A stretch of 62,790 nucleotides of DNA. It comes from Alphaproteobacteria bacterium (GTDB taxonomy: Bacteria > Pseudomonadota > Alphaproteobacteria > JABAAW01). Shown here piece after piece: positions 1-62,790 of the stretch (its first letter is position 1; each line of letters starts with the position of its first letter). The translations under genes were made by a program, and so were the position numbers. Location of the stretch: the NCBI GenBank assembly GCA_014237925.1, contig JABACB010000002.1, positions 62,028 through 124,817 of the forward strand, in the 5' to 3' direction. The notes under the pieces were generated by a model. It searched no databases, was not told the origin of the DNA, and worked only from the letters and a program-made list of their open reading frames with translations.

Positions 1-90
1 GCCAACACTCGAAAAAAACAGGTGGAAAGAAACCTTGACAGAAACCTTGACGGCGATCTTCTCGCCGCGCAAACGAACGACGCAAAATAG
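1..90 (+). CDS. 3' tail of an upstream gene, probably cytochrome c oxidase subunit II (partial)
   Basis: Frame 1 is open to TAG at 88-90 (ANTRKKQVERNLDRNLDGDLLAAQTNDAK*). Identity rests only on its position before coxA. Confidence 0.3.
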   Translation, partial: ANTRKKQVERNLDRNLDGDLLAAQTNDAK

Positions 91-116
91 AGCGCAAAAT
101 AGAGCGCAAAATAAAG
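81..116. repeat. 12-bp tandem repeat x3 (CGCAAAATAGAG) containing the upstream stop codon
   Basis: Read directly: 81-92, 93-104, 105-116. Confidence 0.9.
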
Positions 117-135
117 CATAGGAGTAGAGAGTAGA

Positions 136-1779
136 ATGGCAAGCATCACCATGAACGGAAAGAAAGGAACGAAGGCTTCGGGTAAGAAAGCCTCCGCTTC
201 TGCAGAGCATCGCCCCTACGGTATCGGACGCTGGCTTTTCTCGACGAACCACAAGGATATCGGAACGATGTATTTGGTCTTCGCCATCATGGCGGGATTG
301 ATCGGCGGTGGTATCTCTTTTCTCATGCGCTTGGAGCTGCAACAGCCCGGCGTGCAATACTTCCTCGGTGCCGGCGATCCCGACGGACACATGTGGAATG
401 TGTTCATCACCGCGCACGGCTTGATCATGGTCTTTTTCACTGTCATGCCCGCCTTGATCGGAGGGTTCGGCAATTGGTTCGTCCCCCTCATGATCGGCGC
501 GCCCGACATGGCTTTCCCGCGCATGAACAACATCAGTTTTTGGCTGCTCGTTCCCGCCTTTCTGCTGTTGCTGCTTTCTCTTTTTGTAGGCGGCGCAGGC
601 ACGGGTTGGACGCTCTATCCCCCCCTGTCTGGTACGCTCGGACATTCGAATCCTTCCGTGGATCTCGCCATCGTCGCCATGCACTTGGCGGGGATCTCCT
701 CCATTCTCGGCGCCATCAACTTCATCGTCACCATCTTCAACATGCGCGCGCCAGGCATGACGCTTCGTGTTCTGCCCCTCTTCGCATGGGGCCTGCTGAT
801 AACAGCTTTCCTGCTCATTATGGTCATGCCCGTCTTCGGCGGCGCGATCACGATGCTGCTCGCCGATCGCAACTTTGCGACAGCCTTCTTCGTGCCTGAG
901 GGCGGCGGAGACCCGCTTCTGTTTCAACACCTGTTTTGGTTTTTCGGACACCCCGAAGTCTACATCATGATCCTGCCCGCCTTCGGCATCATCAGCCATA
1001 TCGTCTCGACCTTCTCGCGCAAGCCCATCTTTGGTTATCTCGGCATGGTCTCTGCCATGGTCGCCATCGGATTCTTGGGATGCATCGTTTGGGCGCACCA
1101 TATGTTCACCGTCGGCATGGGATTTTTTCTCAAGCTCTACTTCAGCGTCGGAACGATGATCATCGCCGTGCCGACGGGCATCAAGATTTTCAGCTGGCTC
1201 GCCACCATGTGGGGCGGATCGATCCGATTCTCCGTGCCGATGTTGTGGGCGCTCGGCTTCATCGGTCTCTTCACCATCGGCGGCGTGACGGGGGTCGTCC
1301 TTGCGCTCGGAGGCGTCGATGTGCAGCTGCACGACACCTACTATGTCGTCGGACACTTCCACTATGTTCTCAGCCTTGGCTCGGTGTTCGCCGTCTTCGG
1401 CGGCTTCTACTATTGGTTTACCAAGATGAGCGGCTGCGTCATTCCTGAGTGGGCAGGCAAGCTGCATTTTTGGACAACCTTCCTCGGCGTGAACATAGCC
1501 TTCTTCCCGATGCACTTCTTGGGACTGGCGGGCATGCCGCGCCGCTACATCGATTACAACGAAGCTTATGCGGGATGGAACGCGGTCGCTTCCTACGGCA
1601 GCTATCTTTCTGCCACCTCCACATTGTTCTTCGTGACGACCGTTGTCGTCGCTCTGTTGCGCGGCAAGCGGAAGGTCGCCGACAATTATTGGGGAGCGGG
1701 CGCGACCACGCTGGAGTGGACGGTCTCGACACCGCCGCCTTTCCACAGCTTTTCGACGCCGCCGCGCATTTCGCGCTGA
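136..1779 (+). CDS. coxA: Cytochrome c oxidase subunit I (aa3 type)
   Basis: [23 protein letters not shown] and HFHYV heme/CuB ligand motifs; AGGAG upstream. Confidence 0.98.
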
Positions 1780-1784
1780 CCCGA

Positions 1785-2765
1785 ATGGCGAGCGCGAGCC
1801 GTTCTTCCCGTCCTCTTACCTTGGAGGCACCCGTAGCGGCGGGGTTGCGCGTCCCTTCTGCTCGACCCTCCGAGGTCGGAGATTTCCTCGCGCTCACCAA
1901 GCCGCGCATTCTGTTGCTGACAACCTTCACCGCCGCCTGCGGCATGGTGCTGGCGGACGGCGGCAACCACATTGTTTTGAACATCATCGCCTTGCTCGCC
2001 GTCGCCATGGGAGCAGGGGGGGCTGCCGCCTTCAACATGTGGTACGACCGCGACATCGACCGACTCATGCTACGCACGCGCGCAAGAGCGGTCGCTTGTG
2101 GAACGATCGCGCCTTCCGATGCGTTTGTGTTCGCTATGATCCTCTCGCTACTGGCGTTCGCCTTGCTGGGGCTTGCAGGGGGGTGGGGGGCGGCGCTGTT
2201 GCTGGGCTGCACAATTCTCTTCTATTCGGTTTTCTACACGATGTTTCTGAAACGGCGCACCGTCTTCAACACCGTCGTCGGAGGTACTGCGGGTGCAGCA
2301 CCGCCCTTGATCGGATGGCTTGCCGCTTCCCCTTCGTCGCAGGCGAGTTTTCTCGATCCTCTCTTGCTGTGTGTGCTGATCTTCCTATGGACACCGCCGC
2401 ATTCGTGGGCATTGGCGCTCTTACGCCGCGACGATTACAAACGTGCGCGGCTGCCTGTGCTGCCTGTCGTGTATGGAGAAAAAAAGACCAAGCGGCAAAT
2501 CTTCCTCTACTCTCTGACGCTCCTGCCGCTCGCGCCAGCCTTCGCTTGGCTTGGAGGCGCGAGCTGGATCTACGGCGGAATCGCCCTTGTTCTCTCGTTG
2601 CGCTTCGTCTTCTATGCGTTCATGACGAACAGCAAAAAAGAAACCTCCTTACGCTCTGCAGGAGCCTTGTTCGGCTTTTCTATCGTCTATATGGTTTTGA
2701 TGTTCGCCTTGCGCATCGTCGACCATGTTGCGTTGCAGCAGAGCTGGCACTGGTTTTCGTTCTGA
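1785..2765 (+). CDS. ctaB: Protoheme IX farnesyltransferase (heme o synthase)
   Basis: ALTKPR, NMWYDRDIDRLMLRTRAR, LKRRT, FLWTPPH and DDYKRARLPVLP motifs. Start set at ATG 1785 inside ORF 1449..2765. Confidence 0.95.
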   Translation: MASASRSSRPLTLEAPVAAGLRVPSARPSEVGDFLALTKPRILLLTTFTAACGMVLADGGNHIVLNIIALLAVAMGAGGAAAFNMWYDRDIDRLMLRTRARAVACGTIAPSDAFVFAMILSLLAFALLGLAGGWGAALLLGCTILFYSVFYTMFLKRRTVFNTVVGGTAGAAPPLIGWLAASPSSQASFLDPLLLCVLIFLWTPPHSWALALLRRDDYKRARLPVLPVVYGEKKTKRQIFLYSLTLLPLAPAFAWLGGASWIYGGIALVLSLRFVFYAFMTNSKKETSLRSAGALFGFSIVYMVLMFALRIVDHVALQQSWHWFSF

Positions 2766-2771
2766 CGGGCT

Positions 2772-2912
2772 ATGAGAGACGAAGGGCAGGGTAAAAAAGA
2801 CAATCGCGTGCGCTGGACAGAAAGCAGGCGGCGTAAGAACAGAGCCTTGCTGGCTTTGCTGTTGTTGTTCGTCGCGGTGGTCTATGCCTTGTCGATCGTC
2901 AAGTATTTGTGA
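2772..2912 (+). CDS. Small membrane protein (46 aa) between ctaB and ctaG, CoxF-like
   Basis: Hand translation MRDEGQGKKDNRVRWTESRRRKNRALLALLLLFVAVVYALSIVKYL*. Basic patch then one TM helix; GTGA overlap with ctaG. Confidence 0.75.
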   Translation: MRDEGQGKKDNRVRWTESRRRKNRALLALLLLFVAVVYALSIVKYL

Positions 2913-3571
2913 TCCCAAGCTTTGTGTTTGGCATTGTACTGGAAGTTGTGACGACAAGATTCGGCAAGCGAGCGAGGGGTGAGGGCGAGCGGAAAAGGCT
3001 GGGTTTCCGCAACCGTCGTCTTGCACGAAATCTCGTTTTTTTTGGCGTTTTCATGCTGGCGTTGAGCTTTGCTTCTGTTCCGCTGTACGATCTTTTTTGT
3101 CGCACGACGGGCTTCGGCGGCAAGACGCAGCAAAGCAGTTTGCAGGAGCTGCTTGGGTTGGCAAAGCGAGAAGCGGCGCAGACGATCAATGTACGCTTCG
3201 ACGGCAATGTCAATGGTCTCGACTGGCAATTCGCGCCCTCGCAGAGAGAGATGGAAGTTGCTTTCGGCGAGCTGTACGAAACTTTCTACACGGCGGAAAA
3301 TCTCTCCTCGCGTGCGCTTGCGGGTGTTGCCACCTACAATGTCACGCCTGCGAAGGCGGGCGCGTATTTTCACAAGGTCGAGTGTTTCTGCTTTGTCGAA
3401 CAGACCTTGCTGCCGAAAGAGAAGGTTCGGATGAAGGTGGTGTTTTTCCTCGATCCCGCGCTTCGCGACCACAAGGAATGGGATACCTTCGATACGGTCA
3501 CGCTTTCATACAGCTTTTTTCCGCAAACTCTTGACGATGAGGCTCTTGACGATGAGGTTGTTGACGATTAG
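2909..3571 (+). CDS. ctaG: Cytochrome c oxidase copper chaperone CtaG/Cox11
   Basis: ASVPLYDLFCRTTGFGG, YNVTP and YFHKVECFCF motifs. Confidence 0.96.
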   Translation: MIPSFVFGIVLEVVTTRFGKRARGEGERKRLGFRNRRLARNLVFFGVFMLALSFASVPLYDLFCRTTGFGGKTQQSSLQELLGLAKREAAQTINVRFDGNVNGLDWQFAPSQREMEVAFGELYETFYTAENLSSRALAGVATYNVTPAKAGAYFHKVECFCFVEQTLLPKEKVRMKVVFFLDPALRDHKEWDTFDTVTLSYSFFPQTLDDEALDDEVVDD

Positions 3572-3643
3572 GAATGGCTTTTGGATGCGCTTTTCGCGTA
3601 GAATCCTCGATAGGATGGAACGCTTTTCATAGGATGGGATGTC

Positions 3644-4465
3644 ATGGCTAAGCCTTCGCACGACTATCATTTGGTGGAACCCAGCCCTTGGCCTGTGCTG
3701 GGTGCACTCGCGGGCTTTGTGTTCATGGGAGGCTTCATTCTCTACCTGCATCCTTCTGTGCTGGGAGAGCCGAGCGCTCCGATGTTGGAGAAATGGGGCG
3801 GGGGGTTGCTGCTTCCTGGGCTCTTCCTGATCCTGCTAACGATGGCGCTGTGGTGGCGTGATGTCATCGCCGAGGCGCACAGCGGGGACCACAAACCCGT
3901 CGTCCAGCTGGGGTTGCGCTACGGCATGGCGCTCTTCATTTTTTCCGAAGTGATGTTCTTCGTCGCCTTCTTTTGGGCTTTCTTCAACGCTGCGTTCTTC
4001 CCGACCGAGCAGATGGGAGGCATCTGGCCGCCTGAGGGAATTCGTCCCTTCGACGCTTTCGGACTGCCCTTCACCAATACGGTCGTCTTGTTGCTGTCGG
4101 GAACGACCGCCACTTGGGCGCATCATGCGCTTGTCGAAGGCGATCGAGCAGGTCTCATCAAAGGTTTGTCGATCACGATCGCTTTGGGCATCCTGTTTAC
4201 CGCCTTGCAAGCGTACGAGTATGCGCACGCCGCCTTCGCCTTGGAGGACGGGATCTACGGCTCGACCTTCTACATGGCGACAGGTTTCCACGGGCTGCAT
4301 GTCATCATCGGCACGATCTTTCTGATCGTCTGCCTCTACCGCGCCTTGCACGAAGATTTCACGCCGCAACAGCACTTCGGCTTCGAAGCCGCCGTCTGGT
4401 ACTGGCAGTTCGTCGATGCCGTGTGGCTTTTCCTCTTCGTCTGCGTCTATTGGTGGGGCGCGTAG
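3644..4465 (+). CDS. coxC: Cytochrome c oxidase subunit III
   Basis: HDYHLVEPSPWP, FIFSEVMFF and FYMATGFHGLHV motifs. Confidence 0.97.
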   Translation: MAKPSHDYHLVEPSPWPVLGALAGFVFMGGFILYLHPSVLGEPSAPMLEKWGGGLLLPGLFLILLTMALWWRDVIAEAHSGDHKPVVQLGLRYGMALFIFSEVMFFVAFFWAFFNAAFFPTEQMGGIWPPEGIRPFDAFGLPFTNTVVLLLSGTTATWAHHALVEGDRAGLIKGLSITIALGILFTALQAYEYAHAAFALEDGIYGSTFYMATGFHGLHVIIGTIFLIVCLYRALHEDFTPQQHFGFEAAVWYWQFVDAVWLFLFVCVYWWGA

Positions 4466-4509
4466 AACCACGCAGACAGAACGCGGAGGACTAGCGCTTT
4501 TGTGGAGGG

Positions 4510-5274
4510 CTAGCGCTTTTGTGCGTTGCTCTTGCTGGTTCTTGTTCTTCGGTCTATTCTTTTGCTCGCGTCCTTGCGGACGAAAAGCATGCCTGTTTCG
4601 CGCATGAAGTCGCGTCTCATCGAGCTGCGTTCTCTCAGAAGTCGCGTGTTTGTCTTGTCGAAGGCGAAGTCGTATTTTTTGAAAACTCCGATCCAATAGG
4701 CTTGATCGCGGCAGTTGACATGGTGGAAGCCCAGCTGCCCAGGAGGAGCGGCGGTGCATACAACCCTTTTTGCCAAGCGAAAGGCAGACATGTAAAGGGG
4801 TTGGTGTCGCTCTTCGACATGTTCGAGAAACTCGACCGACCAGCAGAGGTCGAATTCTCTGGCGCAAGAGAACTTTCCCTTCGTGAAGTCGTGCAAGAAG
4901 AAAAAGGGTTCGGAAAATTTCAGCGTGTGGTCGCCGTCGACACCGAAAGCCTCGATTTCGAGGCGGCGAGCAATGCGCACCTGCTTGCCGGGACCGCAAC
5001 CCACATCGAGCATGGATTCAACGCCCAAGGTTTCTTTCAGAAAAACTAACGCTCCCTTGTCGACATTCGTAAAGCCGAAGTGTCCGCCCAAGTGAGCCGC
5101 CAGTCGCCCTTGCGCGATGGCTTCCGAGTGTCTGTCGAACTCACGAGAGAAGAAATCGCTCACGACGCTGACGACGCGGCGCAACGGCAAGAAAAGCCAA
5201 AACAGAAGCCCTTTGCCGGAGGGAGATGTTTTCGACGAAGAGGACTTTTTGCTCCAGACCCACAAAAAATTCAT
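4510..5274 (-). CDS. Class I SAM-dependent methyltransferase, substrate unknown
   Basis: MLDVGCGPG motif I, GVDGD, FDLCWSVEFLEHVEE, GFHHVNC..YW. Start at 5274 or 5340. Confidence 0.8.
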   Translation of the reverse strand: MNFLWVWSKKSSSSKTSPSGKGLLFWLFLPLRRVVSVVSDFFSREFDRHSEAIAQGRLAAHLGGHFGFTNVDKGALVFLKETLGVESMLDVGCGPGKQVRIARRLEIEAFGVDGDHTLKFSEPFFFLHDFTKGKFSCAREFDLCWSVEFLEHVEERHQPLYMSAFRLAKRVVCTAAPPGQLGFHHVNCRDQAYWIGVFKKYDFAFDKTNTRLLRERSSMRRDFMRETGMLFVRKDASKRIDRRTRTSKSNAQKR

Positions 5275-5416
5275 GATACCGCCGGATTTCAACACGATGC
5301 GGTTATAGACGAAACGAATAAAAGCTGTGTAAAGCACCAATCGAACCCTTTTTGTGGTCAGCAGAAATTTCGCTTATGCTAGCATGAAGGCAGGTTGAAC
5401 AAATTTTTTCTCCAAG

Positions 5417-6337
5417 GTGTCCGTGATGAGTCTGCGTAGCTGGCTGTTGTTGTTGGGCTTGAGTTGCTGTTGGGGCAGCTCTTTTTTGATGATCGACGTT
5501 GCACTCGATGCGTTTTCTCCGATAGCGATCGCCTTCTTGCGAATCGCCTTAGGAGCAATGTTTCTTTGGGCTATCGTTTTCGCTCGCGGTTTGCGCGTGC
5601 CGCGAAGCCTTCGTCTTCTCTGCGGCATGGGAGTGGGAGGCGTTCTGATCACCTCTCTGCCGTTCACGCTCATCGCTTGGGGGCAGCAGCAGATCGATTC
5701 GGGACTGACCGCCGTTCTCAACGCGACGACCGCCATCTTCGGAACCTTGCTGGCAGCACTTCTCTTCAAGGACGAACGTTTGACCACACCCAAAGCGTTC
5801 GGCGTTGCAACGGGATTTTGCGGGGTTGTCGTCGTCATCGGAATCGAGAGCTTGCAACATCTCGATATCACGAGCCTTGCCCAATACGCCGTCCTTGTCG
5901 CTGCGGTCAGCTACGCTTTCGGCGGCGCGAGCGGAAAAATTCTGATGCGGGAAGGCTCTCCCGTCGTCCATGCAGCGGGCACGACCACTTGCGGCGCGCT
6001 CCTTCTTTTGCCCTTCGTCGCCTTACAACCCGCAGGCTTGCAAGATTTGTTAGCCGTCGATATTCGTTCGACGGTTGCCGTTTTGTGGCTAGGCATCGTT
6101 TCGACGGCGATAGCCTATCTGTTCTATTACAACCTTTTGCGCGCGGCGGGTGTCGCCAACCTTTTGCTATGCACCTTGATTATTGCGCCGATAGCAATCG
6201 CTCTGGGAGCATTCTTCTTGGACGAGGCTCTCACTCTTCAGGTTTGGGGCGGGTTCGCGCTCATCGCCTTCGGGCTTGTGCTCATCGATGGCAGGGCGAC
6301 GCGTGCCGTTCTTTCGCACGAAAGGGCAAGGTCGTAG
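5417..6337 (+). CDS. DMT/EamA family transporter
   Basis: About 10 TM helices; WGSSF, SGLTAVLNATT and GIVSTAIAYLFYY motifs. Confidence 0.92.
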   Translation: MSVMSLRSWLLLLGLSCCWGSSFLMIDVALDAFSPIAIAFLRIALGAMFLWAIVFARGLRVPRSLRLLCGMGVGGVLITSLPFTLIAWGQQQIDSGLTAVLNATTAIFGTLLAALLFKDERLTTPKAFGVATGFCGVVVVIGIESLQHLDITSLAQYAVLVAAVSYAFGGASGKILMREGSPVVHAAGTTTCGALLLLPFVALQPAGLQDLLAVDIRSTVAVLWLGIVSTAIAYLFYYNLLRAAGVANLLLCTLIIAPIAIALGAFFLDEALTLQVWGGFALIAFGLVLIDGRATRAVLSHERARS

Positions 6338-6389
6338 AGGAAGGGGGATTTTTATAGCGGGGCAGGAGATAACGGAGAGATAACGGAGA

Positions 6390-6463
6390 TAGCGGAGGAG
6401 GGATTTGAACCCCCGACACACGGATTATGATTCCGTTGCTCTAACCAACTGAGCTACTCCGCC
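6390..6463 (-). tRNA. tRNA-Met(CAT), elongator type, CCA not encoded
   Basis: GGCGGAGTAGCTCAGTTGGTTAGAGCAACGGAATCATAATCCGTGTGTCGGGGGTTCAAATCCCTCCTCCGCTA; anticodon stem ACGGA/TCCGT. Confidence 0.93.
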
Positions 6464-6507
6464 AACGAGCTGCGCCACCGATCCTTTCGTGCGTCTTGCG
6501 CGTCAAG

Positions 6508-7068
6508 TCAAGGCAGGCAACGCTCGATCCACACATCGTAGATCGGATGATCCATCGCGCTCAAGGAGGGATATTGTGCGTACATCCAGCCTTTAAACAA
6601 GATGCCTTCTTCGCGCTCCGAGATCGACAAGAGTGCGGCGGAATCCTCAAAGTGCGGATGGAGGATGCGCGCGCAAGAAACCAGGCGAATCGAGAGCGTC
6701 TCGAAGGTCAGACTACGCCCTACAGGAGCGCGCAGCTTCTTTGCCTGCCCTGAGCGTTTGTTCAGTCCGATCAGAAATGCGCTCGACGATTCTTTAATGC
6801 GTCGCTCGACATCGAACGACGCTGCGTTGTCTTCGTCGCTTGACTCTTGTCCTGACGCGAGGCGAGGGAGGGTGATGGTAGCGAGGAAGGCAACGAGGAA
6901 GGCAGCGAGAAAGGCAACGAGGAAGACAAAAGGAATCGCGCAAGGAATCGCTATACCATTCCCTTGAGCGAGCGTGCGTTCTCTTCCCGCCTGTCTGTTG
7001 GGTTGTCTTTTGCGCGAAGTTTGTCTGCGTTGTGCAGGCAGTCTTTGTTGCGCGCGCGGAAGCGTCAT
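6508..7068 (-). CDS. DUF2155-family exported protein (true start probably downstream of 7068)
   Basis: LFKGWMYAQYPSLSAMDHPIYDVWIERC C-terminus; usual position after mlaD. Confidence 0.8.
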   Translation of the reverse strand: MTLPRAQQRLPAQRRQTSRKRQPNRQAGRERTLAQGNGIAIPCAIPFVFLVAFLAAFLVAFLATITLPRLASGQESSDEDNAASFDVERRIKESSSAFLIGLNKRSGQAKKLRAPVGRSLTFETLSIRLVSCARILHPHFEDSAALLSISEREEGILFKGWMYAQYPSLSAMDHPIYDVWIERCLP

Positions 7069-7511
7069 CGCGCTTGCTCGCCTACGACGAAGACGGCGCG
7101 TTCCAAAATTTCTTCGAAGGTGAGTTCGCTTCGCGTGGAGACGACGCGGTCGCCGCTTTGCAGGGCGGTCGCCTCTTTGCCTGGAATCACGCTGAGGTAG
7201 GCTTCGCCCAGCAGCAGGGGGCTTTGTGCGACCAGCGTGCTGTCGAAGGGCAGGCGCAGCGAGTCTTTGAGGGTGAGGGTGACGACAGCCTCGAAGACGA
7301 TCGGGTCGATATGGACGCGTACAACCTTTCCGACAACGACGCCGTTCAGGCGCACTTCGCTACCGCGCACGATGCCGCGGCTGGAGGGAAAGTGTGCCGT
7401 GAGGGTTTGGTCGCCTTCGTGCGATTCTTCGCCCAAAGCGTAGAGGAAGAAGCCCGTCGCGCAGGCGAGGGCGACGGTGCCTGCGATCAGTTCAAACCAG
7501 CTGTGTTTCAT
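7065..7511 (-). CDS. mlaD: MlaD/MCE family protein
   Basis: N-terminal TM, GIVRGSEVRLNGVVVGKV, LLGEAYLSVIPG. Confidence 0.9.
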   Translation of the reverse strand: MKHSWFELIAGTVALACATGFFLYALGEESHEGDQTLTAHFPSSRGIVRGSEVRLNGVVVGKVVRVHIDPIVFEAVVTLTLKDSLRLPFDSTLVAQSPLLLGEAYLSVIPGKEATALQSGDRVVSTRSELTFEEILERAVFVVGEQAR

Positions 7512-8053
7512 TGTTCTCTGGCGGGGGTTTTTTGGGGGGAAGCGGCTTTTTGCGAGATGTTGCGTTCTGCGCGTTCGACGATCGTTGTGATCAGTCGGGG
7601 CAGTTCGATGGGTTCGCGCGTAAAGGAGAAGAAGTCGCCTTCTTGCAGGGATTGTTCTTCGCCGCCCGGCAAGATGACGAGTACCATGCTTCCGGAGAGG
7701 TCTTGGGCGCGGATGACGGCGGAGCTGTCAGAAGGAATTTCGAGGCTGTTGTCGACGGCGAGTTGCACGCGTACGTTTAGCGAGGGTTTTTGCAGCGAGA
7801 CTTTCGTGACTTTTCCGATGGCAACCCCTCCGAGGGTTATGGGGTTTCCTGGGCGCAGTCCTTGTATTTTGAGGAAGTCGGCGAACAAAGTAATGGATCG
7901 GTTGGCGGCATCGGTTCTGTCGGCGCGGTAGGAGTGGGCGAGCAGCAGCGCGAAGGCGAGGAGGGTGACGGCTCCGTAGAGGCGGTGTCGGATGCGCTGT
8001 CGTTTTGCAAGCGTGGCGGCTGCGGAGTGTTGCGGGGGGCTTGGGTTTGTCAC
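7508..8053 (-). CDS. Second MlaD/MCE family protein
   Basis: QGLRPGNPITLGGVAIGKV, IPSDSSAVI, ILPGG. Start set at in-frame GTG 8053. Confidence 0.8.
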   Translation of the reverse strand: MTNPSPPQHSAAATLAKRQRIRHRLYGAVTLLAFALLLAHSYRADRTDAANRSITLFADFLKIQGLRPGNPITLGGVAIGKVTKVSLQKPSLNVRVQLAVDNSLEIPSDSSAVIRAQDLSGSMVLVILPGGEEQSLQEGDFFSFTREPIELPRLITTIVERAERNISQKAASPQKTPAREQ

Positions 8054-8102
8054 AAGGCGGAAACAGAGGTTTGCGTTAGGGGCTGGCGTTAGGGGTTTGG
8101 CG

Positions 8103-8456
8103 TTAAGGGGAGGAGGGGGGAGACCAGGCTTGGTAGGGTTTGGGGGGTTGGTGTCTTTTGGGAGAGACGGCTTGGGGGGTTCCCGTGGGATTGGGGTTAT
8201 GGGGTTTTTGCCAGGCGTGTCGGAGGCGGGGGGCAGAGGATTGGTTGGGGGGGGTCTTGGTGGTGTGATGAATCCAGGCGTGCCAGGCGGCGGGGATGGC
8301 GCTGGCATCTTCGTTTTTTTTGTTGTAGACGACCCATCGGCGGGGGTGGCGGGGATTTTTTGGGGATTTTTCTTCAAAGTAGCGGTTGTTCAGAGAGTCG
8401 CGTCCGACGGGGCGACCGTGCAGGAGGGTTTGGAGAAGGATTGCGGCGGTAGGCAT
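8103..8456 (-). CDS. NADH:ubiquinone oxidoreductase subunit NDUFA12 family protein
   Basis: GRDSLNNRYF, RRWVVY, ASAIPAAWHAWIHHT, WQKPHNPNPTGT, YQAWSP. Confidence 0.92.
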   Translation of the reverse strand: MPTAAILLQTLLHGRPVGRDSLNNRYFEEKSPKNPRHPRRWVVYNKKNEDASAIPAAWHAWIHHTTKTPPNQSSAPRLRHAWQKPHNPNPTGTPQAVSPKRHQPPKPYQAWSPPSSP

Positions 8457-8603
8457 GGCGGAGAGTGTAGCAGAGTTTGCTCATAGAACGGGCTTTTTAC
8501 GGACAAAAAGGCGCTATGTCTGTTGCGCGCGCGCGCGATAGCGCTTTCTACGCACGAGTGCCTCGTTCCCGTTTGCGAAATCGGCGAGGAGATTAAAAAA
8601 AAT

Positions 8604-8612
8604 TGTGGATAA
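8604..8612. promoter_or_regulatory. Perfect DnaA box upstream of nrdJ
   Basis: TGTGGATAA, the reverse complement of TTATCCACA, in the divergent nrdJ/NDUFA12 spacer. Confidence 0.6.
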
Positions 8613-8678
8613 GAAAATGAGCCTCCAAAACGAGCTTATACTGCCTCTGGCTACTCACCTCCAACCCTTCCCTCTCCC

Positions 8679-11600
8679 TTGAAAATCCCCCGCCACTACA
8701 CGCGCGCAGGCGAAAGCCCCTACGCCCGCATCCCCTTCCACCGCGTCACCGCCTCTCTCCGCTCCGCCACAGGCGACCTCGTCTTCGAACAACACAAAGT
8801 CGAAGTGCCAAAAAAATGGTCGCAAACCGCAACCGACATCCTCGCGCAAAAATACTTCCGCAGAAAAGGCATCCCGCATTTCCTCAAACGCATCCCAGAG
8901 AAAGACATCCCCCGCTTCGCACAACGCTCCGCCCCAGACACACAAAAACTGCAAACCCTCCCCGACGAACAACGATACACAGGAGAAACGAGCGCCAAAC
9001 AAGTCTTCTCCCGCCTCGCCGGAACCTGGACATATTGGGGAGCGCGCAACGGATACTTCGATTCCGACGAAGACGCTCAAGCTTTCTGCGACGAGATGCA
9101 ATTCATGCTGGCTTGTCAGATCGCCTCGCCTAACTCGCCGCAATGGTTCAATACAGGGCTATTCTGGGCATACGGCATCGAAGGACCGCCGCAAGGACAC
9201 TGGTACATCGACGAACAGACGAAAACCCCCGCCCTCGCTCAAACAGCCTACGAACGCCCGCAACCCCACGCCTGCTTCATCCAGTCGGTCAAAGACGACC
9301 TTGTCGGCGAAAGCGGCATCATGGATCTGTGGGTGCGCGAAGCGCGGCTTTTCAAGTACGGATCGGGAACAGGTAGCAACTTCTCCGATCTGCGCGGCGA
9401 AAACGAACCCTTGTCTGGCGGCGGATACTCGTCAGGACTCATGTCGTTTCTCAAGATCGGCGACCGCGCCGCAGGTGCGATCAAATCGGGCGGAACAACC
9501 CGCCGCGCCGCCAAGATGGTCGTCGTCGATATCGATCACCCCGACATCGAAGAGTTCATCGATTGGAAAGTACAAGAAGAACAAAAAGTCGCCTCGCTCG
9601 TCGTCGGAGCTCAACGTTGCCAGCAACACCTCGACAATGTGCTGGACGCAGCGCACAGCGGCGACATCCCGAAAAAACAACGGCACTTTGAAGCAACGAA
9701 CCCCCTGCTCGCCACAGCTCTTTCGGCTGCCCGCAAAGACCGCGTTCCCGAATCGATCCTCGTCAAAGTCCTGCAGAAAGCCCGCCAAGGCGAACGCCGC
9801 ATTCCCTTCTCAACCTTCGATACAGACTGGCAGGGCAACGCCTATCTCACCGTCTCGGGACAAAACGCCAACAACAGCGTTCGCGTGAGCGAACGCTTCC
9901 TCCAAGCCGTCGAGAACGACAAACCCTGGCAGCTGACCCGACGCACCGACGGCAAAACACACAAAACCCTCGCCGCACGAACGCTGTGGAAAAAAATCGC
10001 CGACGCCGCTTGGGCAAGCGCAGACCCAGGCATCCAGTTCGATACCACCATCAACGAATGGCACACCTGCCCGAACTCAGGACGCATCAACGCATCCAAT
10101 CCTTGCTCCGAATACATGTTTCTCGACGATACGGCTTGCAACCTCGCCTCCCTCAACCTCTTGAAATTCTGCACCGACAAAGGATTCCTCACCGATGCCT
10201 TCGCACACGCAACACGCCTGTGGACATGCACGCTGGAAATATCGGTCGCCATGGCGCAGTTCCCCTCGCAAGCCATCGCACGCAACTCCTACGACTTTCG
10301 AACGCTCGGACTCGGATTCGCCAACTTGGGCGGAGCTCTCATGAGCTTCGGCGTTCCCTACGACAGCACCGAAGGCAGAAGCTTTTGCGCCGCCGTCAGC
10401 TCGCTCATGAGCGGAACAGCCTACGAGACAAGCGCAGAAATGGCGCGCGAACTCGGCGTTTTTGCGCGATTCGAAGAAAACAGAGAGCCCATGCTGCGCG
10501 TCATGCGAAACCACCGCCGCGCCGCGCACGGAGAGAAACAAGGCTACGAAGGGTTGAGCCGTCCTCCCGTCGCTTTCGAAAGCTTATCGTGCCGCGACAA
10601 CGTGCTCGCCGCCGCTGCGCAAAAAGTTTGGGATCGCGTTCTCGAGAAAGGCGAGCAGCACGGTTTTCGCAACGCCCAAGTCAGCGTGATCGCACCGACA
10701 GGCACGATCGGTATCGTCATGGATTGTGCAACAACGGGAATCGAACCCGATTTCGCGCTCGTCAAAATGAAAAAACTCGCCGGCGGAGGAACGCTCAAGA
10801 TCGTCAATCCCACCCTCTCCGCAGCTCTGCAATCGCTCGGATACGACGAAGAAAGCACGCGCGCCATCGAACAAGCCGTTGCAGGCAGCGGCAAGCTCTC
10901 TTCGAACGAAAAAGGCGTGTCGCCAACAAAACCGTCGCGCGCAAAACCGTCGCGCGCAAAGCTGTCGCAGGAAAAACTGGAGCATGCAGGGCTTTCGAAA
11001 GAAGCCGTCAAAGCCGTCGAGCAAGCCTTGAAAAACGCCTTCCACATTCGCAACGCCTTCACGCCGCACACGCTGGGCGCGAAAGACTTCCAACGCCTTG
11101 TGGCGCGCAACGGCGATGTACTGGCGGCGCTCGGGCTTGACGCGCAAGAGATCGCGGACGCCAACACCGAGATTTGCGGAAGGCTCACCGTCGAAGGAGC
11201 GCCCTTGCTGAAAGACGAACATCTCGCCGTCTTCGACTGCGCAACGCCCTGCGGCGTCGAAGGGAAACGCAGCCTCTCCTGCGAAAGCCACCTTCGCATG
11301 ATGGCAGCAGCCCAACCCTTTGTATCGGGCGCTATCTCGAAGACCGTCAACATGCCGTACCACGCCACGCTCGAAGACTGCCAACACGCTTTCGAAACCT
11401 CGTGGAAGCTGGGGCTCAAAGCCAACGCGCTCTACCGCGACGGCTCGAAGCTTTCGCAGCCCATGACAACTTCTTCGCTCGGCGAAAGGGAAGCAGAGCC
11501 CGTAGCCGAGACGCAGGCGCAGATCCACAACCTCGCCGAGAAGCTCGCGCTCAACCTCTTCGAGCGTTACAAGAGGGCGCTGGAGGAAGAGCGGCAAGGA

Positions 11601-12338
11601 AGCAAAACGCCGCCGCGTGCACGCGGCGCACGCGATCGTCTGCCCGCGCGTCGCAAGAGCTACACGCAGAAAGCCGTCGTCGGAGATCACAAGGTCTATC
11701 TGCACACGGGCGAATACGAGGACGGATCGCTGGGAGAAATCTTCATCGACATGCACAAGGAAGGTGCCGCCTTTCGCTCTATGATGAACAACTTCGCCAT
11801 CGCCGTTTCTATCGGCTTGCAGTACGGTGTGCCGCTGCGGGAGTTCGTCGACGCCTTCACCTTCACGCGCTTCGAGCCAAGCGGCATCGTGCGCGAGAAC
11901 GCTTCGATCCGCCACGCCACCTCCATCCTCGACTACATCTTCCGCGAGCTCGCCATCAGCTACTTGGGACGCGACGACTTGGGACACATCTTGCTGCCGG
12001 ACGGCGACTTCACAGGACTCGGCAAGGGCAAGGACGAGGGACGTCTCAGCGAGGAGACAAGGGCAGCCATCGACCACCTGACCAAACTCACCAGCAGCGG
12101 CTATGTACGCCGCGAACTCACGGCACGACGCAATGGAAACGGTAATGGTAATGGCAACGGCAACGGTAATGGCAATGGCAGTGGTGAGGGCAACAGCGCA
12201 GAGGGCGTGATGTTGCAGGCAAAAACGATGGACGAAGGAATCGGCGATTCCTGCGACTACTGCGGGCATATCACCCTTGTGCGTAGCGGCTCATGCTACG
12301 CTTGCACAACCTGCGGGCAGACGACGGGCTGCAGCTAG
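8679..12338 (+). CDS. nrdJ: Class II (adenosylcobalamin-dependent) ribonucleotide reductase
   Basis: [42 protein letters not shown] and a C-terminal CxxC..CxxC-GCS. TTG start. Confidence 0.97.
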
Positions 12339-12347
12339 AGGTTGCAG

Positions 12348-13142
12348 CTAGAGCTTGGCGGAGGGGAGAGGGGGGACGCGCTCGTTTGATTCGGCGCGAG
12401 AGAAATAGTGCGCGACGAAGGGCAATGTGATCTTGCGTTGGTGCGCAAGGCTCAGGGAATCGAGCTCTTCGGCGATGGCGTGGTGTGCGCGAAAGCTGCG
12501 CTCGATACGACGGTGCACATAGGCAATTACGCGCGCATCCACTTCCAGCTGGCGCGTGCGAAAGATGCTCGCCAAAAGACGCGCGCTGTCGTCGTCGCTT
12601 GGATCTCCGATGCGGAGGACGGCAACCGCGCGCATGCGCGAGCGTAGATCCGCTAAGGAGAATCGCCATCGGCTCGGCTCGCTCCGCGCCGTGATCAACA
12701 GAGAACCCTTCGTGGCGTGCTTAACCTCGTTGTAGAGGGCGTAGAGCTTTCGCTCCAAGCTCAGTGCCATGCCTTGGGCTGGATCCTCGTCGGCGGAAAA
12801 ATCGAGCCACAAGGGTTTGTCCGGCAAAGACAAATCCTTGGACAAGTCCTGGACGCTTTGCAGCAAGGAGGGCGAAAGCGCGCGCGCACCGTTGCGTGCG
12901 CGCCATATTTCGCCCAAGTGCGACTTGCCACATTTGGCAGGTCCGCACAAGGCTTCGATGCGCGGCATGCCGTGCGCGCACGAAGATGGTCGAAGGATTT
13001 GCTCGCAGGGTCGTGCGTGATGCCATGCGAGCAAGGCATCCAACGCCTCGCCGTTGGCTTGCAGACGCAAGAAATGTTTTTCTTCAAATCCCTCGTTGCG
13101 CGTCTCAGGCAGGGGGAGGCTTTGTTGCTCGGCTTGTGCCAC
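12348..13142 (-). CDS. hdaA: DnaA regulatory inactivator Hda/HdaA
   Basis: N-terminal clamp-binding QQSLPL, GPAKCGKSHL Walker A, DLRSRM; follows the AI-2E gene as in other alphaproteobacteria. Confidence 0.88.
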   Translation of the reverse strand: MAQAEQQSLPLPETRNEGFEEKHFLRLQANGEALDALLAWHHARPCEQILRPSSCAHGMPRIEALCGPAKCGKSHLGEIWRARNGARALSPSLLQSVQDLSKDLSLPDKPLWLDFSADEDPAQGMALSLERKLYALYNEVKHATKGSLLITARSEPSRWRFSLADLRSRMRAVAVLRIGDPSDDDSARLLASIFRTRQLEVDARVIAYVHRRIERSFRAHHAIAEELDSLSLAHQRKITLPFVAHYFSRAESNERVPPLPSAKL

Positions 13143-13154
13143 ATCGCCGCTCTG

Positions 13155-14294
13155 TCAGGGGTTGCGTCTGTGCTCGTCGATGTGGGCTACGATCGCACGG
13201 AGCGTGGCGCCTGCGGGCAAGGCGAGCAGGATTCCTGCAAAGCCCGCAAGCTCGCCGCCGGCGAGCACGAAGAAGACGACCCACAGCGGATGAAGACCGA
13301 CGCGCTTGCCTATCCAGCGCGGTGTGAGAAAGTAGCTTTCTAGCAACTGTCCGACGACGAAGACGAGCAGCGTCAGCAGCAGAGGTAAGGCGAAACCGCC
13401 TTGCACATAGGCGACGACGAGGGCGATGCCTGCTCCCAGAAGGGTGCCGACATAGGGCAGAAGCATCAGCAGTCCCGAGGTGATACCGATGGCAAATCCG
13501 TAGGGCAGCCCTATCAGCGAGAGTAGGGTTGCATAGAAGAGTGCCATCGTGCCTAGCACGGCGGCTTGCCCGCGAATCAGCGCCGAAAGAGTCTCGTCGA
13601 TGCGGCGGAAGAGCGCAAACAAATGTTCTTCCGCGCGCGGAATGCGTTTGCGACAGGCTTGCATCGCTTGCGTCCAGTCCTTCAGAAGGTAGAAGGTGGC
13701 AAACGGCACGAGCGCAAACCACGACAGCACCGCCACCACCGACGAGGTTTGTTGTCCCAGCGTCTGTAGCGCTTGCGAGAGCAGGCGCAAGACAGGCTTG
13801 GTAAGGCTGTGCCATTGCGAGAGATTCGGCAACAAGCTCGGATTGAGGTCTCTCACGCTCTCCCAAGCGGGCAGAAGAAGTTCTTGCCATCGTTGCACCC
13901 AAGAGAACTCTTGCGCTTTGCGTTGCAGGGTCGTTGCGATGTTCGGCAAGGCCGCGGTCAGCTCCAATGTCTCGCGCAGAAGGGCGGGCAGCGTTGCAGA
14001 GAGCAACAGGACGAGCAGCGCGAGCAACGCGAGCGTCAGCAGAAAAGCAGCAAGCGCGCGTGCGAGTTGAAGGGATGCAATCCTTGCCAGACGCTTCGTG
14101 AGACGCGCACAAAGGGGGTTCAGCATCCACGCCAGCACGAAGGCGAAGATGAAGGGCGCAAGAATGTTGCCCAGCAGCAGAAATAGGAGGGTCAGGCTTG
14201 AAAGCCATGCAAGCCACCACAAGATGCGCGTCCAGCGTGCGGCGCGCACCGTGGTGGCGAGGGTGCTTCTTCGCTCGGCTTTCGGGGTTGTCAT
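13155..14294 (-). CDS. AI-2E/PerM family transporter
   Basis: LLPYVG, QLLESYFLTPRWIGKRVGLHP, GILLALP motifs. Confidence 0.93.
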   Translation of the reverse strand: MTTPKAERRSTLATTVRAARWTRILWWLAWLSSLTLLFLLLGNILAPFIFAFVLAWMLNPLCARLTKRLARIASLQLARALAAFLLTLALLALLVLLLSATLPALLRETLELTAALPNIATTLQRKAQEFSWVQRWQELLLPAWESVRDLNPSLLPNLSQWHSLTKPVLRLLSQALQTLGQQTSSVVAVLSWFALVPFATFYLLKDWTQAMQACRKRIPRAEEHLFALFRRIDETLSALIRGQAAVLGTMALFYATLLSLIGLPYGFAIGITSGLLMLLPYVGTLLGAGIALVVAYVQGGFALPLLLTLLVFVVGQLLESYFLTPRWIGKRVGLHPLWVVFFVLAGGELAGFAGILLALPAGATLRAIVAHIDEHRRNP

Positions 14295-15610
14295 GGCAAA
14301 ACGGAATCGGTGTTGAAATCGTTGCTTTCGCCAGTCTTGAGAAGTGTTACGGCGAGATCGCCTCCCTTCAACGCGCTGACTTGGAGACCTCGTCGTGACA
14401 AGGCCGCTTTCAACAGGCTTGGCGAGCCGTAGTGGTGTGCAACAACATGCGCCTGTCGTGCAGACAGGCTTCGCAAGCCGTACTCGACGAGCTCCGGCGT
14501 TGCGGAAAGCAAGTTGTCAACAGCTCCCCACTCCTCGCGCGAGCTGAGCTCGGCTACGATACGCAACTTGCGGCGTTTTGCCGCGTGCGCCGTCTGCTCC
14601 TTCCAAAGGCGATTCAGACGATACAACGTCTCGGTGCGCGCTTGCTTCAGCAAGGGGGCAAGCAGGGCGGCATGAGAATCGGCAAGGGGGGCGGCAGGAG
14701 AATCGGCAGGAGAATCGGCAGGAGAATCGGCAGGAGAATCGGCAGGAGAATCGACAGGAGAATCGGCAGAAGAATCGACAGGAGAATCGGCAAGGGGGTC
14801 GGCAAGAGGAGACAACGGACTCTTGCTCGTGCTGTCCATCGCGACCGAGAAAGGAGGCAGCTCAGAAGGAAATCCCCGCTGGTTCAAACGGCCGCTCACG
14901 CTCAAAGTGAGGACGGAAGGATTGTTCTCGTCGGTGTGCGTCGTTGCCAAAAGCACGGCGATTCCTTGCGCACGATACTGTTCGGCGAGCAGAGCAGCCT
15001 GCATCGATTGCAAGTCCTTGACGGCATCGAGCACGGCGAGTCTTTCGGCGGCGTTCGCCTCGATCGGCGTGATCGGCACCAGCCAGCTTTTGTCGGTGCT
15101 TTCCGTTTTCCACGCGCTCAGCCACAGGTTTTGCGGCGGCCACAATTCTGTTGCTCCTGCCCGCACGAAGACGGGAATCAGCACGAACGAGGGCGCGACG
15201 GTAAAGGAGACTTGCAGCCCTTCCTTGTTGAGACGCGCGAAAAGACGCTCCAAGACGAAACGGACGCTGGCTTGTCCTGTAAAATGTTCGCCGTCGAAGT
15301 CTGCGATTTCCACGATCAGCGTCTCGCTGAGCGCGCGAATCTGTTTTTCAGACAAGCTTTGTGCGAGGGCTTGCGCGCGTTCTTCGTCGACGACGAATCG
15401 ATGCAACACCTCTGCGAAGGTTGTGCGCAGGGCGAGACGCGCTGCTTTCTTCTTGCCTTCGTTCTCGCTGGTGGCATTGACATTGACGGGCAGCGAGACG
15501 AACAGCGCTTCTTCGAGGCGATTCTGCTGTGCAAACGCACTTGCAGGCAGAAGAAACGGCGGGAGAAGAAAAAGAAGGAAAGGAAGAAAGCGAAGAAGAC
15601 GAGGCGACAT
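14291..15610 (-). CDS. DUF2066-like exported protein with internal (DSPA)n linker
   Basis: Signal peptide (ASAFAQ), VLIPVF..WPPQNLWLSAW; conserved position between purM and AI-2E/hdaA. Confidence 0.7.
   Translation of the reverse strand: MSPRLLRFLPFLLFLLPPFLLPASAFAQQNRLEEALFVSLPVNVNATSENEGKKKAARLALRTTFAEVLHRFVVDEERAQALAQSLSEKQIRALSETLIVEIADFDGEHFTGQASVRFVLERLFARLNKEGLQVSFTVAPSFVLIPVFVRAGATELWPPQNLWLSAWKTESTDKSWLVPITPIEANAAERLAVLDAVKDLQSMQAALLAEQYRAQGIAVLLATTHTDENNPSVLTLSVSGRLNQRGFPSELPPFSVAMDSTSKSPLSPLADPLADSPVDSSADSPVDSPADSPADSPADSPADSPAAPLADSHAALLAPLLKQARTETLYRLNRLWKEQTAHAAKRRKLRIVAELSSREEWGAVDNLLSATPELVEYGLRSLSARQAHVVAHHYGSPSLLKAALSRRGLQVSALKGGDLAVTLLKTGESNDFNTDSVLP
14669..14800. repeat. 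12-bp tandem repeat x11 (GGCAGGAGAATC), coding (DSPA/DSPV)
   Basis: Units read directly at 12-bp period from 14669. Confidence 0.95.
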
Positions 15611-15673
15611 GGCAGAAATTTCTCGTACAGAGAGCAATACCTCCATCATACAACAAGATTTCCAAAAAAAAGA

Positions 15674-15694
15674 TGGGGATAACTTTGTGGAATT
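15674..15694. promoter_or_regulatory. Two imperfect DnaA-box-like sites upstream of the DUF2066-AI-2E-hdaA operon and purM
   Basis: TGGGGATAA (1 mismatch) and TGTGGAATT (mismatched) spaced 12 bp apart. Confidence 0.4.
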
Positions 15695-15992
15695 TTAGAG
15701 GCAAGAAGATAGGCAAGCGGAGTGCGCGTAAGCGCACAACTCTCGAAGGGGTATGCGCGAAGAGCGCAGTCTCGGACGATAAAGCGCGTTTTGTAGAAAT
15801 GCGCAACCAGCCCAGCAACGCAGCAAAATCTTGCGTTTTCGTACTATTGTCGACATTCTCTCGAACAGAAGGCTTGAAAACAGAAGGCTTGAAAAGAAAC
15901 GAGGTAGCAAAAAGACAGCAAATAGTGCTAAAAACAATAAGAGGCTTGCTGAAAGCAGGCTAAAGAAGTTGCGGATCACCTTTGTTGTTCTT

Positions 15993-17060
15993 ATGGACTT
16001 TAGGACTGAGTCCTCTTCTCTGACATATCTTGAATCAGGGGTCGATGTCGAGGAAGGGAATCGCTTCGTCGAGAAGACGCTCGCTCCGCTTGCTCGTCGG
16101 ACGAGCGAGGCTGCATCCTTTCCCCCGCAAGCCGTGTCGTCGCTCGGAGGGTTCGGCGCGTCGTTCGACCTGAAAGCAACAGGGCTACGCGATCCGATCC
16201 TTGTGATGGCGTGCGACGGTGTCGGCACGAAGTTGCGCCTTGCCATCGAAGCGCAGTCTTGCGAAGGCATAGGAATCGACTTGGTCGCTATGTGCGCAAA
16301 CGACTTGCTTGCAGACGGCGCACGCGCTCTGGCATTTCTCGACTACTTCGCCTATTCGTCCGTCTCGCCGAGCTTGCAGAAGCAGGTCATGGAATCCATC
16401 GCCGAGGGTTGCGCCGAGGCGGGTTGCGCGCTCATCGGTGGCGAGACCGCGCAGATGCCGAAATTCTATCGCAAAGGGGATTTCGACCTCGCAGGCTTTG
16501 TGCTTGGCGCAGTCGAGCGCGAATCTCCCTTTCGCCATGCACGCGTGGAGAAAGACGACAGGCTTTTTGTCGTCCCCTCCAGCGGCGTGCATGCCAACGG
16601 CTTTTCGCTCGTGCGTGCGGTGCTGGAAAAGAATCCCGCGCTCAAAGGCGACAAGAAGTTTATCCAAACTCTGCTGAAGCCCACGCGCATCTACAGCAAG
16701 CTCTGTGCGCCGTGGATCGAACGAGGACTGGTATCGGGGATCGCGCATATCACGGGCGGAGGGATCGGGGACAACCTGCCGCGCATCTTGCAATGCGGAC
16801 AAATCGCGACGATCGATATGCGTCGACTGGAGCGTCCTGAAGTCTTTGTGCGCTTGCAGCAGGCGGGCAACATCACCGAGAAAGAAATGCGTCGCGTCTT
16901 CAACTGCGGTGCGGGACTTGTCGTCGCTGTGCCTCCGTCCAAGTGTTGCGATTTTCTTGCGTCGGCGGCGAACGAGAATGAGAATGTCATCGAAGTTGGC
17001 ATCGTCACGGATACGGGCGATTCCAACGCCAAGCCCTTCGTCGAGTTTCAGAACGGATAA
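15993..17060 (+). CDS. purM: Phosphoribosylformylglycinamidine cyclo-ligase (AIR synthase)
   Basis: TYLESGVD, DGVGTKL, GIDLVAMCAND, GGETAQMP, SSGVHANGFSL, AHITGGG. Confidence 0.97.
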   Translation: MDFRTESSSLTYLESGVDVEEGNRFVEKTLAPLARRTSEAASFPPQAVSSLGGFGASFDLKATGLRDPILVMACDGVGTKLRLAIEAQSCEGIGIDLVAMCANDLLADGARALAFLDYFAYSSVSPSLQKQVMESIAEGCAEAGCALIGGETAQMPKFYRKGDFDLAGFVLGAVERESPFRHARVEKDDRLFVVPSSGVHANGFSLVRAVLEKNPALKGDKKFIQTLLKPTRIYSKLCAPWIERGLVSGIAHITGGGIGDNLPRILQCGQIATIDMRRLERPEVFVRLQQAGNITEKEMRRVFNCGAGLVVAVPPSKCCDFLASAANENENVIEVGIVTDTGDSNAKPFVEFQNG

Positions 17061-17073
17061 CGGCTCGTCAGCG

Positions 17074-17670
17074 CTGAAGCGCCGAGTCGCCGTGCTGATC
17101 TCAGGGCGGGGGTCGAATCTGCACGCTTTGATAGAAGCAGCTCGCAAGCCGTCGTCTCCTTTCTCCATCGTTTTCGTCGTCGCCGACCGCGAGGCGCATG
17201 GTTGCCAAATCGCCGAAAAGGCGGGAATTCCTACCCAAATAGTCGCCTACGAAAAGCGGGGAAAGAAAGAAGCCGAGCAGGAAATCGATCGCATGCTCGG
17301 CGAACGCGCTGTGGAGATCGTCTGCCTTGCAGGGTTCAAGCGTTTGCTTTCGCCGTGGTTTGTCGAGCGCTGGCGGCGGCGTATTCTCAACATTCATCCC
17401 TCGCTGCTGCCGCAGTTGCGCGGGCTTGCGACCCATCGCCGCGCGCTTGCCGAGGGGCATCGGCAGCACGGATGCAGCGTCCATATCGTCACTGAAAAGC
17501 TGGACGCAGGCGAAATCCTCGGACAAGAGAAGTTGAGCGTCAAGAAGGACGAATCGCCCGAAAGCCTCGAAGCTCGCGTGCTCGCATTGGAGCATCAACT
17601 CTATCCGCGCGTGCTTGCAGACTATGCGGGCTCGCTTGTTTGTGGGACAGGGAGGGAAGGAGGAGCGTAG
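17074..17670 (+). CDS. purN: Phosphoribosylglycinamide formyltransferase (start uncertain: CTG 17074 or ATG 16984)
   Basis: VAVLISGRGSN, LAGF, LNIHPSLLP, HGCSVH, LDAGEI, EHQLYP. Confidence 0.94.
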   Translation: MKRRVAVLISGRGSNLHALIEAARKPSSPFSIVFVVADREAHGCQIAEKAGIPTQIVAYEKRGKKEAEQEIDRMLGERAVEIVCLAGFKRLLSPWFVERWRRRILNIHPSLLPQLRGLATHRRALAEGHRQHGCSVHIVTEKLDAGEILGQEKLSVKKDESPESLEARVLALEHQLYPRVLADYAGSLVCGTGREGGA

Positions 17671-18437
17671 CGGAAGAAAAAGAAGCAGGCGGAAGACGAC
17701 GACAGCGTGCCGAGAGGGACAAAGTCTTCTCCCAGCGACAGAGACGGTTCTCGCTTTGCTGCACGCTGAAAGACGATGAGCGCGCTTTCGGAAAACCATC
17801 CTTGTTTGGCAAAGGCTGCAGGGGATCGGACAGCCTCTTCCATGGGCATGGCGTAGGGGGGGTCGAAGAAAGCGAGCTTGACCGTTCCTCGATCGTGCAG
17901 CGTGCGCGAGGCGCGCGGTGCGAGCGCGTCAGCACAGAAGACTTGTCCGTTGAGACCGCTTCGTTCGATATTGTCGCGCAATGTTTGGGCGGTGGCAGCG
18001 TCCTTTTCGAAAAAGGCGCCGCGCCTTTTGTTGTATCCGCGGTTACATTCTTGCCAGCGACTGAGTGCTTCCAACCCCAACGCGCCGCTGCCGGCGAAGG
18101 CGTCCAACAGCCAGAGGTCGTCTTCTGTAGGAGAAGCATTGCTTGCAGAGTCTTGGGTCGGCATCAACGCTGCGCGCAGGGCGGGGCGGTGTGTGAGGGT
18201 ATCGAAGAGCGCTTTGCGTGCACGAGCCGCTGTCGGGCGCATTCCTTCTTCGCTGTGTGTTTTTAGAAGCAAGCCGCGTCGAGTGCCGCCGAGCAGGCGG
18301 GGGGCGGGGAGGCCATTGCGGAGCGGGGACGAGCGTCGCACGAGGGGTAGAAAATCAACAAGGAGGACGCGGCGGAAGGAGACAGATGATTGTAGGCGAA
18401 ACTTTGCACGAGCGCGAAGCACTTCACGACACTTCAC
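17622..18437 (-). CDS. rsmD: 16S rRNA m2G966 methyltransferase (start uncertain)
   Basis: RLLGG..RPT, LDAFAGSGALGLEALSR, FFDPPY. Confidence 0.9.
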   Translation of the reverse strand: MKCREVLRARAKFRLQSSVSFRRVLLVDFLPLVRRSSPLRNGLPAPRLLGGTRRGLLLKTHSEEGMRPTAARARKALFDTLTHRPALRAALMPTQDSASNASPTEDDLWLLDAFAGSGALGLEALSRWQECNRGYNKRRGAFFEKDAATAQTLRDNIERSGLNGQVFCADALAPRASRTLHDRGTVKLAFFDPPYAMPMEEAVRSPAAFAKQGWFSESALIVFQRAAKREPSLSLGEDFVPLGTLSSSSACFFFFRYAPPSLPVPQTSEPA

Positions 18438-18474
18438 TCAAGCGCGACACTTCGTCTCACGCAACAAGCTGCAT

Positions 18475-18525
18475 CATCAAGTTTGTATCACCAAGCTTGT
18501 GTCATCAAGTTTGTATCATCAAGCG
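18475..18525. repeat. Intergenic 14-bp tandem repeat x~3.6 (CATCAAGTTTGTAT)
   Basis: Units at 18475, 18489, 18503 and a partial unit at 18517. Confidence 0.85.
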
Positions 18526-18566
18526 TTTTGCTAGGTTGAGGTCTGTGGTGCGTCTTGTGTTTTCGA

Positions 18567-19328
18567 TCAATCAACATTGGTTAGCGCCCAAAGCTTCTCT
18601 CCCACCGCTGCGCGCAGCTCTTTTGGCGCAACACGCTTATACGCGCCACGCGCAAGCTCTCCCAGCGCGAAAGGACCGAATCGTGTGCGCATCAAGCGCG
18701 AAACCCCGTATCCCAACGCCCCCATGATCTTTCTCAGTTCACGATTCTTTCCTTCTGTTAAAGTCACCTCCACCCAAAAGTTTGATTTTTGAGAAGCGTC
18801 CTTGGAAGCATGTCGAGGCTTCTTGAAGGTGACGCAAACGGGACGATAGCGCACACCCCCGATCTCGATACCTTGTCTGAGCTCCTTGAATCGCGCAAGT
18901 GACTGCTCGTCTTTCCTCCCGTACAAACGCAGGCGATAACAGCGCTTCCATGCGTTCTGCGGCAGCTCCAAATGTCGCGCGAGATCGCCCGAAGTTGTCA
19001 GCAACAGCAGCCCTTCGGAAATGAAATCAAGCCTTCCCACAGGTTTCAGCCGCGCTAGAGAAGCAGGCAGCAGGTCGGGCAAACAGACGCGCTGGCTTTT
19101 GTCTGTGCGTGCCGTCAAAACCTCGCGCGGCTTGTGGAACAGGTACAGCTCCAAGGGTTGCGCGCACGGCAAAGGAAAGCCGTCTAGCGTGACCTCTGCT
19201 CCATCCTCTACATCGTAGGCAGGCGAAGCGAGCGTCTTGCCAGAAACGGCGACCCGCCCGCTTAAAATCATCGCCTCCGCCTCGCGCCGAGACGCGACAC
19301 CGCTTTCGGCGATGCGCTTGGCAATCCT
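18567..19328 (-). CDS. rluB: 23S rRNA pseudouridine synthase, RluB/RsuA family with S4 domain (start unresolved)
   Basis: HKPREV, VGRLD catalytic motif, EGKNRE. The S4 start RIAKRIAESGVASRREAE lies upstream of ATG 19271. Confidence 0.88.
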   Translation of the reverse strand, partial: RIAKRIAESGVASRREAEAMILSGRVAVSGKTLASPAYDVEDGAEVTLDGFPLPCAQPLELYLFHKPREVLTARTDKSQRVCLPDLLPASLARLKPVGRLDFISEGLLLLTTSGDLARHLELPQNAWKRCYRLRLYGRKDEQSLARFKELRQGIEIGGVRYRPVCVTFKKPRHASKDASQKSNFWVEVTLTEGKNRELRKIMGALGYGVSRLMRTRFGPFALGELARGAYKRVAPKELRAAVGEKLWALTNVD

Positions 19329-19341
19329 TTTCGTGACTCGC

Positions 19342-20574
19342 TTAATAATTCGCTTCGTGACCTGCTTCGTGACTCGTTTGGTGATTCGTTTGACGATTCG
19401 TTTGGCGATTCGTTTGGCGAGCCGCGCCCTCCTTGCCGTCGTTCTTGTCGTCGTGCTTGGGCGAAAACGAACGAAAGGTCACATGTCCCATCTTTCGCCC
19501 TTTCCGCGTCTCGCGCTTGGCGTAGAGATGCAGCGCAGCCTCAGGGTCTTCCAAAAAGCGTCGATAGTCGCGCCACGAATCTCCCAGCAGGTTTACCATG
19601 CGCGCGGGCAGAACATGCTCTGTGCTTGCCAAAGGCCAGTCCAACACGGCGCGCAACAGCTGCTCGAACTGGCTTGCAGGAGCTGCGTCCAAAGTCCAGT
19701 GTCCCGAGTTGTGCGGTCTGGGCGCCATCTCGTTCGCCAACACCTCTCCCTCGCGCGTTGCGAAAAACTCGACCGCAAGCAACCCCACAACCCCCAACCG
19801 CTCCGCCAAAGTGCGCGTCCAGTCTTGCGCACGCGCGAGCATCGAGGCATCCAGCCTTGCTGGAACGCGGCTCTCGCGCAAAATGCCGTCTGCGTGAAAG
19901 TTTTCGGTTGCAGGAAAAAGGACGCACTCGCCGCACGCCGTGCGCGCTGCGATCAGCGAAAACTCCGATGCCAAGTCCGCCTTCTTCTCGACGATGGCGC
20001 ACACTTCGCCCTCCCCCAAAGTAATTCCTTTGGCGATTCCCGTGGCGATTCCTGTGGCGGTTCTTGTGGAGATCTTTCGCCAAGCCTCTGCGAGTTGTCC
20101 TCGTTCGACGATGTCGATCTGTCCTTTGCCGTCGTAGCCGCCGCGCGTGCGCTTCAACAACACGGGCAGCGCGAACTTTTCTGTCGCGCGTGTCAATTCT
20201 TCGAGACTGGAGACGGCTTGCCACGGCACGCTCGGCACGCCGCATTCGGCGAAAAAGGATTTTTCACGGATACGGTCTTGCGCGCACGCAAAGACGGAAG
20301 CCGAGGGGCAGAGCTTCGTGTGCGCCTCGACGGTTGCAAGCGCGGAGGCGGGAACATTTTCGAATTCGCAAGTGACGACATCGCAACGTCGGGCGAATCG
20401 TTTGAGCATCGTTTCGTCGTCGTATTCGGCGCGAAAGACAATCTGCGCCGTTTCGAAGGCGGGGGCGAGAGGTTCGGGTGCGAAGATAGCGGTCTTCAAC
20501 CCTAGCCGTGTTGCGGCTTGAGCTGTCATGCGCGCGAGCTGTCCGCCTCCGACGATGCCGACCAATGCCGTCAT
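19342..20574 (-). CDS. purK: N5-CAIR synthetase
   Basis: GIVGGGQLARM, TCEFENVP, GYDGKGQ, NEMAPRPHNSGHWT, SQFEQ, RKMGHVT. Confidence 0.97.
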   Translation of the reverse strand: MTALVGIVGGGQLARMTAQAATRLGLKTAIFAPEPLAPAFETAQIVFRAEYDDETMLKRFARRCDVVTCEFENVPASALATVEAHTKLCPSASVFACAQDRIREKSFFAECGVPSVPWQAVSSLEELTRATEKFALPVLLKRTRGGYDGKGQIDIVERGQLAEAWRKISTRTATGIATGIAKGITLGEGEVCAIVEKKADLASEFSLIAARTACGECVLFPATENFHADGILRESRVPARLDASMLARAQDWTRTLAERLGVVGLLAVEFFATREGEVLANEMAPRPHNSGHWTLDAAPASQFEQLLRAVLDWPLASTEHVLPARMVNLLGDSWRDYRRFLEDPEAALHLYAKRETRKGRKMGHVTFRSFSPKHDDKNDGKEGAARQTNRQTNRQTNHQTSHEAGHEANY

Positions 20575-20607
20575 TGCTGCCGTCGACCTTGATGCCAACC
20601 TTGATGA

Positions 20608-21231
20608 TTAGGCGCGGACAGGGATCTGATCGTCGTCGGGAGGTGTCGAAGAGCCGTTAAAACGCGCGGCGTCGAGACGCGTGGCGTCGAGACGCGTGGC
20701 GTCGAAACGCGCGGCGTCGAGACGCGCGGCGTCGAGAGGAGAGCTGTTATCTGTGGGCGTGAGCGGAACTTTCTTTGTCTGCTCTGCGCGAAAGTGTCGC
20801 AAACGTTCCTTCAATTCCGCATCATTGCCCGCCAAGACGGCGATGGCGAATAGGGCTGCGTTGGCAGCTCCTCCGATGGAAAGGGTTGCGACCGGCACGC
20901 CGCGCGGCATTTGCACAATCGACAGCAGCGCGTCGAGTCCGTCCAAGGCGTCGCTTTTGATCGGCACGCCGAAGACGGGCAGCAGTGTTTCGGCAGCCAG
21001 CATCCCGGGCAGGTGCGCAGCCCCTCCTGCGCCGGCGATGACGGCTCGGATACCGCGTCGTTCGGCGTTGCGCGCGTAATCGCGCAGGCGCTCAGGCGTG
21101 CGATGCGCGGACAAGATGCGTTCTTCGCACGGCACAGAAAATTGTGTCAAAACTTCGACAGCCTCGTTCATCGTGGGATAATCCGAACGACTGCCCATGA
21201 CGACGGCGACTTGGGGTGCTTTGTTTTCCAT
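20608..21231 (-). CDS. purE: N5-CAIR mutase
   Basis: MGSRSD, SAHRTP, AGAGGAAHLPGM, SIVQMPRGVPVAT. Confidence 0.98.
   Translation of the reverse strand: MENKAPQVAVVMGSRSDYPTMNEAVEVLTQFSVPCEERILSAHRTPERLRDYARNAERRGIRAVIAGAGGAAHLPGMLAAETLLPVFGVPIKSDALDGLDALLSIVQMPRGVPVATLSIGGAANAALFAIAVLAGNDAELKERLRHFRAEQTKKVPLTPTDNSSPLDAARLDAARFDATRLDATRLDAARFNGSSTPPDDDQIPVRA
20660..20734. repeat. 15-bp tandem repeat x5 encoding an (LDAAR)n tail of PurE
   Basis: Units A(A/G)ACGCG(C/T)GGCGTCG. Confidence 0.93.
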
Positions 21232-21357
21232 TTGTTACCTAAACGAGTGTCCCGTATCGGTATTCTACACTTTTTCGGGGTTTGTGTATGTTGGATGTTT
21301 TGCTTACGCAAGGAGTGCGCCAGGGAGTGCGCCAGGGAGTGCCGCTTGTGTTTTCCT

Positions 21358-22581
21358 CTATAGTAGCGCGTGCGCCCTCGCCAGCATCTCTTCCAGACGC
21401 GATGCCGTTCTCTGAAACTCTTTCGCATGACTCTCTCCGCCGTACAGCCTACGCGGCGAAACAGCCGCAGTGTGACACAGCACAAGCGCGCGCTGCTGGT
21501 AAAACAGATCGACCAAACGCATGAAACGCTTCGCAGCATTGCGTTGCCTCTCGTCCAAAACAGGAAAATCCGCCAAAAACAACACATCGCAACGAGCAAG
21601 CAAGATGCCGTAGTCTCGAACGCCACGCGGGCTTTGACACAAATCGGCGAAGCCACAGCACACGACTCCCCTCGTCAATCCCCTCGTGCGCAACCTTTCG
21701 GAAGGCGTGCCTGTGCGTAGCAGCAGAATCGGACGACCCTCGCACGCCAAGCGCCGATTCTCGTCCTGCGCGTCTGTAAAGCGCGCGAATGTGTCGAGCA
21801 TGCGTTTTTCTCCCTCTTCCCCCCGAAACCACAGGTCTCTGCCCTGCCGAGCCAGCGCGAGCGAGCGGTAGTCTGCCTTGCTACGCACTTGCAACGAGAC
21901 GACAGCTTGACGCAACAATGCGAGGAAAGGGAGGAAGTTGTCGCGCTTGAAGCCGTCCTTGTACAGATCGTCGGGGGCGAAGTTGGAGGTTGCAACTAGC
22001 ACGACATCGCGTTCTGCAAGCTCCGCAAACAACCGTCCGAGCAGCATGGCGTCCGCGATATCCTCGACGACAAACTCGTCGAAGCAAAGCAAGCGGCTTT
22101 CTTTGGCAACGCGCGCCGCCAAGCGCACCACGGGATCACGACGATCGCGCGAATCGCTGTTGTTGAGACGCTCGATCGCTGCGTGCATCTCTTGCATGAA
22201 AGGGAGGAAATGCGTGCGACGGCGCGTCAGCGATGCGAGCGCAGGCGAAGCCTCGATGCCTTGGAAGAACATGTCCATCAGCATGCTCTTGCCGCTGCCG
22301 GGCTTGCCCCACAGGTAGAGTCCGCGCAAAGCCTTGTTGCCACGCGGCTTGTCGAAGGTTTTGCCGAAGGGTTTGCCGAAGATTTTGTCGAAGATCAGGT
22401 GTTTCCAAAAACGACGCCCCCCGTACAGCGCGATCAAACGCTCGTGCAGAAGGTCCAAGGCTGCGGCAGCTTGCGTTTGCGCGGGATCGGGTTGCAACCT
22501 CCCCTGCGCCACGCTTTGTTGCAAGACGGCTTCGAGGCTTTGTTCCCTATGCGCTTTCTTAGGCGAAGGGGTCGCGGACAA
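21358..22581 (-). CDS. zapE: Cell division ATPase ZapE (AFG1 family)
   Basis: [48 protein letters not shown]. Confidence 0.94.
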
Positions 22582-23839
22582 GGATCACATCCTCGCGCTT
22601 CGGACTGGTCGAAAGCATGGTGACAGGACGCGCGATCAGCTCTTCGATGCGACGCACATACTTGATCGCCTGCGCGGGCAAGTCTGCCCATCGCCGTGCA
22701 CCCTTCGTCGATTCGCGCCATCCCTCCATCGTTTCGAAGACGGGTTCGATGCGCGTCTGCAGGAAAGGATGCGGCGGCAGACGCGTCCAAGTTTCTCCGT
22801 CGATACGATACTCGGTGCATATTTTGATCTCGTCGAAGTCGTCGAGCACATCCATCTTCGTCAGCGCGATTCCGTCGATACCGCCGACGATGCCCGCCTG
22901 TCGCACCAGCACCGCATCGAACCATCCGCAGCGTCGCTTGCGCTGCGTCACGGTGCCGAATTCATGTCCGCGCATGCCCAAACATTCGCCGATGGCGTTG
23001 TTCTGCTCGCTGGGGAAGGGTCCCAGTCCGACGCGTGTCGTGTAAGCTTTGGTGATTCCCAAGACGAACCCCGTGCGTGTTGCGGCGACGCCGCTGCTGC
23101 AGGCGGCTTGCGCCGGCAGCGTCTGCGACGAGGTCACATAGGGAAATGTGCCGTGGTCGAGGTCGAGGTGGATGCCTTGTGCGCCTTCGAACAAAATTTG
23201 CGCGTGGTGTCGCCTTTCAAAAACTTGCCAGACGGGCTGCGCAAACGCCAGCAGGGCTTCCGCCGCCTGCTCCAAAGGCTCCAGCAGCTCTTGGAGGGTC
23301 GGCACATCGAGACGCGCTGCCTCCAAGAAGGGCTTGTGATGCTCCAGCAGAGCTTCCATCCGCATGCGCAGGTAGCCCTTGTCGGCGAGATCGCAGAGGC
23401 GAAGCCCGCGCCGCGCCGCGCGGTCGGCGTAAGCAGGGCCGATGCCGCGCAAGGTCGTGCCGATCCCGCTGCCGCTGGCTTGCTCCTGCTGCTGCTCGAT
23501 CAAACGATGCAGCGGCAGAATCAACGCCGCGTTCTCCGCGATCACAAGGTTGTGCGGCGAAATCGCAATGCCGCGCGCTCGAAGCTCGGTGATCTCTTCC
23601 AGAAGCGCCTGCGGATCGATCACGACACCGCTTGCAATCACCGCGAGCTTGTTCTTGCGTACGATCCCCGAAGGCAGAAGACGAAGCTTGTAGGTCTCGC
23701 CGTCGATCACCAGCGTATGCCCCGCGTTGTGACCGCCTTGGAAACGCACGATGATCTCGGCGCGTTCCGAAAGCCAGTCGACGATCTTTCCCTTCCCCTC
23801 GTCGCCCCATTGCGTTCCCACGACCGTCACGCAGTTCAT
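22559..23839 (-). CDS. purA: Adenylosuccinate synthetase
   Basis: [47 protein letters not shown]. Confidence 0.98.
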
Positions 23840-24969
23840 GACAACTCCTGCAGGGTGTCGTCGGCGTGCAACACTTGTGCGCAGCCGTTGTCTTCGGCAG
23901 CGCGCAAGGTCTCTGCGCGCGATTGCTCGCACAAGGCTTGGACGACGACGGCTCCTTCGTCTCGGTGTCGTCGCACGGTCTCGCGCTTTGCGTTGTTTGT
24001 GGCGTAGATGCGATGGCGAGGAATCGGGGAGGCGACCGCCTCTGCCAGCGTATCGAGGTAGAAGGAGCAACCGCAGGCGGGTTCGGGCGAGCGATAGCTG
24101 CCGCCGCGTCCCAACGCGCCGCGCGCACCTTCGCATAACAAGGTGAAGGCGAAGGAGTCGTGATAGAAAAACCCTCGCGTCTCGACAGGATCGATCGTCA
24201 AGGCAAGCGTATCGGGCAAGTCGGCAGCTGCTACGGTCTGTTCCACCGCAAGCCACAGATCAGAGAGCGTCGCAAGGAGGGGTTGCTGCTCGCTCAATCT
24301 TTTCAAGGCGCACAGCGTCGTATGCACCTCCCCCCTCAGCGCGAGCAGCGAACGGCAGGCTTGTGCCAACTCTTTGCTGGCAAGTTTGTCCAACGATTCC
24401 TTGTTGCGGACGGCAAAACTTTCTGCCAGCAATGTGCGCTGTTCTTCGTCCAAGTCGTGCGCCTCGGAGAGCTTCTGTACGATCGAAGGCGTTGCAATCT
24501 CGACGATCGGTTGTCGGACACCGCAACGGGTCAAGGAGCGGGCGGCAAGCGTCAGAATCTCGGCGTAGGCGCTCGGCGATTCTGCTCCGAACTGCTCGCA
24601 TCCCAGCTGCGAGAACTGACGACGCGGCTTGGCTGCGCTCGTGCGCGTACGAAGGCTCGTTCCCGCGTAAGAGAGGCGCAAAGGACGCGGCTGTCGGCGG
24701 AGGCGTGTTGCTGCCAGTCGCGCGGTTTGCATCGTCATGTCGCATCGAATCGCCATCATGCGTTGCGTTGCCGAATCGACGACGCGAAAGCAGTGTTCGT
24801 TGTGCGCTCGCCGCATGCTGTGAGCAAGCAGCGAATCCTCGTACTCGACCAACGAAGGGGCGATGCGTCGATAGCCGAAGCTTTCGAGCAACGACAAGAG
24901 GTTCTGCTCCAAGGATTGCTCGCGTTCGACCTGACCTTCCAGCAGGTCGTAGAAACCTTCGGGCAACAA
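23836..24969 (-). CDS. hisZ: ATP phosphoribosyltransferase regulatory subunit
   Basis: [35 protein letters not shown]; directly upstream of purA; TTG start. Confidence 0.9.
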
Positions 24970-24983
24970 GGCTTGTACCTAGG

Positions 24984-25469
24984 CTAGAGAGAGCGCAGAT
25001 TTTCGCCGGGCACGGCGTAGGCTTGAATGCGCGCCGTCAGCGGTGCGCAGAAGAGCAGGATTTGGACGACCAGCGCCAAAACCCTGGAAAGATACGACTC
25101 CTCGATCTTTCCCTCCAACGCCCCCTCGCAAACAAGACAGATCATTTGACGCGGCGTAACATGATAGCGGACAGGAAACGCCTGCAACGCAGCCTCGGCG
25201 TTCGCTTCTTCGATCGTCGCAAGCGTCTTGTGACGACGCAGACTTCCCGACTCTACGGAATAGGCGACATAACCCACAAAGCCCAGCAAACGCAGACGAT
25301 TCTCGCCGCGTTGCTCAAGCATGTAGCTCGTGTTGTTGTGAAAAAAGCCGAACAGCGAGGGCTGACGAACAATAATCTGACCATAGGTGTTCGCGCGCAC
25401 AGCCTGCAGGAGCGAGAAAACATCGCCGAGCGAGTGAGAAGAAGGACGATCAACAGAAAAAGACGACAC
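24984..25469 (-). CDS. Hypothetical protein (161 aa), possibly YbjN/T3SS-chaperone-like fold
   Basis: Fills the gap exactly and is co-oriented with its neighbours. The fold guess is a weak by-eye resemblance. Confidence 0.5.
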   Translation of the reverse strand: MSSFSVDRPSSHSLGDVFSLLQAVRANTYGQIIVRQPSLFGFFHNNTSYMLEQRGENRLRLLGFVGYVAYSVESGSLRRHKTLATIEEANAEAALQAFPVRYHVTPRQMICLVCEGALEGKIEESYLSRVLALVVQILLFCAPLTARIQAYAVPGENLRSL

Positions 25470-25560
25470 GGAAAACCTTTGCGGAAAACTCTTGCGAAAA
25501 ATTCTTGCGGAAAACTTTTGCGAAAAACTCTTGCGAAAAATTCTTGCGAAAAGCTCTTGC
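25470..25560. repeat. Intergenic 13-bp tandem repeat x7 (G(G/A)AAAACTCTTGC)
   Basis: Seven units read at exact 13-bp period. Confidence 0.95.
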
Positions 25561-25580
25561 GCAAGAAAAGAACGCGTCCG

Positions 25581-26198
25581 CTATTGTAACAACGGAAGAA
25601 GCTTTTCTTCAAGAGATTTGATGTCGGCATCGGAGCTGCCGAACAGCACTTTCGCCTCTCTCAGCTGTCGTCGCACGCGCTGTTTGTCCTTGTCGTTCAA
25701 GGGGGATCCCAGCAAAACGGCGACGGACGAGGCAAGCCATGCTTTCTGTCGCGTGAGACCGACATGGCGTTCCTCCGCCTGCTCCAGTGCCGCATGCGCG
25801 TTGTCCTTGTCGCCGAGCACGACTTCCGCGCGCGCCAAGCGCAGCCACTCCTGCGGCGCTCCGCCGTTGCGGTACAACCTTTCCGAAAGGGACGCCACCA
25901 TCGCACGAATACGCTGCGCACGCTCTTCGGGCGAAAGCGCGGCGAAAGTCTTCTCGGCTTCTTTCGCCACTGCATCGACAGGACGCTCTTTTGTCAGCGC
26001 GCGTGCCGTGCGTTGTTGCAAGGGGTGGTCGGGAAGCCAAATGTGTCCAAGGTGCGCGTACAGCACCAACGAAAGCCCCGGCAAAAACAATCCCAAGCCT
26101 ATCGTCGCCAGCAATCGTCTCCCTTTCGGCAGCGCCATAGCGAGAGCTGCCAGCAAAAGAAGGTTTGCGCATAAGAAAAACAGCAGCATAGCCTTCAT
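25581..26198 (-). CDS. ccmI: Cytochrome c biogenesis protein CcmI/CycH (short form)
   Basis: Two TM helices, SLVLYAHLG..LPDHP, TPR-like WLRLARAEVVLGD; last gene of the ccm operon. Confidence 0.82.
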   Translation of the reverse strand: MKAMLLFFLCANLLLLAALAMALPKGRRLLATIGLGLFLPGLSLVLYAHLGHIWLPDHPLQQRTARALTKERPVDAVAKEAEKTFAALSPEERAQRIRAMVASLSERLYRNGGAPQEWLRLARAEVVLGDKDNAHAALEQAEERHVGLTRQKAWLASSVAVLLGSPLNDKDKQRVRRQLREAKVLFGSSDADIKSLEEKLLPLLQ

Positions 26199-26220
26199 GC
26201 GACAAGTCTCAACGCAAGAA

Positions 26221-26658
26221 TCAACGAAGACGGCGGCTGTTCAAATAGGAACGCAGCACACCGAGAGCGACGAGCAGGCACAGCACGGGCGCGAGCCACA
26301 GCAACATTGCCGAAGCGAAGCGCGGTCTTAGAAGAACCCCTTCGCCGTAGCGTTCGACCAGCCACGACAACGCTTCTTCCTCGCTTTTTCCTGCAACAAT
26401 TTGTGTCCGCAGCTCCTCTCTGATAATACGGCTGAGCGGCGCCTCCGATTCCGAGATGGGTTGCGCAGGGCAGACGGGACAGCGAATCTGGCGATAGAGC
26501 GATTGCAAGCGGCGGTCGAGCGCCTCATCCGAAAGGCTCGAAACATCGCCTTGCACCGCAGCGCCGCTCGCAGCAAAAAACGCGAGCGTAGCGAGTGCCG
26601 CAAGAAAAGAGAACAACGCCAATGCCGTCGATGTTGAACGCATCGCAAAAAAGCTCAA
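26221..26658 (-). CDS. ccmH: Cytochrome c biogenesis protein CcmH/CycL
   Basis: IRCPVC..QPISES, VERYGEGVLLRP, LLWLAP. Confidence 0.92.
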   Translation of the reverse strand: MSFFAMRSTSTALALFSFLAALATLAFFAASGAAVQGDVSSLSDEALDRRLQSLYRQIRCPVCPAQPISESEAPLSRIIREELRTQIVAGKSEEEALSWLVERYGEGVLLRPRFASAMLLWLAPVLCLLVALGVLRSYLNSRRLR

Positions 26659-27221
26659 AGGTTAGGGTTGACCTTAATCGCCTCCAAACCTTTGCGGAGG
26701 CTTTCGCGCGTCAGAGGTCCTGTGTGGACAAAACGAATCGTTCCCGATCTGTCCAAGAAGAAGGTTTCGGGAATTCCGGCGATGCCCCATTCCAGACCCG
26801 CTTTGCTGTCGGAATCAACGCCGACAAGAAAAAACGGATTGCCGTGCTGACGCAGCCATGTTTGCGCCTTGTCGCCGCTGTCACGCCAGGCGATGCCGAA
26901 GACGCTCACTTGGCTGTTGTCCGACAATTCCATCAACAGAGGATGCTCGGCGAGGCAGGGCTGACACCAACTGGCGAAAAAGTTCACGACGAAAGGCGAA
27001 CCCTGCGAGGTGAGAACGCTGTCGCTCATCACCGCCATGTTGGTCACGCTCTCTTCGGCGAGCGCCGGAATACGAAAGCGCGGCGTGGCGCGCATTCGGC
27101 TCTCGGTGATTCTGCGAAGCGACATGCTCTTCTTTCCCTCCATCAGCTCGGGCAAGAAGAAGTAGCCCAGAAAGCTTACGACGGCTGCGAAAGCCAAGAG
27201 GGGAATCAGGGAGTATCTCAT
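26655..27221 (-). CDS. ccmG: Thiol:disulfide oxidoreductase CcmG/DsbE
   Basis: NFFASWCQPCLAEHP, WGIAGIPETFFLD; ATGA overlap with ccmF. Confidence 0.95.
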   Translation of the reverse strand: MRYSLIPLLAFAAVVSFLGYFFLPELMEGKKSMSLRRITESRMRATPRFRIPALAEESVTNMAVMSDSVLTSQGSPFVVNFFASWCQPCLAEHPLLMELSDNSQVSVFGIAWRDSGDKAQTWLRQHGNPFFLVGVDSDSKAGLEWGIAGIPETFFLDRSGTIRFVHTGPLTRESLRKGLEAIKVNPNL

Positions 27222-29155
27222 CGGCGGCGAGCCTTCAAGGTCACAAGAGGAGACAACAAGGAAAGAACCCCGCCCAAAACCATGACGAGCGCTCCCCCCC
27301 ACACCCAAAACATCAAGGGCTTGCCTTGCACACGCACCGAAAGGGTTTCTTCAGAATCGTTTGTCTTGCCGCGCGTCTTCTCGCGGGACATTGTGACATA
27401 AATGTCGCGCAAAAGCGACCGATCGATCGCTGCCTCCGTCGTCTCCAAGCCGCGAGGAGGATACACGCGACGCGAAGGCGAAAGCATCGCGCGCGACTTG
27501 TCGACAAAGGCGAAGCGCGCTCCGCGCTCCGTGTAGTTGACACCCCTGCGCGCGAACAATTCTTGCAACTCCAAAGACTCTGAAAAAAGAGGACCCGTGA
27601 GCGTGACCCGATCGCCCTCGCGCATCGTGCGAAACTTCTCGACATCGGTGAGGCTCGCGCCCGCGATCGCAATGACAACGATGCCAACACCCGCATGCAC
27701 CAGCGCGCTGCCGCGTGCATCCTTTGCCGACCTTGTCTTGACGGCACCCAACAAAGCCCATGCCCCCAACGCCGCCGCAATCGCAGCCGTTGCGCTCGTG
27801 CGGGTCAAGAGGAAAAACGCCAGCCCGAAGCCGCAGGCGACGGGCGCGAAGCGAATCAGATGTCGTCGAATTCGTGCCCTCGAGCTGCCTCCCCATCCCA
27901 AAACGGGCAACAACCCCAAGACGGCCAGCAGAAAAAGAAAAAACGGCGACAGCACAACCGCATAGTAAGGAGGACCTATCGACAAGGTGCGGTTTGTAAA
28001 GAACTCAAAGAACAGAGGATACAAGGTCGCCAACAAGACCAGCCCTGCGCACAGGCTCAACAGCAGCGCGTTCAACAGCTGTGCGCTTTCGCGCGAAAAA
28101 AAGGGCAACGCAGACGGCGGAGGTTTCGTGTTCTTGCCGCCCGTGCGCCACGCAAAAAGCGCCAGGGCGGAGGTGGTCAGCAGACTGACGCAAAGAAGGA
28201 TGACAAGCCCCCTGAGAGGGTCGCTGGCAAAACTATGCACCGACATCAGCACGCCTGAGCGCACGAGGAAGGTGCCGAGCAGGCTGGCGCTGAAGGCGAG
28301 CAACACGAGCAGCACCGCCCAAACAAGCAGTATTTGCCGTACCATGTACGAGCGCAGAGCATGCAAGGCGGCGGTTGCAAGCAGCCAAGGCATGAGCGAG
28401 GCGTTCTCGACAGGGTCCCAAAACCAAAAGCCTCCCCAGCCCAGCTCTTCGTAAGCCCAAAAAGCACCGAGCGTGATCCCTGCGCCCAAGAAGCACCATG
28501 CCACCAGCGTCCAAAGCCGCGTCTTCTGAGCCCACTCGCGCGAGCAGTCGTCCAGTATCAGTCCTGCTACCGTCGTGCTGAACGCTGCCGAAAGTCCCAC
28601 ATAGCCCAAGTAGAGCAACGGAGGGTGGAAAGCCAACGCAGGATGCTGAAGAATCGGATTCAAACCTTCCCCTTCCCAAGGGACAGGAAAAACGCGTGCG
28701 AAGGGGTTCGAGAAGAACAGCACGAACGCTAAAAAAAGCGCACAAATACAGCCTTGCACAGAAAGACTCAGAAGGGTCAGACGCGACGGCTTGCGTTGTG
28801 AGTATGCCATCGCAAGCGCGAACAGGCACAAGACGAAAACCCACAGCAGCATCGAACCTTCGTGGTTGCCCCACATCGCGGCGATTTTGTAGAGAGGCGG
28901 CTTCTGCGAGTGCGAGTGTTGCCAAACGAGCAACACCGAAAAATCGCTCGCGCGAAACGCGCGGATCAACATCGCGCAGGCGCAAAAACACAGCACGCAC
29001 AGCGACACAGCCAACGGACGCGCCAGCGACACAGCAGGCGCGAAGGTTGTGCCGAACCCACGTCCCCTCACCAGCCCCAGCGCGGGCAGGAAAGCTAGAG
29101 CCAGCGAAGTGCAGAACGCCAGCACCAACGCGTAGTGACCAATTTCGACGCCCAT
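27218..29155 (-). CDS. ccmF: Heme lyase CcmF
   Basis: WGNHEGSMLLW, HPPLLYLGY, WAYEELGWGGFWFWDPVENAS, SVHSFA. Confidence 0.98.
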   Translation of the reverse strand: MGVEIGHYALVLAFCTSLALAFLPALGLVRGRGFGTTFAPAVSLARPLAVSLCVLCFCACAMLIRAFRASDFSVLLVWQHSHSQKPPLYKIAAMWGNHEGSMLLWVFVLCLFALAMAYSQRKPSRLTLLSLSVQGCICALFLAFVLFFSNPFARVFPVPWEGEGLNPILQHPALAFHPPLLYLGYVGLSAAFSTTVAGLILDDCSREWAQKTRLWTLVAWCFLGAGITLGAFWAYEELGWGGFWFWDPVENASLMPWLLATAALHALRSYMVRQILLVWAVLLVLLAFSASLLGTFLVRSGVLMSVHSFASDPLRGLVILLCVSLLTTSALALFAWRTGGKNTKPPPSALPFFSRESAQLLNALLLSLCAGLVLLATLYPLFFEFFTNRTLSIGPPYYAVVLSPFFLFLLAVLGLLPVLGWGGSSRARIRRHLIRFAPVACGFGLAFFLLTRTSATAAIAAALGAWALLGAVKTRSAKDARGSALVHAGVGIVVIAIAGASLTDVEKFRTMREGDRVTLTGPLFSESLELQELFARRGVNYTERGARFAFVDKSRAMLSPSRRVYPPRGLETTEAAIDRSLLRDIYVTMSREKTRGKTNDSEETLSVRVQGKPLMFWVWGGALVMVLGGVLSLLSPLVTLKARRR

Positions 29156-29192
29156 CGTGCCTATGTCCGTGTCTGTATCGTCAAGGTTGTTG

Positions 29193-29687
29193 TCAAGGTT
29201 GCTCGCGCCAAAGGTTGTTTTTTTTCAGAGCTTTCTCCACCCCTCGCGGCATGTAGTACTCGTCGTGCTTTGCCAGGATCTGCTCTGCCTCCAGCAGCGG
29301 CAGAGGCTCGGAGGAAGTGCCTTCGACCCTCGCGGCTTGGAGCGTGCCTGTTGCAACGACGCCTTGTCCCTCTCGAAACAAGTCCGGCACGATGCCGCGA
29401 TAGCGCACCGCCACTCGCGCCGCGCCGTCCGTCACCACGAAGCGCACCTCGCCGCTGTCGCTGTCGCGGGCAACGCTACCCTCGACGACAAGCCCTCCCA
29501 GTCGAATGCGACCATCCCCCACCCTTCCTTCCGCAAGACGCTCCACGACATCCGAAGGCACAAGGAAGAAAACGACATTCTCGCGCAAGGCGACGAGGAC
29601 GAACGCCGTGCCGATGCCCACGCAAGCGAGCAACACGACCACTGCCGTCAGCCGTTGCGTTCTCCGCCAGCCCCTGCGAGGTCGCAT
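29193..29687 (-). CDS. ccmE: Heme chaperone CcmE
   Basis: IRLGGLV, PDLFREGQGVV, LAKHDEYY. Confidence 0.97.
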   Translation of the reverse strand: MRPRRGWRRTQRLTAVVVLLACVGIGTAFVLVALRENVVFFLVPSDVVERLAEGRVGDGRIRLGGLVVEGSVARDSDSGEVRFVVTDGAARVAVRYRGIVPDLFREGQGVVATGTLQAARVEGTSSEPLPLLEAEQILAKHDEYYMPRGVEKALKKNNLWREQP

Positions 29688-29690
29688 CGA

Positions 29691-29873
29691 TCAACCCCTC
29701 TCGCGTTCGCTCAGCGCGCGTTGCAACTCGCGGCGCAACGTTGTCCCTTCGCGTTTTAACCAGAGCGAGAACAGCAGCAGCGCGCACAGAAACAGAGCGT
29801 AGGCCACAACTACCAAAGCAGGTAGAGAGACGACGCGCTCAAGCACAGAGTTCCAAAGCGAGAAGAATGTCAT
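29691..29873 (-). CDS. ccmD: Heme exporter protein D
   Basis: 60 aa, one TM then a charged tail; lies between ccmC and ccmE. Confidence 0.78.
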   Translation of the reverse strand: MTFFSLWNSVLERVVSLPALVVVAYALFLCALLLFSLWLKREGTTLRRELQRALSERERG

Positions 29874-29888
29874 CGTCCGCCAAGAGCG

Positions 29889-30611
29889 TCAGGATAAGGG
29901 ATGCAACAAGCGTTGCAAGCGCGTGCGCATCGAGATGTTGTCGAACGCCGTGAAGCTTGCCCAAGCTGCGAAGAAGGTTGCGCCCGCTAGACAAAGCAGC
30001 AGAGGCTGCAACAGATCGGGATGAACGCTGCTGCCACCTTTGCGCAGCAGGCTTGCGGGTTGGTGCAGGCTGTACCACCATTCGACCGAGAACTTGACGA
30101 TGGGAAGATCGACAGCGCCCACCAGTACGAATACCGATGTTGCAAGCCGCGCGCGCGCGCCATCGACGAAAAGGCTGTGGAGCGCGAAGTAGCCGATATA
30201 GATGAAGAACAACACGAGCAGCGAGGTGAGCCGCGCGTCCCACACCCACCAAGCCCCCCAGCTCAGTTTTCCCCACAGCGATCCTGTCACCAAACACAGC
30301 GCGGTCATGAGCAGCCCTGTCGGCGCAACGGCGCGGCAGACGAGCGCGAAGCTTGGCAGACGCAGCACGAGGAAGCCGAGCGACGCCACCGCCATCGTGC
30401 CGTAGAGTAGCGTCGAGAGGGTGGCAGCAGGAACATGCAGGTAGATGATGCGCACCGATTCGCCTTGAAGATAGTCGGCGGGAGCGAAGAAGAACCCCCA
30501 AACCAGCCCTGTTGCGCCGAAGAGAATCGCGCCGAGCAGACAGACACCGCGCAAACGCGCGGCGACCTTGCCGGCTACGGAAGGGTTCGCCCATCGAAGG
30601 AGTTGCTTCAT
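29889..30611 (-). CDS. ccmC: Heme exporter protein C
   Basis: QGESVRIIYLHVP, WGAWWVWDARLTS, WWYSLHQ. Confidence 0.97.
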   Translation of the reverse strand: MKQLLRWANPSVAGKVAARLRGVCLLGAILFGATGLVWGFFFAPADYLQGESVRIIYLHVPAATLSTLLYGTMAVASLGFLVLRLPSFALVCRAVAPTGLLMTALCLVTGSLWGKLSWGAWWVWDARLTSLLVLFFIYIGYFALHSLFVDGARARLATSVFVLVGAVDLPIVKFSVEWWYSLHQPASLLRKGGSSVHPDLLQPLLLCLAGATFFAAWASFTAFDNISMRTRLQRLLHPLS

Positions 30612-30641
30612 CGCGCGTGGAGTTTTGCGAAAAATATCATC

Positions 30642-31541
30642 TTACGGCTTTTCCTCATCAGAACGCGAGCGAGAAACAGCACCAAGCAGCAGCGCGCAGA
30701 CGGGCAGCAAGGCAAGCGACAAGAAGACGCTGCCGCACAGCAGCAGTAGCGAAGGCACGAAGTCAAGAGCAAGAGAGTCAAGAGCAAGAGAGTTAAGAAC
30801 AAGAGGATTAGAAGAAAGAGAGGCGGCAGAGAGTCCGCTCGCCAAACACGACATCGACAGCAACAAGGGGGGCAGAAAAAGCGGCAGCGCGAGCAACAAA
30901 GCATTCTCGACGCGCGCACGCGATTGCAAGGTCAGAGTCGCCACAAACAATCCGACGGCAGAAAGGGCTGTCGCGCACAGCAGGGTTACGGGAAGCGCGA
31001 GCGAGAACGCCGCAAGCAAGGAAACTTCGAGGCGCGGATAGAACAACACCGAGCCCGTCGTTGCAAGCACGGCAGGCACACCCCGCAACAGGAGGAAGCT
31101 TGCAAACTTTGCAACGACAAACACAAGCCAGCCCTGAGCACTGAGCGCATAGAGCGTCAGGCTCTCGCGTTCGCCGTCGCGCGTGAGCCACCCCTCCAAG
31201 CCCAGCATGCAAGCGAAGCACAGCAGAAAGCCGCTGTTCGCCGCATACAAGACGGGCGAAGAGAGCGAAAGCTTCGACACTCCAAATGCCAACACCGCGC
31301 TCGCCAAAAGGACGAAGGAGGGAGCAAGCCACAAGCCGCTGCGCTCGCGCCGCGCCAGCGTTCGTTCGCGTGCAAGCAGAGCAGCAAAGACGATCCACGA
31401 ATCTCCCAAAGAAGAACCCAGAGAAGCATCAGAAGAATCATCAGGAGAATCATGCGGACGCGAGCGCGCGGAAAGATCGTCCGTGTTGTCTTCTGCGTCG
31501 TTCATGGCTTTTTCCATGTCTTTTTCTATGTCTTTTCCCAT
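30642..31541 (-). CDS. ccmB: Heme exporter protein B (divergent; start at 31541, 31517 or 31505)
   Basis: Polytopic membrane protein between ccmA and ccmC; LLALPLFLPPLL. Confidence 0.8.
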   Translation of the reverse strand: MGKDIEKDMEKAMNDAEDNTDDLSARSRPHDSPDDSSDASLGSSLGDSWIVFAALLARERTLARRERSGLWLAPSFVLLASAVLAFGVSKLSLSSPVLYAANSGFLLCFACMLGLEGWLTRDGERESLTLYALSAQGWLVFVVAKFASFLLLRGVPAVLATTGSVLFYPRLEVSLLAAFSLALPVTLLCATALSAVGLFVATLTLQSRARVENALLLALPLFLPPLLLSMSCLASGLSAASLSSNPLVLNSLALDSLALDFVPSLLLLCGSVFLSLALLPVCALLLGAVSRSRSDEEKP

Positions 31542-32191
31542 GTCTTTTTCACTGCTGTCAGCGTGAGCTTGCACCGCACTCTGTCTTGCAAGGACTTGGG
31601 AAGGTTTTCGTGCAAGGCGACGACGGCGACGCCACCGCGCTCCAAGTGCGCGAGCAGGCAGCGATGCAGCCGCTGCCTTGCCGTCGCATCGAGCGAGGCT
31701 TCGGGCTCGTCGAGCAGCCAAAGATTTGCGTGCGGTCTCAACGCCAACATTGCAAGCGCACCGCGCTGCTGCTCGCCTGCAGACAGGCTGGAAATAGAGA
31801 GGTGCCAAAATCCTTCGAGCGCAAACTGGCGCGCCGAAGATAGCAGCGTCGTTGCGTGTCTGCGCGGCGCGAACACCCTTGCCCAAAAACGCAAGTTTTC
31901 GAAAAGGCTCAAGCTCTTCAGGAAAGGCGCGCGGTGTCCGACCAGCATCGCCTCGCTTGCCAGCTCCGAGAAGGGGACGGAGCGACCTCGGTATCGCACG
32001 CGCCCCTTCGTGCTAACACCCTGCTGCATCACGCCGCACAGGCTTTGCAACAGGCAACTCTTGCCGCTGCCGTTCGCGCCGCGCACGGTTGTCACGCACC
32101 CTTGTTCGAGAGAAAAGGACAGATCAGAAAACAGAAGCCTGTCCGCCGCCGCGCACGAAAGCCCCTCCACCTCAAGATAGCGAGAAGACAC
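31526..32191 (-). CDS. ccmA: Heme export ABC ATPase
   Basis: GANGSGKS, LSAGEQQR, LWLLDEP, LAHLERGG; GTG start. Confidence 0.92.
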   Translation of the reverse strand: MSSRYLEVEGLSCAAADRLLFSDLSFSLEQGCVTTVRGANGSGKSCLLQSLCGVMQQGVSTKGRVRYRGRSVPFSELASEAMLVGHRAPFLKSLSLFENLRFWARVFAPRRHATTLLSSARQFALEGFWHLSISSLSAGEQQRGALAMLALRPHANLWLLDEPEASLDATARQRLHRCLLAHLERGGVAVVALHENLPKSLQDRVRCKLTLTAVKKTWEKT

Positions 32192-32199
32192 CTGCGAAG

Positions 32200-32670
32200 T
32201 CAGCTGCGAGTAGCCTTATGTTCAAAGCTTGTGAGCAGGTCGAAAATCTCGTCGCGGCTCTTCGTGCGCCGCAAGGCGGTTTGAAGAGGTTTTTGCGACA
32301 TCACCAGCGAAATGTGCGCGATCGTGCGCGCGTGTTGCGCACCATGCGCCGTATCGACGAGCAGCAGGAACAGCAAATCGACGGGCCTGTCGTCGGGGGC
32401 GTCGAAGCCGATCGGCTTGTCGAGACGCGCGAAGCAGCCGAGCGCGCCGTCGATCCCCTCGACCAACGCGTGCGGCAACGCGATGCCGCCGCCGGTCGCC
32501 GTCGAGCCTAGCTTTTCGCGCTCCCACAACAATTCCAGCGCGCGCGCACGATCCAACGCGTGGCTTTCTGCAAGGCGAGCGATCATCGTCTCGAAGGCAT
32601 GGCGGCGCGAGCGTGCTTTCAACGAAGCAAAGATCGCATCCAACGACAGCAGCTCTTCGATAAGAATCAT
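32200..32670 (-). CDS. ptsN: PTS IIA-like nitrogen regulatory protein
   Basis: REKLGSTATGGGIALPH, PIGFDAPDDRPVDL. Confidence 0.94.
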   Translation of the reverse strand: MILIEELLSLDAIFASLKARSRRHAFETMIARLAESHALDRARALELLWEREKLGSTATGGGIALPHALVEGIDGALGCFARLDKPIGFDAPDDRPVDLLFLLLVDTAHGAQHARTIAHISLVMSQKPLQTALRRTKSRDEIFDLLTSFEHKATRS

Positions 32671-33866
32671 GGCGAAAAAAACTTCCTCAAAACAACATGA
32701 TACACATCGCTCAGCTGTTCCAGCTCAGTGACAAGAATGCCCTCGTCGGTCGCATGCATGCTAGCGCCTACGGGACCGAAATCCAGCGTCGGACAGAGGC
32801 TGTAGAGAAAGCGCGAATCCGAAGTGCCGCCTTCGGTAGAAAGACGAGGCGTCCTTCCGCAAACCTCTTCGATCGCAGAGGAAACCAGAGCGCTGAAAGC
32901 GTTGGCAGGCGTGAAAAATACTCGTGCACCGGACAGACGCTCCACATCCACATCGATACCATGATCGCGCGCCTTCGCTCGCAACAAGGCGAGCAGGCTC
33001 GCTTCGTCGTGGAGCGGGTTGTAGCGAATGCTCAGCAAGGCTTCCGCGCGGGCGGGCAGCATGTTCGAGACATGCGTGTCCGTCGCCAGTCCCGCGATCT
33101 GCAAGCTGGAGGGTTCGAAGAGTCCGTCTTTCGTGCCTGCGTCCAACGAAAGTGTCGAGAGCGCATGCAAAAAAGGCAGAAACTTGTGCGCAGCATTATC
33201 CGCCAAGTGCGGATAGGCACTATGTCCCGCCTTGCCGCGCACGCGCACGCGCAGGCTCAAAGAGCCGCGCCGTCCGATCTTGATCCGATCGCCCAACACG
33301 CGATCGCTCGTAGGCTCGCCCGTCAAGCAGGCGTCGAAGTCTTTGTCCTTCGCCTCCAAGCGTTCGAGGAGTGCGCACGTGCCGAAATGCGCCGGTCCTT
33401 CCTCGTCGCCCGTCAGCAGCACGACGATCGAGCCGCGCTCAAACTTCTCTTCCGCCAAAAAATCGTGCGCCGCTTGGACGAAGGCTGCAACCGAGCTTTT
33501 CATGTCTACGCTGCCTCTGCCGATCAGCACGCCATCCTTCACGACCGCAGCGTAAGGGGGCGACGACCACAAGGAGGGGTCTCCTGCAGGGACGGTGTCG
33601 AGGTGTCCGCAGAAGGCAAGCACGGGCTTCGACGCTCCCGCGCGTGCGTAGAGGTTGTCCGTAGCCTCTTCTCCTTCGCCCAAGCGGTAGCGTCGCAAGG
33701 CAAAGCCCGCCGTCCGCAGTTTTGATTCGACCAGATCGAAAACCTCCCCTCGCGCAGGCGTAGGCGTGCGCGCACGCACGAGCGCTTGCGCCAAGCTCAG
33801 CGAGGAAGAGAGATCGCAAGTTGCAGAAGAGCCCTCGAGACGCTCGTCGCTCACATCCTCCCTCAT
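32667..33866 (-). CDS. dapE: Succinyl-diaminopimelate desuccinylase
   Basis: FCGHLDTVP, GRGSVDMK, GDEEG, TGEPT, GRRGS, GHSAYP, GGTSD, HATDE. Confidence 0.95.
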   Translation of the reverse strand: MREDVSDERLEGSSATCDLSSSLSLAQALVRARTPTPARGEVFDLVESKLRTAGFALRRYRLGEGEEATDNLYARAGASKPVLAFCGHLDTVPAGDPSLWSSPPYAAVVKDGVLIGRGSVDMKSSVAAFVQAAHDFLAEEKFERGSIVVLLTGDEEGPAHFGTCALLERLEAKDKDFDACLTGEPTSDRVLGDRIKIGRRGSLSLRVRVRGKAGHSAYPHLADNAAHKFLPFLHALSTLSLDAGTKDGLFEPSSLQIAGLATDTHVSNMLPARAEALLSIRYNPLHDEASLLALLRAKARDHGIDVDVERLSGARVFFTPANAFSALVSSAIEEVCGRTPRLSTEGGTSDSRFLYSLCPTLDFGPVGASMHATDEGILVTELEQLSDVYHVVLRKFFSP

Positions 33867-33876
33867 GCCTGCCCTC

Positions 33877-34746
33877 TCATGGTTGGAGCAGCGCGTCTCG
33901 TAGCAAGTCGTTGATGGCGGTTTTGGATTTTGTCTTTGCATCGACTCGTTTGACGATGACGGCACAAGCCAAGCTCGGTGCAGCGCTGCCGTCGGCTAGT
34001 AGCGGCGTTCGTGCGGGCAGCGAGCCAGGCACGACGACCGAGCCCGCCGGCACGCGACCGACATGCACCTCGCCGCTGTTGCGATCGACGATTCGCGTCG
34101 ATTGTCCCAAGAAGACGCCCATGGCGATCACGCTGCCTTGTTCGACGATCACCCCTTCGGCAACCTCCGAGCGTGCGCCGATGAAACAATCGTCCTCGAT
34201 GACGACAGGAGCGGCTTGCAAAGGCTCCAGCACGCCGCCGATGCCGGCTCCGCCTGAGATATGCACGCGCTTGCCGATTTGCGCGCAAGAACCTACCGTA
34301 GACCATGTGTCGATCATCGTCCCTTCGTCGACATAGGCACCGATGTTGACGAAGCAAGGCATTAGGACGACATCGCGTGCGATGTAGGAGCCTCGGCGCA
34401 CGACGCAACTAGGCACAGCGCGAAAGGCGGCGTTGCTGAAGTCGTGTTCCTGCCAGTCTTGAAACTTGTTGTCGATCTTGTCCCACCACAAGCCGCCTTG
34501 CGGTGCGCCTGAGATCGTCTTGAGAGGGTTGAGACGGAACGAGAGAAGGATCGCTTTCTTGACCCATTCGCAGGCGATCCACGGCTCGCCTTGTCGCGCC
34601 GTTGGTTTTTCGGCGGCGCGAATCTTGCCCGCGTCCAGCCGCGCGAGCACCGCATCGACGGTGGCGCGTGCAGACGAAGAGGAGGGGGAGAGCGAAAAAC
34701 GCTCTTCCCAGTAAGATTCGATCGATTCGCGGTGAGGATCGGACAT
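33877..34746 (-). CDS. dapD: Tetrahydrodipicolinate N-succinyltransferase
   Basis: [38 protein letters not shown]. Confidence 0.98.
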
Positions 34747-34875
34747 GGAAAAAAGGACGCACGACACGCGCGAGGCAAAAACTCGCACAGCGCGAGCATT
34801 CTGCTCGTTTGCCTTTGCAGAGTCAATGTGAGAAAAACATAGCCTGAAGACAAAAACTTTGCAAGGGAAGGACGC

Positions 34876-37140
34876 GTGGAAACTGATCGGACACAGTTCG
34901 AAAAGGATTTCGAAAAAAAATGGCTGGAATCGCTGAACGACAAGCAGCGCGAAGCCGTCGAATGTTTGGAAGGACCGCTGCTCGTGCTTGCAGGTGCGGG
35001 AACAGGCAAGACGCGCGTACTTACCGTGCGCCTGATGACGCTGGTCGTTCGACGCTGCGCGTTTCCTTCGCAAATCTTGGCTGCCACTTTCACGAACAAG
35101 GCGGCACGCGAGATCGTCGGGCGTATCGAATCGCTGCTCGGCGCTGAGACGCATCGCATGGCGCTCGGCACTTTCCACGCTCTTTCCGTCAAGCTGCTGC
35201 GACGCTACGCCGCGAAGATCGGATTGCGCAGCGATTTCACGATCGTCGATACGGACGACCAAAGACGCTTGCTGAAAGAAGTGTTGCAAGGTCTGTCGCT
35301 AGAATCCGATCTGAGTGCGACGCGACGATGGGTTGGGATGATCCAACGATGGAAAGACCGCGCGCTCCAGCCCCATGCCGTAGACGAAGAAGAAGCTTCG
35401 GGACGCGCACGCGAGGTCTATCGGATCTATCAACAACGTCTCCTTGCTGCGGGCGCGTGCGACTTCGGCGACCTGATTCTCCATTGCGTCGAGCTCTTTC
35501 GCAACAACGCCGACATCCTACAGCAGTGTCGTGAGCGCTACCGCTATATTTTGATCGACGAATATCAGGACACGAACGCCGCTCAGTACCTTTGGATGCG
35601 CCTGCTCGCCGAGGGACACAAGAACATCTGCTGTGTCGGCGACGACGACCAATCGATCTACGGCTGGCGCGGCGCGGAGGTCGGCAACATCCTGCGCTTC
35701 GAACACGACTTCCCGCAAGCGCGCGTCATTCGTTTGGAGCGCAACTATCGCTCGCAACCGCATATCCTGCACGCCGCGGCGGGGTTGATAAGACGGAACA
35801 AACAGCGCATGGGCAAGACCCTGTGGACAGAAGAGCAGGGACAGGGTGCGCAGGAGCGAATCGCCATCCGCGGATTCTACGACGGAAGGAGCGAAGCGCG
35901 CGCGATCGTCGAGGAGATCGAGGCGTTGCACCGAAGGCATGCAATCGCCTACGGACAGATCGCCGTCCTCGTGCGCACAGGAACCCAAATGCGCGCTTTC
36001 GAAGAAGCCTTCCTGTTCGAAGACATTCCCTATCGAATCGTCGGCGGCGCACGTTTCTACGAACGCGAAGAGATCCGCGATGTCGTGGCTTACCTGCGCG
36101 CAACGCACCAAAGCGCTGACGACTTGGCGTTTCGACGCATCGCCAACAAGCCCGCGCGAGGGCTGGGGGCCATCACGTTGCAGAAGCTGGCAGCATTTGC
36201 ACAAGCGCAAGGCTTGCCCATGCAGGAGGCGGTAGAGAAGGTGGTGGAGGAAGGTATCGTGAAAGGACGCGCCGCCCACGCGCTTACGCTGTTGCAGCGA
36301 CAGCTGCAGCGCTGGCGCAATGATGTCGCCGAGATGTCTCTACGCCGCCTTGTCGAGCGTATCGTCGTGCAATCGGACTACGCTCAACATTGGCACGCCA
36401 AAGCGGACGAGCAGACACGCCTCGACAACATCCGCGAGCTCTACTCCGCCTTGGAGGAGGTCGAGAGCTTGGAAAGCTTTCTGGAGCATGTCGCGCTGGT
36501 CGCAGACGGCGAGGAGGAGGACGGGAAAGGGCGCGTCTCGGTGATGACCATGCACGCTGCCAAGGGCTTGGAGTTCGACGCCGTCTTCCTGCCGGGGTGG
36601 GAGGAAGGGCTGTTTCCGATGCAGCGCAGCATGCAGGAGAAAGGCGAGAAGGCACTGGAAGAAGAGCGACGATTAGCCTATGTCGCGCTAACGCGCGCGC
36701 GAAAGTATGTGACGATAGGTTACGCACGCTTGCGCCACATCTTCGGACAGATGCGTACAGCCGAACCCTCGCGCTTCCTCAAAGAGATACCGAGAGATGT
36801 TGTCGCGCACGACGAAACCGTCGTCTACGACCTCAATGATGCAGACGAGGGTTGGCACGCACAAGACGACATCTCCTCCTTTTCTCCCTCCTTTTCTCCT
36901 TCTTTCTCCTCTTCTCCCTCTTCCCCCTTGTCTTCTTCTTGGACGAACTCGCCGTCCGATGGGAATGCGCCCCGTGAATCACGAGCGTTTGCCAATGCCT
37001 TGAAGATAGGCGATGCGTGCAAACACCGCCAGCTCGGCGAGGGACGCGTCGTCGGCTGCGAGAAGAACTCGCTCACCGTCGCCTTTCCGAACAAGGGTGT
37101 CTATCGCATCGATCCCGATTATGTCGTCGCGCTCGATTGA
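34876..37140 (+). CDS. uvrD: UvrD/PcrA ATP-dependent DNA helicase
   Basis: [56 protein letters not shown]. Confidence 0.97.
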
Positions 37141-38530
37141 CAGAACAAGAAGGCTTGCCGCCTTCTTCCGATCCCCCTCGATGCAGGACTGCTTGCGTCG
37201 CGCCGCCCCGATCGTCGCAGGGCATGTCACGATCGCGCTCTTGGGGGTTGTCGACACCGCGGTTGCAGGACGCATGCCGGGTGTCGCCTTCCTCGCAGCC
37301 GTAGGCTTGGGTAGCATCTTCGCCCATTTCGTCTTTTGGCTCTTCGGATTCTTACGCATGGGAACGACAGGTGTTACAGCCCAAGCGATCGGTGCCAACG
37401 ACGCACGCGGCGTGAGGCTATCGCTCTTGCGCGGCGCAGGTTTTGGCGCAGTACTCGGAATGCTGCTGTTGTTGCTTTCTCCTCTGATCGTCTCTCTTGC
37501 CGTCGAACTCTATGTTCAGGACAAAACCCTGACGCAGCCCTTCTCGCAGTATTTGACCATCCGTTTCATCGGAGCTCCTTTCGCGCTCGCTTCGTACGCT
37601 TTCTACGGATGGTTCTTGGGTGTCAATCGCAGTGCCTTGATGATGGTGATCCAGACCTTTGTCATCGCTACGAACATTATCTTGAGCCCTCTGCTCGCCT
37701 TCGGTTTCGGATGGGGGGTCGAGGGAATCGCATGGGCTACGGTGGCAGCTGAGATTCTCGGTGCCGTCCTCTCGCTCGTCTGCGTCGTTCGAATCCTGTC
37801 GCGCGTCCCCCAGCTGAGACTTTCGCGCAAGATTGCACGCGCAGACCTTCTCGATGTTCGTGAGGTCCGAAGATTTTTCGCCATCAACACGCATATCTTC
37901 GTGCGCACGCTGTGCATGCTGCTCGCCTTCCAGTTCTTTTGGCTGCTGTCGGCTTCGGTCGGCAACATCGCGCTCGCCGTCAACACGATCCTGCGCCAGC
38001 TGATCGAGATCGCCGCCTTCGCCCTAGACGGATTCGCCCTCGCCGGCGAGGCGATGGCGGGCGAACAAGTTGCACGATACGCGAGCAAGAAGAAGAGCTT
38101 GGCTGCCGTCGATTCGGTCGTGCGCGTCGTCTTCGTGTGGTCGTGCCTTTTCGCCCTGCTCTTCGCCTTCGTCTATGCCGTCGCCTTCGATTCGATCGTC
38201 GCGGGATTCACCGATATCGAAGCCGTGCGCACAGCGGCTCCCTCCTACCGATGGTTTGCCGTCTTCGTTCCCGTCGTCGCCGTGTGGGCATACGCGTGGG
38301 ACGGAATCTTTCTCGGACTCACCCTAACCCGCGCCATCATGGTCTGCATGGCACTGGCGGCAGCAGGATTCGTGCTGGTGGCACTGCCGCTCACCGCTCT
38401 CTTCGACAACACGGGGTTGTGGATTGCTCTCTACCTCTTCTTCGCCTTGCGCGCGCTCACGCTCTATGTCGCGTGGAGAAGATGGCGCAAAGGGAAAGGG
38501 CGCAAGGAGAAGGGAAACCTTCTTCGCTGA
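37121..38530 (+). CDS. MATE family efflux transporter (DinF-like)
   Basis: LLGVVDTAVAG, FGFLRMGTTG, ALDGFA, WDGIFLG. Start at 37121 or 37181. Confidence 0.92.
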   Translation: MSSRSIDRTRRLAAFFRSPSMQDCLRRAAPIVAGHVTIALLGVVDTAVAGRMPGVAFLAAVGLGSIFAHFVFWLFGFLRMGTTGVTAQAIGANDARGVRLSLLRGAGFGAVLGMLLLLLSPLIVSLAVELYVQDKTLTQPFSQYLTIRFIGAPFALASYAFYGWFLGVNRSALMMVIQTFVIATNIILSPLLAFGFGWGVEGIAWATVAAEILGAVLSLVCVVRILSRVPQLRLSRKIARADLLDVREVRRFFAINTHIFVRTLCMLLAFQFFWLLSASVGNIALAVNTILRQLIEIAAFALDGFALAGEAMAGEQVARYASKKKSLAAVDSVVRVVFVWSCLFALLFAFVYAVAFDSIVAGFTDIEAVRTAAPSYRWFAVFVPVVAVWAYAWDGIFLGLTLTRAIMVCMALAAAGFVLVALPLTALFDNTGLWIALYLFFALRALTLYVAWRRWRKGKGRKEKGNLLR

Positions 38531-38546
38531 CTCGCGGAAAGAAGCC

Positions 38547-39344
38547 ATGCGCGAGATCGTCGTCGATACGGAAACAACGGGGCTGGAGGCACAGCAAGGG
38601 CACAAGATCGTCGAGATCGGCTGCGTCGAGCTGCAGCGTTCGGTGCCTACGGGAAACGAGTTCCATCGCTATCTCAACCCTGAACGCGACATTCCTGAAA
38701 GCGCGCGCGAGATCCACGGCATCGACGAGGACTTCGTCAAGACCATGCCGCGCTTTGGCGATATCGCTTTGGACTTGTTGGATTTTTTTGGCGACGCGAT
38801 CTTGGTGATGCACAACGCTCCCTTCGACTTGGGCTTTCTCAACGCCGAGCTCGAACATTGTGCGAGGCCTCCTCTTGCGAACTCCGTTTGCGACACGCTC
38901 GTGCTGGCTCAGGATCGTTTCCGTGGCGAGCGCGTCGGCTTGGACGCGCTCTGTCGCCGTTACAGAATCGATCTCTCCGAGCGCGAACGGCATGGTGCGC
39001 TGATCGATGCGCGTCTGCTCGCCAAGGTCTATTTGGAGCTCTGCGGCGGCAGGCAACAAGGGATAGGGTTTGCCGCCCCGCAGCCCGTCCCTGTTTCTGG
39101 CTCTATTTCCAGTTCTGGCTCTGTCGAGACGAGCGAACAATCGAGCTCGTCTGAGACTGAGAGCAGGCAGGCATCAGAGCAAGAGTCAAAGCAAGAGTCG
39201 AAGACAGAGTCGAAGCAAGAGTCGAAGACAGAGTCAAAGCAAGAGCAGCGCGAGCGTCCGCCTTTTCGCGTCTTGCCCGCAAGCCCCGAAGAGAAGGAGG
39301 CGCATCTCGCGCTGCTTGCCAAGATCGAACAGAAACAACCCTAA
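38547..39344 (+). CDS. dnaQ: DNA polymerase III epsilon subunit
   Basis: DTETTG, HNAPFD, HGALIDA, ELCGGRQ; C-terminal PASPEEKEAH. Confidence 0.97.
   Translation: MREIVVDTETTGLEAQQGHKIVEIGCVELQRSVPTGNEFHRYLNPERDIPESAREIHGIDEDFVKTMPRFGDIALDLLDFFGDAILVMHNAPFDLGFLNAELEHCARPPLANSVCDTLVLAQDRFRGERVGLDALCRRYRIDLSERERHGALIDARLLAKVYLELCGGRQQGIGFAAPQPVPVSGSISSSGSVETSEQSSSSETESRQASEQESKQESKTESKQESKTESKQEQRERPPFRVLPASPEEKEAHLALLAKIEQKQP
39181..39240. repeat. 12-bp tandem repeat x5 encoding (ESKQ/ESKT) in the DnaQ linker
   Basis: Each unit contains GAGTC. Confidence 0.93.
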
Positions 39345-39375
39345 GTTTCTCTCGACGCGTACAGACTCGTTCCCG

Positions 39376-40128
39376 TCAGGCTTTCGTGCGGCGGCGAGAA
39401 GTTGTGCCGATCGTTTTTCTTTGAGCGATCTTTTTTCCGCTCGCAGGCGGCGGGGGTTGCACGATGCCGAACGAGAACACCATTTTCACCGCGTCTTCCA
39501 CCTTCATGTCGAGATCGATCGTCTCTTCCTTTGGAAAGAAGACGATGAAGCCCGAGGTCGGGTTCGGCGTCGTCGGCACGAAGACGACGCGCATGGCGCG
39601 GATTCCGACCTTCTTGGATACTTCAGGAATGCTCTCGGCGGTCAGGAAGCCGATCGTCCAGCAGCCCTTGCGCGGATACTGTACCAGAACGGCTTTGCGG
39701 AACGCGATCTTCTTGTCGGGGCGAAAGAGCGTTGCGAAGATTTGTTTTGTCGTCGAATAGATCTTCGGCAACAGCGGCGTGTGTTGCAAAACACGCTCGA
39801 TACGCCCCAAGATCCACGCGCCGATGAGCCCGCGCGCGAAGATGCCGATGACCATCGTTGCAACGAAAAAGATGACGATGCCCGCCCCTGGAATGTCGCG
39901 CACCGGATCGATGCCGATATGTTCCAGCGCCCATGCAGACAGCTGGTAAGGGATCAAGGGGGCGATGCGCGAATCGATGAAAAAAACAAGCCAGCGCACG
40001 ATCACGAAGGTGAAGACGAAGGGCATCAGCACGATGAGCCCTGCAAAGAAGTTGCGACGCATGTAGCCGCCCACGCCGAAGGAAGGGCGACGCGGTTTTT
40101 TAGCCAGTCTTCTGCGTTGTGCGCTCAT
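39376..40128 (-). CDS. DUF502 family membrane protein
   Basis: FFAGL, PLLPKIYST, VQYPR, FVPTTPNPTSGF, VFSFG. Confidence 0.93.
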   Translation of the reverse strand: MSAQRRRLAKKPRRPSFGVGGYMRRNFFAGLIVLMPFVFTFVIVRWLVFFIDSRIAPLIPYQLSAWALEHIGIDPVRDIPGAGIVIFFVATMVIGIFARGLIGAWILGRIERVLQHTPLLPKIYSTTKQIFATLFRPDKKIAFRKAVLVQYPRKGCWTIGFLTAESIPEVSKKVGIRAMRVVFVPTTPNPTSGFIVFFPKEETIDLDMKVEDAVKMVFSFGIVQPPPPASGKKIAQRKTIGTTSRRRTKA

Positions 40129-41090
40129 TGCTTCGAAGGGGAGAAGCCTTGCTGGGTTATTTGCAAAAACACCTCTTCCAACGAGGGCTCTTTCGTCGTC
40201 AAGTCTTGGATGCTGACATCGTTGCCGTCGACAGCTGCCAGCAGTTCGGCAACGGCGACCTTCTGCGGGTTGTAGCAGATCTCGACGCTGTGGCTTGTGC
40301 AGGCGACGATGTGCGCGTGTTCAGGAAGACGCAGGGTTTTTTGCATCTTGGGACGTTCCTTGCCGCGAAAGGTGATATGCAGCGATTTCGTCGCCAAGCG
40401 CGCGATCAGAGTCGATGTTTTGTCGTAGGCGACGATCTTGCCGCGGTCGATGATCGCGATCTTTTCGCACAAGGCTTCGGCTTCCTCCAAGTAGTGCGTC
40501 GTCAGCAGGATCGTCGTACCTTCGGCGTGCATCTCTTGCACGAAGGCCCACAGGTGCTTGCGAAACATGACATCGACGCCTGCCGTAGGTTCGTCCAAGA
40601 CGAGAATCGGAGGACGATGCACCAAAGCTTTGGCGACCATCATCCGTCGCTTCATGCCGCCTGAAAGCGAACGCGAATACACATGCTTCTTGTCGCCCAA
40701 GCCCAGCCTTTCCAGCAGCGTGTCGTTCCATCGTTCGGAGCGCCGCAAGCCGTAGAGCCCCGCGCACAGCTCCAGCATGGCGTAGGGGGTGAAGAAGGGA
40801 TCCATATACACTTCCTGCGGCACGATGCCGATGGCAGCCCGCGCGTTGCGCGGATCCTTGTCTACATCGCGTCCCCACAGCGAAACTTTTCCGCTGTCCT
40901 TCAACACCAGTCCGCCCAAAATGTTGATCAGCGTCGACTTGCCCGCTCCGTTCGGTCCCAACAGCCCGATGAAGGCGCCAGGAGCGACGCGCAACGAAAC
41001 ATCGTCCAGCGCCACAAGATCGGAGCCGTAGCGCTTCGTCGTACGCTCGATCGAAATCGCCGCGGCGACAGAGGGGAGGGGGAGGTTCAT
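40125..41090 (-). CDS. ABC transporter ATP-binding protein (YadG/DrrA-like)
   Basis: GPNGAGKST, LSGGMKRR, LDEPTAGVD, TTHYLEEAE. Confidence 0.95.
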   Translation of the reverse strand: MNLPLPSVAAAISIERTTKRYGSDLVALDDVSLRVAPGAFIGLLGPNGAGKSTLINILGGLVLKDSGKVSLWGRDVDKDPRNARAAIGIVPQEVYMDPFFTPYAMLELCAGLYGLRRSERWNDTLLERLGLGDKKHVYSRSLSGGMKRRMMVAKALVHRPPILVLDEPTAGVDVMFRKHLWAFVQEMHAEGTTILLTTHYLEEAEALCEKIAIIDRGKIVAYDKTSTLIARLATKSLHITFRGKERPKMQKTLRLPEHAHIVACTSHSVEICYNPQKVAVAELLAAVDGNDVSIQDLTTKEPSLEEVFLQITQQGFSPSKQ

Positions 41091-41171
41091 GGAATCTCGC
41101 TGTTGTTGTACGCTCCGTCTCGTATAATGCACACGGTCGCAGATAGGAAGCAAGACCGACGGAGCAAAGGC

Positions 41172-41408
41172 ATGCAACAAGACACCAACGAAGATCCAAT
41201 CAAGGAAGAAACGAAGAAAATGACGAAGGAAGAAACGAAGAAAATGACGAAGGAAGTAACGAAGCCTGAAGCCAACACGCGAGTGCAAAAAGTGCGCTGC
41301 AACGGCGACGCTCAAGGCAGCGGACATCCTGTCGTCTACCTCTCGTTGAACGACGAGGGATTTGTCGTCTGCCCTTACTGCTCGCAGCGCTTCGGCGACA
41401 ATTCCTAA
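41172..41408 (+). CDS. zf-CHCC zinc-finger protein
   Basis: C..G....GHPVVYL......CPYC. The N-terminus is lengthened by a 24-bp repeat (41205-41264). Confidence 0.9.
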   Translation: MQQDTNEDPIKEETKKMTKEETKKMTKEVTKPEANTRVQKVRCNGDAQGSGHPVVYLSLNDEGFVVCPYCSQRFGDNS

Positions 41409-41426
41409 ACGCTATCCTCGAACATT

Positions 41427-42290
41427 ATGCTCACCCCGAACGCTGTGCAAACATTGGAGCGAACATTGGAGCGAAAGCGATTCGCCGCCCTCGATGCCCT
41501 GTGCTACGGCGGAACGAAGACGCCGCCCTCGTCTCCGCCATCTTCCCTTCTCGTCGTCTTTCACGGCTACGGGGCGACGGCAGAAGACTTGCTCCCTCTT
41601 GCCCCCTCGTTTGCGCACGCCATGCCTGAGACGGTGCAAGTCTTTCTGCAAGCGCCCGAGCCTTGCTTGGCAGGCGGGCTTGCCACAGGACGCGCGTGGT
41701 TTCCGTTGCAGCTCTTGTCTTACGAAGAGATCGTTTCAGGGCTGCAGGCGGTCGAAGGTTCTGTCGCAGAGGCGCTGGACAAGATCGGCAAGCACTATGG
41801 TGTCTCTTCCCGTCGTATCGCTCTGTTCGGCTTCAGTCAGGGCGGCATGGTCGCCTTGCAAGCTGCGTGCAACGCAGGGCATGCCTGGCTTGCAACCGTC
41901 GGCGTGGCGACGCGATTCGTCGAGCCGTGCGATATGAAAACAAGCGCGCCCAACAAAGGCACGCCCCTGATGATGATCCACGGCGAAGACGACACCCTCG
42001 TGCCATTCCAGCAGGGCTTGAAGACAGCCTCCGCACTGCGTGAGAAGGGCTACGACATCGCATGGCTTGCACGACCAGGGATGGGACACGCCATCGACGA
42101 GACGGCATTGGAAAGCGCCTGCAACTTCTTGGGGACGCACGCGCGCAAGACGACAAAGGAGCAGACGCGAAAACAACAGACGCAAACAGAGAAAACACAA
42201 ACAGAGAGGACCCAAACGGAAATGACACGAGCAGAAATGACCCAAACGGAAATGACACAAGCGGAAACGACACGAGCGGAGGTCTTGTGA
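41427..42290 (+). CDS. Phospholipase/carboxylesterase (alpha/beta hydrolase)
   Basis: FHGYG, GFSQGG nucleophile elbow, HGEDD..VP, GMGHAI. Confidence 0.93.
   Translation: MLTPNAVQTLERTLERKRFAALDALCYGGTKTPPSSPPSSLLVVFHGYGATAEDLLPLAPSFAHAMPETVQVFLQAPEPCLAGGLATGRAWFPLQLLSYEEIVSGLQAVEGSVAEALDKIGKHYGVSSRRIALFGFSQGGMVALQAACNAGHAWLATVGVATRFVEPCDMKTSAPNKGTPLMMIHGEDDTLVPFQQGLKTASALREKGYDIAWLARPGMGHAIDETALESACNFLGTHARKTTKEQTRKQQTQTEKTQTERTQTEMTRAEMTQTEMTQAETTRAEVL
42180..42284. repeat. 15-bp tandem repeat x7 encoding a (TQTEM)n tail
   Basis: 15-bp period read directly. Confidence 0.9.
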
Positions 42291-43009
42291 GCGCAACATC
42301 AAGACAGGCGGGGGAGCTGCGACTGGTTTCCTTTGCGCCCGATGTCGCGCTTCACGCCGAAGGATCGTGCCTCGCCTCCTTCGGCAGAACGCGCGTCTTG
42401 TGTACTGCCAGCGTCGAGGATTCTGTTCCTTCGTTTCTGCGCGATCTCGGCGAGGGGTGGATCACGGCGGAATACTCCATGCTGCCGCGTGCAACGCACA
42501 GGCGCAACGCACGCGCGAAGACGCTAGCGGCGGGACGCACGATGGAGATACAACGTTTGATCGGACGCTCCTTGCGTTGTGTGACCGATCGCAGCCTTTT
42601 TGCCAATCAGCAGATCAGGATCGATTGCGATGTGTTGGACGCCGACGGCGGAACGCGTACCGCAGCACTCAGCGGTGCTTGCGTCGCTTTGAGCATCGCT
42701 TTCAGAAGGTTGCAAGCGTTGGGGGCGATCGACCGAAACCCTCTGTTGAAGCTGGTGGCGGGCGTCTCCTGTGTACTCAAGCAGGACGGCAGCCTGCAGA
42801 TCGATCCTACCTATCGTCAAGATTCGCAAGCTTTCGCCGATGCCAACTTCGCCGTCACCGAGGAGGGCGAGCTGGTCGAGGTGCAAATGGCGGCGGAGCG
42901 CAGCCCTGTCTCACGGCAAACCCTTGAGAAGATGCTCGACTTGGCACGCGACGCCGCGAACGCGATCACGCGTCTGCAGCGTGCGGCAATCGAAGCCGCG
43001 CAAAAATAA
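42287..43009 (+). CDS. rph: Ribonuclease PH
   Basis: GWITAEYSMLPRAT, EIQRLIGRSLR, DCDVLDADGGTRTA; GTGA overlap. Confidence 0.96.
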   Translation: MSATSRQAGELRLVSFAPDVALHAEGSCLASFGRTRVLCTASVEDSVPSFLRDLGEGWITAEYSMLPRATHRRNARAKTLAAGRTMEIQRLIGRSLRCVTDRSLFANQQIRIDCDVLDADGGTRTAALSGACVALSIAFRRLQALGAIDRNPLLKLVAGVSCVLKQDGSLQIDPTYRQDSQAFADANFAVTEEGELVEVQMAAERSPVSRQTLEKMLDLARDAANAITRLQRAAIEAAQK

Positions 43010-43102
43010 ACGAAGAATAAACGAAGAATACAAGAAGGGTAGAGAAGAAGGATAGAAGCCGAACTGAGGGGCTGGTGAGGGCTCTCGTTACGCTCGTGTC
43101 GT

Positions 43103-43819
43103 ATGCAAGGATGGTTTTACGAAAAGGGGGGGAAGTCGCAGCTGGTGATCGCAACGGGCAACCGAGGAAAATTTGTCGAGATCGCAGACTTGCTGAAGCC
43201 CTTTGTTTCCGACATCCGCCCTTGGAACGCGTTCGGCGTAGCGAAGGTGGAGGAGACGGGCGCAACCTACGCCGAGAACGCTCTGATCAAAGCGCGTGCT
43301 GCCTTCCAGCGTAGCGGACGGGCAAGGGGATTTGCCACTCTTGCCGACGATTCGGGGTTCGAGGTCGAAGCGCTGGACGGGAAACCAGGCTTGCTTTCGG
43401 CAAGATGGGCGGAGGGGCAAGATCAGGAGCAGGAGCAGGAGCAGGATCAGGAGCAGGAGCAGGGGGGGAATAATGGCACGCGCGACTTTGCGCGTGCTAT
43501 CGAGCGCGTTCGATGTGAGATGCTAGCGCGCTCGTATAAAGAATCGTCTGCACGGTTCGTTTGTGCGCTTGCGCTTGTGCGCAGCGACGGTGCGGAGCGT
43601 GTTGTCGAGGGCGAGGTGCAGGGAAGGGTTGTTTTTCCACCGCGCGGCGGGCGGGGATTTGGCTATGACCCTATTTTCGTGCCTTTCGTTACGGGGGACG
43701 ACCGAACTTTCGGCGAGATGGAGCGCGAAGAGAAGCAATGTATTAGTCATCGTGCGCAGGCTTTTCGTCGTTTGGGCGAAGATTGTTTTGCGCAAGAGAT
43801 CCGTCAGGAGATTGGCTAA
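43103..43819 (+). CDS. rdgB: Non-canonical purine NTP pyrophosphatase with a (QE)n insert
   Basis: ATGNRGK, ENALIKA, ADDSG, GFGYDP, SHRAQA. Confidence 0.96.
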   Translation: MQGWFYEKGGKSQLVIATGNRGKFVEIADLLKPFVSDIRPWNAFGVAKVEETGATYAENALIKARAAFQRSGRARGFATLADDSGFEVEALDGKPGLLSARWAEGQDQEQEQEQDQEQEQGGNNGTRDFARAIERVRCEMLARSYKESSARFVCALALVRSDGAERVVEGEVQGRVVFPPRGGRGFGYDPIFVPFVTGDDRTFGEMEREEKQCISHRAQAFRRLGEDCFAQEIRQEIG

Positions 43820-44003
43820 AAAATCTGCCGAAAGATTTGCCGAAAACCACGCGCTCGCTACGGGATTTTGCGCGAGGAAACTTCCCGCATCCCCCCGCAC
43901 TCTCCATGCGTGCGCGACAACCTCTTTCCGTCCTTAACAATCCCTTTGCTTGTTCGCAGTCTCTGTTTTCGCAAACCCATACGCAGCTCCCCAAAGCAAA
44001 ACG

Positions 44004-45257
44004 ATGCCTACTTCTTCTTCCACCTGCGCGCGCGACCTTTCGCTCTACATCCACTTCCCCTTCTGCGAACGGAAATGCCCCTATTGCGACTTCAACTCGC
44101 ACGAACGCACCACCATTCCCGAAGACGCCTATGTCGACGCTGTCTTGTGGCGTTTGCAAAACCTCAGCCGCGACCGAACGATACAAAGCGGTAAGTGCCT
44201 TGTGCGCTCGATCTTCTTCGGCGGCGGCACGCCCTCGCTCCTCTCGCCACACGCCGTAGGCAATATCCTCGAAGGCGCGGACAAAAACTTTCGCATCGCG
44301 CAAGACTGCGAAATCACCCTGGAGGCGAATCCTTCCAGCGCGGAAAAAAACAAGTTCGCCGAATGGAAAAAGGCGGGTGTCAATCGTGTCTCGCTCGGCG
44401 TGCAGTCCTTCGACGACAACGCGTTGCGTTTCTTGGGAAGACTCCACGACGCACGACAGGCGCGCGCCGCGCTCGAGCGAGCCGCCAGCCTGTTTGCGCG
44501 CTTCTCCTTCGACCTCATCACAGCTCTGCCACAACAAAGCGACGAGGCGGTCAAGCGCGAGCTCGCTTGCGCCGCACGCTTTGGCGCAGAGCATCTTTGC
44601 GTCTATCAACTGACGATCGAAAAAGCGACCGCCTTCTATCGTGCCGAAGCCAACGGCTTGCTCACCTTGCCCTCGCAGGCGCACGCAGCGCGCCTCTATC
44701 GGCTTGTCGAACAAGAGCTGGCGGCGCAAGGCTACGCCAGCTACGAAATCTCCAGCCACGCCCTCGGCATCGCGTCGCAATCGCGTCACAACCTCGTCTA
44801 TTGGCGGAGCGGCGACTGGCTGGGAATAGGACCAGGGGCGCACGGACGCATCACGCGCTCAAAGCGAAGCATCGCAACTCGAATCGCAACTTTGGAGACG
44901 CGCGACCCCGACCGATGGCTCAAGCAAGCGCAGGCAAGAGACGGACGCATCGAAAAACGCATCCTCCTCTCGCCAGAAGAGGCAGCGCAAGAGCGCGTGA
45001 TGATGGGACTGCGCCTCAAGGAAGGCGTGCCGCTCGCGTTGTTCGACGAAACGAAACAAGCGCGCATCGTCGATCTGTGCAAGGCGGGCTATTGTGAAAA
45101 AACTTTGCTACGACTAAACTTGACGACAGAAGGAAGTTTGCGACTCGATTCGATCGTAGCCTGTCTGCTCGCCGACAGCGCGTCTCTCTACCAAGAGACG
45201 CCGACAGTCGAAAAGGCTGACAGCTTCAAGCCGAACGAACGCGAGAACGAACATTGA
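44004..45257 (+). CDS. hemW: Radical SAM heme chaperone (start 44004 or TTG 43950)
   Basis: YIHFPFCERKCPYCDFNS, FFGGGTPS, NRVSLGVQS, HNLVYW. Confidence 0.95.
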   Translation: MPTSSSTCARDLSLYIHFPFCERKCPYCDFNSHERTTIPEDAYVDAVLWRLQNLSRDRTIQSGKCLVRSIFFGGGTPSLLSPHAVGNILEGADKNFRIAQDCEITLEANPSSAEKNKFAEWKKAGVNRVSLGVQSFDDNALRFLGRLHDARQARAALERAASLFARFSFDLITALPQQSDEAVKRELACAARFGAEHLCVYQLTIEKATAFYRAEANGLLTLPSQAHAARLYRLVEQELAAQGYASYEISSHALGIASQSRHNLVYWRSGDWLGIGPGAHGRITRSKRSIATRIATLETRDPDRWLKQAQARDGRIEKRILLSPEEAAQERVMMGLRLKEGVPLALFDETKQARIVDLCKAGYCEKTLLRLNLTTEGSLRLDSIVACLLADSASLYQETPTVEKADSFKPNERENEH

Positions 45258-45275
45258 GAAAACATTTAGGAACCT

Positions 45276-45887
45276 ATGTCGCAGCATCAGTCCGTACCCC
45301 AGCCCTCCGTATCTCAGCCCTCTGCATCTCAGTCCTCCATGGATCAACCTGAGAGTTTGCAGCCTGTCGAGGACAGATCGCTTTGCGCGCAGGGCAGAAG
45401 CGTCTTCGAGCATGCCGACCTTGTCGAGTGCGGGATGGGAAAGCTTTTCGGCAAGGGCAACGCGCAGCTGCCGTTGGCGCCGATGCTGATGTTCGAGCGA
45501 ATCTCCGATATTTCCGACAAGGGCGGAAAGTTCGCGCACGGCGCGGTCGCGGCGGAGATGACGATCTCCTCCGACATGTGGTTTTTCGCCTGCCACTTCT
45601 ACAAGGATGCCGTCATGCCGGGGTGCCTCGGGCTCGACGCACTGTGGCAGCTGCTGGGATTCCACCTCGCATGGCTCGGACACAAGGGCAGAGGCAGAGC
45701 CTTGGGCGTCGAGGGCATTCGATTTCGAGAACAAGTCTTGCCCTCGACAACACTAGTCTCCTACCAATTGCACATCAGGCGCATCATTAGCGGCAGGCTG
45801 GTCATGGGCATCGCCGACGGCGTGTTGCAAGCCGACGGCGTCGTGTCGCTCACGGCGAAGGGCTTGCGCGTAGGATTGTTCCACTGA
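45276..45887 (+). CDS. fabA: 3-hydroxyacyl-ACP dehydratase/isomerase
   Basis: [26 protein letters not shown]. Confidence 0.96.
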
Positions 45888-45910
45888 CACAACAACAAGG
45901 AGGAAAGAGT

Positions 45911-47146
45911 ATGCGCAGGGTTGTCGTAACAGGGCTGGGAATCGTCAGCTGCATCGGATGCGATCCTTCGACGGTCGTAACCTCGTTGCACGAGGCGAAG
46001 GCGGGCATTCGGTTTGCGCCCGATCACGCAGAACGCGGCTTTCGCTCATGCGTCTATGGTGCCGTCGACATCGATTTGGACGCGTTGGTCGAGCGCAGGT
46101 GGCGACGGTTCATGGGCGACGGTACCGCTTATGCCGCCATTGCCATGGGCGAGGCGATGAAGGATGCGAAGTTGGAGAAGGGAGACATCTCGGACCCCAA
46201 GATCGGGATCGTCGTCGGATCGGGAGGACCTTCGACCTTCAATCTGCTTTCTTCCTTCAACAGCTTGGAGAAGCACCGAACGACGCGGCGCATCGGTCCG
46301 TTCATGGTACCGCGCACGATGTCCTCGACGAGCTCGGCGGTGCTGGCGACCGCCCACGGCATTCGCGGAATCAACTATTCGATCAGCTCGGCGTGCGCGA
46401 CCAGCGCGCACTGCATCGGCAACGCCGCCGAGATGATTCAGTGGGGCAAGCAAGACGCCGTCTTCGCCGGCGGCTGCGAAGAGCTGCATTGGAGCATGAG
46501 CTGCCTGTTCGACGCCATGGGCGCACTCTCCTCCCAGCACAACGAAACCCCTCTCACTGCATCGCGTGCCTTCGATGCAACAAGGGACGGCTTCGTCATC
46601 GCGGGCGGAGCAGCGATCGTGCTGTTGGAAGAAGCGGAGCGCGCACAAAAAAGGGGCGCGAAGATCTACGCCGAGCTCACGGGCTACGGCGCGACTTCCG
46701 ACGGCGCCGATATGGTGCAGCCCTCAGGAGAAGGCGCCAAACGATGCATGGAGCAAGCTCTGGCGGGAGTGCGCAACCCTGTCGAGTATGTGAATGCGCA
46801 CGGCACCTCCACGCCCGTCGGAGACGCGGTCGAGTGTCGCGTGATCGACGAGCTCTTTCGCACGCGACAGCCCGAAGCCATGCCCTTTCTGGGCTCGACC
46901 AAATCGCTGACCGGACACTCGCTGGGCGCGGCAGGGGCGCAGGAAGCCGTCTATACGCTGCTGATGATGGAAAACAGCTTCATGGGCGCATCGGCGAACA
47001 TCCAAACCCTCGACGAGACCATCGCTTCCTACAAGATCGCAGACTCTATCCTGCTGAAACGGCGCGACGCACCCTTCAAGTGCGCCATGAGCAACTCGTT
47101 CGGATTCGGCGGCACAAACGCAGCCCTCGTCTTTGAAAAGGTGTGA
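45911..47146 (+). CDS. fabB: Beta-ketoacyl-ACP synthase I
   Basis: [38 protein letters not shown]. Confidence 0.97.
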
Positions 47147-47182
47147 CGGATGAAAGCCTCGTCTCAATAAGCGCAAAGAACA

Positions 47183-48208
47183 TTAGCGCAAAACATCCTT
47201 GTTCGATCGCGCCGAGGATTGGGGATGCGATGGCGCAAGGAATTGAGATTGAGATTGAGGATGGGCAGCGCGGTGCTGTTCGACAAGGTGGGCCATATCG
47301 ACCTCCGTATAACGCTGCGTGGCTTTAAGCGAGCTGTGTCCGAGAAGTTTTTGGATAGAGCGCAAGTCTCCCCCCTCCTCCATCAAATGCGTCGCAAAGG
47401 AATGGCGTAGCGCGTGCGGGGTTGCGCTCTGCGGCAAGCCTTGCTGTTCGCGCAAAATCTTCATGCGTTTTTGCACGACGCGCGGATGCAGCCTTTCGCC
47501 GCGAGCTCCGCGAAAGAAGGGTTGCTCGGAAGTTCGCTCGGAAACATGCGTCTTGGTATCGGGACGCTGCTCGCGGTAGTCTTTCAAGGCATCGCACACG
47601 CGCGGCAAGACAGGCACGAGGCGCACCTTGTCGCCTTTGCCGTGGATGCGCAAGCGACGGGGTGTTTCTTTTGTCATGCGTAAGATCTCCTCGTCGTCGA
47701 GCGCGAGGGCTTCGGAGATACGCAGTCCCGCGCCGTAGAGCAGCGTCAGCAGCGCGACATCGCGCGCCTTGACCCAGTCTTGCTGTTCGGCGCACATTCC
47801 CGCTGCTACGATCAGCGCGTGCGTGCGCTCTTGCGAAAGGGGATAGGGCGGCGGCAACTGATGCGGAGGGCGGCGCACGCGAAGGGCGGCGGAGCAGGAG
47901 ATGTTGTAGAGGGTTTGTAGCCTGCGCACAAAGCCTTTTAAAGCCGAAAGTGCGCGAGCAACCGATTGCGCTTGCAAACCCTGTGCGCGCAGTTGCGCCA
48001 TCCACCCGCGCAAGTCTCGCTCTTCGATCTCCGACCATGCCGCCAAGGGGATAGAGCTACCACGGTGGTTTGTGAGAAAACGATCGAAAGCAAGAAGGTC
48101 GCGGCGATAGGCTGAGAGCGTGTGCGGGCTGAGGCGTCGCTCGCTTTCGAGATGGCGACAATAGTCTTCGAGGGCGACGGAAAAGGGAGGGGGCGATGCT
48201 TGGGACAC
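47183..48208 (-). CDS. xerC: Tyrosine recombinase XerC
   Basis: LLYGAGLRISE, GKGDK, TPHALRHSFATHL, LLGH, TQRYT; no integron-integrase insert seen. Confidence 0.9.
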   Translation of the reverse strand: MSQASPPPFSVALEDYCRHLESERRLSPHTLSAYRRDLLAFDRFLTNHRGSSIPLAAWSEIEERDLRGWMAQLRAQGLQAQSVARALSALKGFVRRLQTLYNISCSAALRVRRPPHQLPPPYPLSQERTHALIVAAGMCAEQQDWVKARDVALLTLLYGAGLRISEALALDDEEILRMTKETPRRLRIHGKGDKVRLVPVLPRVCDALKDYREQRPDTKTHVSERTSEQPFFRGARGERLHPRVVQKRMKILREQQGLPQSATPHALRHSFATHLMEEGGDLRSIQKLLGHSSLKATQRYTEVDMAHLVEQHRAAHPQSQSQFLAPSHPQSSARSNKDVLR

Positions 48209-48248
48209 AGAACAGGAGGGGCAAAAATCGCGCCAATCTTACTTTTTG

Positions 48249-48353
48249 TAACGATAGAAACGCAAGATAGCAAGTCTCGTGCGTGTTTGTTGCGTGAGCG
48301 CTATCCAAAAAGCACGAGCGCTAGCGTAGCAGATATATCATGCCGCAACGGAC
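48249..48353. repeat. Direct repeat copy 1 (~105 bp, internally palindromic)
   Basis: Core 48249-48326 matches 49012-49093 at 75/78 nt plus one 4-bp indel; the degenerate tail aligns without gaps. Confidence 0.93.
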
Positions 48354-48473
48354 TTCTAGTGATGTTTTGTTTATGGAAATTACATACGAAAATCCGCAAA
48401 AAAGCAGAAAGAGTCTATGCGTTGTGTGCTTGGTGAACTTTGAGACTGTTTTTGACGGAAAATTATCAGTCGC

Positions 48474-48923
48474 TCATTTCAGGTTGCATTCGTAGAAGAA
48501 GGCATCATCAAGTGATTTGTTTTTTAACTTCATCTTTTTTATTGCGTCTGATGCCATTTTCCAGCAAATTTCCGAGTTTGGATAGACATTAATCTCCTCC
48601 TCTAGCAACACTTTTTCAGCATCTGATTTTGTCGGATCTTCCCAATAAAACTTGGAAAGCACGTGTGGCCTATTAGATTCTCTGATATACCCTTCTTCTA
48701 CTTTATCCTTGCTCATTTGTCCCAATTGGCATTTTACGAGCAGAAACAAAACGATTGCGAAGGGAATCCCGCCAACGACAAAGGTTAAGATGAATTTTGA
48801 CCTGTTTGAAAGAGGCGGTTGGTCTTTGGTAACATCTTTTAGATAATCGGCAATAGATTCTCCGTCTCTTCTTTCCCTAATTTCAGGTTTGGCTTTTTGC
48901 TCGTCTTGATCTTGGTTGCTCAT
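48474..48923 (-). CDS. Low-GC orphan single-pass membrane protein (149 aa)
   Basis: MSNQDQDEQK..FILTFVVGGIPFAIVLFLLVKC..FFYECNLK. Hand counts give 32-37% GC in sampled lines. Confidence 0.8.
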   Translation of the reverse strand: MSNQDQDEQKAKPEIRERRDGESIADYLKDVTKDQPPLSNRSKFILTFVVGGIPFAIVLFLLVKCQLGQMSKDKVEEGYIRESNRPHVLSKFYWEDPTKSDAEKVLLEEEINVYPNSEICWKMASDAIKKMKLKNKSLDDAFFYECNLK

Positions 48924-49011
48924 TATCAAGTCCTTTTTGTTTGGGTTTGATGTTGGGATTGGGGCTGACACTCCAAAGGAGTTGCGAATTCTCGCATGAA
49001 ATTCTCTTTTA

Positions 49012-49120
49012 TAACGATGGAAACGCAAGATAGCAAGTCTCGTGCGTGTTTGTTGCGCGAGCGCGTGCTATCCAAAAAGCACGAGCGCGAGCGCAACATA
49101 TACGCCGTGTGGCAATTGAC
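49012..49120. repeat. Direct repeat copy 2 (~109 bp)
   Basis: See copy 1. Contains GATAGCA/TGCTATC and CTCGTGC/GCACGAG inverted pairs. Confidence 0.93.
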
Positions 49121-49129
49121 ACTGTTGTA

Positions 49130-49436
49130 GCGCGTTTCTGCGAAACGCGCCTGGAGCAGGAAGAGGCTGCGCGCTTGCGCGCAGTTTTTTGCGGGAAAAC
49201 TTCGTCCCCCCTCAGCCCCTCCGCGTGCGCTAGCGCACAGTTTTTTTGCGGGGGAACTTCGTCCCCCCACACCCCCCCGCGTGCGCTAGCGCACGCGACG
49301 CGCGACCGCCTTTTTGTCGCCCAAAGTCCCGTTCCTTGTCTTCTTCCTTGTCCTCCCCCCCGCGCGCGCTGACGCACGCGACGCGCGACCCGCCTTTTTG
49401 TCGCCCAAAGTCCCGTTCCTTGTCTTCTTCCTTGTC
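49130..49436. repeat. Hairpin array: 9-bp stem, 56-bp unit x2, ~83-bp unit x2, 20-bp perfect palindrome
   Basis: GCGCGTTTC-TGC-GAAACGCGC (49130-49150); GGGGGA-ACTTCG-TCCCCC; CGCGTGCGCTAGCGCACGCG (49278-49297). Confidence 0.92.
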
Positions 49437-49448
49437 TTAGGCAAAACT

Positions 49449-50108
49449 TCAAAGGATCGTCTGCTTCGTCTTTTCCCAATCGTCCAAAAACGCCCGCAAG
49501 CCCCTGTCCGTCAAAGGATGCTTATAAAGCGCACGAAAAACCTTCGGCGGCAAGGTCGCCACATGCGCGCCCAAACGCGCCGCCGCCGTGACATGTCCCG
49601 TATGACGCACCGAAGCAACTAACACCTCCGTAGCAAAGTCGTGGGCGCGATAAATATCCAATATCTCCTCAATAAGCTGCAAGCCGTCGTGACCGATGTC
49701 GTCAAGCCTGCCGACAAAAGGCGAGATGAAACTTGCCCCCGCCTTCGCCGCGAGCAAAGCTTGCGCGGACGAGAAGCACAGCGTGACATTGACCGCCGTC
49801 CCCTCACGACTGAGAGCATGACAGCAACGCAAGCCTTCTTCGGTCAGAGGAACCTTGACCGCAACATTCTTCGCAATCGCCGCCAGTGCCTTGCCCTCCT
49901 CCAGCATGCCATCGAAGGAAGTGGCGGTCACCTCGGCGCTCACAGGACCCTCGACGACAGCACACAGCTCCTTGATGCGCTCATGAATCGACGCACCCGA
50001 TTGCGCGATCAACGACGGATTCGTCGTCACCCCATCGATAAGCCCAAGCCCGCTCTTGACGAGCGCAGACACCTCGCTAACATCGGCAGAGTCGATGAAC
50101 AACTTCAT
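49449..50108 (-). CDS. fsa: Transaldolase / fructose-6-phosphate aldolase (TalC/Fsa type)
   Basis: [42 protein letters not shown]. Confidence 0.96.
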
Positions 50109-50198
50109 CCCACGCTTGTGCGACACAGACCGACGAAAGTCAAGCAGATGAAGGTCAAGCAGATGAAGATCGAGCAGATGAAGATCGAGCAGGAGGAG

Positions 50199-52568
50199 AT
50201 GAAACACGCTGAGACGAGAGCCGAGATGACAACGCCTTGTTCGCCGCCTTGTTCGCCGACCGCAGAGCTGCTCGTCCTTTCGCCACGCCTCGACCAGCTC
50301 TTCTCCTACGCCTGCCCGCAAGAGATAGTTTGCTCTCGCGTTCTCGAAGAAGGCGCTCTGTTTCGCGTTCCGTTCGGCAGCAAAGAGGTTCTCGCCGTCG
50401 TGTGGCGCGTGGTCGAAAGCTCCCTGCCGCCCGCGCGTCGCCTGAAATCGCTGACGGCAGCGATGCGCCAAGAGCTGCCGCCCTTACAAGCAGACCTCCG
50501 CGCCTTCATCGATCGATTCGCCGCCTACACCATGACCCCGCGCGGACGCGTGTTGAAAAGCGTCTTCGCATCGGCGCTCAACGCAGGGCAACCGCCGCGC
50601 AAGAAAGAGAGACGCGCTTTTCGTATCACCGCGAAAGGCGTAGAAGAACATCTGCAAACAAAAACGACAAGCAAAACAACACAAAAAACCCGCCTGCTCG
50701 CCATGCTGGCGCAGAATTCGATGCGCCCGCATCAAGATTTTTTGCCAAAAGACTTGTCGCACGAAGCTTTGTCGCACGAAGCTTCGTCGCGCGAAGATTT
50801 GCTGAGCGAAGGCATCTCGGCTGCCGTCTTGCGTCGCTGTCGCGCGTTGGAGCTGGTCGAAGAAATTTCGCTTATATCCCCCCCCGTACCACCTCCTACG
50901 CGATCGGCTTCTCTCGCAACGCCCTCGCCCTCGCCGTTTTGCGTCTTGCCGCGCGAATCTCCGCTCGAAAAAGAACAGCAGGAGGCAGCCTATGAGCTCT
51001 GCTCGCTTTGCCAAGAAGGCAAGTTTACAACAGTCCTGCTCGACGGCGAAACAGGCTCCGGCAAAACAGAGGTGTACTTCGAAGCGGTCGCAACCTGTCT
51101 GCAAGCAGGCAAACAAGTGCTGCTTATGCTGCCGGAGATTGCTCTCTCGGTGCGTTTCGCCGAACGTTTTCACAAACGATTCGGAACGGAAGCGCTGCTC
51201 TGCCACTCCGCCCTGTCCGCCCGCGCGCGGCGCGCGGCGTGGAACGAGATCGCCTGCGGCAAGGCACGCGCCGTCTTGGGAGCGCGTAGCGCACTCTTCC
51301 TCCCATTTTGCAACTTGGGACTCGTCGTCGTCGACGAAGAACACGACCACGCCTACAAACAAGAAGAAGGCATCGTCTATCACGCGCGCGATATGGCGGT
51401 GTTGCGCGCGCAAAAAGCGGGCTGCCTCGTCGTGCTCGTGAGCGCGACCCCGTCGCTCGAAAGCTGGCACAACGCCGAGTGCGGCAAGTATCGTCGTCTG
51501 GTGTTGCCGCATCGCTTCGGCAGAGCGACTCTGCCCAAGGTCACCCTCGTAGACTTGCGCAAAGAAGCCAGCGCCGCGAAGACAGGCGAACCCCTCCTGA
51601 CACCGTCCCTCTGCACCCGCATCGAACAGACGCTCTCGCGCAAGGAGCAAGTGCTGATCTTTCTCAACCGCCGAGGCTATGCACCGCTGCTGTTATGCAA
51701 TCGCTGTGGCGCGCGCCTCTCCTGCCGCTTCTGCAACGCCCTCTTGGTCGAACATCGCGCGTTTGTGCGCGTTGTCTGCCACCACTGCGACTTTTCGATG
51801 CCGACACCGCAAATCTGCCCCTCCTGCAATGCGGAGGGGTCTCTGAAGGCGTTCGGCGTGGGTGTCGAGCGGCTTGCGGAGGCGTTGCAAAAACTTTTTC
51901 CGAAAGCTCGCCTGCAACTCCTCAGCTCGGATACGAAGGATCCGCAAGCGGTCGTGCGTGCTTTCGAAGAAGGTCGCTGCAACCTTGTGGTGGGAACGCA
52001 AATGCTGGCGAAAGGCTACCACTTCCCTCATCTGACTTTGGTCGGCATCGTCAATGCCGACTTGGGACTTTCGGGCGGCGACCCGCGCGCCTTCGAACGT
52101 TGCTACCAGCTGCTACACCAAGTTGCCGGACGAGCGGGGCGGGGCGCGAAGAAGGGCGAGGTTGTCGTTCAAACGACGGAGCCGCACTCGACGGCGTTGC
52201 GCGCCTTGCAGACCTTCGACCGCGACAGCTTTTTGAAAAGCGAGGTGCTTGCGCGCTCCGACACAAGGCACAACAGCTTTTGGCCGCCCTTTGCCCGTCT
52301 CGCCGCCGTCGTTGTGAGTTCGAAGGAGAAACGTCGTCTCGATATTTTTGCGCAGCGCTTGTACGAGGCTTTCCCCGTATCGTCTAGGGTCGAATGTTTC
52401 GGTCCTGCCGCACCCCCTCTGTCGCCGCTGCGCGGACGTCATCGTCTTCGTTTCTTGTTGCGCACGCGCACCCAACCCCTGCAACCCCTGCTCGCGCGTT
52501 GGCTTGCGTGCAAGATACCCGAAGACGTGCGCCTCAAGATCGATATCGATCCCTACAGCTTTCTTTGA
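50199..52568 (+). CDS. priA: Primosomal protein N'
   Basis: [30 protein letters not shown], Zn-binding Cys clusters, QVAGRAGR; SD AGGAGGAG. Confidence 0.96.
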
Positions 52569-52586
52569 CGCGAGGAGTCCCGCGAG

Positions 52587-52660
52587 TGGGCGATGACAGG
52601 TTCGAACTGCCGACCTTCTCGATGTAAGCGAGACGCTCTGACCGACTGAGCTAATCGCCC
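52587..52660 (-). tRNA. tRNA-Val(TAC), CCA not encoded
   Basis: GGGCGATTAGCTCAGTCGGTCAGAGCGTCTCGCTTACATCGAGAAGGTCGGCAGTTCGAACCTGTCATCGCCCA. Confidence 0.95.
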
Positions 52661-52709
52661 AACATCTCTGTCCGTAGCTCTGTCTGCCTTCGCCTCCGTT
52701 GAAGAGCCG

Positions 52710-52985
52710 TCATTGGTTGACGGCGTCCTTCAAGCCTTTGCCCGCTTTGAACTTGGGCTGCTTGCTGGCTGCGATCTTGATGCTCTCCCCTGTGCGAGGG
52801 TTGCGTCCTGTGCGCGCCGCGCGTTTCAAGACAGAAAACGAGCCGAAGCCCGCAATCTTCACTTCGTTGCCACTCGTGAGCGATTTTGTGATCGCCTCGA
52901 AAACAGATTCGACCGCCATGGTAGCTTCTGTCTTCTTGAGGTTCGTCGCAGAGACGACATTTTCAATAAGTTCGTTCTTGTTCAC
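52710..52985 (-). CDS. hup: DNA-binding protein HU (GTG 52985 or ATG 52994)
   Basis: NKNELI, GFGSF, RTGRNPRTGE, FKAGKGLKDAVN. Confidence 0.97.
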   Translation of the reverse strand: MNKNELIENVVSATNLKKTEATMAVESVFEAITKSLTSGNEVKIAGFGSFSVLKRAARTGRNPRTGESIKIAASKQPKFKAGKGLKDAVNQ

Positions 52986-53181
52986 TGGCCTCATCCTTTT
53001 GTTTGTGTTGCAGAAACTTTCGCTTTGCCGAGACCGTCGCTCGCCCTTCGACGAGCCTCACCCGCGCACCATTGCCGCGCACCGATCAACATCTCTTCCG
53101 ATGTCCGTTCCCCCAGTGTCAGCGAAAGCAATGTTTTCTTCTAGCGAAAAAAGACGCGGTTGGCAAGAGAGAAATCGCCCC

Positions 53182-55791
53182 TCAGTGAGGAATGCGTTCT
53201 TCCAACGGTTGTTTCTTCTTGGGTCTCGAAGCAGGCTCGTCCGCAGGTTCGTCCAAGGGTTGTAGTGCACCCTTCTTTTCGGAAGGAATGGCTTCCAAGG
53301 CGCTCTCCAAGCGCGGCCGCGGCGGCGGCAGAGGCGTCAGCTTGCGCGTCAGCGCCAAATCCAACACTTGGTCGACCGATTCGACAGGGACGATCGTCAA
53401 GCCCTCCTTCACATTTTCGGGAATCTCCTCCAAGTCCTTCTTGTTCTCCTCAGGAATAATCACCGTCTTGATGTTGCCGCGAAGGGCGGCCAGCATCTTC
53501 TCTTTCAGCCCCCCGATCGGCAAAACTCTGCCGCGCAAGGTGATCTCGCCCGTCATCGCAACCGTGCGATCGACCGGAATGCCCGTCAGCACCGAGACCA
53601 ACGCCGTCGCAATCGCTATGCCCGCCGAAGGACCATCCTTCGGCGTCGCCCCTTCGGGGACATGCACATGCAGATCGATCTTTTCGAAAACATCGGGCGT
53701 AATTCCGAAATGCCACGACCTGCTCTTGATAAAGTTTTCGGCGGCGTGAATCGATTCCTGCATCGTGTCGCCCAGCTTGCCAGTACGCCGAATGCGCCCC
53801 TTGCCGGGCACGGTCACGGTTTCGATGGTCAACAGCTCGCCGCCGACCTCCGTCCACGCCAGCCCTGTTGCGATTCCCGTCAAATCTTGGCTTTCCACCT
53901 CGCCGAAGCGATACTTCCGCACCCCGAGAAAATCGGGCAAGTTTTGCGCCTCGATCGTGATCGGAGGCTCCTCCTTCAGAAGAATCTTGCGGATAGACTT
54001 GCGCAGCATGCGCGCGATCGATCGCTCCAAGTTGCGCGCACCCGCCTCGCGCGTGTAGTAGCGAATCGTGTCGCGTAGCGCGTCATCCTTCAGGTCGATC
54101 TCCCCTTCCCTGACACCACACTGCTCAAAATTCTTCGGCAACAGATGACGTTTCGCTATCTGAATCTTCTCGTCTTCCGTGTAGCCCGGCAACCGCACGA
54201 TATCCATGCGATCGATCAACGCTTGCGGCATGTTCAAAGAGTTCGCCGTCGTGATGAACATGCATTCGGAGAGATCGTAATCCACCTCGAGGTAGTGGTC
54301 GTTGAACCCGTTGTTTTGTTCAGGATCGAGCACTTCGAGCAGCGCGGAAGTAGGGTCGCCGCGCCAGTCGTTGCCGATCTTGTCGATTTCGTCGAGCAAG
54401 AAGAAGGGGTCGCTGACCTTGGCTTTCTTCATGCCTTGCAGGATCTTGCCCGGCATAGCGCCGACATAGGTACGGCGATGTCCCCTAATCTCAGCCTCGT
54501 CGCGGATGCCGCCCAGCGAGATGCGAACGAAGACGCGTCCGATCGCGCGCGCGATCGATTTGCCTAACGAGGTTTTGCCGACCCCCGGAGGTCCCACCAA
54601 GCACAGAATCGGTCCCTTGAAAATTTTCACCCTGCTCTGCACCGCAAGATAGTCGAGAATGCGCTCCTTCACCTCTTCCAAGCCGTAGTGGTCTTCGTTG
54701 AGAATCGTCTTGCAAGTTTCCATGTCCGTGTTGATCTTAGAGCGTTTCTTCCACGGCAGGGATACCAGCCAGTCGAGATAGTTCCGCACCACCGTCGCCT
54801 CTGCGGACAAGGGGCTCATCTGCCGCAGTTTTTTCACCTCCGAGGTCGCCTTCTCTTTCGCTTCCTTGCTCATGCGCAAAGAGCGGATCTTCTCCTCCAT
54901 CTCCGAAAGCTCGTCGCCGCCCTTCTCCCCTTCCCCCAGCTCTTTTTGAATCGCCTTGATCTGCTCGTTCAAATAGTACTCGCGCTGACTCTTCTCGACC
55001 TGCTTCTTCACGCGAGAACGAATCTTCCGCTCCACGCGCAGCATGCCGATTTCGTCCTCGATGATCTTCAAGATCAGCTCGAAACGTTTCGGCAGCGATG
55101 CCAAAGACAAAAGATTTTGCTTCTTCTCCAGCCGCACCGCGAGATGCTGCGACATCAAATCGCACACCTCCGCCGCATCGTCCATCTTCGATAGCGTCTG
55201 CATCAGGTCTTCGGGAATACGACGATTGGTCTGACAATACTTTTCGAATTGTCCCAAGGTCGCGCGACACAAGTTCGCCAAGTCCTTGTCGTCGCGGTTC
55301 GTGTCCTCCATCGCCTCGTAGGCGACGGAGAGAAATGTCTCCTCGTTGCGTTCGACATGCAAGCGCACGCGCCTTCTGCCTTCGACAAGAATCTTCACCG
55401 TGCCGTCGGGCAAATGCAGCATCTGCAATACGACGCTCTCGACACCGATGTTGTAGAGGTCTTTGGCTTGCGGACGGTCTTGCGACGCGTCCTTTTGGGT
55501 TACCAACAGAATGGTGCCATGCTGCTTGCGCGCTTGCTCTAGCGCGCGCACCGAGCGTTCGCGTCCCACCGACAAGGGTACGACCATGCGAGGGAAAACG
55601 ACGATGTCGCGGAGCGGTAGCGCGGCGCAACGGGGCAACGCCGACCTTGCCTTTCCTCCTAGCTTTCCTGTAGCCGACCCCGCTGACGATCCTGCAACCG
55701 ATCCCACCCCGTCGCCGTCTTCGTCCTCGATCTTCGCCGCTTGCTCGTCTGTCGCAGGGGGCTTGTCGCTGTTTTTTGTGCGTTTGAACAT
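53182..55791 (-). CDS. lon: Lon protease
   Basis: [34 protein letters not shown]. Confidence 0.98.
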
Positions 55792-55895
55792 GAGTGAACG
55801 ATAGCCTCTTTTCGGTCGTTTGTCTCTTTGCTTCTTTCTTCGCTTCTTTCTTCGCTTCTTTCTTCGTTCGTTTCGGTTTTTCTCTGGCAACGATG

Positions 55896-57182
55896 CTAAG
55901 CGCGCGCCGCCGAGGATTTGTTTTCGCGCCGCGTTTTGGAAAGAATCTTCAACGGCGCGCTCTTGCCTTCGACGGTCGCACGTTTGACGACGACCTCCTC
56001 GATGTCTTTGTGATCTGGCACCTCGTACATCGAATCGAGCAACACCTCTTCCAAGATGGCACGCAAGCCGCGTGCGCCCGTCTTGCGTTTGCTGGCTTTC
56101 TCGGCGATCGCCTCCAAGGCGCTTGCGGCGAAGGTCAGGCGCACCTCTTCCATCGAGAACAGACGTTGATACTGCTTGATTAAGGCGTTCTTCGGCTCGA
56201 TCAGAATGCGTACCAGATCCTCCTTCGTCAGCGTCTCCAACACGGCGACGATGGGCAGTCGCCCGACAAACTCAGGGATCAGTCCGTACTTGATGAGGTC
56301 TTCGGGTTCCAAATCGTTGAAGATCTTCGCGTTCGTGTGCGCCTCAGGGTGTTGCAGCTCCGATTCGAAGCCGATCGTCGTTCCTTTGCCGCGCGCCGCG
56401 ATGATCGATTCCAGCCCTGCAAACGCGCCGCCGCAGATGAACAAAATGTTCGTCGTATCGACTTGCAAAAACTCCTGCTGCGGATGCTTCCGCCCCCCCT
56501 GCGGCGGCACGCTCGCCACCGTGCCTTCCATGATCTTCAGCAACGCCTGCTGAACCCCTTCTCCTGAGACATCGCGCGTGATCGAAGGGTTCTCCGACTT
56601 GCGACTAATCTTGTCGACCTCGTCGATATACACGATCCCGCGCTGCGCCCGCTCGACATCGTAATCTGCCGTCTGCAAAAGTTTCAGAATGATGTTCTCC
56701 ACATCCTCGCCGACATAACCCGCCTCTGTGAGCGTCGTTGCGTCCGCCATCGTAAAGGGAACATCCAAAATTCTCGCCAAGGTTTGCGCAAACAGAGTCT
56801 TGCCGCTGCCGGTAGGTCCCACCAGCAAAATGTTCGATTTCGCCAGCTCCACCTCGTCAGGGTTCGCTCGCTCCTCTTCGATGCGCTTGTAGTGGTTGTG
56901 AACCGACACCGAAAGCACTCGCTTGGCGTGTCCCTGTCCGATGATGTACTGCGCCAAGTACTTGTCGATCTTCGCTGGCGAAGGCACGCGACTCTCGGTG
57001 CGCAAGGCAGCGTTTTTGTGGTCTTCCTGAATGATCTCGGTGCACAGATCGACGCACTCGTCGCAAATGAACACTTCGGGACCTGCGATCAGCTTTTTGA
57101 TCTCGTTCTGACTCTTGCCGCAAAAAGAGCAACACAGCGTCTTCTTCTCCGAACCCGATTGCAAATCGCGACGACGAGCCAT
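55896..57182 (-). CDS. clpX: ClpX ATPase
   Basis: CSFCGK zinc finger, [21 protein letters not shown]. Confidence 0.98.
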
Positions 57183-57207
57183 GATCCCGTGCTCCTTCCT
57201 TCGAAAA

Positions 57208-57855
57208 CTAGCTTTTCGTGCTGCCGAGAGGCTTGCGTTTCACAAGCACTTCGTCGATCAGCCCGAACTTCTTCGCTTCCTCGCCGTTCATGAAGTTGTC
57301 GCGGTCCATCGCCTTCTCGATGGTGGCGATCTTTTGTCCCGTGTGCTTCGCGTAGATGTCGTTGATCCGCTCGCGCAGGCGCAGCATCTCTTTCGCCTGA
57401 ATGTGAATGTCGGCGACCGTGCCGCGCGTGCCGCCTGAGGGCTGATGCACCATCAGACGACTGGAGGGCAAGGCGAAGCGTTTCCCCTTCTTGCCCGCAG
57501 CCAGCAGCAGCGATCCCATCGAGGCAGCCTGTCCCAAACACAAGGTTGTAATATCAGGACGGATGTAGTTCATCGTGTCGTAGATCGAAAGTCCCGCCGT
57601 CACCTCGCCGCCAGGAGAATTGATATAGAAGGCGATGTCGCGTTTCGGATTCTCCGCCTCCAAGAACAGCAGCTGCGCGCACACCAAACTCGCAACTTCG
57701 TCGTGAACAGGTCCCGTCAAAAAGACGATCCGCTCCTTCAAAAGACGCGAATAGATGTCGAACGCACGCTCGCCGCGCGCCGTCTGCTCCACCACCATCG
57801 GCACCAGCGTACCGTACGCATCGGCGGAGCTCGCAGCAGATTTGTCGATCAGCAT
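57208..57855 (-). CDS. clpP: ClpP protease
   Basis: [33 protein letters not shown]. Confidence 0.98.
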
Positions 57856-57946
57856 GGCAAGGTCAAGACGAGCGCACTCTAAAGAACAAAAGGCGAGGAG
57901 AACAAAAGGCGAGGAACAAAAAGCGAGAGCCAAAGAAAAGACGAGA

Positions 57947-59404
57947 CTATCGTCTCTTTTTCTTCTTGCCACCCCTTGCTTCGGCGATGTCTGTCGAGGC
58001 AGAGCCCTCGAGCGCGTCTGGCGAAGATCCGTCGAAGGCAGAGGACTCGACATGCAGTTGCGTTTCTTTGTTCAACTCGCGCGCGCGCGACAGCATGTCC
58101 TCCAGAGAGACGCTTTCGTTGGTGGTCGAAACTTTGCTCAAAATGTGGTCGACGACATTCTCCTCGATCACTTGCGGGCGAACCTCTGCAAGAACGCTTT
58201 GCGGGTTCTTCGCAATGCGCTCCAACAGTTGTTTCTGCTGAGCGTTAGGCTTCGCTCCGATGCGCGCCTTGATCGAACGCAACAAGCTCTCGTCGTCGAC
58301 GGTGATGTTGTTTTGTCGTGCGATCTCGGAGAGGATCAGCCCCGTCTTCAAGCGGCGCTCGGCGATCGTGCGATACTGCTCGCGCAGTTGTTTTTGTGTC
58401 TCGGCGAACTTTTCTTCCGAGACCTCGCGCTGTTTCATCTCTTGCTCGACTCGCCGCCAAATGTCGGCGAACTCCGTCTCGATCAGACGTTGCGGCAGAG
58501 GAAACGAGTACTGCTCGTCGAACCAGTCGAACACCTGCCGCTTGATCATCTGCCGCGCGGCGGGCTGGCAGCCGTTTTCGATTTGTCGAACGACCGCCTT
58601 CCTCAGTTCTCCCAAGTCCTTGTGCTTCATGCGCAGGGCGAGCGCTTCGTCGATCTCGAAATCTTTCGCGTTGCGCGCAAGCACCTTCCTCACCTCCACT
58701 TCGAAGGCGACCGTCTTGCCCGCGACATTTCGCGCCGTGTGCGTATCGGGAAACGAGATCGTGAAGCTCTTCTTTTCCCCCGCCGCAAGACCGGTCAGGT
58801 TGCGTTCGAAGTCGTTGTGGATGATGCCGTCGCCAAGTCCCAGCCGATAGCCCTGAGTCTTCAGCGATGCCTGCTTCTCGTCGCCGACGCTGCCTTGATA
58901 GTCGATGACGACAACATCGCCGTCTTGGCTCTTGCGTTGCACCTCTTCGACGGGTGCCGTGCGGCGCGCCAAGGCTTTCAGGTTCTCTTCTACCGTCTTG
59001 TCCGGCACTTGCACTTGCGGACGGGTGATCGTCATCGCCGAGAAGTCTTTCACCTCGACCTCAGGCGCGGTATCGATATCCACATCGAAAGCGACTTCGT
59101 TCGCATCGTCCTTCGTGAACTGCACGCGCGGCGCGCCCACAGGACGCAGCTCCTTGTTTTCGTTCAAGATCCGCTGCACCGCTTGCTGAGCAAAGGCTGT
59201 CAAGACCTGCTGCTTGATCCGCCCGCCGTGTTTCTCACGAATGACGGAAACAGGAACATTGCCGTCGCGAAAGCCGTCCATCTTCATCTTCGGAGCGATC
59301 TGCTGGAGCTTGGACTCCACAGCCTTCTCGAAGTCTGCTTTCGGCAACGCGACCTGATACTTGTGTGCGAACTCTTCTTTCAAGTCCGTTTTTACGATAT
59401 TCAT
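57947..59404 (-). CDS. tig: Trigger factor
   Basis: GFRDGNVP signature, FKBP-like domain ([20 protein letters not shown]); upstream of clpP. Confidence 0.95.
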
Positions 59405-59522
59405 AAGTCCAATCTCCTTGTTGCTTCGCCTTGTCGTTTCTTGGTCGTTTCTTGGTCGCTTCTTGCAAAGCGTCCAAATCGAGGGTTCCGTTCTTGTCCT
59501 CAAGGTGCAGTGCACGAGCGGA

Positions 59523-59604
59523 TGCGGGCGGAGGGACTCGAACCCCCACGAGTTGCCTCACCGGCACCTAAAGCCGACGCGTCTGCCTGTTTCGCCACGC
59601 CCGC
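59523..59604 (-). tRNA. tRNA-Leu(TAG), CCA not encoded
   Basis: GCGGGCGTGGCGAAACAGGCAGACGCGTCGGCTTTAGGTGCCGGTGAGGCAACTCGTGGGGGTTCGAGTCCCTCCGCCCGCA; long variable arm. Confidence 0.93.
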
Positions 59605-59677
59605 ATTCAGCCGTCCCTTCCTACTATAGTGGGTCTTGCATCGCGTAATTTCAAGTACAACAGCTCTTGCAAAAAGG

Positions 59678-60064
59678 TCACGATTTCGTGATGTCCGAGG
59701 TCGCAATTTCCGACTTCGTGATGTCCGACCTCGTGATTTCATAGAGGTTCGAAAACTGCTCGATCGAAAGAATCTTCGGACCCTCCCAATCCTCGACAGG
59801 ACTGTAAGGGTGGCGAAAGCGCACTTCGAAGCGTACATGCGTGATTCCTCCGTTGTCGTGAAAGCCCAAAATCCTTGCTGTCTCCACCGTCGAGTCCTTG
59901 CGCACCCGTCGAAAGCTGCTGCCGGCTCTCAGATAGTAAGGCTCCACAGGAGTCCGTGTCTTTTCGTCGGGCTGGAACAGAGTCTGTTTGCGATTCGAAG
60001 ACACTTTTTGTTCAAGCCAGTCCTTCAGCACGCGCGTGTGTTTCTTGAGAGGAAGCGGAGTCAT
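59678..60064 (-). CDS. Hypothetical protein (128 aa)
   Basis: Globular beta-rich core YLRAGSSFRRVRKDSTVETARILG..HVRFEV..EGPKILS; (SDITK)-type repeat tail. Confidence 0.65.
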   Translation of the reverse strand: MTPLPLKKHTRVLKDWLEQKVSSNRKQTLFQPDEKTRTPVEPYYLRAGSSFRRVRKDSTVETARILGFHDNGGITHVRFEVRFRHPYSPVEDWEGPKILSIEQFSNLYEITRSDITKSEIATSDITKS

Positions 60065-60270
60065 AGAATTGCCTTGGGAGTTGACTTGGAAGATGCCTTG
60101 GAGATGGTAGGCGGATGTCCGCCGAGCAGGAGGGATTCTTGCTTTGTCTCTATCAAAAAAAGTGCCAAGATGGGAAAACAGCGGACAAGCGGCAAGGCAA
60201 GTAGCAAGGCAAGCAGCAAGGCGAGCAGTAAGGCGAGCAAGCAGACAAGCGACCACAACAGGAGAGAACG

Positions 60271-60615
60271 ATGACCTTTGTCGTGACCGAAAAATGCATC
60301 AAGTGTAAGTATCAAGATTGCGTCGAGGTTTGTCCTGTCGATTGTTTCTACGAGGGAGCAACGATGCTGGTGATCCACCCTGACGAGTGCATCGATTGCG
60401 GCGTTTGCGAGCCGGAGTGTCCGATCGGGGCGATCCTTCCCGACACAGAAAAGGACGCGGAGGCGTGGCTGGGCGTCAATCGCGAGTACAGCGAAAAGTG
60501 GCCGAACATCACGCGCAAGGGCGAGGTGCCGAGCGACGCCAAAGAGTGGGAGGAGGTTGCCGACAAGTTCAAAAATCACTTCTCCGACAAGCCCGGAAAA
60601 GGCGACGAAGAGTGA
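60271..60615 (+). CDS. fdxA: 7Fe ferredoxin
   Basis: [18 protein letters not shown] and [12 protein letters not shown]; SD AGGAGAG. Confidence 0.97.
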
Positions 60616-61628
60616 GGCTTCTTCGGCGAGCGCAGAAGATCGAGCTTGCAGAAAAACGGACAAGCAGGGAAGGAAGCGGGGGAGGAAGCGGGGGAGGAAG
60701 CGGGAGTCTGCGCAGAAGCGCGGACAAGCTTACGCAGAGACTTGCGCCAAAACCAAAGGACGAGGTTGTAGGAAAGAACTATCGTTTTTACGCTCGATCC
60801 TGCGAGCGCATGCCTGAGTGCGCGGACGGCTCGATCGCCTTGACGATCACCTCGCCGCCGTACTGGAATGCGATCGACTACGACTTGCACGCCGCCCAAG
60901 ACGACTCTTCGCGCGAGGCTAATTCGGTCTGGTACCGAGAGCGCGCCTACAGCGGATTCGGCGATACGCTGGAGGCGTATCTCGACAAGATTGGCGTGGT
61001 GTTCACCGAGGTGTTGCGTGCCACCAAGGCGGGCGGGTTTTGTGCGATTGTCGCAGGCACGCTTCTTCACGAGCGCAAGCACATTCCGACGCCGATGTTA
61101 ATCACTGAACGCATGCTGCGCTTGGGTTGGGAGTTTCATCAAGACATCGTTTGGAACAAGGTGACGGGCGGGGTGACTCGCGCGGGCTGCTTCATCCAGC
61201 GTCCCAGGGCGGGCTATTACTATCCAAACATCATGTGCGAGTACATTTTGGTCTTTCGCAAAGAGGGGACGCATTGGCGAGACAAGAAAGACGCGCTTGC
61301 GATCGACGATGTGTTCAAGCGCGATATCGCAAACAACATTTGGCACATTGCGCCTGTTCCTCCTCGGACGATCGATCATCCTTGTCCCTACCCTGAAGAG
61401 CTGGTGCGTCGTCTGGTGTTGCTCTATTCGTGTGAGGGCGACGAGGTGTTGGATCCGTTCTTGGGTAGCGGACAGACGGCACTAGCAGCGAGGCGTTGCG
61501 GTCGGTTGTCTGTCGGTTACGACATCGAACCACACTACATTGCTTTGGCGGAGCGGCGAGTGCTGTCTCCTCCTGAGTGTCGCAAGTACCAGCTTCTGCC
61601 TTTTGTCGAGAGGGTTGCGAGCGGATAG
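60612..61628 (+). CDS. DNA methyltransferase, beta class (SPPY, probably m4C)
   Basis: TSPPYW (motif IV) precedes [10 protein letters not shown] (motif I); HPCPYPEEL. In-frame GTG overlaps the fdxA stop (GTGA). Confidence 0.9.
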
Positions 61629-61654
61629 GCAATGAGGGGAGGGAACGAATTTCT

Positions 61655-62790
61655 TCACAAAGCGAGGTTGATGTTGGCGTTTTCCAGCGAGCGTTGAGAA
61701 AAAAGATAGCGTCCGCCCGTCATGAAGCCGAGCGCTCGCCAGTCGAGGCGGTTCAGTTCTTCGCAAATCTCTGCCAAGTTGTGAATCTTCTTTTTGGGGA
61801 AAAGCGCCAAGACCGAGCCGTCGAACGCTTCTGCCGTTGAGATGAAGAAAGGTTTTGTGATGCGTGTCTTGCCGTTGACATAGATTCGCGCGCCCTCGCG
61901 TTCGGGGTATTTTCTGCCCCATTGCCACCAGTTGTTTTCGTCGAATGCTCGTATGCGTCTTTGTAGCAGGGTTTGTTTGTGCGGGAGGAGGGCTCGGCTG
62001 AGCTTGTTGTAGATCATGCGTTTGAGATCGCCTGTGGTTCGCGTTTGCGAGCAGACGAAGTCTTGGTTTCCGTGTGGCGATTCGTAGATGTGGTCTGCTC
62101 CGCTGACGGCGCCCACTTTCACTTCGAAGGCGTCTCCCAGTCTGTGAGCGAGGTGCGCTTTTTTGGGGGAGAAGGTGAGTTGTCCTTCGTGGCAGAGGAA
62201 GGTTCTGCCGTCCGCCATGCGGGGTGAGGTTTTTCCTTTTTGGAAGCGCCATACGGCGCAGTTGGGAGTTGCGTTGTGGAAGAGTTTTGTATCGCCGTAG
62301 TCTTGGAAGTGGGTGATGGTTCCTGTTTTGTGTAGGTATTCATTGAGGTTTTTGGCGCTGGTGGCTTTGGTGAAGTCTCTGGGAGTGATGAAGATGAGTT
62401 CTCCGTTGTCGTTGAGGTGGAGGGTCGCTTTGTAGATGAAGAAGAGGTAGAGGTTCGTTCGGTTGTCGAAAAAGGTTGGAGAGGGGGAGGGTAAGGGAGA
62501 GGATGTTTTTTGGAGGGATTTCAGGAAGGCGGTAATTTTTGTGTGTGTTGTGGGGAGGATATCTTGGAAGCGGACATAGGGTGGATTTCCGATGATGGTA
62601 TCGAACTTTTGGGAGAGGGGATAATCGAAGAAGTCTGTGTTGATATGGTTGATATGGCGTGTGTTGCTGGAGTGATTAAGGGACGGGTCGATTTCTAGGG
62701 CTGTGATGGGGATATTTTGTGCGAGGGGGGAATGGAGGAAGATATTTTTGCCGCTTGCGGGTTCTAGGATTTGTCCGTGGTTGTGTTTGA
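61655..62790 (-). CDS. Amino-DNA methyltransferase, gamma order (NPPY), 5' end beyond the window
   Basis: Hand translation is open from 62788: ILEPASGKNIF..ALEID..TDFFDY..FDTIIGNPPYVRFQDI..NLYLFFI..GELIFITPRDF, continuing into ORF 61655..62218. Confidence 0.88.
   Translation of the reverse strand, partial: KHNHGQILEPASGKNIFLHSPLAQNIPITALEIDPSLNHSSNTRHINHINTDFFDYPLSQKFDTIIGNPPYVRFQDILPTTHTKITAFLKSLQKTSSPLPSPSPTFFDNRTNLYLFFIYKATLHLNDNGELIFITPRDFTKATSAKNLNEYLHKTGTITHFQDYGDTKLFHNATPNCAVWRFQKGKTSPRMADGRTFLCHEGQLTFSPKKAHLAHRLGDAFEVKVGAVSGADHIYESPHGNQDFVCSQTRTTGDLKRMIYNKLSRALLPHKQTLLQRRIRAFDENNWWQWGRKYPEREGARIYVNGKTRITKPFFISTAEAFDGSVLALFPKKKIHNLAEICEELNRLDWRALGFMTGGRYLFSQRSLENANINLAL

Follow-up and report, generated by a model that had tools for sequence, protein, structure and literature searches.

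Why should one stretch of a bacterial genome hold so many short head-to-tail duplications, unrelated to each other in sequence and similar in unit size? We addressed this question for the window, the whole stretch of 62,790 nt analysed here, and for the genome from which it derives, that of an uncultured alphaproteobacterium with a small genome and a GC content of 57%. A sequence-only reading had counted about 40 arrays in the window and proposed a general mutational process under selection, possibly arising from a repair defect.

Tandem arrays in the window and across the genome

The arrays are real, and the duplication excess is lineage-specific in both rate and unit length. All 26 sites that had been picked out by eye are tandem arrays in Tandem Repeats Finder (TRF), that at 19320 being a degenerate 12-nt array. 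TRF found 74 non-redundant arrays in the window at a score of at least 30, 48 at at least 40, and 38 at at least 50. TRF arrays occupy 3.2% of the window bases, with a density of 0.6/kb at a score of at least 50. Three mononucleotide shuffles of the window gave 6–12 arrays at a score of at least 30 and 0–1 at a score of at least 50. Genome-wide, there are 702 perfect repeats with 11–16-nt units in 1.70 Mb (0.41/kb), compared with 15 in 1.59 Mb (0.009/kb) in 31 other alphaproteobacteria, a 44-fold difference in density. At a TRF score of at least 50, the density is 0.75/kb here and 0.061/kb in other alphaproteobacteria, and the 1.7 Mb genome holds ~1,000 arrays. The arrays were said to be unrelated in sequence, and this holds: 692 of the 702 perfect units are distinct after rotation and reverse complementation, and the pairwise unit identity in the window (0.533) is at the shuffled level (0.524).

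An assembly or sequencing artefact is extremely improbable. The genome, a MAG of 409 contigs, also holds fragments of a second organism (~88% identical), and one source assembly, ERZ26869290, has noisy stretches. Against this, the same arrays recur in assemblies made independently from four or more other samples, a one-contig sister genome has the same array class, and the frame selection described below cannot come from an artefact.

A narrow window of unit lengths

We counted exact periodic runs of at least two copies with no score threshold. The genome-wide counts were 27, 51, 298, 66, 80, 186, 21, and 6 for units of 10 to 17 nt in turn, 4 for 19 nt, and 0 for 20 nt, and control counts were ~0 at 11 nt and above. 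In spacers, the counts for 10 to 17 nt were 8, 30, 45, 38, 42, 28, 16, and 3, a symmetric spectrum with a mean of 13.3 and an SD of 1.9 nt. The narrow unit size is therefore no artefact of detection, and the proposed range of 11–15 bp is better stated as 11–16. The ratio of periods of 11–16 nt to those of 19–23 nt at a TRF score of at least 50 is 759:52 here and 27:25 in the background (p = 9e-15), and units of 4–6 nt reach merely 1.2–1.5 times the shuffle. The excess over relatives is thus restricted to 11–16 nt. A density and size distribution like those of related genomes would have spoken against the earlier proposal; in the comparison with other alphaproteobacteria, both differ.

The symmetric, ruler-like lengths speak against plain slippage, as microhomology-dependent slippage should give a broad or right-skewed spectrum.

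The unit length may instead copy an RNA primer or an excision-repair patch. A displaced flap or 3' end would be ligated out of register during Okazaki-fragment maturation or Pol I short-patch repair synthesis, and a lineage-specific change in primase, Pol I, ligase, and SSB coordination would raise the rate. We regard this as unlikely, although the narrow symmetric spacer spectrum and the limitation of the excess to 11–16 nt favor it. In E. coli, RNA primers are ~10–12 nt (~11 nt) and the excision-repair patch is 12–13 nt. The primer-length match (mean 13.3 against ~11 nt) uses E. coli values and not those of this organism, which weakens the argument, and should be taken as a numerical coincidence.

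Reading frame and selection in coding sequences

Units of 11, 13, and 14 bp had been placed in spacers only, and the genome-wide counts bear this out closely. Gene interiors contain 282 arrays of 12/15 nt and 11 of 11/13/14/16 nt (26:1), compared with 73 and 126 in spacers (Fisher p = 1e-50). This genome-wide split rests on home-made gene calls, checked for the window alone, where gene boundaries were compared with Pfam, NCBIfam, and the gene calls of other assemblies.

Robust window arrays with periods not divisible by 3 all fall in spacers or across a stop codon. These are 4485..4523 (19 nt × 2.1, between convergent cox3 and the gene at 4510-5340(-)), 6366..6389 (11 nt × 2.2, perfect, between an EamA gene and a tRNA), 8068..8109 (13 nt × 3.1, between an MlaD-like and an NDUFA12 gene), 12330..12357 (13 nt × 2.2, flanked by the convergent stop codons of nrdJ and hda), 18473..18523 (14 nt × 3.6, spacer), 25469..25561 (13 nt × 7.1, spacer), the pair starting at 43005 and 43032 (43005..43056; 11 nt × 3.0 across the RNase PH stop, then 13 nt × 1.9 in the spacer), 57883..57929 (16 nt × 3.1, spacer between tig and clpP), and 59433..59465 (11 nt × 3.0, spacer upstream of tig). 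Four weak non-frame rows in genes or at gene ends (8351, 35037, 38484, and 44769) have scores of 35–42, which overlap those of shuffle-derived arrays. The sequence of the ~2-copy stretches at 8351 and 35037 is broadly kept in the sister species, 38484 occupies the 3' terminus of a MatE gene, a stretch that differs in the sister species, and 44769 is outside the sister-species comparison.

Further arrays of the window lie in genes or at gene ends. Those with 12-nt units include 28..51 (× 2.0, perfect, 3' end of the cox2 ORF), 81..117 (× 3.1, running over the cox2 stop and the spacer ahead of cox1), 19329..19459 (a degenerate array to ~19420 that makes up the C-terminal tail and stop of PurK, and a second array at 19432-19459), and 41450..41475 (× 2.2, perfect, 5' end of a hydrolase gene). 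Units of 15 nt are found at 10927..10968 (× 2.8, in frame in nrdJ), 15864..15895 (× 2.1, perfect, 5' end of the purM ORF), 20662..20737 (× 5.1, PurE C-terminal tail past the AIRC domain), and 42179..42280 (× ~6, C-terminal end of the hydrolase gene). Mixed units occur at 12130..12194 (6/18/24 nt, in frame near the C-terminus of nrdJ), 55816..55874 (12/24 nt, lon 5' end or upstream), and 59681..59740 (15/30 nt, 3' end of a small gene (-) that matches no family). Further 12-nt arrays lie in spacers at 21312..21342 (× 2.6, perfect) and, within a divergent spacer, at 60070..60239 (60070-60106 and 60186-60239).

Array density is 1.18/kb in spacers and 0.22/kb in gene interiors. In the peptides that the repeats encode, S, Q, P, K, N, D, and E are over-represented, and L, V, I, F, Y, W, and M are under-represented. 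A selection filter thus operates on the arrays, as had been proposed: frame is kept, the inserted peptides are hydrophilic, and spacers are enriched. The purine-rich array strand tracks the gene sense strand (odds ratio 2.9–13). A suggested tie to an ssDNA (strand-composition) signature finds no support here, since the purine/pyrimidine orientation of the arrays goes with the gene sense strand rather than with local GC skew.

Weak selection in a small effective population could let ordinary slippage products pile up with no special process. The genomes are small (1.4–2.3 Mb), a third of the home-made gene calls carry arrays, essential genes included, and in-frame arrays per kb in genes are at about half the spacer level, as such an account would expect. 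We nevertheless consider it quite improbable, because the excess is length-specific and not general, and the 26:1 frame bias in genes indicates effective purifying selection. Perfect repeats are moreover 44-fold enriched, and being perfect they are young.

Turnover between strains and species

Aligned with G003 and G004, syntenic sister species at ~80% nucleotide identity, the arrays stand as insertions. The array at 20024..20073 (12 nt × 4.2) is a 48-nt insertion in the PurK ATP-grasp region relative to both, the spacer array at 25469 is a 78-nt insertion found in neither, and 22349..22393 (12 nt × 3.8, AFG1-like ATPase) is an insertion relative to G003, which is also 18 nt shorter at 3528..3572 (15 nt × 3.0, Cox11/CtaG C-terminal end). 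Some sites carry an unrelated array in each sister species. The hot spot at 14649..14808 (12 nt × ~13, in frame in a gene (-) of 452 aa that matches no family) has unrelated arrays in G003 and G004, and the lon C-terminus (53231..53254, 12 nt × 2.0) has a different array in G003.

It is hard to see the arrays as selected functional elements (regulatory sites, contingency loci, or useful protein linkers), and we give this idea very little credence. They are concentrated in spacers and gene ends, which would suit it. Their unit sequences, however, are unrelated and the arrays are not kept between ~80%-identical species, and coding arrays, which are located in housekeeping genes, always leave the frame intact.

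Copy number also differs between strains by whole units, and the process is ongoing. Pairwise alignment over 67 kb with strains that are 98.6–100% identical and come from other samples shows 215 mismatches, along with indels of whole units at 13 sites, or ~1 whole-unit indel per 17 mismatches. Both adjoining 12-nt arrays at 6880..6953 (CGAGGAAGGCAA; AAGGAATCGCGC), in a DUF2155 gene (-), gain or lose one unit in other strains. One unit is added at 26209..26230 (12 nt × 1.9) in strain contig L042, at 30761..30805 (15 nt × 3.0, ccmB) in strain contig L041, at 45291..45338 (15 nt × ~3, fabA N-terminus) in L050, and at 57883 in L047, and two units are added at 60662..60704 (12 nt × 3.6, upstream of an N6/N4 DNA methylase gene) in L047. 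L050 lacks one unit of the 11-nt array at 43005 and one at 43413..43463 (6 nt × 8.5, rdgB), where L051 lacks ~6. The units of the 12/24-nt array at 41202..41264 (zf-CHCC gene) are rearranged in L050 and L051. Inter-strain substitutions cluster at 31422..31550, where 12-nt arrays (31422-31453, × 2.7; 31503-31550, × 4.0) lie at the 5' end of ccmB and where ccmA meets ccmB.

One of the 13 sites, 41392..41402, captures the birth of an array. The 11-nt sequence TTCCTAAACGC is single here, G003 has a single related copy, and L050 and L051 carry a perfect tandem duplication; the change from one to two copies is polarised by G003 and involves at most 1 nt of microhomology. This single polarised birth favors a primer- or patch-length ruler, as does the presence of the same 11–16-nt window in G003, G004, and the separate lineage G034. 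The trait is patchy in the genus: the congener G001, of similar genome size, is at the background level, so that the trait switches as a single-gene change would, which again suits the ruler. The same congener argues against weak selection, together with the equally small relatives G008, G009, G040, and G029, which are repeat-poor, and with the frequency of whole-unit indels between near-identical strains.

Replication and repair genes

The inventory of the repair genes that had been suspected contains all that are normally alphaproteobacterial. The PolA 5'-nuclease, RNase HI, RNase HII, RecJ, ExoVII (XseA), MutS, MutL, UvrD, DnaQ, and PriA are present. PolA has all of its 5'-nuclease, proofreading, and polymerase motifs, and where sequence was read, PolA, RNase HI/HII, RecJ, XseA, MutS, and MutL look intact. 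The MutL endonuclease motif is readable, and mismatch repair looks intact. SbcB and Ku were not found in the genome and are equally missing from repeat-poor relatives. Judged from these gene predictions, the cause is not the loss of any canonical candidate gene. Of the duplication-prone repair defect, the lineage-specific general process therefore stands, and a simple defect in flap processing or repair is unsupported, with no missing gene behind it.

Arrays are found inside the replication proteins themselves, in the DnaQ linker, PriA, the PolA N-terminus, and the UvrD tail, which would suit an altered primer or patch machinery. The UvrD C-terminal tail has a pyrimidine-rich 9–18-nt array (36872..36940; L050 17 nt shorter), and dnaQ (Pol III epsilon) has a 12/24-nt array at residues ~210–233, past the exonuclease domain (39174..39245; L050 12 nt longer). 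In priA, arrays lie at the start and N-terminus (50140..50258; 15 nt × 3.5–3.9 at 50140-50200 and 12 nt × 2.2 at 50233-50258) and between the 3'-DNA-binding and helicase domains (50754..50801, 15 nt × 3.2). The complete PolA motifs and the presence of RNase HI and HII count against such a ruler, and an RNA flap would need conversion to DNA before becoming a duplication. Strand or array polarity, replichore asymmetry, a junction motif, and a link to local GC skew were looked for and none was detected. This also weakens the ruler, and it counts against the misalignment model below, as none of these features ties the process to replication.

Paired nicks 11–16 nt apart, made by a nuclease or by a transposase target-site duplication that lacks an insertion, could likewise be filled in and rejoined. 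Among 2-copy repeats that look clean, ~43% show an extra match of at most 1 nt, and the 41392 birth has equally little microhomology, which would fit. It is nonetheless very unlikely. Ku was not found in the genus, including the one-contig genome G003, which speaks against NHEJ fill-in of staggered breaks, and no junction motif was found. Older, degenerate copies adjoin most apparent '2-copy' repeats and blur the junction microhomology, and multi-copy arrays with stepwise unit changes require slippage regardless.

A proposed model of nascent-strand misalignment

The best explanation is probably RecA-independent misalignment of the nascent strand with a length preference of ~13 nt, followed by selection. 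An ongoing, sequence-independent process copies a local stretch of ~13 ± 2 nt in tandem, after which whole units are gained or lost. The nascent strand may misalign during replication or repair synthesis and leave one unit looped out. E. coli MutS handles loops of ~4 nt or fewer. A loop of 11–16 nt would be too large for MutS and thus be fixed at the following replication round; we infer both the misalignment and this escape from mismatch repair. Two copies would supply homology for more slippage, so that sites stay hot and arrays turn over fast. Under selection, genes retain only units of 12, 15, 18, or 24 nt, encoding hydrophilic, disorder-type peptides in linkers and tails, and spacers retain every unit length.

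Comparison with known systems

Bacterial VNTR or minisatellite loci are used for MLVA typing, for example in Burkholderia, Yersinia, and Mycobacterium (MIRU). The arrays resemble them in being head-to-tail and locus-specific, in changing by whole units via slipped-strand mispairing, and in having in-frame coding arrays. VNTR genomes, however, have tens of loci with broad unit sizes, whereas here there are ~1,000 arrays in 1.7 Mb with an excess confined to 11–16 nt.

Duplication mutators offer a second parallel. The yeast rad27/FEN1 mutator reportedly produces duplications of 5–108 bp with flanking direct repeats, in work attributed to Tishkoff et al. in 1997. E. coli polA 5'-nuclease mutants are said to be duplication mutators (Nagata et al., in 2002), and tandem-repeat instability was reportedly seen in ssDNA-exonuclease-deficient E. 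coli by Feschenko, Rajman and Lovett in 2003. These mutators share the genome-wide signature of short tandem duplications and repeat expansion. They arise from nuclease loss, whereas PolA-FEN, RecJ, and ExoVII are present here and appear intact. The range of unit lengths here is also far tighter.

A survey of short tandem repeats (units of 1–9 bp) across the tree of life also compared repeats per genome with shuffled genomes and found bacteria on average neither enriched nor depleted (PMC12699852). Its units extend to ~9 nt, with figures that regress 5, 7, 8, and 9 nt. The 11–16-nt class is beyond this range, and the 4–6-nt units here are near the shuffled expectation.

The genome described in PNAS 102:838 (2005) is also that of a small-genome alphaproteobacterium and reportedly has very many locus-specific arrays chromosome-wide, with copy number varying among strains, ascribed to an active slippage-type process and not to a mobile element. 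Another study mentions 'large tandem repeats' that break assemblies in that organism (PMC7343930). The repeats of that genome are reportedly mostly non-coding, the genome is AT-rich (29% GC), and the organism is obligately intracellular, whereas the genome analysed here has units in a tight 11–16-nt window, in-frame arrays in a third of the home-made gene calls, and 57% GC.

Density and Unit Length of the Tandem Arrays

TRF reported 102 rows in the window, which correspond to 74, 48, and 38 non-overlapping arrays at scores of at least 30, 40, and 50, respectively. With a score of at least 50 as the array cut-off, the window has 0.6 arrays per kb covering 3.2% of its bases; three shuffles of the window gave 6–12 arrays at a score of at least 30 and 0–1 at a score of at least 50. 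All 26 coordinates named as arrays in a reading made from the sequence alone (the sequence-only reading) are indeed arrays, the one at 19320 being a degenerate 12-nt array in the PurK tail. Across the whole genome, 1,472 arrays reached the cut-off (0.75 per kb). The short class (periods of 9–30 without 27) comprised 1,036 arrays on the main contigs and 3.0% of the DNA. In called spacers it covers 9.8% of the sequence, in called coding sequence 2.3%, and it touches 485 of 1,470 home-made gene calls.

To guard against a size limit faked by the TRF score threshold, we counted exact periodic runs (two or more copies) at all periods between 4 and 60. The genome contained 199, 82, 144, 27, 51, 298, and 66 runs at periods of 7 to 13, and 80, 186, 21, 6, 29, 4, and 0 runs at periods of 14 to 20. 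A triplet shuffle gave approximately zero runs at periods of 11 and above and nearly equalled the genome at periods of 4–6. In called spacers, where the reading frame is irrelevant, the counts at periods of 10 to 19 were 8, 30, 45, 38, 42, 28, 16, 3, 6, and 2. Because this threshold-free spectrum is unimodal and roughly symmetric (mean 13.3, SD 1.9 nt), the narrow unit length is real, and the range of 11–15 bp proposed in the sequence-only reading is better put as 11–16 nt.

The 27/54-nt class (186 of the 1,472 arrays) encodes RTX-type GGxGxD nonapeptides and is a distinct phenomenon. It lies on other contigs, for example at C122:14458-14769 and C387:41332-41547 and on many contigs shorter than 2 kb, and these RTX-like, calcium-binding arrays probably fragment the assembly. 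Structural protein repeats of the RTX type do not account for the 11–16-nt class, which has no recurring peptide motif; the motif occurs only in the 27/54-nt class. Repeats of 56 and 84 nt at 49171-49436 in the window, together with 48474-49028, flank a low-scoring orphan ORF beside xerC. They also differ in kind from the 11–16-nt class and are multiplied and rearranged in L047, a contig of a near-identical strain.

The source MAG (1.97 Mb, 409 contigs, 86% complete), in which the window is C222:62028-124817, is mixed: beside a main bin with a GC content of about 57–58%, it holds some fragments of low GC or from a second strain. The GC of individual contigs spans 0.26 to 0.67, and those under 50% add up to about 150 kb. 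Small contigs totalling about 10 kb match main-bin contigs at 86–94% identity, and among them C359 carries a second partial PolA. The gene content of the window is an ordinary alphaproteobacterial housekeeping set: cox2-cox1-ctaB-cox11-cox3, mlaD, NDUFA12, nrdJ, hda, purM/K/E/A, ccmA-H, dapD/E, uvrD, a MatE transporter, dnaQ, rph, rdgB, hemW, fabA/B, xerC, fsa, priA, HU, lon, clpX/P, tig, and two DNA methylases. The closest named relatives of CoxA are Rhodospirillales-like (70–74% identity).

Comparison with Related Genomes

Sampled DNA from 31 other alphaproteobacteria (1.59 Mb), analyzed by the same methods, served as background. It had 0.061 arrays per kb at a score of at least 50 and 15 perfect 11–16-nt repeats (0.009 per kb). 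The genome studied here has 0.41 perfect 11–16-nt repeats per kb, a 44-fold excess, and its arrays with periods of 11–16 and 19–23 stand at 759:52, compared with 27:25 in the background (p 9e-15). The sequence-only reading had proposed comparing repeat density and size distribution with related genomes; they do not match, and the excess is length-specific.

Most of the genus shares the high density, with 0.48, 0.39, 0.42, 0.49, and 0.44 arrays per kb in G002 to G006, respectively. The sole sampled member at background level is G001 (0.076 per kb, 172 kb sampled). In the sister family, two genomes are intermediate (G007 and G010, 0.15–0.25) and two are at background (G008 and G009). A genome placed by GTDB in another family, G034, has 0.45 arrays per kb with the same size window. 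Base composition was considered as a driver, since the first repeat-rich genomes were GC-rich (55–59%), and was rejected because G005 and G006, with 0.44–0.49 arrays per kb, have a GC content of 46–48%. The perfect share of arrays at a score of at least 50 is about 0.55 in the genome containing the window and 0.14 in the sister species G003, which suggests that the duplication rate changes over time.

Local Origin and Turnover of Arrays

The units are unrelated across loci (692 of 702 are distinct) and the copies are directly adjacent, and Rfam found three tRNAs and nothing else in the window. The arrays are therefore not a dispersed repeat family such as REP, MITE, or CRISPR. The window aligns collinearly with G003 and G004, sister species whose nucleotide identity to it is about 80%, and in three-way alignments the window arrays appear as insertions absent in both. 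Examples are 48 nt at 20024 in purK, 78 nt at 25469, and the arrays at 22349, 30761, 43413, and 57883. Both sister species carry their own arrays at other sites. At a hot spot (14649-14808 in the window), one gene without a family match carries a long array at the same place in each of the three species; the units are unrelated among the three, and the purine-rich strand is opposite. Insertions absent from the sisters and unrelated arrays at shared sites indicate that turnover is faster than about 0.2 substitutions per site.

To find near-identical strains, we searched other public assemblies for exact matches to four window proteins that lack repeats. This yielded 11 contigs that could be used, drawn from four or more other samples and 98.6–100% identical to the window. 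Over 67,195 aligned positions there were 215 mismatches and whole-unit differences at 13 sites (±1, 2, or 6 units), or about one change per 17 mismatches. Relative to the window, the strains differ by −12 and +12 nt in two arrays at 6880 and 6930, +12 at 26209, +15 at 30761, −17 at 36882, +12 at 39206 in dnaQ, +11 at 41392, −11 at 43015, −6 and about −36 at 43413, +15 at 45299, +16 at 57883, and +24 at 60671, and by rearranged units at 41246. The ERZ26869290 assembly is noisy in places, and we excluded one of its contigs; several of the events were seen in the cleaner BUSC20-1 scaffolds, either there alone or in both sources. At 41392, TTCCTAAACGC occurs once in the window, with one related copy in G003, and as a perfect duplicate in two strains. 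This event is a birth that can be polarised, and its microhomology is no more than 1 nt.

In DnaQ (38547-39344; NCBIfam equivalog, 245 bits), a 12/24-nt array at 39174-39245 directly follows the exonuclease domain, within the segment that tethers it to the C-terminal part, and is 12 nt longer in another strain. An apparent deletion bounded by arrays in the strain contig L051 (about 42.1–43.0 kb) was rejected, being a 100-N scaffold gap (L051:5835-5934, window 42147-43016). Since this gap is flanked by arrays on both sides, the arrays evidently break short-read assemblies; they also serve as ready-made strain markers. The process that makes the arrays is local, sequence-independent, and still active, and its length preference is sharp; arrays already in place grow and shrink by whole units, and the products are filtered by selection.

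Selection on Array Length and Composition

The filter is clearest in the reading frame. Perfect repeats deep in gene interiors number 180 at 12 nt and 102 at 15 nt, but only 2, 4, 5, and 0 at 11, 13, 14, and 16 nt. Spacers hold 73 of 12 or 15 nt versus 126 of the other four lengths (Fisher p 1e-50 against interiors), where the genome-wide coding/spacer split comes from home-made gene calls. Window boundaries were corrected with Pfam, NCBIfam, and the calls of other assemblies, and each robust array there with a period that is not a multiple of three lies in a spacer or across a stop. Array peptides are rich in S, Q, P, K, N, D, and E and poor in L, V, I, F, Y, W, and M. Strongly purine- or pyrimidine-rich arrays make up 41% in genes versus 14% of background k-mers; the richness is mild in spacers (31% versus 21%). 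The purine-rich strand of the arrays tracks the gene sense strand. The proposal of the sequence-only reading that selection acts on a general mutational process is thus confirmed. Young inserts occur in coding genes including purK, purE, nrdJ, priA, dnaQ, mutL, recJ, lon, and ccmB. Contingency (phase-variation) loci were rejected because the coding arrays are multiples of three in housekeeping genes.

A replication-strand asymmetry was also rejected. In both the genome containing the window and G003, the purine/pyrimidine orientation of arrays shows no relation to local GC skew computed with arrays masked, and since orientation follows the gene sense strand, an earlier contig-level GC-skew correlation is not evidence of a replication effect. 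No clear replichore skew was seen in the 534 kb of G003 sampled. Some contigs have unusually high skews, with the + strand purine-rich in 26:3 arrays on C387 (56 kb, +0.157) and 12:1 on C166 (22 kb, +0.104). Within the window, GC skew flips abruptly on a 1-kb scale at about 8.5, 43.9, 48–49.4, and 60 kb, for example from +0.21/+0.12 at 7–9 kb to −0.13 at 9–10 kb, and array orientation does not track it.

Repair Genes and the Origin of the Duplications

The sequence-only reading attributed the duplications to a replication or repair defect, and the gene inventory speaks against loss of a flap, exonuclease, or mismatch-repair gene: the PolA 5′-nuclease, RNase HI and HII, RecJ, XseA, MutS, and MutL are all present. 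The 964-aa PolA ORF (988-aa open frame) retains the 5′-nuclease domain, and its FEN, proofreading, and polymerase motifs are readable. RecJ carries its DHH motifs and scores below the NCBIfam cut-off, and the endonuclease motif of MutL is readable in the translated ORF. Like these three, XseA and MutS are present in the genome and across the genus, as are RNase HI, RNase HII, HolC, UvrD, PriA, DnaQ, and Hda. Among the genes searched, none is missing in repeat-rich and present in repeat-poor genomes. SbcB and Ku are absent in all 13 genomes searched, repeat-poor ones included. Fill-in of staggered breaks by NHEJ, also raised earlier, is unlikely because the genus, including the one-contig G003, has no Ku match.

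Divergence of RecJ was rejected as a cause, as the repeat-poor G001 scores equally low. Loss or truncation of HolC (chi) does not correlate with repeat density, the gene being missing in the repeat-poor G008 and G009 and present in repeat-rich genomes. The HolC match is weak (50–55 bits, the first 81–94 of 135 model positions) in the genome containing the window (C99:1519-1791), G003, and G004, and near full-length (77–139 bits) in most other sampled alphaproteobacteria. G001 is the only sampled genus member without a match to the MutL C-terminal domain, in a MAG that is only 81% complete. Many of the inventoried proteins themselves contain arrays in linkers or tails. MutL has three in its linker, and RecJ also has three; further arrays lie in the linker of DnaQ, in PriA, at the N-terminus of PolA, and in the tail of XseA.

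We infer that the duplications arise by nascent-strand misalignment, that loops of 11–16 nt escape MutS, and that existing arrays then feed their own slippage. Plain slippage under weak selection predicts neither the symmetric spectrum nor an excess limited to 11–16 nt. A length ruler set by the primer or repair-patch length fits the observed unit lengths, but finds no support in sequence features: no junction motif, polarity within arrays, or link to local GC skew was found. The junctions of 113 integer-copy repeats show only a weak G|C preference, which the e=0 condition may bias, and those in spacers show none. Divergence has no polarity along arrays. The length of extra matches at junctions does not measure birth microhomology, as most two-copy perfect repeats adjoin older shifted or degenerate copies.

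A bolder form of the ruler is conceivable, although we consider it rather doubtful. This clade, and G034 independently or jointly, may carry a heritable mutator in which a change to primer hand-off, Pol I patch synthesis, or flap ligation during discontinuous DNA synthesis produces tandem duplications of one length class, about 13 ± 2 nt, at about one per 15–30 substitutions, and which can be switched off within the genus, as in G001. If this is true, duplication length would for the first time define a natural mutational signature in bacteria, and the gene behind it should emerge from a comparison of G001 with its congeners.

Significance and Comparison with Known Repeat Systems

If a molecular ruler sets the unit length, these genomes are a natural experiment on duplication by bacterial replication or patch repair, with the repeat-poor G001 as a natural control that makes the cause findable by comparison. 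The inserts also have practical consequences; at about 3% of the DNA and in a third of the home-made gene calls, they lengthen proteins and lower HMM scores.

Tandem-repeat-rich genomes are already known. Surveys of STRs (e.g., PMC12699852) cover shorter units, apparently up to about 9 nt. Our literature search found no paper on this clade or on an 11–16-nt repeat signature, and we could not find a description of a genome-wide excess confined to 11–16 nt with a symmetric length spectrum. On every feature tested, the arrays behave as slippage-driven VNTR/minisatellite loci. They share with such loci the locus-specific head-to-tail units and the whole-unit copy-number differences between close strains, but differ from them in their density and narrow unit window.

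Follow-up and report, generated by a model that had tools for sequence, protein, structure and literature searches.

Results and Discussion

The abrupt change in strand composition at about 8.55 kb of the window, the whole stretch of 62,790 nucleotides analysed here, was found to be one instance of a genus-wide class of such flips, roughly a hundred per genome in these small alphaproteobacteria. From comparison of the sequences it is probably a footprint of mutation with a composite palindromic repeat at its centre, either as a copy or as a decayed remnant; such a footprint would result if the strand with its 5' end at the element were removed and resynthesised again and again. The strand with its 3' end facing the element gained C>T, A>G and C>G changes over about 2 kb on either side, and the reciprocal changes, which are errors or lesions of the complement, were suppressed on it. 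The polarity was independent of gene orientation, and the footprint was specific to this composite palindromic repeat family, ordinary hairpins being without it.

The source organism is uncultured, and its genome (G000) is a fragmented 1.97-Mb MAG of 409 contigs. The main congeners were G003, a closed single-contig genome, and G004, of which only 825 kb entered the analysis; the gene calls are those of an ad hoc ORF caller. The keto skew, G+T against C+A, was scanned for jumps over the whole G000 genome, and each jump was scored as D with 400-bp arms and a 50-bp gap (66,581 positions, genome-wide SD 0.126).

The Flip at 8.55 kb

The flip is real, and the base counts quoted for it in the preliminary description of this DNA were exact (8161-8220: G29 C8 A6 T17; 8701-8760: G12 C32 A8 T8; 8941-9000: G10 C21 A26 T3). 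In 300-bp windows the GC skew went from +0.57 (7951-8250) to -0.38 (8701-9000), and the AT skew changed in the opposite sense, from -0.37 to +0.44. The jump had D = -0.80, the fourth strongest of all positions scanned in G000. Decay on both sides had been described; it was clean on the left, where the baseline was reached by about 1.5-2 kb, and slower and non-monotonic on the right, where the skew slackened at 9.15-9.6 kb before a second lobe extending to about 10.35 kb. The total reach was 1.5-2.7 kb. It had been considered that the skew might vanish at 4-fold sites, that the site might be a scaffold junction or that a 5' codon ramp might be at work. None of these applied: around the flip the skew was stronger at 4-fold sites than overall, the window contained zero N, so that the flip is not a scaffold join, and the codon ramp is rejected below. 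The features of the window that bear on the flip were as follows.

6508..7068, - strand: DUF2155 gene (Pfam PF09923, E = 1.1e-22), last gene of the leftward operon, at the outer edge of the left lobe
7065..7511, - strand: MlaD-family gene 2 (Pfam PF02470, E = 5.4e-15), within the left lobe
7508..8053, - strand: MlaD-family gene 1 (Pfam PF02470, E = 2.3e-13 on the longer ORF 7508-8377), within the left lobe
8068..8109: tandem repeat in the NDUFA12/MlaD spacer, unit 13-14 nt, about 3 copies (Tandem Repeats Finder)
8103..8456, - strand: NDUFA12-like gene (Pfam PF05071, E = 2.4e-24), first gene of the leftward operon
8457..8678: divergent spacer with the flip point, cumulative keto-skew maximum at about 8594 (refined change point C222:70621)
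8511..8560: remnant of the repeat element, with the 7-bp inverted repeat GCGCTAT (8511-8517)/ATAGCGC (8538-8544)
8595..8616, + strand: conserved A-run, then TTGTGGATAA, upstream of nrdJ, in the upstream spacers of 4/4 genus members
8679..12338, + strand: nrdJ, class II (B12-dependent) ribonucleotide reductase, TTG start (Pfam PF08471, PF02867, PF12637)
43350..44150: third flip, of the same polarity as at 8.55 kb, between two co-oriented genes (D = -0.35 at 43750)
49170..49290: full copy of the repeat element (regex hit and sequence), hairpin GGGGGAACTTCGTCCCCCC at 49250

The GTG start of MlaD-family gene 1 at 8053 is a predicted one, picked from the translation past the NDUFA12 stop. On the + strand, the GC4 skew was +0.06, about baseline, in the DUF2155 gene, +0.41 in MlaD-family gene 2 (AT4 skew -0.29), +0.52 in MlaD-family gene 1 (AT4 skew -0.54) and +0.89 in the NDUFA12-like gene, the strongest part of the left lobe (4-fold sites G50 C3 A8 T6). 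The right lobe was strong over about 8679-10350 of nrdJ, consecutive pieces of which showed + strand GC4 skews of -0.56, -0.34, -0.53, -0.29 and -0.28. In agreement with the codon bias reported before, the first 100 codons of nrdJ had a GC4 skew of -0.71 and K/E/Q codons ending in A rather than G at 20:1, and past codon 900 the G-ending ones were preferred instead; the A-ending preference was still high to about 11400, beyond the strong lobe. The footprint in general was strong enough to shift amino-acid composition. As had been stated, no AGGAGG-like Shine-Dalgarno stretch was seen upstream of the NDUFA12 or nrdJ start, which has no bearing on the explanation.

The divergent spacer gave no sigma-70-like promoter or terminator match, and its fold was no more stable than those of shuffles (z = -0.12). 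The element remnant carries a (GC)n run (8525-8537) inside the inverted repeat, followed by half a CTACGCAC module. The spacer matched the repeated modules of G003 at 8530-8560 only (about 30 nt, 13-16 hits), as compared with a full composite element, including G-run/C-run hairpins, in the nrdJ-upstream spacers of both G003 and G004. The A-run/TTGTGGATAA box is probably a regulatory box belonging to nrdJ and not a part of the repeat. The flip at the nrdJ 5' end was common to all four genus members examined, the closed genome included, and neither the flip nor the 5' bias of nrdJ was present in seven other alphaproteobacteria. In addition, G003 and G004 carry a second element, with its own flip, just downstream of nrdJ; G000 is without it, and there the downstream gene is not C/A-rich.

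A Genus-Wide Class of Flips

The full element copy at 49170..49290 showed a flip of its own, weaker than that at 8.55 kb and of the same polarity (keto skew +0.107 to its left, -0.168 to its right), and no up-jump of at least 0.3 was detected across the whole window. At a threshold of 0.5, down-jumps (G/T-rich left, C/A-rich right) outnumbered up-jumps by 29 to 3 in G000, 94 to 8 in the closed G003 and 40 to 1 in G004 (binomial p 3e-6 to 9e-20). At a threshold of 0.4 there were 47 down-jumps in G000 and 173 in G003. The gene junctions bearing flips were convergent, tandem and divergent, the majority of flips lying where genes converge, with a G/T-rich coding strand on either side. The background replication skew was only about 0.02. 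A literature search found no published description of such a footprint in bacteria.

The + strand thus passes from G-rich to C-rich as at a replication terminus or dif-type GC-skew switch. A terminus, however, occurs once per replicon with skew across the whole replichore, and about 47-175 sites were counted here per genome of about 2 Mb, each fading within about 2 kb. The assignment to a terminus was therefore rejected, and the terminus-like fork convergence suggested in the preliminary description does not fit a count of some 50 to 175 in each 2-Mb genome. The idea of a single local site had likewise to be given up for a genus-wide class tied to one composite palindromic repeat family, of which the congeners hold a full copy in the same spacer.

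The Repeat Element and Its Flanks

In G003, 175 hairpin cores were located by a G-run/loop/C-run hairpin, without using skew. They fall into at least four loop subfamilies, each in both orientations, and the element consists of a conserved core of about 100 bp with variable neighbouring palindromic modules in a mosaic. Elements were outside called ORFs in 158/175 cases and between convergent genes in 80/175, convergent junctions being 17% of all junctions. The element had no Rfam match.

With the 175 hairpins as centres, a mirror GC-skew profile of +0.31/-0.30 was obtained, gone by about 2.2 kb, and GC content dipped by about 4 points near the elements. At 4-fold sites the skew of the + strand reached values between +0.58 and +0.68 left of the element and between -0.42 and -0.67 right of it, with the same sign on each side for genes of the + and - strands. 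The palindrome copies of G000, defined by BLAST with queries from 3/25 loci that had themselves been picked at flip sites, gave D < 0 in 24/25 (mean -0.31). D was about 0 at terminator-like hairpins that had no element within 3 kb. The effect was about 1.5-2x larger (log-odds) in genes pointing toward the element, so transcription modulates the footprint. In addition, the flank on the inferred fork-arrival side reached further at 1200-1700 bp (0.109 versus -0.056, and on the other replichore 0.046 versus -0.122; p = 2e-4), the replichores being assigned from a weak cumulative skew.

Polarised Substitutions

Ancestral states were obtained by three-taxon parsimony with an 18%-divergent outgroup. 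On the G003 branch, at 4-fold sites 150-600 bp to the left of the element, C>T was 0.129 versus 0.026 for G>A, and A>G was 0.103 versus 0.014 for T>C; the bias to the right of the element mirrored that on the left, and the ratios were back to about 1 beyond 2-3 kb (Fisher p 1e-8 to 4e-45). The changes were overwhelmingly synonymous. Relative to the rate far from elements, the exposed, 3'-facing strand showed C>T at 2.5x, A>G at 1.7x and C>G at 2x, and the reciprocal T>C at 0.4x, G>C at 0.3x and G>A at 0.8x. C>T and A>G thus marked the + strand left of the element and the - strand right of it, the mutated strand switching at the site as in a resection-type process. No strict deaminase motif such as TpC (APOBEC) was found, C>T being raised 3.1-3.3x after A/T and 2.1x after C/G. 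Both the geometry proposed earlier, in which the strand with its 3' end facing the site is G/T-rich on each side, and the C>T and A>G changes postulated with it were borne out.

The terminal branch of G004 showed no asymmetry, even around the 43 hairpins of that genome. The process was therefore active on some lineages only, on along the G003 branch and off along its sister G004; the skew can be a fossil, and the element alone is not sufficient. In the window the skew may be partly inherited rather than ongoing, and since the element there has decayed to a remnant of about 30 nt, the footprint may be largely inherited from the genus ancestor.

Origin of the Footprint

Strands left single-stranded gain C→T and A→G and become G/T-rich, as do the mitochondrial H strand and the lagging-strand template. 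In the reading that we consider probable, the strand with its 5' end at the element would undergo repeated cycles of removal and of new synthesis directed away from the element, and the 3'-facing strand would thereby be single-stranded, prone to deamination and always the template. Such cycles could start from a double-strand break or a nick made at the element, with an AddAB-type enzyme perhaps carrying out the 5'→3' resection; alternatively, DNA synthesis could be blocked there, which would leave a gap of about Okazaki-fragment length. Among the candidate enzymes sought, an AddA-like gene, MutS, MutL and two UDG-family genes were present; SbcD and the TnpB, rve and DDE_Tnp_1 transposase families were absent, and no candidate for cutting the element came out of these searches. 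The spacer of the window has neither an intact element nor a stable fold and yet holds one of the strongest flips, which counts against this reading.

The break with resection put forward in the preliminary description fits the geometry, and it is one of several mechanisms that would do so; SbcD and the transposase families tested were absent. Single-strand damage agrees with the raised C>T and A>G, but the reciprocal changes at 0.3-0.8x are not predicted by simple added damage from rare breaks. For a 2-3-fold reciprocal suppression the strand would have to be replaced in a sizeable fraction of all generations, which is a poor fit with rare breaks and suggests a replication-coupled or repair-directed process.

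A replication-coupled origin is the first alternative, although we regard it as rather unlikely. Here synthesis arriving from either side would be halted in each round by the element itself or by a protein that binds it, the 3'-facing template would stay single-stranded until the gap was filled, and the gap-filling strand would be proofread unusually well as a strand end persists nearby. The geometry is identical to that of recurrent strand removal and resynthesis. Okazaki fragments in bacteria are near 2 kb in length, close to the decay of about 2 kb. Because the block would recur every cycle, it could account for the lowered reciprocal changes as well as for the raised ones, which would come from lesions in the exposed template. 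The longer flank on the inferred fork-arrival side also points this way, but only as far as the replichore assignment holds. Ordinary hairpins with 11-17-bp stems were without a footprint, which means that a block by structure would not suffice by itself, and G004, with its elements and no ongoing asymmetry, implies that a trans-acting factor would be needed.

Misdirected mismatch repair is less probable still. If the 5'-ended strand were nicked at the element time after time, MutS/MutL excision would be steered to that strand over up to 1-2 kb, so that errors of synthesis on the 3'-facing strand were fixed and those on the nicked strand better removed. C>T, A>G and C>G (G.T, T.G and G.G mispairs), all up about 2x, are the error types expected if the 3'-facing strand is nascent, and reciprocals lowered to 0.3-0.8x are the symmetric redistribution predicted. 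Both MutS and MutL are encoded, and mismatch-repair excision lengths are known to match a tract of about 1-2 kb, in agreement with that seen here. Against this, no candidate nickase was identified, and the GC dip near the elements and the stronger rise of C>T than of A>G fit deamination at least as well.

That the elements are not causal, and either insert preferentially at existing flips or arise with them as by-products of inversions or imported DNA under replication skew, is very unlikely. Their enrichment between convergent genes, the G004 elements without ongoing asymmetry and the strong flip of the window with only a remnant would be compatible with it. However, the flanks were actively gaining skew on the G003 branch. 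Inversions or imported DNA predict that up-jumps should be as frequent as down-jumps, where 94 versus 8 were counted in favour of the latter, and would give no smooth symmetric decay; nor can they occur inside an intact nrdJ. The background replication skew is also tiny.

Scarcely credible is a transcription- or translation-linked origin, by selection of C/A-rich 5' ends in genes without a Shine-Dalgarno sequence (unstructured mRNA, codon ramp) or by transcription-coupled mutation. Both divergent units at 8.55 kb are C/A-rich on the coding strand at their 5' ends, a weak mean 5' trend exists genome-wide (GC4 skew -0.12 to -0.05), and the larger effect in genes pointing toward the element is of this kind. 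The junction types of the flips and the 4-fold sign common to genes of either strand nevertheless refute it as the main cause, and the earlier view that the effect acts on the DNA and not via transcription or translation was upheld on the same evidence. Most flips are at convergent ends, of opposite sign relative to transcription, and the polarity does not follow the direction of transcription, which removes transcription-associated strand asymmetry as a class. A 5' codon ramp was rejected on the reach of 1.5-2.7 kb instead of tens of codons, the small genome-wide trend and the position of most flips at gene 3' ends. The most skewed genes include the low-expression housekeeping genes for ThiL, RibD and RecN, and nrdJ orthologs outside the genus have no ramp.

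An assembly or sequencing artefact (chimeric join, strand-specific consensus error or conversion chemistry) might be suspected from the fragmented MAG and from the piling up of extreme-skew windows at contig ends, but its probability is negligible, as it is refuted by the presence of the nrdJ flip in four independent assemblies, one of them closed, and is at odds with the lack of N, the intact and conserved flanking genes and the overwhelmingly synonymous changes.

Comparison with Known Systems

Strand-coordinated mutation clusters (kataegis-type showers) flank double-strand breaks where the single-stranded DNA exposed by resection is damaged (Taylor et al. 2013, PMC3628087; Sakofsky et al. 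2019, PMC6786661). As in these clusters, the mutated strand switches at the centre, the 3'-ended strand is hit on each side with C>T and C>G, and the reach is of kilobase scale. Unlike them, one-off somatic bursts in yeast or human cells usually caused by APOBEC with a TpC motif, the element footprint is a long-term evolutionary one near equilibrium at about 100 fixed repeat sites of a bacterial genus, with A>G also raised, no strict motif and suppressed reciprocal changes.

The element resembles the REP/BIME repeats of enterobacteria and pseudomonads in having short modular, hairpin-forming palindromes, mainly intergenic and often after gene ends, in many copies and both orientations. It differs in its unrelated sequence and in a genus without the RAYT (Y1, PF01797) transposase, which had 0 matches in G000, G003 and G004 and was found in six control genomes. 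No strand-asymmetric flanking footprint was found for REP/BIMEs in the literature searched.

Spo11 meiotic hotspots share the fixed site and the two-sided resection of about 1-2 kb with exposed 3' tails; there the eukaryotic cell makes a programmed break with Spo11 and resects it 5'→3' for about 1 kb in both directions, whereas at the element a topoisomerase-like cut, or any break, is hypothetical.

The H strand of vertebrate mitochondrial DNA gains more C>T and A>G the longer it is single-stranded. The element footprint resembles this gradient in the same pair of transitions on the exposed strand, in being strongest at silent sites and graded with position, and in altering protein composition. 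The mitochondrial replicon, with two origins, has one gradient, and the genomes of this genus have many short mirror-image gradients set by repeats.

Strand Composition at the nrdJ 5′ End

The source MAG (G000) comprises 1.97 Mb in 409 contigs with 56% GC, and the window corresponds to C222:62028–124817. The genes around the switch in strand composition (the flip) at about 8.55 kb of the window were identified by Pfam and translation:

8456..8103, minus strand, NDUFA12-like gene, in the operon left of the spacer
about 8053..7508, minus strand, first MlaD gene
7511..7065, minus strand, second MlaD gene
7068..6508, minus strand, DUF2155 gene
8679..12338, plus strand, nrdJ, class II ribonucleotide reductase, right of the spacer

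The base counts given for this region in the preliminary description were exact on recount, and no N bases were found over the whole stretch. The GC skew showed a peak of +0.57 at 7951–8250 followed by −0.38 at 8701–9000, with the AT skew as its mirror image. The skew was not lost at 4-fold sites: on the + strand it was +0.89 for NDUFA12 (G50 C3), +0.52 and +0.41 for the two MlaD genes and +0.06 for DUF2155, and consecutive pieces of nrdJ gave −0.56, −0.34, −0.53, −0.29 and −0.28. The reported contrast in codon choice between the two ends of nrdJ was borne out for the K, E and Q codons, with an A-ending to G-ending ratio of 20:1 in the first 100 codons, A being favoured until about codon 900 and G thereafter.

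A promoter and terminator scan of the NDUFA12/nrdJ spacer gave no match, and Rfam searches of the window and of the repeat element described below returned tRNAs only, plus one sub-threshold chance match. An A-run followed by TTGTGGATAA precedes nrdJ at window 8595–8616; it is conserved across the four genus members, the other three spacers being those of loci L002–L004. This motif is a candidate regulatory box, for which Rfam gave neither a riboswitch nor any other match.

A Genome-Wide Class of Flips with One Polarity

The framing of the flip as a single local site or terminus proved too narrow. When G000 was scanned for jumps in keto skew (D; G+T versus C+A, 400-bp arms), down-jumps, with the polarity of the window's flip, outnumbered up-jumps by 47 to 15 at |D| > 0.4, 29 to 3 at > 0.5 and 6 to 0 at > 0.7. 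In the closed congener G003 (1.90 Mb, one contig) the counts were 94 versus 8 at 0.5 and 38 versus 1 at 0.6. The G/T-left, C/A-right pattern is unchanged by reverse complementation, so that contig orientation can neither create nor hide the polarity. The window's flip (D = −0.80) ranks fourth in G000. The mean over the 47 G000 sites showed a skew of about ±0.3 at the centre, falling to zero by about 1.75–2 kb, and a drop in GC content from 0.575 to 0.52.

In G000, D < −0.4 was found at 22 of 170 convergent gene pairs, with an up-jump at one, as well as at 7 divergent and 10 tandem pairs. The two coding strands are both G/T-rich at convergent junctions and both C/A-rich at the divergent junction of the window; the polarity therefore belongs to the DNA and not to transcription. 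At the gene level the 4-fold GC skew of G000 has an SD of 0.29, with genuine conserved genes at both extremes, and the C/A-rich set forms no expression class. Translational selection in highly expressed genes is contradicted by the most C/A-rich genes, which mix ThiL, RibD, RecN and a DNA methylase with GroEL, S6 and RF1, and also by the real genes at the opposite extreme. The transcription and translation readings of the flip are thus refuted. Decay of composition from an operon start had a mean effect too small to account for the window's flip, and a gene-by-gene patchwork produced by horizontal transfer or inversions is contradicted by the strong excess of one polarity in G000 and G003.

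Extreme-skew windows and G-run hairpins are concentrated at G000 contig ends (e.g., C42, C20, C10, C349, C409, C66:24, C354:1 and C199:21320). Because of this clustering the short-read assembly is taken to break at repeats, and elements and flips are probably undercounted in it.

The Repeat Element at the Flip Centres

Palindromic modules were present at many G000 flip points. For one module, D was negative at 24 of 25 copies located by BLAST only (mean −0.31), three of these loci being the queries themselves, taken from flip sites. In G003 the flip points coincide with a composite repeat that has a G-run/loop/C-run hairpin at its core, e.g., GGGGGGATAAATTCCCCCC. About 100 bp of core are conserved, the palindromic neighbours vary, and there are at least four loop subfamilies, each found in both orientations.

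A skew-blind search of G003 with a regular expression located 175 G-run...C-run copies; the reverse polarity, C-run...G-run, occurred only twice. In the flanks of the 175 hairpins the GC skew was +0.31 on the left and −0.30 on the right at 400–600 bp and had faded by about 2.2 kb. At 4-fold sites the + strand skew near the elements was +0.58 to +0.68 on the left and −0.42 to −0.67 on the right for genes on either strand, the effect being about 1.5–2-fold larger in log-odds for genes pointing toward the element. By junction type, 80 elements were convergent, 62 tandem and 16 divergent, and 30% of G003 lies within 2 kb of an element. The sister of G003, G004, gave a similar picture around its own hairpins (40 down-jumps versus 1 up-jump); the density of hairpins was 92 per Mb in G003 and 54 per Mb in G004.

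The footprint is specific to this repeat family. Any stable hairpin as the cause was rejected, since terminator-like hairpins with 11–17-bp stems more than 3 kb from any element gave D of about 0, and the hairpins that do have a footprint are modules of the composite repeat.

In the window, a full composite element adjoins xerC (49170–49420). Its hairpin is GGGGGAACTTCGTCCCCCC, the modules beside it are duplicated at a spacing of about 120 bp, and the copy shows a weaker flip of its own with the polarity seen elsewhere (+0.107/−0.168).

The nrdJ Locus in Relatives

The flip at the nrdJ 5′ end is common to all four genus members, with a GC skew of +0.45 to +0.60 upstream and −0.30 to −0.48 in the first 300 bp of the gene; over the first 150 codons the GC4 skew is −0.56 to −0.88 and the A-ending fraction 0.79–0.90. 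A comparable 5′ skew was absent from nrdJ in seven of seven alphaproteobacteria outside the genus. The spacer upstream of nrdJ carries a full composite element in G003 and G004 and none in G000 and the further genus member G002. In G000 only window positions 8530–8560 still match the repeated modules, and shuffled sequence folds as well as the spacer does; judged by these matches, the window's spacer holds only a remnant of the element.

A second element with its own flip lies directly downstream of nrdJ in G003 and G004. G000 is without it, and the orthologous downstream gene is not C/A-rich there. The skew is thus tied to the element, since second element and flip occur together in G003 and G004 and are both missing in G000. 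G000 may once have had a downstream element like that of G003 and G004, of which the G preference at the 3′ end of its nrdJ would be a relic.

Polarised Substitutions

G003, 825 kb of G004 (92% identical to G003) and G000 (82% identical) were aligned over 572,682 sites, and changes were placed on terminal branches by parsimony. The rates at 4-fold sites on the G003 branch were mirrored about the element (Fisher p 1e-8 to 4e-45):

Substitutions at 4-fold sites on the G003 branch
Left of element (150–600 bp): C>T 0.129 versus G>A 0.026; A>G 0.103 versus T>C 0.014
Right of element: C>T 0.014 versus G>A 0.140; A>G 0.005 versus T>C 0.077

The ratios shrink with distance and are about 1 past 2–3 kb. 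Parsimony error from a skewed outgroup would weaken this asymmetry and not produce it. On the strand that has its 3′ end toward the element, C>T occurred at 2.5 times, A>G at 1.7 times and C>G at twice the rate far from elements, and the reciprocal changes were lowered (T>C 0.4, G>C 0.3 and G>A 0.8 times). The effect of neighbouring bases was mild, with no strict motif. The geometry proposed in the preliminary description, in which the 3′-facing strand is G/T-rich on each side, was right, and the rise of C>T and A>G that it expected on this strand was found once changes were polarised against orthologs.

A combined rise of C>T and A>G classically marks DNA that has been single-stranded, the mitochondrial H strand being an example, and the C>G rise fits abasic sites left after uracil removal. 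The complement of the 3′-facing strand is spared, as the reciprocal changes at 0.3–0.8 times the distant rate show. Rare breaks do not predict this sparing, which indicates an event in a large share of generations; it points to replacement of the complement strand in most cycles or to repair directed against it.

No asymmetry was found on the G004 terminal branch, including at its own 43 hairpins (C>T 0.023 versus G>A 0.020; A>G 0.0106 versus T>C 0.0105). For these sites, the branch of G003 gave C>T 0.045 versus G>A 0.015 and A>G 0.029 versus T>C 0.008. The element alone is therefore insufficient, and the process needs a factor or state differing between the two lineages. The G004 flanks are still strongly skewed despite the symmetric terminal branch, so that skew can persist as a fossil.

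Possible Mechanism

Overall, the reading that we favour, with some reserve, is recurrent strand removal from the element, in which the 3′-facing strand would be exposed or used as template. The polarity would follow if the strand with its 5′ end at the element were removed or its synthesis delayed, whatever the means. As trigger, the element could be nicked or suffer a two-ended break, with 5′→3′ resection following; synthesis could be blocked from both sides, leaving gaps of about Okazaki-fragment length; or nick-directed mismatch repair could be aimed at the wrong strand. An AddA-like gene, which bears on resection, was found, as were MutS and MutL, which bear on mismatch repair; the symmetric rise and fall of reciprocal changes is a prediction of misdirected mismatch repair.

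Fixed priming sites, origins, nick translation and outward transcription would all give the opposite polarity by strand geometry. Hairpin cleavage by SbcCD was rejected because SbcD was not found, and none of the families searched for as cutting enzyme (RAYT, IS200, TnpB, rve and DDE_Tnp_1, Y1/RAYT included) was found. The DNA between close hairpin pairs consists of ordinary genes only, which speaks against an autonomous element.

A link to replication is suggested by the flank on the inferred fork-arrival side, which extends further in G003, with ori and ter placed from a weak all-site cumulative skew. Defining the replichores from 4-fold sites away from elements gave no clear signal. Near the inferred terminus of G003, the region 600–900 kb has unusually negative skew: overall skew is −0.08 to −0.14 in 50-kb bins at 750–900 kb, and 4-fold skew far from elements is −0.15 to −0.21 at 600–800 kb.

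A bolder and rather doubtful proposal is that the repeat family permanently serves as a trans-activated site at which a strand is removed in most cell generations, the process being turned on and off between sister lineages. If so, the trigger would be a nick, break or replication block, each copy would rewrite silent sites and some protein sequence over about 4 kb of core genes, and the repeats would set most of the genome's skew landscape. Disturbed handling of strand ends might then also cause the runaway 11–15-nt tandem duplications of the genus.

Parallels and Implications

The usual explanations for local mutation rate and direction in bacteria are replication strand, transcription and base context. 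In the present case a strand-specific field of mutation appears to be imposed by a repeat element over about 2 kb on each side and to be strong enough to re-code essential neighbours (nrdJ, NDUFA12, GroEL) and to dominate whole-chromosome skew. In a full-text literature search, no description of a strand-asymmetric footprint flanking repeat elements in bacteria came up. Near parallels are the break-associated, strand-coordinated mutation clusters of yeast and human cells (PMC3628087, PMC6786661), the mitochondrial gradient of single-strand time and meiotic hotspots; REP/BIME repeats are a parallel in structure only. New here are the polarised spectrum, the reciprocal suppression, the restriction of the footprint to one repeat family, the on/off difference between G003 and its sister G004 and the remnant-only element of the window.

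If the mutation field is real, sequence alone would reveal in which direction and how far a strand is processed at a defined site in bacteria, and ori/ter calls from GC skew, codon-based expression estimates, detection of horizontal transfer and gene callers would be unreliable in such genomes. The contrast between G003 and G004 would then offer a direct comparative route to the responsible enzyme or state.

Gene Calls and Tandem Repeats

A codon-usage gene caller with a single model miscalled strongly skewed G000 genes, the first MlaD gene being replaced by two antisense ORFs, and a four-class codon-usage model was required; errors of this kind may also be found in the standard annotation of such genomes. 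Two in-frame tandem repeats lie in nrdJ, one with a 15-nt unit in 2.8 copies (10927–10968) and the other, close to the C-terminus, an (NG)n run of about 9 copies and period 6/18 (12130–12194). The N-terminal part of the DUF2155 gene carries a 12/24-nt tandem repeat of 4 copies (6880–6929).

Follow-up and report, generated by a model that had tools for sequence, protein, structure and literature searches.

A strand-composition flip between rdgB and hemW and its relation to a multi-hairpin intergenic repeat in an alphaproteobacterial genus

The + strand of an alphaproteobacterial contig changes from G/T-rich to C/A-rich between the co-oriented genes rdgB and hemW, and the spacer in which it does so carries the decayed relic of a multi-hairpin intergenic repeat. 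This repeat is the site to which the bias relates, and there are hundreds of such sites, not one. Over ~2 kb on each side, the strand running 5′→3′ into the element gains G+T and loses C+A; because this holds on both sides, one and the same strand reads G+T-rich and then C+A-rich across the element. The reading that we prefer, to which genome sequences lead us to give a probability of roughly 0.55, is that the flip marks the position of a multi-hairpin repeat whose hairpin array would expose the flanking strand as single-stranded DNA (ssDNA).

Composition of the rdgB–hemW junction

The window is a stretch of 62,790 nt from one contig of an uncultured organism, whose genome is denoted G000; G003 is the closed genome of a congener. 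The junction contains the following features.

42290–43009, + strand: rph, RNase PH (NCBIfam TIGR01966, 264 bits)
43103–43819, + strand: rdgB, XTP/dITP diphosphatase, RdgB/HAM1 (NCBIfam TIGR00042, 147.8 bits)
43820–44003: rdgB–hemW spacer, 184 nt, site of the polarity switch
43852–43910: decayed relic of the multi-hairpin element, a G-run/C-run hairpin eroded on the G side (local alignment to the G003 element library)
44004–45257, + strand: hemW, radical-SAM haem chaperone (NCBIfam TIGR00539, 297 bits)

The NCBIfam matches confirm that rdgB and hemW are both on the + strand, as the earlier note had stated, and its base counts were reproduced exactly (G27 C13 A6 T14 at 43561–43620; G9 C24 A12 T15 at 44041–44100). 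Codon-usage-based gene calling assigned rph to the wrong strand. At codon position 3, rdgB contains G92 C57 A34 T56 (GC skew +0.235, AT skew −0.244) and hemW contains G107 C185 A81 T45 (GC skew −0.267, AT skew +0.286), a difference in G+T vs A+C with χ2 ~40 and p ~2e-10 in a 2x2 test. The step does not vanish when amino-acid composition is controlled for by means of four-fold sites, at which the (G+T−A−C) index is +0.217 for rdgB (n = 120) and −0.198 for hemW (n = 227; χ2 ~13.6, p ~2e-4). In 200-nt windows the GC skew passes from +0.30 at 43600–43799 to between −0.27 and −0.42 at 43800–44099, and the spacer is C-rich immediately past the rdgB stop codon. The G+T excess of rdgB is greatest in its 3′ 500 nt, on the left flank of the flip; the C+A excess of hemW occupies its 5′ ~800 nt, on the right flank, and weakens downstream, the GC skew returning to ~0 near 44800. 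The left skew domain extends no further than rph, which is compositionally neutral (position-3 GC skew −0.024). Of the 612 co-oriented neighbor pairs in the genome of the window, just 2.6% have a step of at least this size and of the same polarity, and systematic skew is absent (−0.012) from gene ends without a nearby repeat element. The G/T-to-C/A flip between rdgB and hemW is therefore neither a chance event nor a property of every operon junction, and we conclude that it is real.

Composition across rdgB–hemW was set against orthologs, much as the earlier note had proposed, and the flip proved much stronger in three congeners. Gene comparisons used ORFs backed by orthology. The rdgB index is +0.74 in G003, +0.63 in G004, and +0.35 in G002, the corresponding hemW values are −0.46, −0.43, and −0.44, and the four-fold G:C ratio in rdgB of a sister species reaches about 9:1. 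The step occurs in G000 and G002–G004 and is absent from G001, G006, and other alphaproteobacteria, and the element itself is confined to G000 and G002–G005, a distribution that agrees with that of the step. The orthologous spacer of G003 is 465 nt long and holds two intact copies of the element. Within the 43820–44003 spacer of the window no strong hairpin remains, and the relic aligns to the G003 element library with a score of 43, whereas shuffled spacers (n = 30) average 23.6 and reach 30 at most. In the genome of the window the driver would thus have decayed, leaving the skew as a fading imprint (+0.22/−0.20, vs +0.74/−0.46 with the element intact).

The rdgB–hemW spacers of G004 and G002 are short and contain no element, yet the flip is strong, so that the hairpin explanation requires the element to have been lost after the imprint was made. 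These two genomes favor an alternative in which the element is a passenger, a marker rather than a cause, that inserts at break- or gap-prone sites which are already skewed. About 30 gapless flips of the same polarity without an element likewise count against the hairpin array and for a passenger, and orthologous empty sites retain a weaker skew (0.091 in G000, 0.143 in G003). On the other hand, gene ends at which neither G003 nor G000 has an element show a skew of ~0, while those with an element in G003 only have 0.249 in G003 and 0.091 in G000, and those with an element in both have 0.309 and 0.201. The current substitution bias is stronger in the element-bearing lineage (see below), element orientation predicts which flank is stronger, and no transposase partner that might target such sites was found among the genomes of the genus. 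We consider the passenger explanation improbable.

Skew was also compared gene by gene between species, where it correlates with r = 0.75. This correlation was rejected as proof of a gene-intrinsic force: four-fold sites are just 37% diverged (four-fold identity 0.63, median protein identity 78%), and with so modest a divergence shared ancestry suffices to explain it.

The repeat and the skew of its flanks

The element is found in a subclade of the genus and consists of 170–240 nt of intergenic sequence with 4–6 perfect hairpins per unit, the hairpins differing from one another; G003 contains about 265–331 loci, with a median of 159 nt. As a short, extragenic palindromic repeat in high copy number it is REP-like. 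Folded as ssDNA, it has an energy between −46 and −60 kcal/mol per 150 nt, with z between −4.4 and −9.2. No Rfam family matched the element, and a RAYT (REP-associated tyrosine transposase; Y1_Tnp, PF01797) was detected in 0 of the 7 genus genomes, as against 6 of 14 control genomes. A search for an autonomous element bounded by TIRs likewise found none; a TIR-like module is present in 31 copies in G003, no pair of which encloses 0.5–4 kb. Designation as a MITE was not supported, no transposase-bearing partner with shared terminal inverted repeats having been found.

Three further features of the window relate to the repeat.

8508–8561: partial copy of the element, on which the strongest flip in the window is centered (54 BLAST HSPs with the G003 element library)
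49044–49300: fuller copy or copies, at the third flip of the window (236 HSPs; hairpins visible in the sequence)
61931–62790: G+T-rich patch reaching the right contig end (HMM patch)

The polarity of the rdgB/hemW flip matches that of the flip at 8.55 kb, as had been claimed from the sequence, and the same repeat lies at both. The 8.55 kb flip comprises a G+T patch at 7502–8594 followed by a C+A patch at 8595–9002 (HMM), with 1-kb GC skews of +0.40 and then −0.18. The copies here and at 49.1–49.3 kb are classed as intact, unlike the rdgB–hemW relic, although the former is partial. At 49.1–49.3 kb the GC skew goes from +0.08 to −0.16. The patch at the right contig end is expected if the assembly broke at another copy of the element; across the assembly, left contig ends have a mean of −0.090 and right ends +0.074, with the expected sign in 70%.

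At 265 loci in G003, the + strand has a skew of +0.197 in the 500 nt to the left of the element and −0.212 in the 500 nt to the right; 122 loci are skewed on both sides in this polarity and 0 in the reverse. Corresponding flank values are +0.193/−0.142 in G000 and +0.192/−0.219 in G004, where 54 loci vs 0 reversed were counted over the half of the genome that was covered. Both G003 and G004 therefore display the single-polarity, mirror-image strand bias by which an ssDNA mutation domain around a break or gap is recognized. The flank skew decays to zero by ~2.2 kb from the element. There are 94 close G+T-to-C+A flips in G003; the element is present in 59 of the 64 such flips with a gap >100 nt, compared with 1 of 27 flips of reverse polarity, and 85% of flip midpoints fall in ORF-free DNA. 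Strongly skewed patches make up ~18% of the closed congener genome, and the local four-fold GC skew reaches +0.79. An assembly artefact was excluded, since reading frames are intact and the same pattern is seen across three species, in a draft assembly as well as in closed or nearly closed ones.

The two flanks of an element differ in strength, and this asymmetry follows element orientation. The more skewed flank is the one 5′ of the element on the more stably folding strand (Spearman −0.58, p = 2e-24, n = 256), a direction predicted before the test, although the correlation is confounded with element orientation.

Flank polarity in G003 does not depend on whether the neighboring gene points toward the element (+0.255/−0.288) or away from it (+0.216/−0.199), and the expected sign is found in 89–94% of cases in every gene-orientation class. 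The earlier note had tied the bias to position relative to a site and not to the sense strand, and in this respect it is supported genome-wide. The same result speaks against a transcription-coupled asymmetry, arising either from transcription of the genes or from outward transcription from promoters in the element combined with strand-specific repair. Element flanks do lie about twice as often downstream as upstream of genes (231 vs 108), and convergent junctions are enriched among flips (29/57). However, the tuf and ribosomal-protein operons, which are the most highly transcribed, have a purine skew only, with none on the G+T vs A+C axis, and non-template deamination under outward transcription would give the opposite sign. 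Transcription is a very improbable source of the flips, and the claim that they are not transcription-coupled holds. Gene-intrinsic codon bias or expression was rejected on other grounds: the strongest skews occur in genes for ordinary housekeeping enzymes of low expression, ribosomal operons are neutral, and all codon positions (including 1 and 2) as well as spacers are affected.

An origin or terminus of replication, or the scars of inversions within a formerly strong replication skew, would account for the terminus-like local polarity and for the G+T vs A+C axis, which is that of replication skew. We find this explanation scarcely credible, since 1.9 Mb contain hundreds of flips, each gone within ~2 kb, and they show no replichore dependence, patches being equally frequent on both replichores. 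Inversion scars are further opposed by the rph–rdgB–hemW order, which is ancestral across alphaproteobacteria, and by switches of sign inside long genes. The cumulative skew of G003 is weak, and the hemW locus, at 1.60 Mb, lies away from both turning points, which excluded an origin or terminus there. One-sided fork stalling was also rejected, both flanks being skewed with the same polarity in every 200-kb segment of the chromosome.

Substitutions near the element and their possible source

Biased substitutions near elements are still accumulating. Background four-fold substitutions are strand-symmetric. Near elements on the G003 branch, C>T is.136 vs.021 for G>A, A>G is.096 vs.013 for T>C, and C>G is.034 vs.004 for G>C; C>T, A>G, C>G, and A>T are up to ~5-fold higher on the strand running 5′→3′ into the repeat. 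These rates imply an equilibrium index of +0.74 near elements and 0.00 in the background. In cases where the element is confined to one of two sisters, the drive is stronger in its bearer (+0.67 vs +0.17 and +0.68 vs +0.38). The A/C-to-G/T rate is 0.231 adjoining the element and ~0.10–0.13 at 1.2–1.6 kb, with a background of ~0.048. No strong sequence context was seen: C>T is ~2-fold up in all neighbor contexts, which excludes a context-specific deaminase or methylation.

All four A/C-to-G/T classes are raised, the four reverse classes are lowered, and class-preserving transversions are symmetric. Such a pattern would suit a fixation bias, in which selection or biased heteroduplex repair favors G+T-rich 3′-ended strands near a recombination hot spot. 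Chi is GT-rich. A preference of RecA for TGG/GT-rich DNA (PMC3763553) points the same way. The main effect, however, lies in the forward rate, which is up ~5-fold and declines away from the element; for G>A, T>C, and G>C, the reverse substitutions, rates are only somewhat below background (~0.7x adjoining the element, ~1x beyond 600 nt), a deficit within reach of mis-polarization, and part of it may reflect mis-polarization from the long outgroup branch. A fixation bias also needs effective per-site selection in a lineage that tolerates heavy amino-acid change, and we give it little credence. The reverse-class deficit nonetheless counts against pure single-strand damage, which does not predict it.

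According to the hairpin-array explanation that we favor, the array would leave the strand running into the element transiently single-stranded, and single-strand-specific damage (C and A deamination, base loss) would yield C>T, A>G, C>G, and A>T. To our knowledge, bacterial bypass of deaminated cytosine does not classically yield C>G, and this counts against the damage model. By the favored route, template-strand hairpins would stall DNA synthesis, which would restart past the array and leave a gap over the template 5′ of the array, at most one Okazaki or re-priming length long. Genes for AddA and for the UDG superfamily, which would suit the hairpin-array explanation, are present.

The same geometry would result from a second route, in which a two-ended break occurs at the element and AddAB then resects 5′→3′. 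As an explanation in its own right, it holds that breaks recur at the element by cruciform or hairpin cleavage or by topoisomerase, that AddAB resects both sides, and that the 3′ tails are damaged or copied in an error-prone manner. Its polarity and the missing reverse order match the single-switch clusters of yeast exactly, AddA is full-length in all 7 genus genomes, the effect is two-sided in every chromosomal segment, and a neutral gap of 100–600 nt separates the paired patches. SbcD is a known hairpin nuclease, and its gene was not found in the genus genomes, an absence that makes the break route less likely and leaves the gap route unaffected. Breaks also do not predict that the strong and weak sides should track element orientation and strand-specific hairpin stability. 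We regard recurrent breaks as an unlikely main source, though one to be taken seriously.

More generally, hairpin-array repeats could be heritable local mutators and a third source of bacterial strand asymmetry beside replication and transcription, with a bidirectional domain of ~4 kb per copy; we rate this tentatively, as not quite an even bet. The runaway short tandem duplications of this lineage might have the same origin, namely a replisome that handles secondary structure poorly. If the proposal is true, local skew flips in bacteria are not readable solely as origins, termini, inversions, or foreign DNA, and a selfish or structural repeat can directly alter both codon usage and amino-acid content in its neighbors, bias at codon positions 1 and 2 shifting the protein composition of adjoining housekeeping genes. 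Both gene finders and tests of horizontal transfer based on codon usage would then go astray. The decay profile and domain length would offer a sequence-only readout of in vivo gap or resection tract lengths in an uncultured organism, and the genus would be a natural system for studying how replication handles structured DNA without SbcCD.

Relation to known systems

The element resembles the REP, BIME, and REPIN sequences of enterobacteria and pseudomonads (PMC3116915, PMC8266576) in being short, high-copy, intergenic, and hairpin-forming, in lying often downstream of genes and in either orientation, and in sometimes forming inverted pairs. It differs in that no genus genome has a RAYT and in that its unit is a string of 4–6 different hairpins. 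Our literature search found no flanking strand-composition domains for REPs and no description in bacteria of repeats that impose a mirror-image flank skew.

Replication-associated GC/keto skew (reviewed in PMC3269012) shares the G+T vs A+C axis and the presumed chemistry, by which the strand that is single-stranded for longer gains G and T. Unlike the two domains per chromosome of replication skew, the domains described here number several hundred of ~4 kb each, are far larger in amplitude, and are replichore-independent. Transcription-associated asymmetry is likewise local, gene-scale, and on the same axis; Francino and Ochman reportedly found C>T to be in excess on the non-template strand of enterobacterial genes. 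In contrast, the sign of the element flanks is independent of the sense strand.

In E. coli, a chromosomal palindrome undergoes SbcCD-dependent, replication-dependent breakage that is repaired by RecA-dependent recombination (PMC3315005, PMC4125073). The present repeat would similarly be a hairpin-forming, site-specific source of damage; the E. coli palindrome, however, is an engineered 246-bp sequence with no compositional consequence described, whereas these are natural repeats in a genus in which SbcD was not found.

The closest geometry is that of strand-switching mutation clusters in yeast, in which bidirectional 5′→3′ resection at breaks leaves the top strand mutated at C to the left of the break and at G to its right, the reverse order being absent or very rare (Sakofsky et al., 2019, PMC6786661). 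The geometry is identical to that around the alphaproteobacterial repeat. Transient ssDNA is the cause of the yeast clusters and is the probable intermediate here, as judged from composition and substitution patterns. Unlike the yeast clusters, which are single events in laboratory yeast with an added deaminase or mutagen, the flanks of the repeat bear no deaminase sequence-context signature and represent an evolutionary steady state at hundreds of fixed repeat sites.

The rdgB/hemW step and its distribution

The step lies between two genes that are co-oriented with each other and with rph:

42290-43009, + strand, rph
43103-43819, + strand, rdgB
44004-45257, + strand, hemW

Recounting reproduced exactly the base compositions reported in the earlier note (G27 C13 A6 T14 at 43561-43620; G9 C24 at 44041-44100). 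At codon position 3, GC and AT skews are +0.235 and -0.244 in rdgB and -0.267 and +0.286 in hemW (G+T versus A+C, chi2 ~40). The step persists at four-fold degenerate sites, where rdgB and hemW have (G+T-A-C)/N indices of +0.217 and -0.198; amino-acid composition is therefore not its cause. Polarity switches no more than ~50 nt from the stop codon of rdgB; in hemW the bias fades ~800 nt downstream.

Alphaproteobacteria ancestrally have the gene order rph-rdgB-hemW, and ortholog comparison along it showed similar skews in all three genes outside four genomes of this genus.

Index of rdgB and hemW in genomes with the step
G003 (closed congener): rdgB +0.74, hemW -0.46
G004 (congener): rdgB +0.63, hemW -0.43
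G002 (congener): rdgB +0.35, hemW -0.44
G000 (draft genome of the window): rdgB +0.22, hemW -0.20

G001 and G006, which are distant congeners, lack the step. The consensus of a multi-hairpin intergenic repeat, hereafter the element, was matched by BLAST in G000, G002, G003, G004 and G005, and had no match in G001, G006 or eight further relatives. Element and step occur in the same genomes, with G005, for which only a hemW fragment was found, left out of step scoring. The G003 rdgB-hemW spacer (465 nt) contains two element copies. In the 184-nt spacer of the window, an element alignment over 43852-43910 scores 43 (maximum for shuffles, 30) and no hairpin survives; the spacers of G004 and G002 are short and without element, yet their flip is sharp. 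From these remnants and absences we infer that the element was lost after the imprint had been made. Two other flips in the window hold element copies:

8.55 kb, flip with element copy
49.1-49.3 kb, flip with element copy

As had been claimed, the rdgB/hemW polarity is that of the 8.55 kb site, G+T-rich followed by C+A-rich.

The same neighborhood contains several tandem arrays:

42179-42280, six 15-nt units, the C-terminal tail of an esterase
43005-43056, 11-13-nt units, rph-rdgB spacer
43413-43463, 8.5 copies of AGGAGC inside rdgB, encoding a QEQEQ... insert
45291-45338, 15-nt units, 5' end of fabA

A patchwork of skew around the element

In the 1.97-Mb draft genome G000 (409 contigs, 58% GC), per-gene four-fold skew has an SD of 0.22, as compared with 0.077 expected from sampling, and adjacent genes are weakly correlated; gene sets were orthology-supported ORFs and not a curated annotation. 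The 1.90-Mb G003 displays the same patchwork more strongly, with per-gene indices from -0.9 to +0.9. In G003 and G000, 150-nt bins have SDs of 0.18 and 0.157, versus a per-locus median of 0.086 (maximum 0.126) among 80 loci of other alphaproteobacteria, and bins with an absolute index >0.3 make up 10.5%, 6.4% and 0.35%, respectively. A three-state HMM on G003 delimited 240 G+T-rich and 269 C+A-rich patches (median length ~600 nt, 18% of the genome), which are evenly distributed over the chromosome. The bias is present at all codon positions and in adjoining spacers, and its correlation is lost within 1.5-2 kb, also in the interiors of long genes. Codon-based gene prediction is degraded by the patchwork: a codon-usage gene caller trained on G000 rejected the true rph frame (42290-43009) and called an antisense ORF (42524-42886, - strand) instead.

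Along the + strand, patches no more than 600 nt apart run from G+T to C+A in 94 cases in G003 and in the reverse order in 27 (38 and 16 flips in G000). Reverse complementation leaves the asymmetry as it is, which marks it as a physical polarity. ORF-free DNA contains 85% of flip midpoints, and the gaps between paired patches contain the element, a modular repeat found inside 59/64 flips with a gap >100 nt versus 1/27 reverse flips. Gapless flips (0-100 nt between patches) form a separate class of both polarities (30 and 20 in G003, 23 and 14 in G000), almost never with an element and some at T-runs or simple repeats.

The element consensus, ~170-240 nt, is a string of 4-6 perfect hairpins with no matching Rfam family; folded as single-stranded DNA it yields -46 to -60 kcal/mol per 150 nt (z -4.4 to -9.2). 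At the 265-331 element loci of G003, the mean + strand index is +0.197 over the left 500 nt and -0.212 over the right 500 nt, versus -0.006 and -0.007 at random positions; both flanks carry this skew at 122 loci, and no locus has the opposite arrangement. The profile is level at ~0.2 to ~600 nt and reaches zero at ~2.2 kb (decay length ~640 nt). Flanks average +0.193/-0.142 in G000 and +0.192/-0.219 in the 825 kb of G004 analysed, about half of that genome (54 loci versus 0 reverse). G000 contig ends are C+A-rich on the left (-0.090) and G+T-rich on the right (+0.074), with the expected sign in 70%, as in this example:

61931-62790, G+T-rich contig end

The draft contigs probably break at element copies, which would make the G000 element count an underestimate. 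Separately, a 36-nt sequence, AGTGTAGCACAGAAGACTCCGTAGGGGAGCTATGAC, is present 87 times in G003 on one strand only, and looks like a large CRISPR array.

Transcription, replication and substitutions

Flank polarity is the same whether genes point toward the element (+0.255/-0.288) or away from it (+0.216/-0.199), in agreement with the earlier proposal that the bias follows position relative to a site and not the sense strand. The tuf and ribosomal-protein region has an ordinary purine skew and no G+T versus A+C skew. Together these results reject transcription as the cause. Elements lie about twice as often downstream as upstream of genes, and about two thirds of strong patches are consequently G+T-rich in the sense strand. 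Replication direction is likewise rejected, because flank skew is alike in all ten 200-kb chromosome segments. Global replication skew is weak in G003, in which the 180 kb from 720 to 900 kb have a consistently negative GC skew (-0.06 to -0.165 per 20 kb) that is much stronger than on other parts of the chromosome; C+A patch density peaks there too (23% of 700-800 kb). An origin at ~1.69 Mb, from cumulative GC skew, would put tuf (41474-42661, - strand, region 30-46 kb) and the ribosomal operons assumed to flank it head-on to replication; this implies an origin at some other position or an unusual polarity of replication. With this uncertain origin/terminus placement, G003 genes have no strand preference (545 co-oriented, 574 head-on).

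Gene ends were grouped by whether an element adjoins them, and skew in the expected direction was compared over their proximal 600 nt.

Skew of gene ends by element presence
Element in neither genome: G000 -0.012, G003 -0.018
Element in G003 only: G000 0.091, G003 0.249
Element in G000 only: G000 0.149, G003 0.143
Element in both: G000 0.201, G003 0.309

The step is therefore not shared by every gene junction. Four-fold substitutions were assigned on a tree with G003 and G004 as sisters (four-fold identity 0.80) and G000 as outgroup (0.62). On both terminal branches background substitutions are strand-symmetric, whereas those beside elements are strongly asymmetric: on the G003 branch, C>T stands at.136 against.021 for G>A, A>G at.096 against.013 for T>C, C>G at.034 against.004 for G>C, and A>T at.018 against.004 for T>A. 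Transversions that preserve the class (C>A with G>T, A>C with T>G) are symmetric there, and C>T is raised in every neighbor context. The implied equilibrium index beside elements is +0.74 in G003 and +0.44 in G004. At sites with the element in G003 alone, the index is +0.67 in G003 and +0.17 in G004 (50/23 versus 43/71, chi2 ~17); at those with it in G004 alone, the values are +0.68 in G004 and +0.38 in G003. The forward rate is 0.231 beside the element, declining with distance, against a background of ~0.048, and the reverse rate is ~0.7x background there and ~1x at distances over 600 nt. Because the G000 branch is long, some changes are mis-polarised in favor of the effect; a rough hand correction still leaves ~2.3x forward and ~0.4x reverse.

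Mechanism and relation to known systems

On either side, G and T accumulate on the strand that leads 5'->3' into the element, from which we infer a single-stranded intermediate there. The opposite polarity would result from strand displacement at a nick, from an origin-like process, or from deamination of the non-template strand in outward transcription. We favor a model in which a hairpin in the template would stall synthesis, restart would occur beyond the hairpin, and the template 5' of the block would remain as a single-stranded gap. Flank inequality follows element orientation (+0.284/-0.110 versus +0.100/-0.317), and the flank located 5' of the element on the strand with the more stable hairpins is the stronger of the two (Spearman -0.58, p = 2e-24, confounded with element orientation); both argue for the gap. 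A two-ended break at the element with 5'->3' resection would expose the same strand. Break-repair strand switching in the laboratory follows the same polarity rule (PMC6786661), and AddA and uracil glycosylases are encoded, so the break route stays a plausible second choice, but SbcD was found in none of the 7 genus genomes, which makes a break the less favored source and again favors the stalled-synthesis gap. These seven include G001 and G006, which have neither element nor flips, so SbcCD loss alone is insufficient for the phenomenon.

The element resembles REP/BIME/REPIN repeats. Unlike RAYT-mobilised REP/REPIN, it is accompanied by no RAYT gene, and a search for an autonomous partner found none. 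The literature searched links strand asymmetries with replication, with transcription, with CpG islands in humans and with break repair in the laboratory; it yielded none linked with bacterial palindromic repeats. We class the element skew as a strand asymmetry that probably arises from single-stranded DNA exposure, a known kind, with a source, scale and geometry that are new.

Follow-up and report, generated by a model that had tools for sequence, protein, structure and literature searches.

The window, i.e. the whole stretch of 62,790 nt analysed here, carries two neighbouring genes on the + strand: rdgB (43103..43819), encoding a Ham1-family NTP pyrophosphatase (Pfam PF01725, E = 1.8e-52), and hemW (44004..45257), encoding a radical-SAM haem chaperone (PF04055, PF06969). 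Identity between the encoded HemW and the HemW proteins of named Alphaproteobacteria does not exceed 46%. The genome is represented by an 86%-complete assembly of 409 contigs. Between the two genes lies a C-rich spacer of 184 nt (43820..44003), in which neither a promoter-like site (sigma-70-type hexamers) nor a terminator-like site was found. The best Rfam match in the region 43700-44100 scored 17.2 bits (E = 0.24) where the gathering score is 36.7, and across the whole window tRNAs alone passed the gathering score. Within rdgB, an in-frame tandem array of GGAGCA occupies positions 43413-43463.

The strand composition changes abruptly at this junction. The top strand of rdgB is G+T-rich with a GC skew of +0.25, while the skew is -0.31 in the spacer and -0.28 in the first 250 nt of hemW. 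In 60-nt bins it stays between -0.54 and -0.39 until about 44120, and the first ~300-400 nt of hemW are C-rich on the coding strand. The change point was located at 43815..43816, at the rdgB stop codon; base 43815 is the best change point at windows of 300, 500 and 800 nt as well as a local maximum of cumulative G-C. With J = -0.47 the jump belongs to the most extreme 0.7% of window positions. Since rdgB and hemW are both encoded on the + strand, this is a switch in composition and not a change of gene strand. The flip reported here in the initial annotation is real. Four-fold sites near the rdgB 3' end (last 450 nt) have G.37, T.30, C.21 and A.12, compared with G.31, T.16, C.39 and A.14 in the genome as a whole, and in hemW 49% of these sites are C.

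An eroded repeat arm between rdgB and hemW

The initial annotation had read 50 bases within the spacer (43866-43915) as a degenerate copy of a hairpin unit found at 49.2 kb in the window. An nhmmer profile of this unit, here called module A, was built from 18 other genomic copies with the candidate excluded. It matched the spacer at 43850..43917 on the + strand with 18.2 bits (genome-wide E = 0.0025), and the alignment shows the same four blocks, in the same order, that had been named in support of the kinship. The match was set against shuffled and C-rich spacers, the comparison on which the initial annotation had staked its claim. When the spacer was shuffled 5000 times with its dinucleotide composition preserved, this score was never reached (maximum 5.8), nor did any of 87 C-rich control spacers attain it (maximum 4.0); among all 284 real control spacers there was a single one, itself a weak family member. 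The copy is, however, longer than had been claimed, since module A is followed by a decayed module R at 43910..43954 (+ strand, nhmmer 16.4 bits; 0/5000 shuffles, maximum 11.8). This order of modules is the one seen at the reference locus, where module A at 49182-49294 precedes module R at 49297-49339 and 49381-49423, and it recurs on two other contigs.

Structurally the candidate is no longer intact. Its DNA fold (z = -1.7) is no better than that of shuffled sequences, compared with z = -3.6 for the second module A copy at 49.2 kb, which folds as two hairpins, and both the G6/C6 hairpin and the distal palindrome have been lost. The retained profile match together with the lost stems identifies the candidate as a decayed member by descent. 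In a blastn-short search of the spacer against the genome no link to the 49.2-kb unit was obtained at E < 1; this method is blind to the kinship, which made the profile necessary. That the likeness of 43866-43915 to the unit merely reflects the C-rich, GC-rich composition of the spacer is hardly credible: the missing blastn-short match and a profile score of just 18 bits would agree with such a chance origin, but the shuffle and C-rich spacer controls, the adjoining module R in matching order and an orientation towards the switch equal to that of intact arms (see below) speak against it. The ~105-nt segment 43850-43954 is genuinely the eroded outer arm (module A ahead of module R) of a palindromic, non-coding mosaic repeat.

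A dispersed palindromic repeat and the composition switches

The 56-bp unit is not peculiar to the 49.2-kb locus but belongs to a dispersed family. The reference locus, in a spacer flanked by priA and an orphan ORF on the - strand, consists of two tandem copies of module A (49182..49294, + strand; TRF period 56; nhmmer 60.0 and 44.6 bits), followed by two copies of module R within 49297..49423 (+ strand; TRF period 84; nhmmer 21.2 and 17.8 bits). The core of the family, TTTGCGGGGGAACTTCGTCCCCCCACACCCCCCC plus a variable palindrome, was detected by blastn-short on many contigs and often at contig ends. The consensus of module R is a hairpin, GCGACAA..TTGTCGC, followed by TAAAAATCCCGTC, and 19 genome matches were obtained for it at E <= 0.01, including both copies at 49.3-49.4 kb. 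In intact copies a T-run lies before the hairpin, unlike the arrangement of GC hairpin and then T-run in an intrinsic terminator. Module A occurs in ~30 copies in this assembly and in 275 arms at 200 loci in the closed genome of a relative (G003), which was analysed whole. BLAST searches with an 83-nt consensus gave 7-27 matches in each of four genomes of the same genus and one weak match in a fifth, so that 5 of 6 genomes of the genus were matched, compared with single marginal matches in 2 of 34 genomes from other families. The repeat is restricted to a single clade within a genus of uncultured alphaproteobacteria that have small genomes.

The arrangement of the arms is highly regular. In G003, the arm order '-+' was found in 46 loci and '+-' never within a locus. 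From these 46 pairs and 134 single arms a simple rule was derived: the C-rich arm strand points away from the composition switch, with the 5' end of the arm at the switch. The remnant between rdgB and hemW obeys this rule: the change point is base 43815, and the + arm starts 35 nt further to the right. Full elements are palindromes of 400-600 bp formed by '-+' inverted arm pairs astride the switch, some with low-GC foreign DNA between the arms. In G003, 31 arm pairs have 1-8 kb of intervening DNA with a mean GC content of 46.7% (genome 55%) and without skew, and the centres of the elements look like entry points for foreign DNA in this genome. A one-sided footprint of each arm had been considered as well; it is largely explained by these arm pairs split by low-GC cargo, to which many seemingly single arms belong.

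Being intergenic, made of short palindromes, present in high copy number and arranged in clusters of alternating orientation, the repeat resembles REP/BIME elements. REP/BIME sequences and REPINs, known from enterobacteria and pseudomonads, are likewise short GC-rich imperfect palindromes of high copy number and strictly intergenic location (Nunvar et al. 2010, PMC2817692). Both form mosaics of alternating orientation and are enriched after gene 3' ends, and GTAG-like motifs were seen by eye before the hairpins in neighbouring modules here. The differences are that the sequence of this repeat is unrelated, that its full elements measure 400-600 bp, have an invariant '-+' order of arms and in some cases carry foreign DNA, and that the Y1/RAYT transposase (PF01797) was not found in this genome, G002, G004 or the closed G003; a control search detected it in 6 of 14 reference genomes.

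Correia elements and NIMEs of Neisseria and RIMEs of rhizobia are miniature inverted-repeat elements, non-autonomous, inverted-repeat-bounded, intergenic and mosaic. The present repeat appears to share all four of these properties; unlike for those families, a partner transposase was not identified and no clear target-site duplication was seen at the G003 insert described below. Flank footprints are not known for Correia elements, NIMEs or RIMEs. A full-text literature search found no description of kb-scale mutation footprints in the flanks of REP/BIME or other bacterial repeats.

The initial annotation had proposed that matches to the repeat profile should overlap with skew jumps. By permutation test they do: in this assembly all 15 evaluable repeat loci coincide with a downward GC-skew jump, on whichever strand the arm lies, with a locus mean of -0.35 compared with a mean absolute jump of 0.15 in spacers >= 100 nt (P about 1e-4). 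The AT jumps at these loci are mostly upward. Abrupt switches are predominantly downward (52 vs 7 upward), and the resulting sawtooth profiles reach into conserved genes such as ilvD. In G003, the jump is negative at 193 of 199 loci with a mean of -0.45, and the AT jump is positive in 89%. This genome has 150 strong downward switches and 23 upward ones; 121 of the 150 have an arm at most 500 nt away, compared with 12% of random positions. Repeats and downward switches are thus very strongly associated; genomes this closely related do not count as independent evidence.

At each switch, the strand that points at the site in its 5'->3' direction has an excess of G+T and a deficit of C+A, and this holds on both sides. 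The enrichment reaches over ~0.5-2 kb and decays over about 2 kb. Within G003 genes, in-gene skew at arm junctions was +0.17 to +0.26 on the left and -0.09 to -0.32 on the right in all four orientation classes, and junctions without arms were flat. For this comparison only genes with homology-validated strand were used; gene calls were otherwise from a crude custom finder. Convergent genes with G-rich coding strands as a source of the switches were ruled out by a mean coding-strand skew of only +0.02 and by the likeness of the four junction classes. A universal 5'-to-3' gradient within genes was ruled out too, the average gene profile ranging just from -0.02 to +0.06. A first BLAST list had suggested that arm strand tracks the replication arm; the full match list ruled this out, and arm strand in G003 shows no bias by replication arm.

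The rdgB-hemW junction in related genomes

The synteny of rdgB and hemW is kept in G001-G004 and G006, and the orthologous spacer measures ~0-35 nt in G001, G002 and G004. The junction in G003 carries a 411-bp insert with two inverted arms (L094:1681-2091) and shows the switch, from +0.53 to -0.46. This insert is palindromic: its 49-nt inverted ends, 92% complementary to each other, enclose inverted A arms. It is absent from G004, and the high complementarity of its ends suggests that it is young. Comparison with the empty site of G004 revealed no clear target-site duplication, and the candidate in the present genome has neither end. In G004 there is no element in the spacer of about 35 nt, and a razor-sharp switch from +0.57 to -0.62 lies across the hemW start; the skew profile of the junction goes from +0.5 to -0.45. 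Neither is there an element in G002, with a spacer of about 0 nt, and its switch goes from +0.42 to -0.36. The present genome, with a decayed arm in a 184-nt spacer, goes from +0.26 to -0.28, a footprint weaker than those of G003 and G004. G001 and G006 have neither an element in the spacer nor a switch; in G001 the 3 kb profiled about rdgB-hemW are G+T-rich throughout.

The hemW genes of G003 and G004 are 89.5% identical, and all other pairs among this genome, G002, G003 and G004 share about 77%. Given this distance between carriers, the switch is common to three deep lineages. Among the four-fold sites in the final 450 nt of rdgB, G003 has G.52, T.41, C.03 and A.03, with G004 much alike, so that G+T amounts to 93% and 91%, respectively, at the 3' end of the gene. 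At the 5' end of hemW the two genomes have 77-80% C+A (C.47-.53, A.24-.33). The first hemW codons of G004, ATGTCCGCTCCCCCCACCCCCGCGCGCGAC, are weakly like the C-tract of module A (5.6 bits, E = 0.013-0.017 with a few kb searched); they may be the trace of a lost arm or plain C-rich coding sequence.

The junction provides a natural experiment: the element is intact in G003, decayed in this genome and missing from G004 and G002, and the footprint is found in all four. Its persistence over all three states separates marker from cause. The initial annotation had concluded that a shared cis element marks where the asymmetry originates. As a marker of switches the element holds up well genome-wide, in view of the G003 figures given above; that the asymmetry originates from it at rdgB/hemW is unsupported, as G004 and G002 are free of the element with a switch as strong or stronger, and the integrity of the arms does not affect footprint strength. 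The copy in this genome is accordingly more likely a marker than the cause.

The same picture was obtained from other junctions. Of the G003 arm junctions, 88 are syntenic with this genome, which has kept the arm in 5 and lacks it in 83. Where the arm is missing here, skew drops correlate with those of G003 (r = 0.76) and are about half as large (0.25 vs 0.53). Outward skew in G003 does not differ between arms with an intact hairpin (-0.289) and a lost one (-0.296; P = 0.67) and is equal for all arms above 12 bits. The numbers of arms and switches were 0 and 0 in the 239 kb sampled of G006, 1 and 2 in the 400 kb sampled of G001, ~30 and 52 in this genome, and 275 and 150 in G003. The one arm in the G001 sample is not at a switch.

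Possible origins of the footprint and further elements

Differences in local mutation rate or spectrum within bacterial genomes are usually ascribed to replication and transcription. In this clade one repeat family flags sites at which neutral positions of conserved genes are ~90% G+T on one strand, whatever the direction of the gene and across species. The footprint has mirror polarity, decays over 1-2 kb, is independent of gene orientation and is visible at neutral sites. Judged by its polarity and length scale, we lean slightly towards persistent break or nick sites that have been colonised by repeats, with a footprint left by deamination of the resected strand. According to this scheme, the DNA in such a spacer would be interrupted recurrently by a break or nick, 5'->3' resection would proceed from the interruption and leave the 3'-ended strands single-stranded, and cytosine and adenine would deaminate on these single strands (C->T, A->G), which would build up a mutational footprint over long times. 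The repeats would be secondary colonisers that were captured, inserted or tolerated at interruption sites, and the copy between rdgB and hemW would be an inert fossil at a persistent hot spot rather than the source of the asymmetry.

In its polarity and length scale the footprint matches one known from human meiosis. Around meiotic double-strand break hotspots, strand-asymmetric mutagenesis occurs within about 2 kb (Hinch et al. 2023, Science, PMC7615360), and C and A are lost on the strand exposed by resection, the forward strand on the left and the reverse strand on the right (PMC7615360). Those breaks are programmed meiotic breaks made by SPO11/PRDM9 and the mutations are de novo events, whereas the present case is a bacterium. 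Unlike at the human hotspots, the bacterial footprint is near compositional saturation at neutral sites and conserved across species. It is conceivable, but we consider it rather doubtful, that each chromosome has 100-200 fixed break or nick sites that are conserved between species and hot-spot-like, with the repeats as their products and not their cause. Under that hot-spot reading, and just as tentatively, the sites might write kb-scale mirror footprints into essential genes and admit hairpin repeats and foreign genes. If break and resection indeed apply, sites of recurrent DNA damage in uncultured bacteria could be mapped from sequence only, a bacterial counterpart to meiotic hot-spot footprints would exist, and changes in codon usage and protein ends near certain spacers would be accounted for.

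The gene complement bears on this mechanism in several ways. The resection enzyme AddA is present in all five genomes (this genome and G001-G004). Two UDG-family genes encode uracil-DNA glycosylases, and simple persistence of uracil therefore needs a further assumption. Endonuclease V was not found in the five genomes and is also missing from half of the control genomes; given this and the presence of UDG, loss of uracil repair was rejected as an explanation. SbcD was not found in the five genomes, one of them closed, which makes the classic hairpin-cleavage route unavailable and removes SbcCD as the source of breaks. An excess of C>T and A>G on the strand pointing at the site would be expected; polarised substitutions between G003 and G004 on the rdgB side were 19 vs 9 in this direction and those in hemW 10 vs 10, both being small counts polarised with distant outgroups.

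The strongest competing explanation, which we hold possible though clearly less probable than colonised break sites, is that the palindromic elements themselves cause the breaks, through cruciform or hairpin processing or cleavage by a partner nuclease, and that the footprints outlive the elements. G004 and G002 would then have lost their copies recently, and the copy between rdgB and hemW would be a decaying former driver. The figures from G003 agree with this, as 81% of the strong downward switches lie <= 500 nt from an arm and armless junctions are flat. Further, switch density scales with arm number over four genomes (0, 1, ~30 and 275 arms with 0, 2, 52 and 150 switches), the sampled G006 and G001 being nearly devoid of both; the junctions without arms here show the reduced drop (0.25 against 0.53), and the decayed arm at rdgB/hemW goes with a footprint weaker than that of G003. 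But G004 and G002 would each have had to lose the element independently, recently and cleanly while the footprint stayed as strong as before, and footprint strength depends neither on arm score above 12 bits nor on hairpin integrity. Moreover, the young-looking copy of G003 sits in a switch common to three deep lineages, and neither SbcD nor a Y1/RAYT nuclease was found.

Two other accounts would dispense with breaks. One takes the skew as selected: C-rich, G-poor RNA past the switch would provide Rho-loading sites against read-through or antisense transcription, the repeats being ordinary spacer hairpins found where transcription units end. On both strands, RNA transcribed across the switch does change from G-rich to C-rich, and arms are found at 59 of 142 convergent vs 55 of 610 tandem junctions. 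We nevertheless consider this account improbable, in view of four-fold sites that are 91-93% G+T for hundreds of bases, a reach of about 2 kb, a matched A/T asymmetry that it does not predict, and the same polarity at junctions of the divergent and tandem classes, whose C-rich side is formed by 5' coding sequence of an essential gene. The other account sees an ordinary feature of replication (terminus or origin) or of transcription, to which the repeat is coincidental. Replication skew is an excess of G over C and of T over A on one strand that is usually ascribed to single-strand deamination. The switches have the same nucleotide signature, and G+T on one strand is what a leading or a non-template strand would carry. 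Replication skew, however, has one origin and one terminus and is constant over megabases, whereas here there are 50-150 sawteeth of 1-2 kb with terminus-like polarity. The closed 1.9-Mb genome of G003 has 150 switches, while its cumulative skew passes through just one minimum and one maximum, ~0.95 Mb apart, and arm strand is unbiased by replication arm. As to transcription, rdgB and hemW are co-oriented, the four junction classes share one polarity, and coding-strand skew is close to zero on average. This last account is very improbable.

Several other elements were observed. The strongest switch of the window (J = -0.76 near 8525) has a copy of module R on the - strand at 8482-8513 (25.8 bits). 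The 49-kb spacer contains two more dispersed hairpin families. Family X (GTTGCGCGAGCGCGTGCT..AGCACGAGCGCGAGCGCAAC), at 49050-49097 and 48278-48353, has about 30 or more copies and also occurs at several switches without module A; family Y (GCGCGTTTCTGCGAAACGCGC), at 49124-49149, has about 10 copies. The orphan ORF of this region (48474-49028, - strand) is low in GC (about 40%), has no Pfam match and lies between two repeat copies of ~100 nt; it adjoins a gene for a XerC/D-type recombinase (integrase) at 47183-48208 on the - strand. On another contig (C333:86700-87450), the full repeat found at the 3' end of ilvD has an AT-rich gene inserted next to it, and an HNH-like CxxC...CxxCH motif is present in this gene. 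Short 11-15-nt tandem arrays are very common in the window (102 TRF rows), often right at switches.
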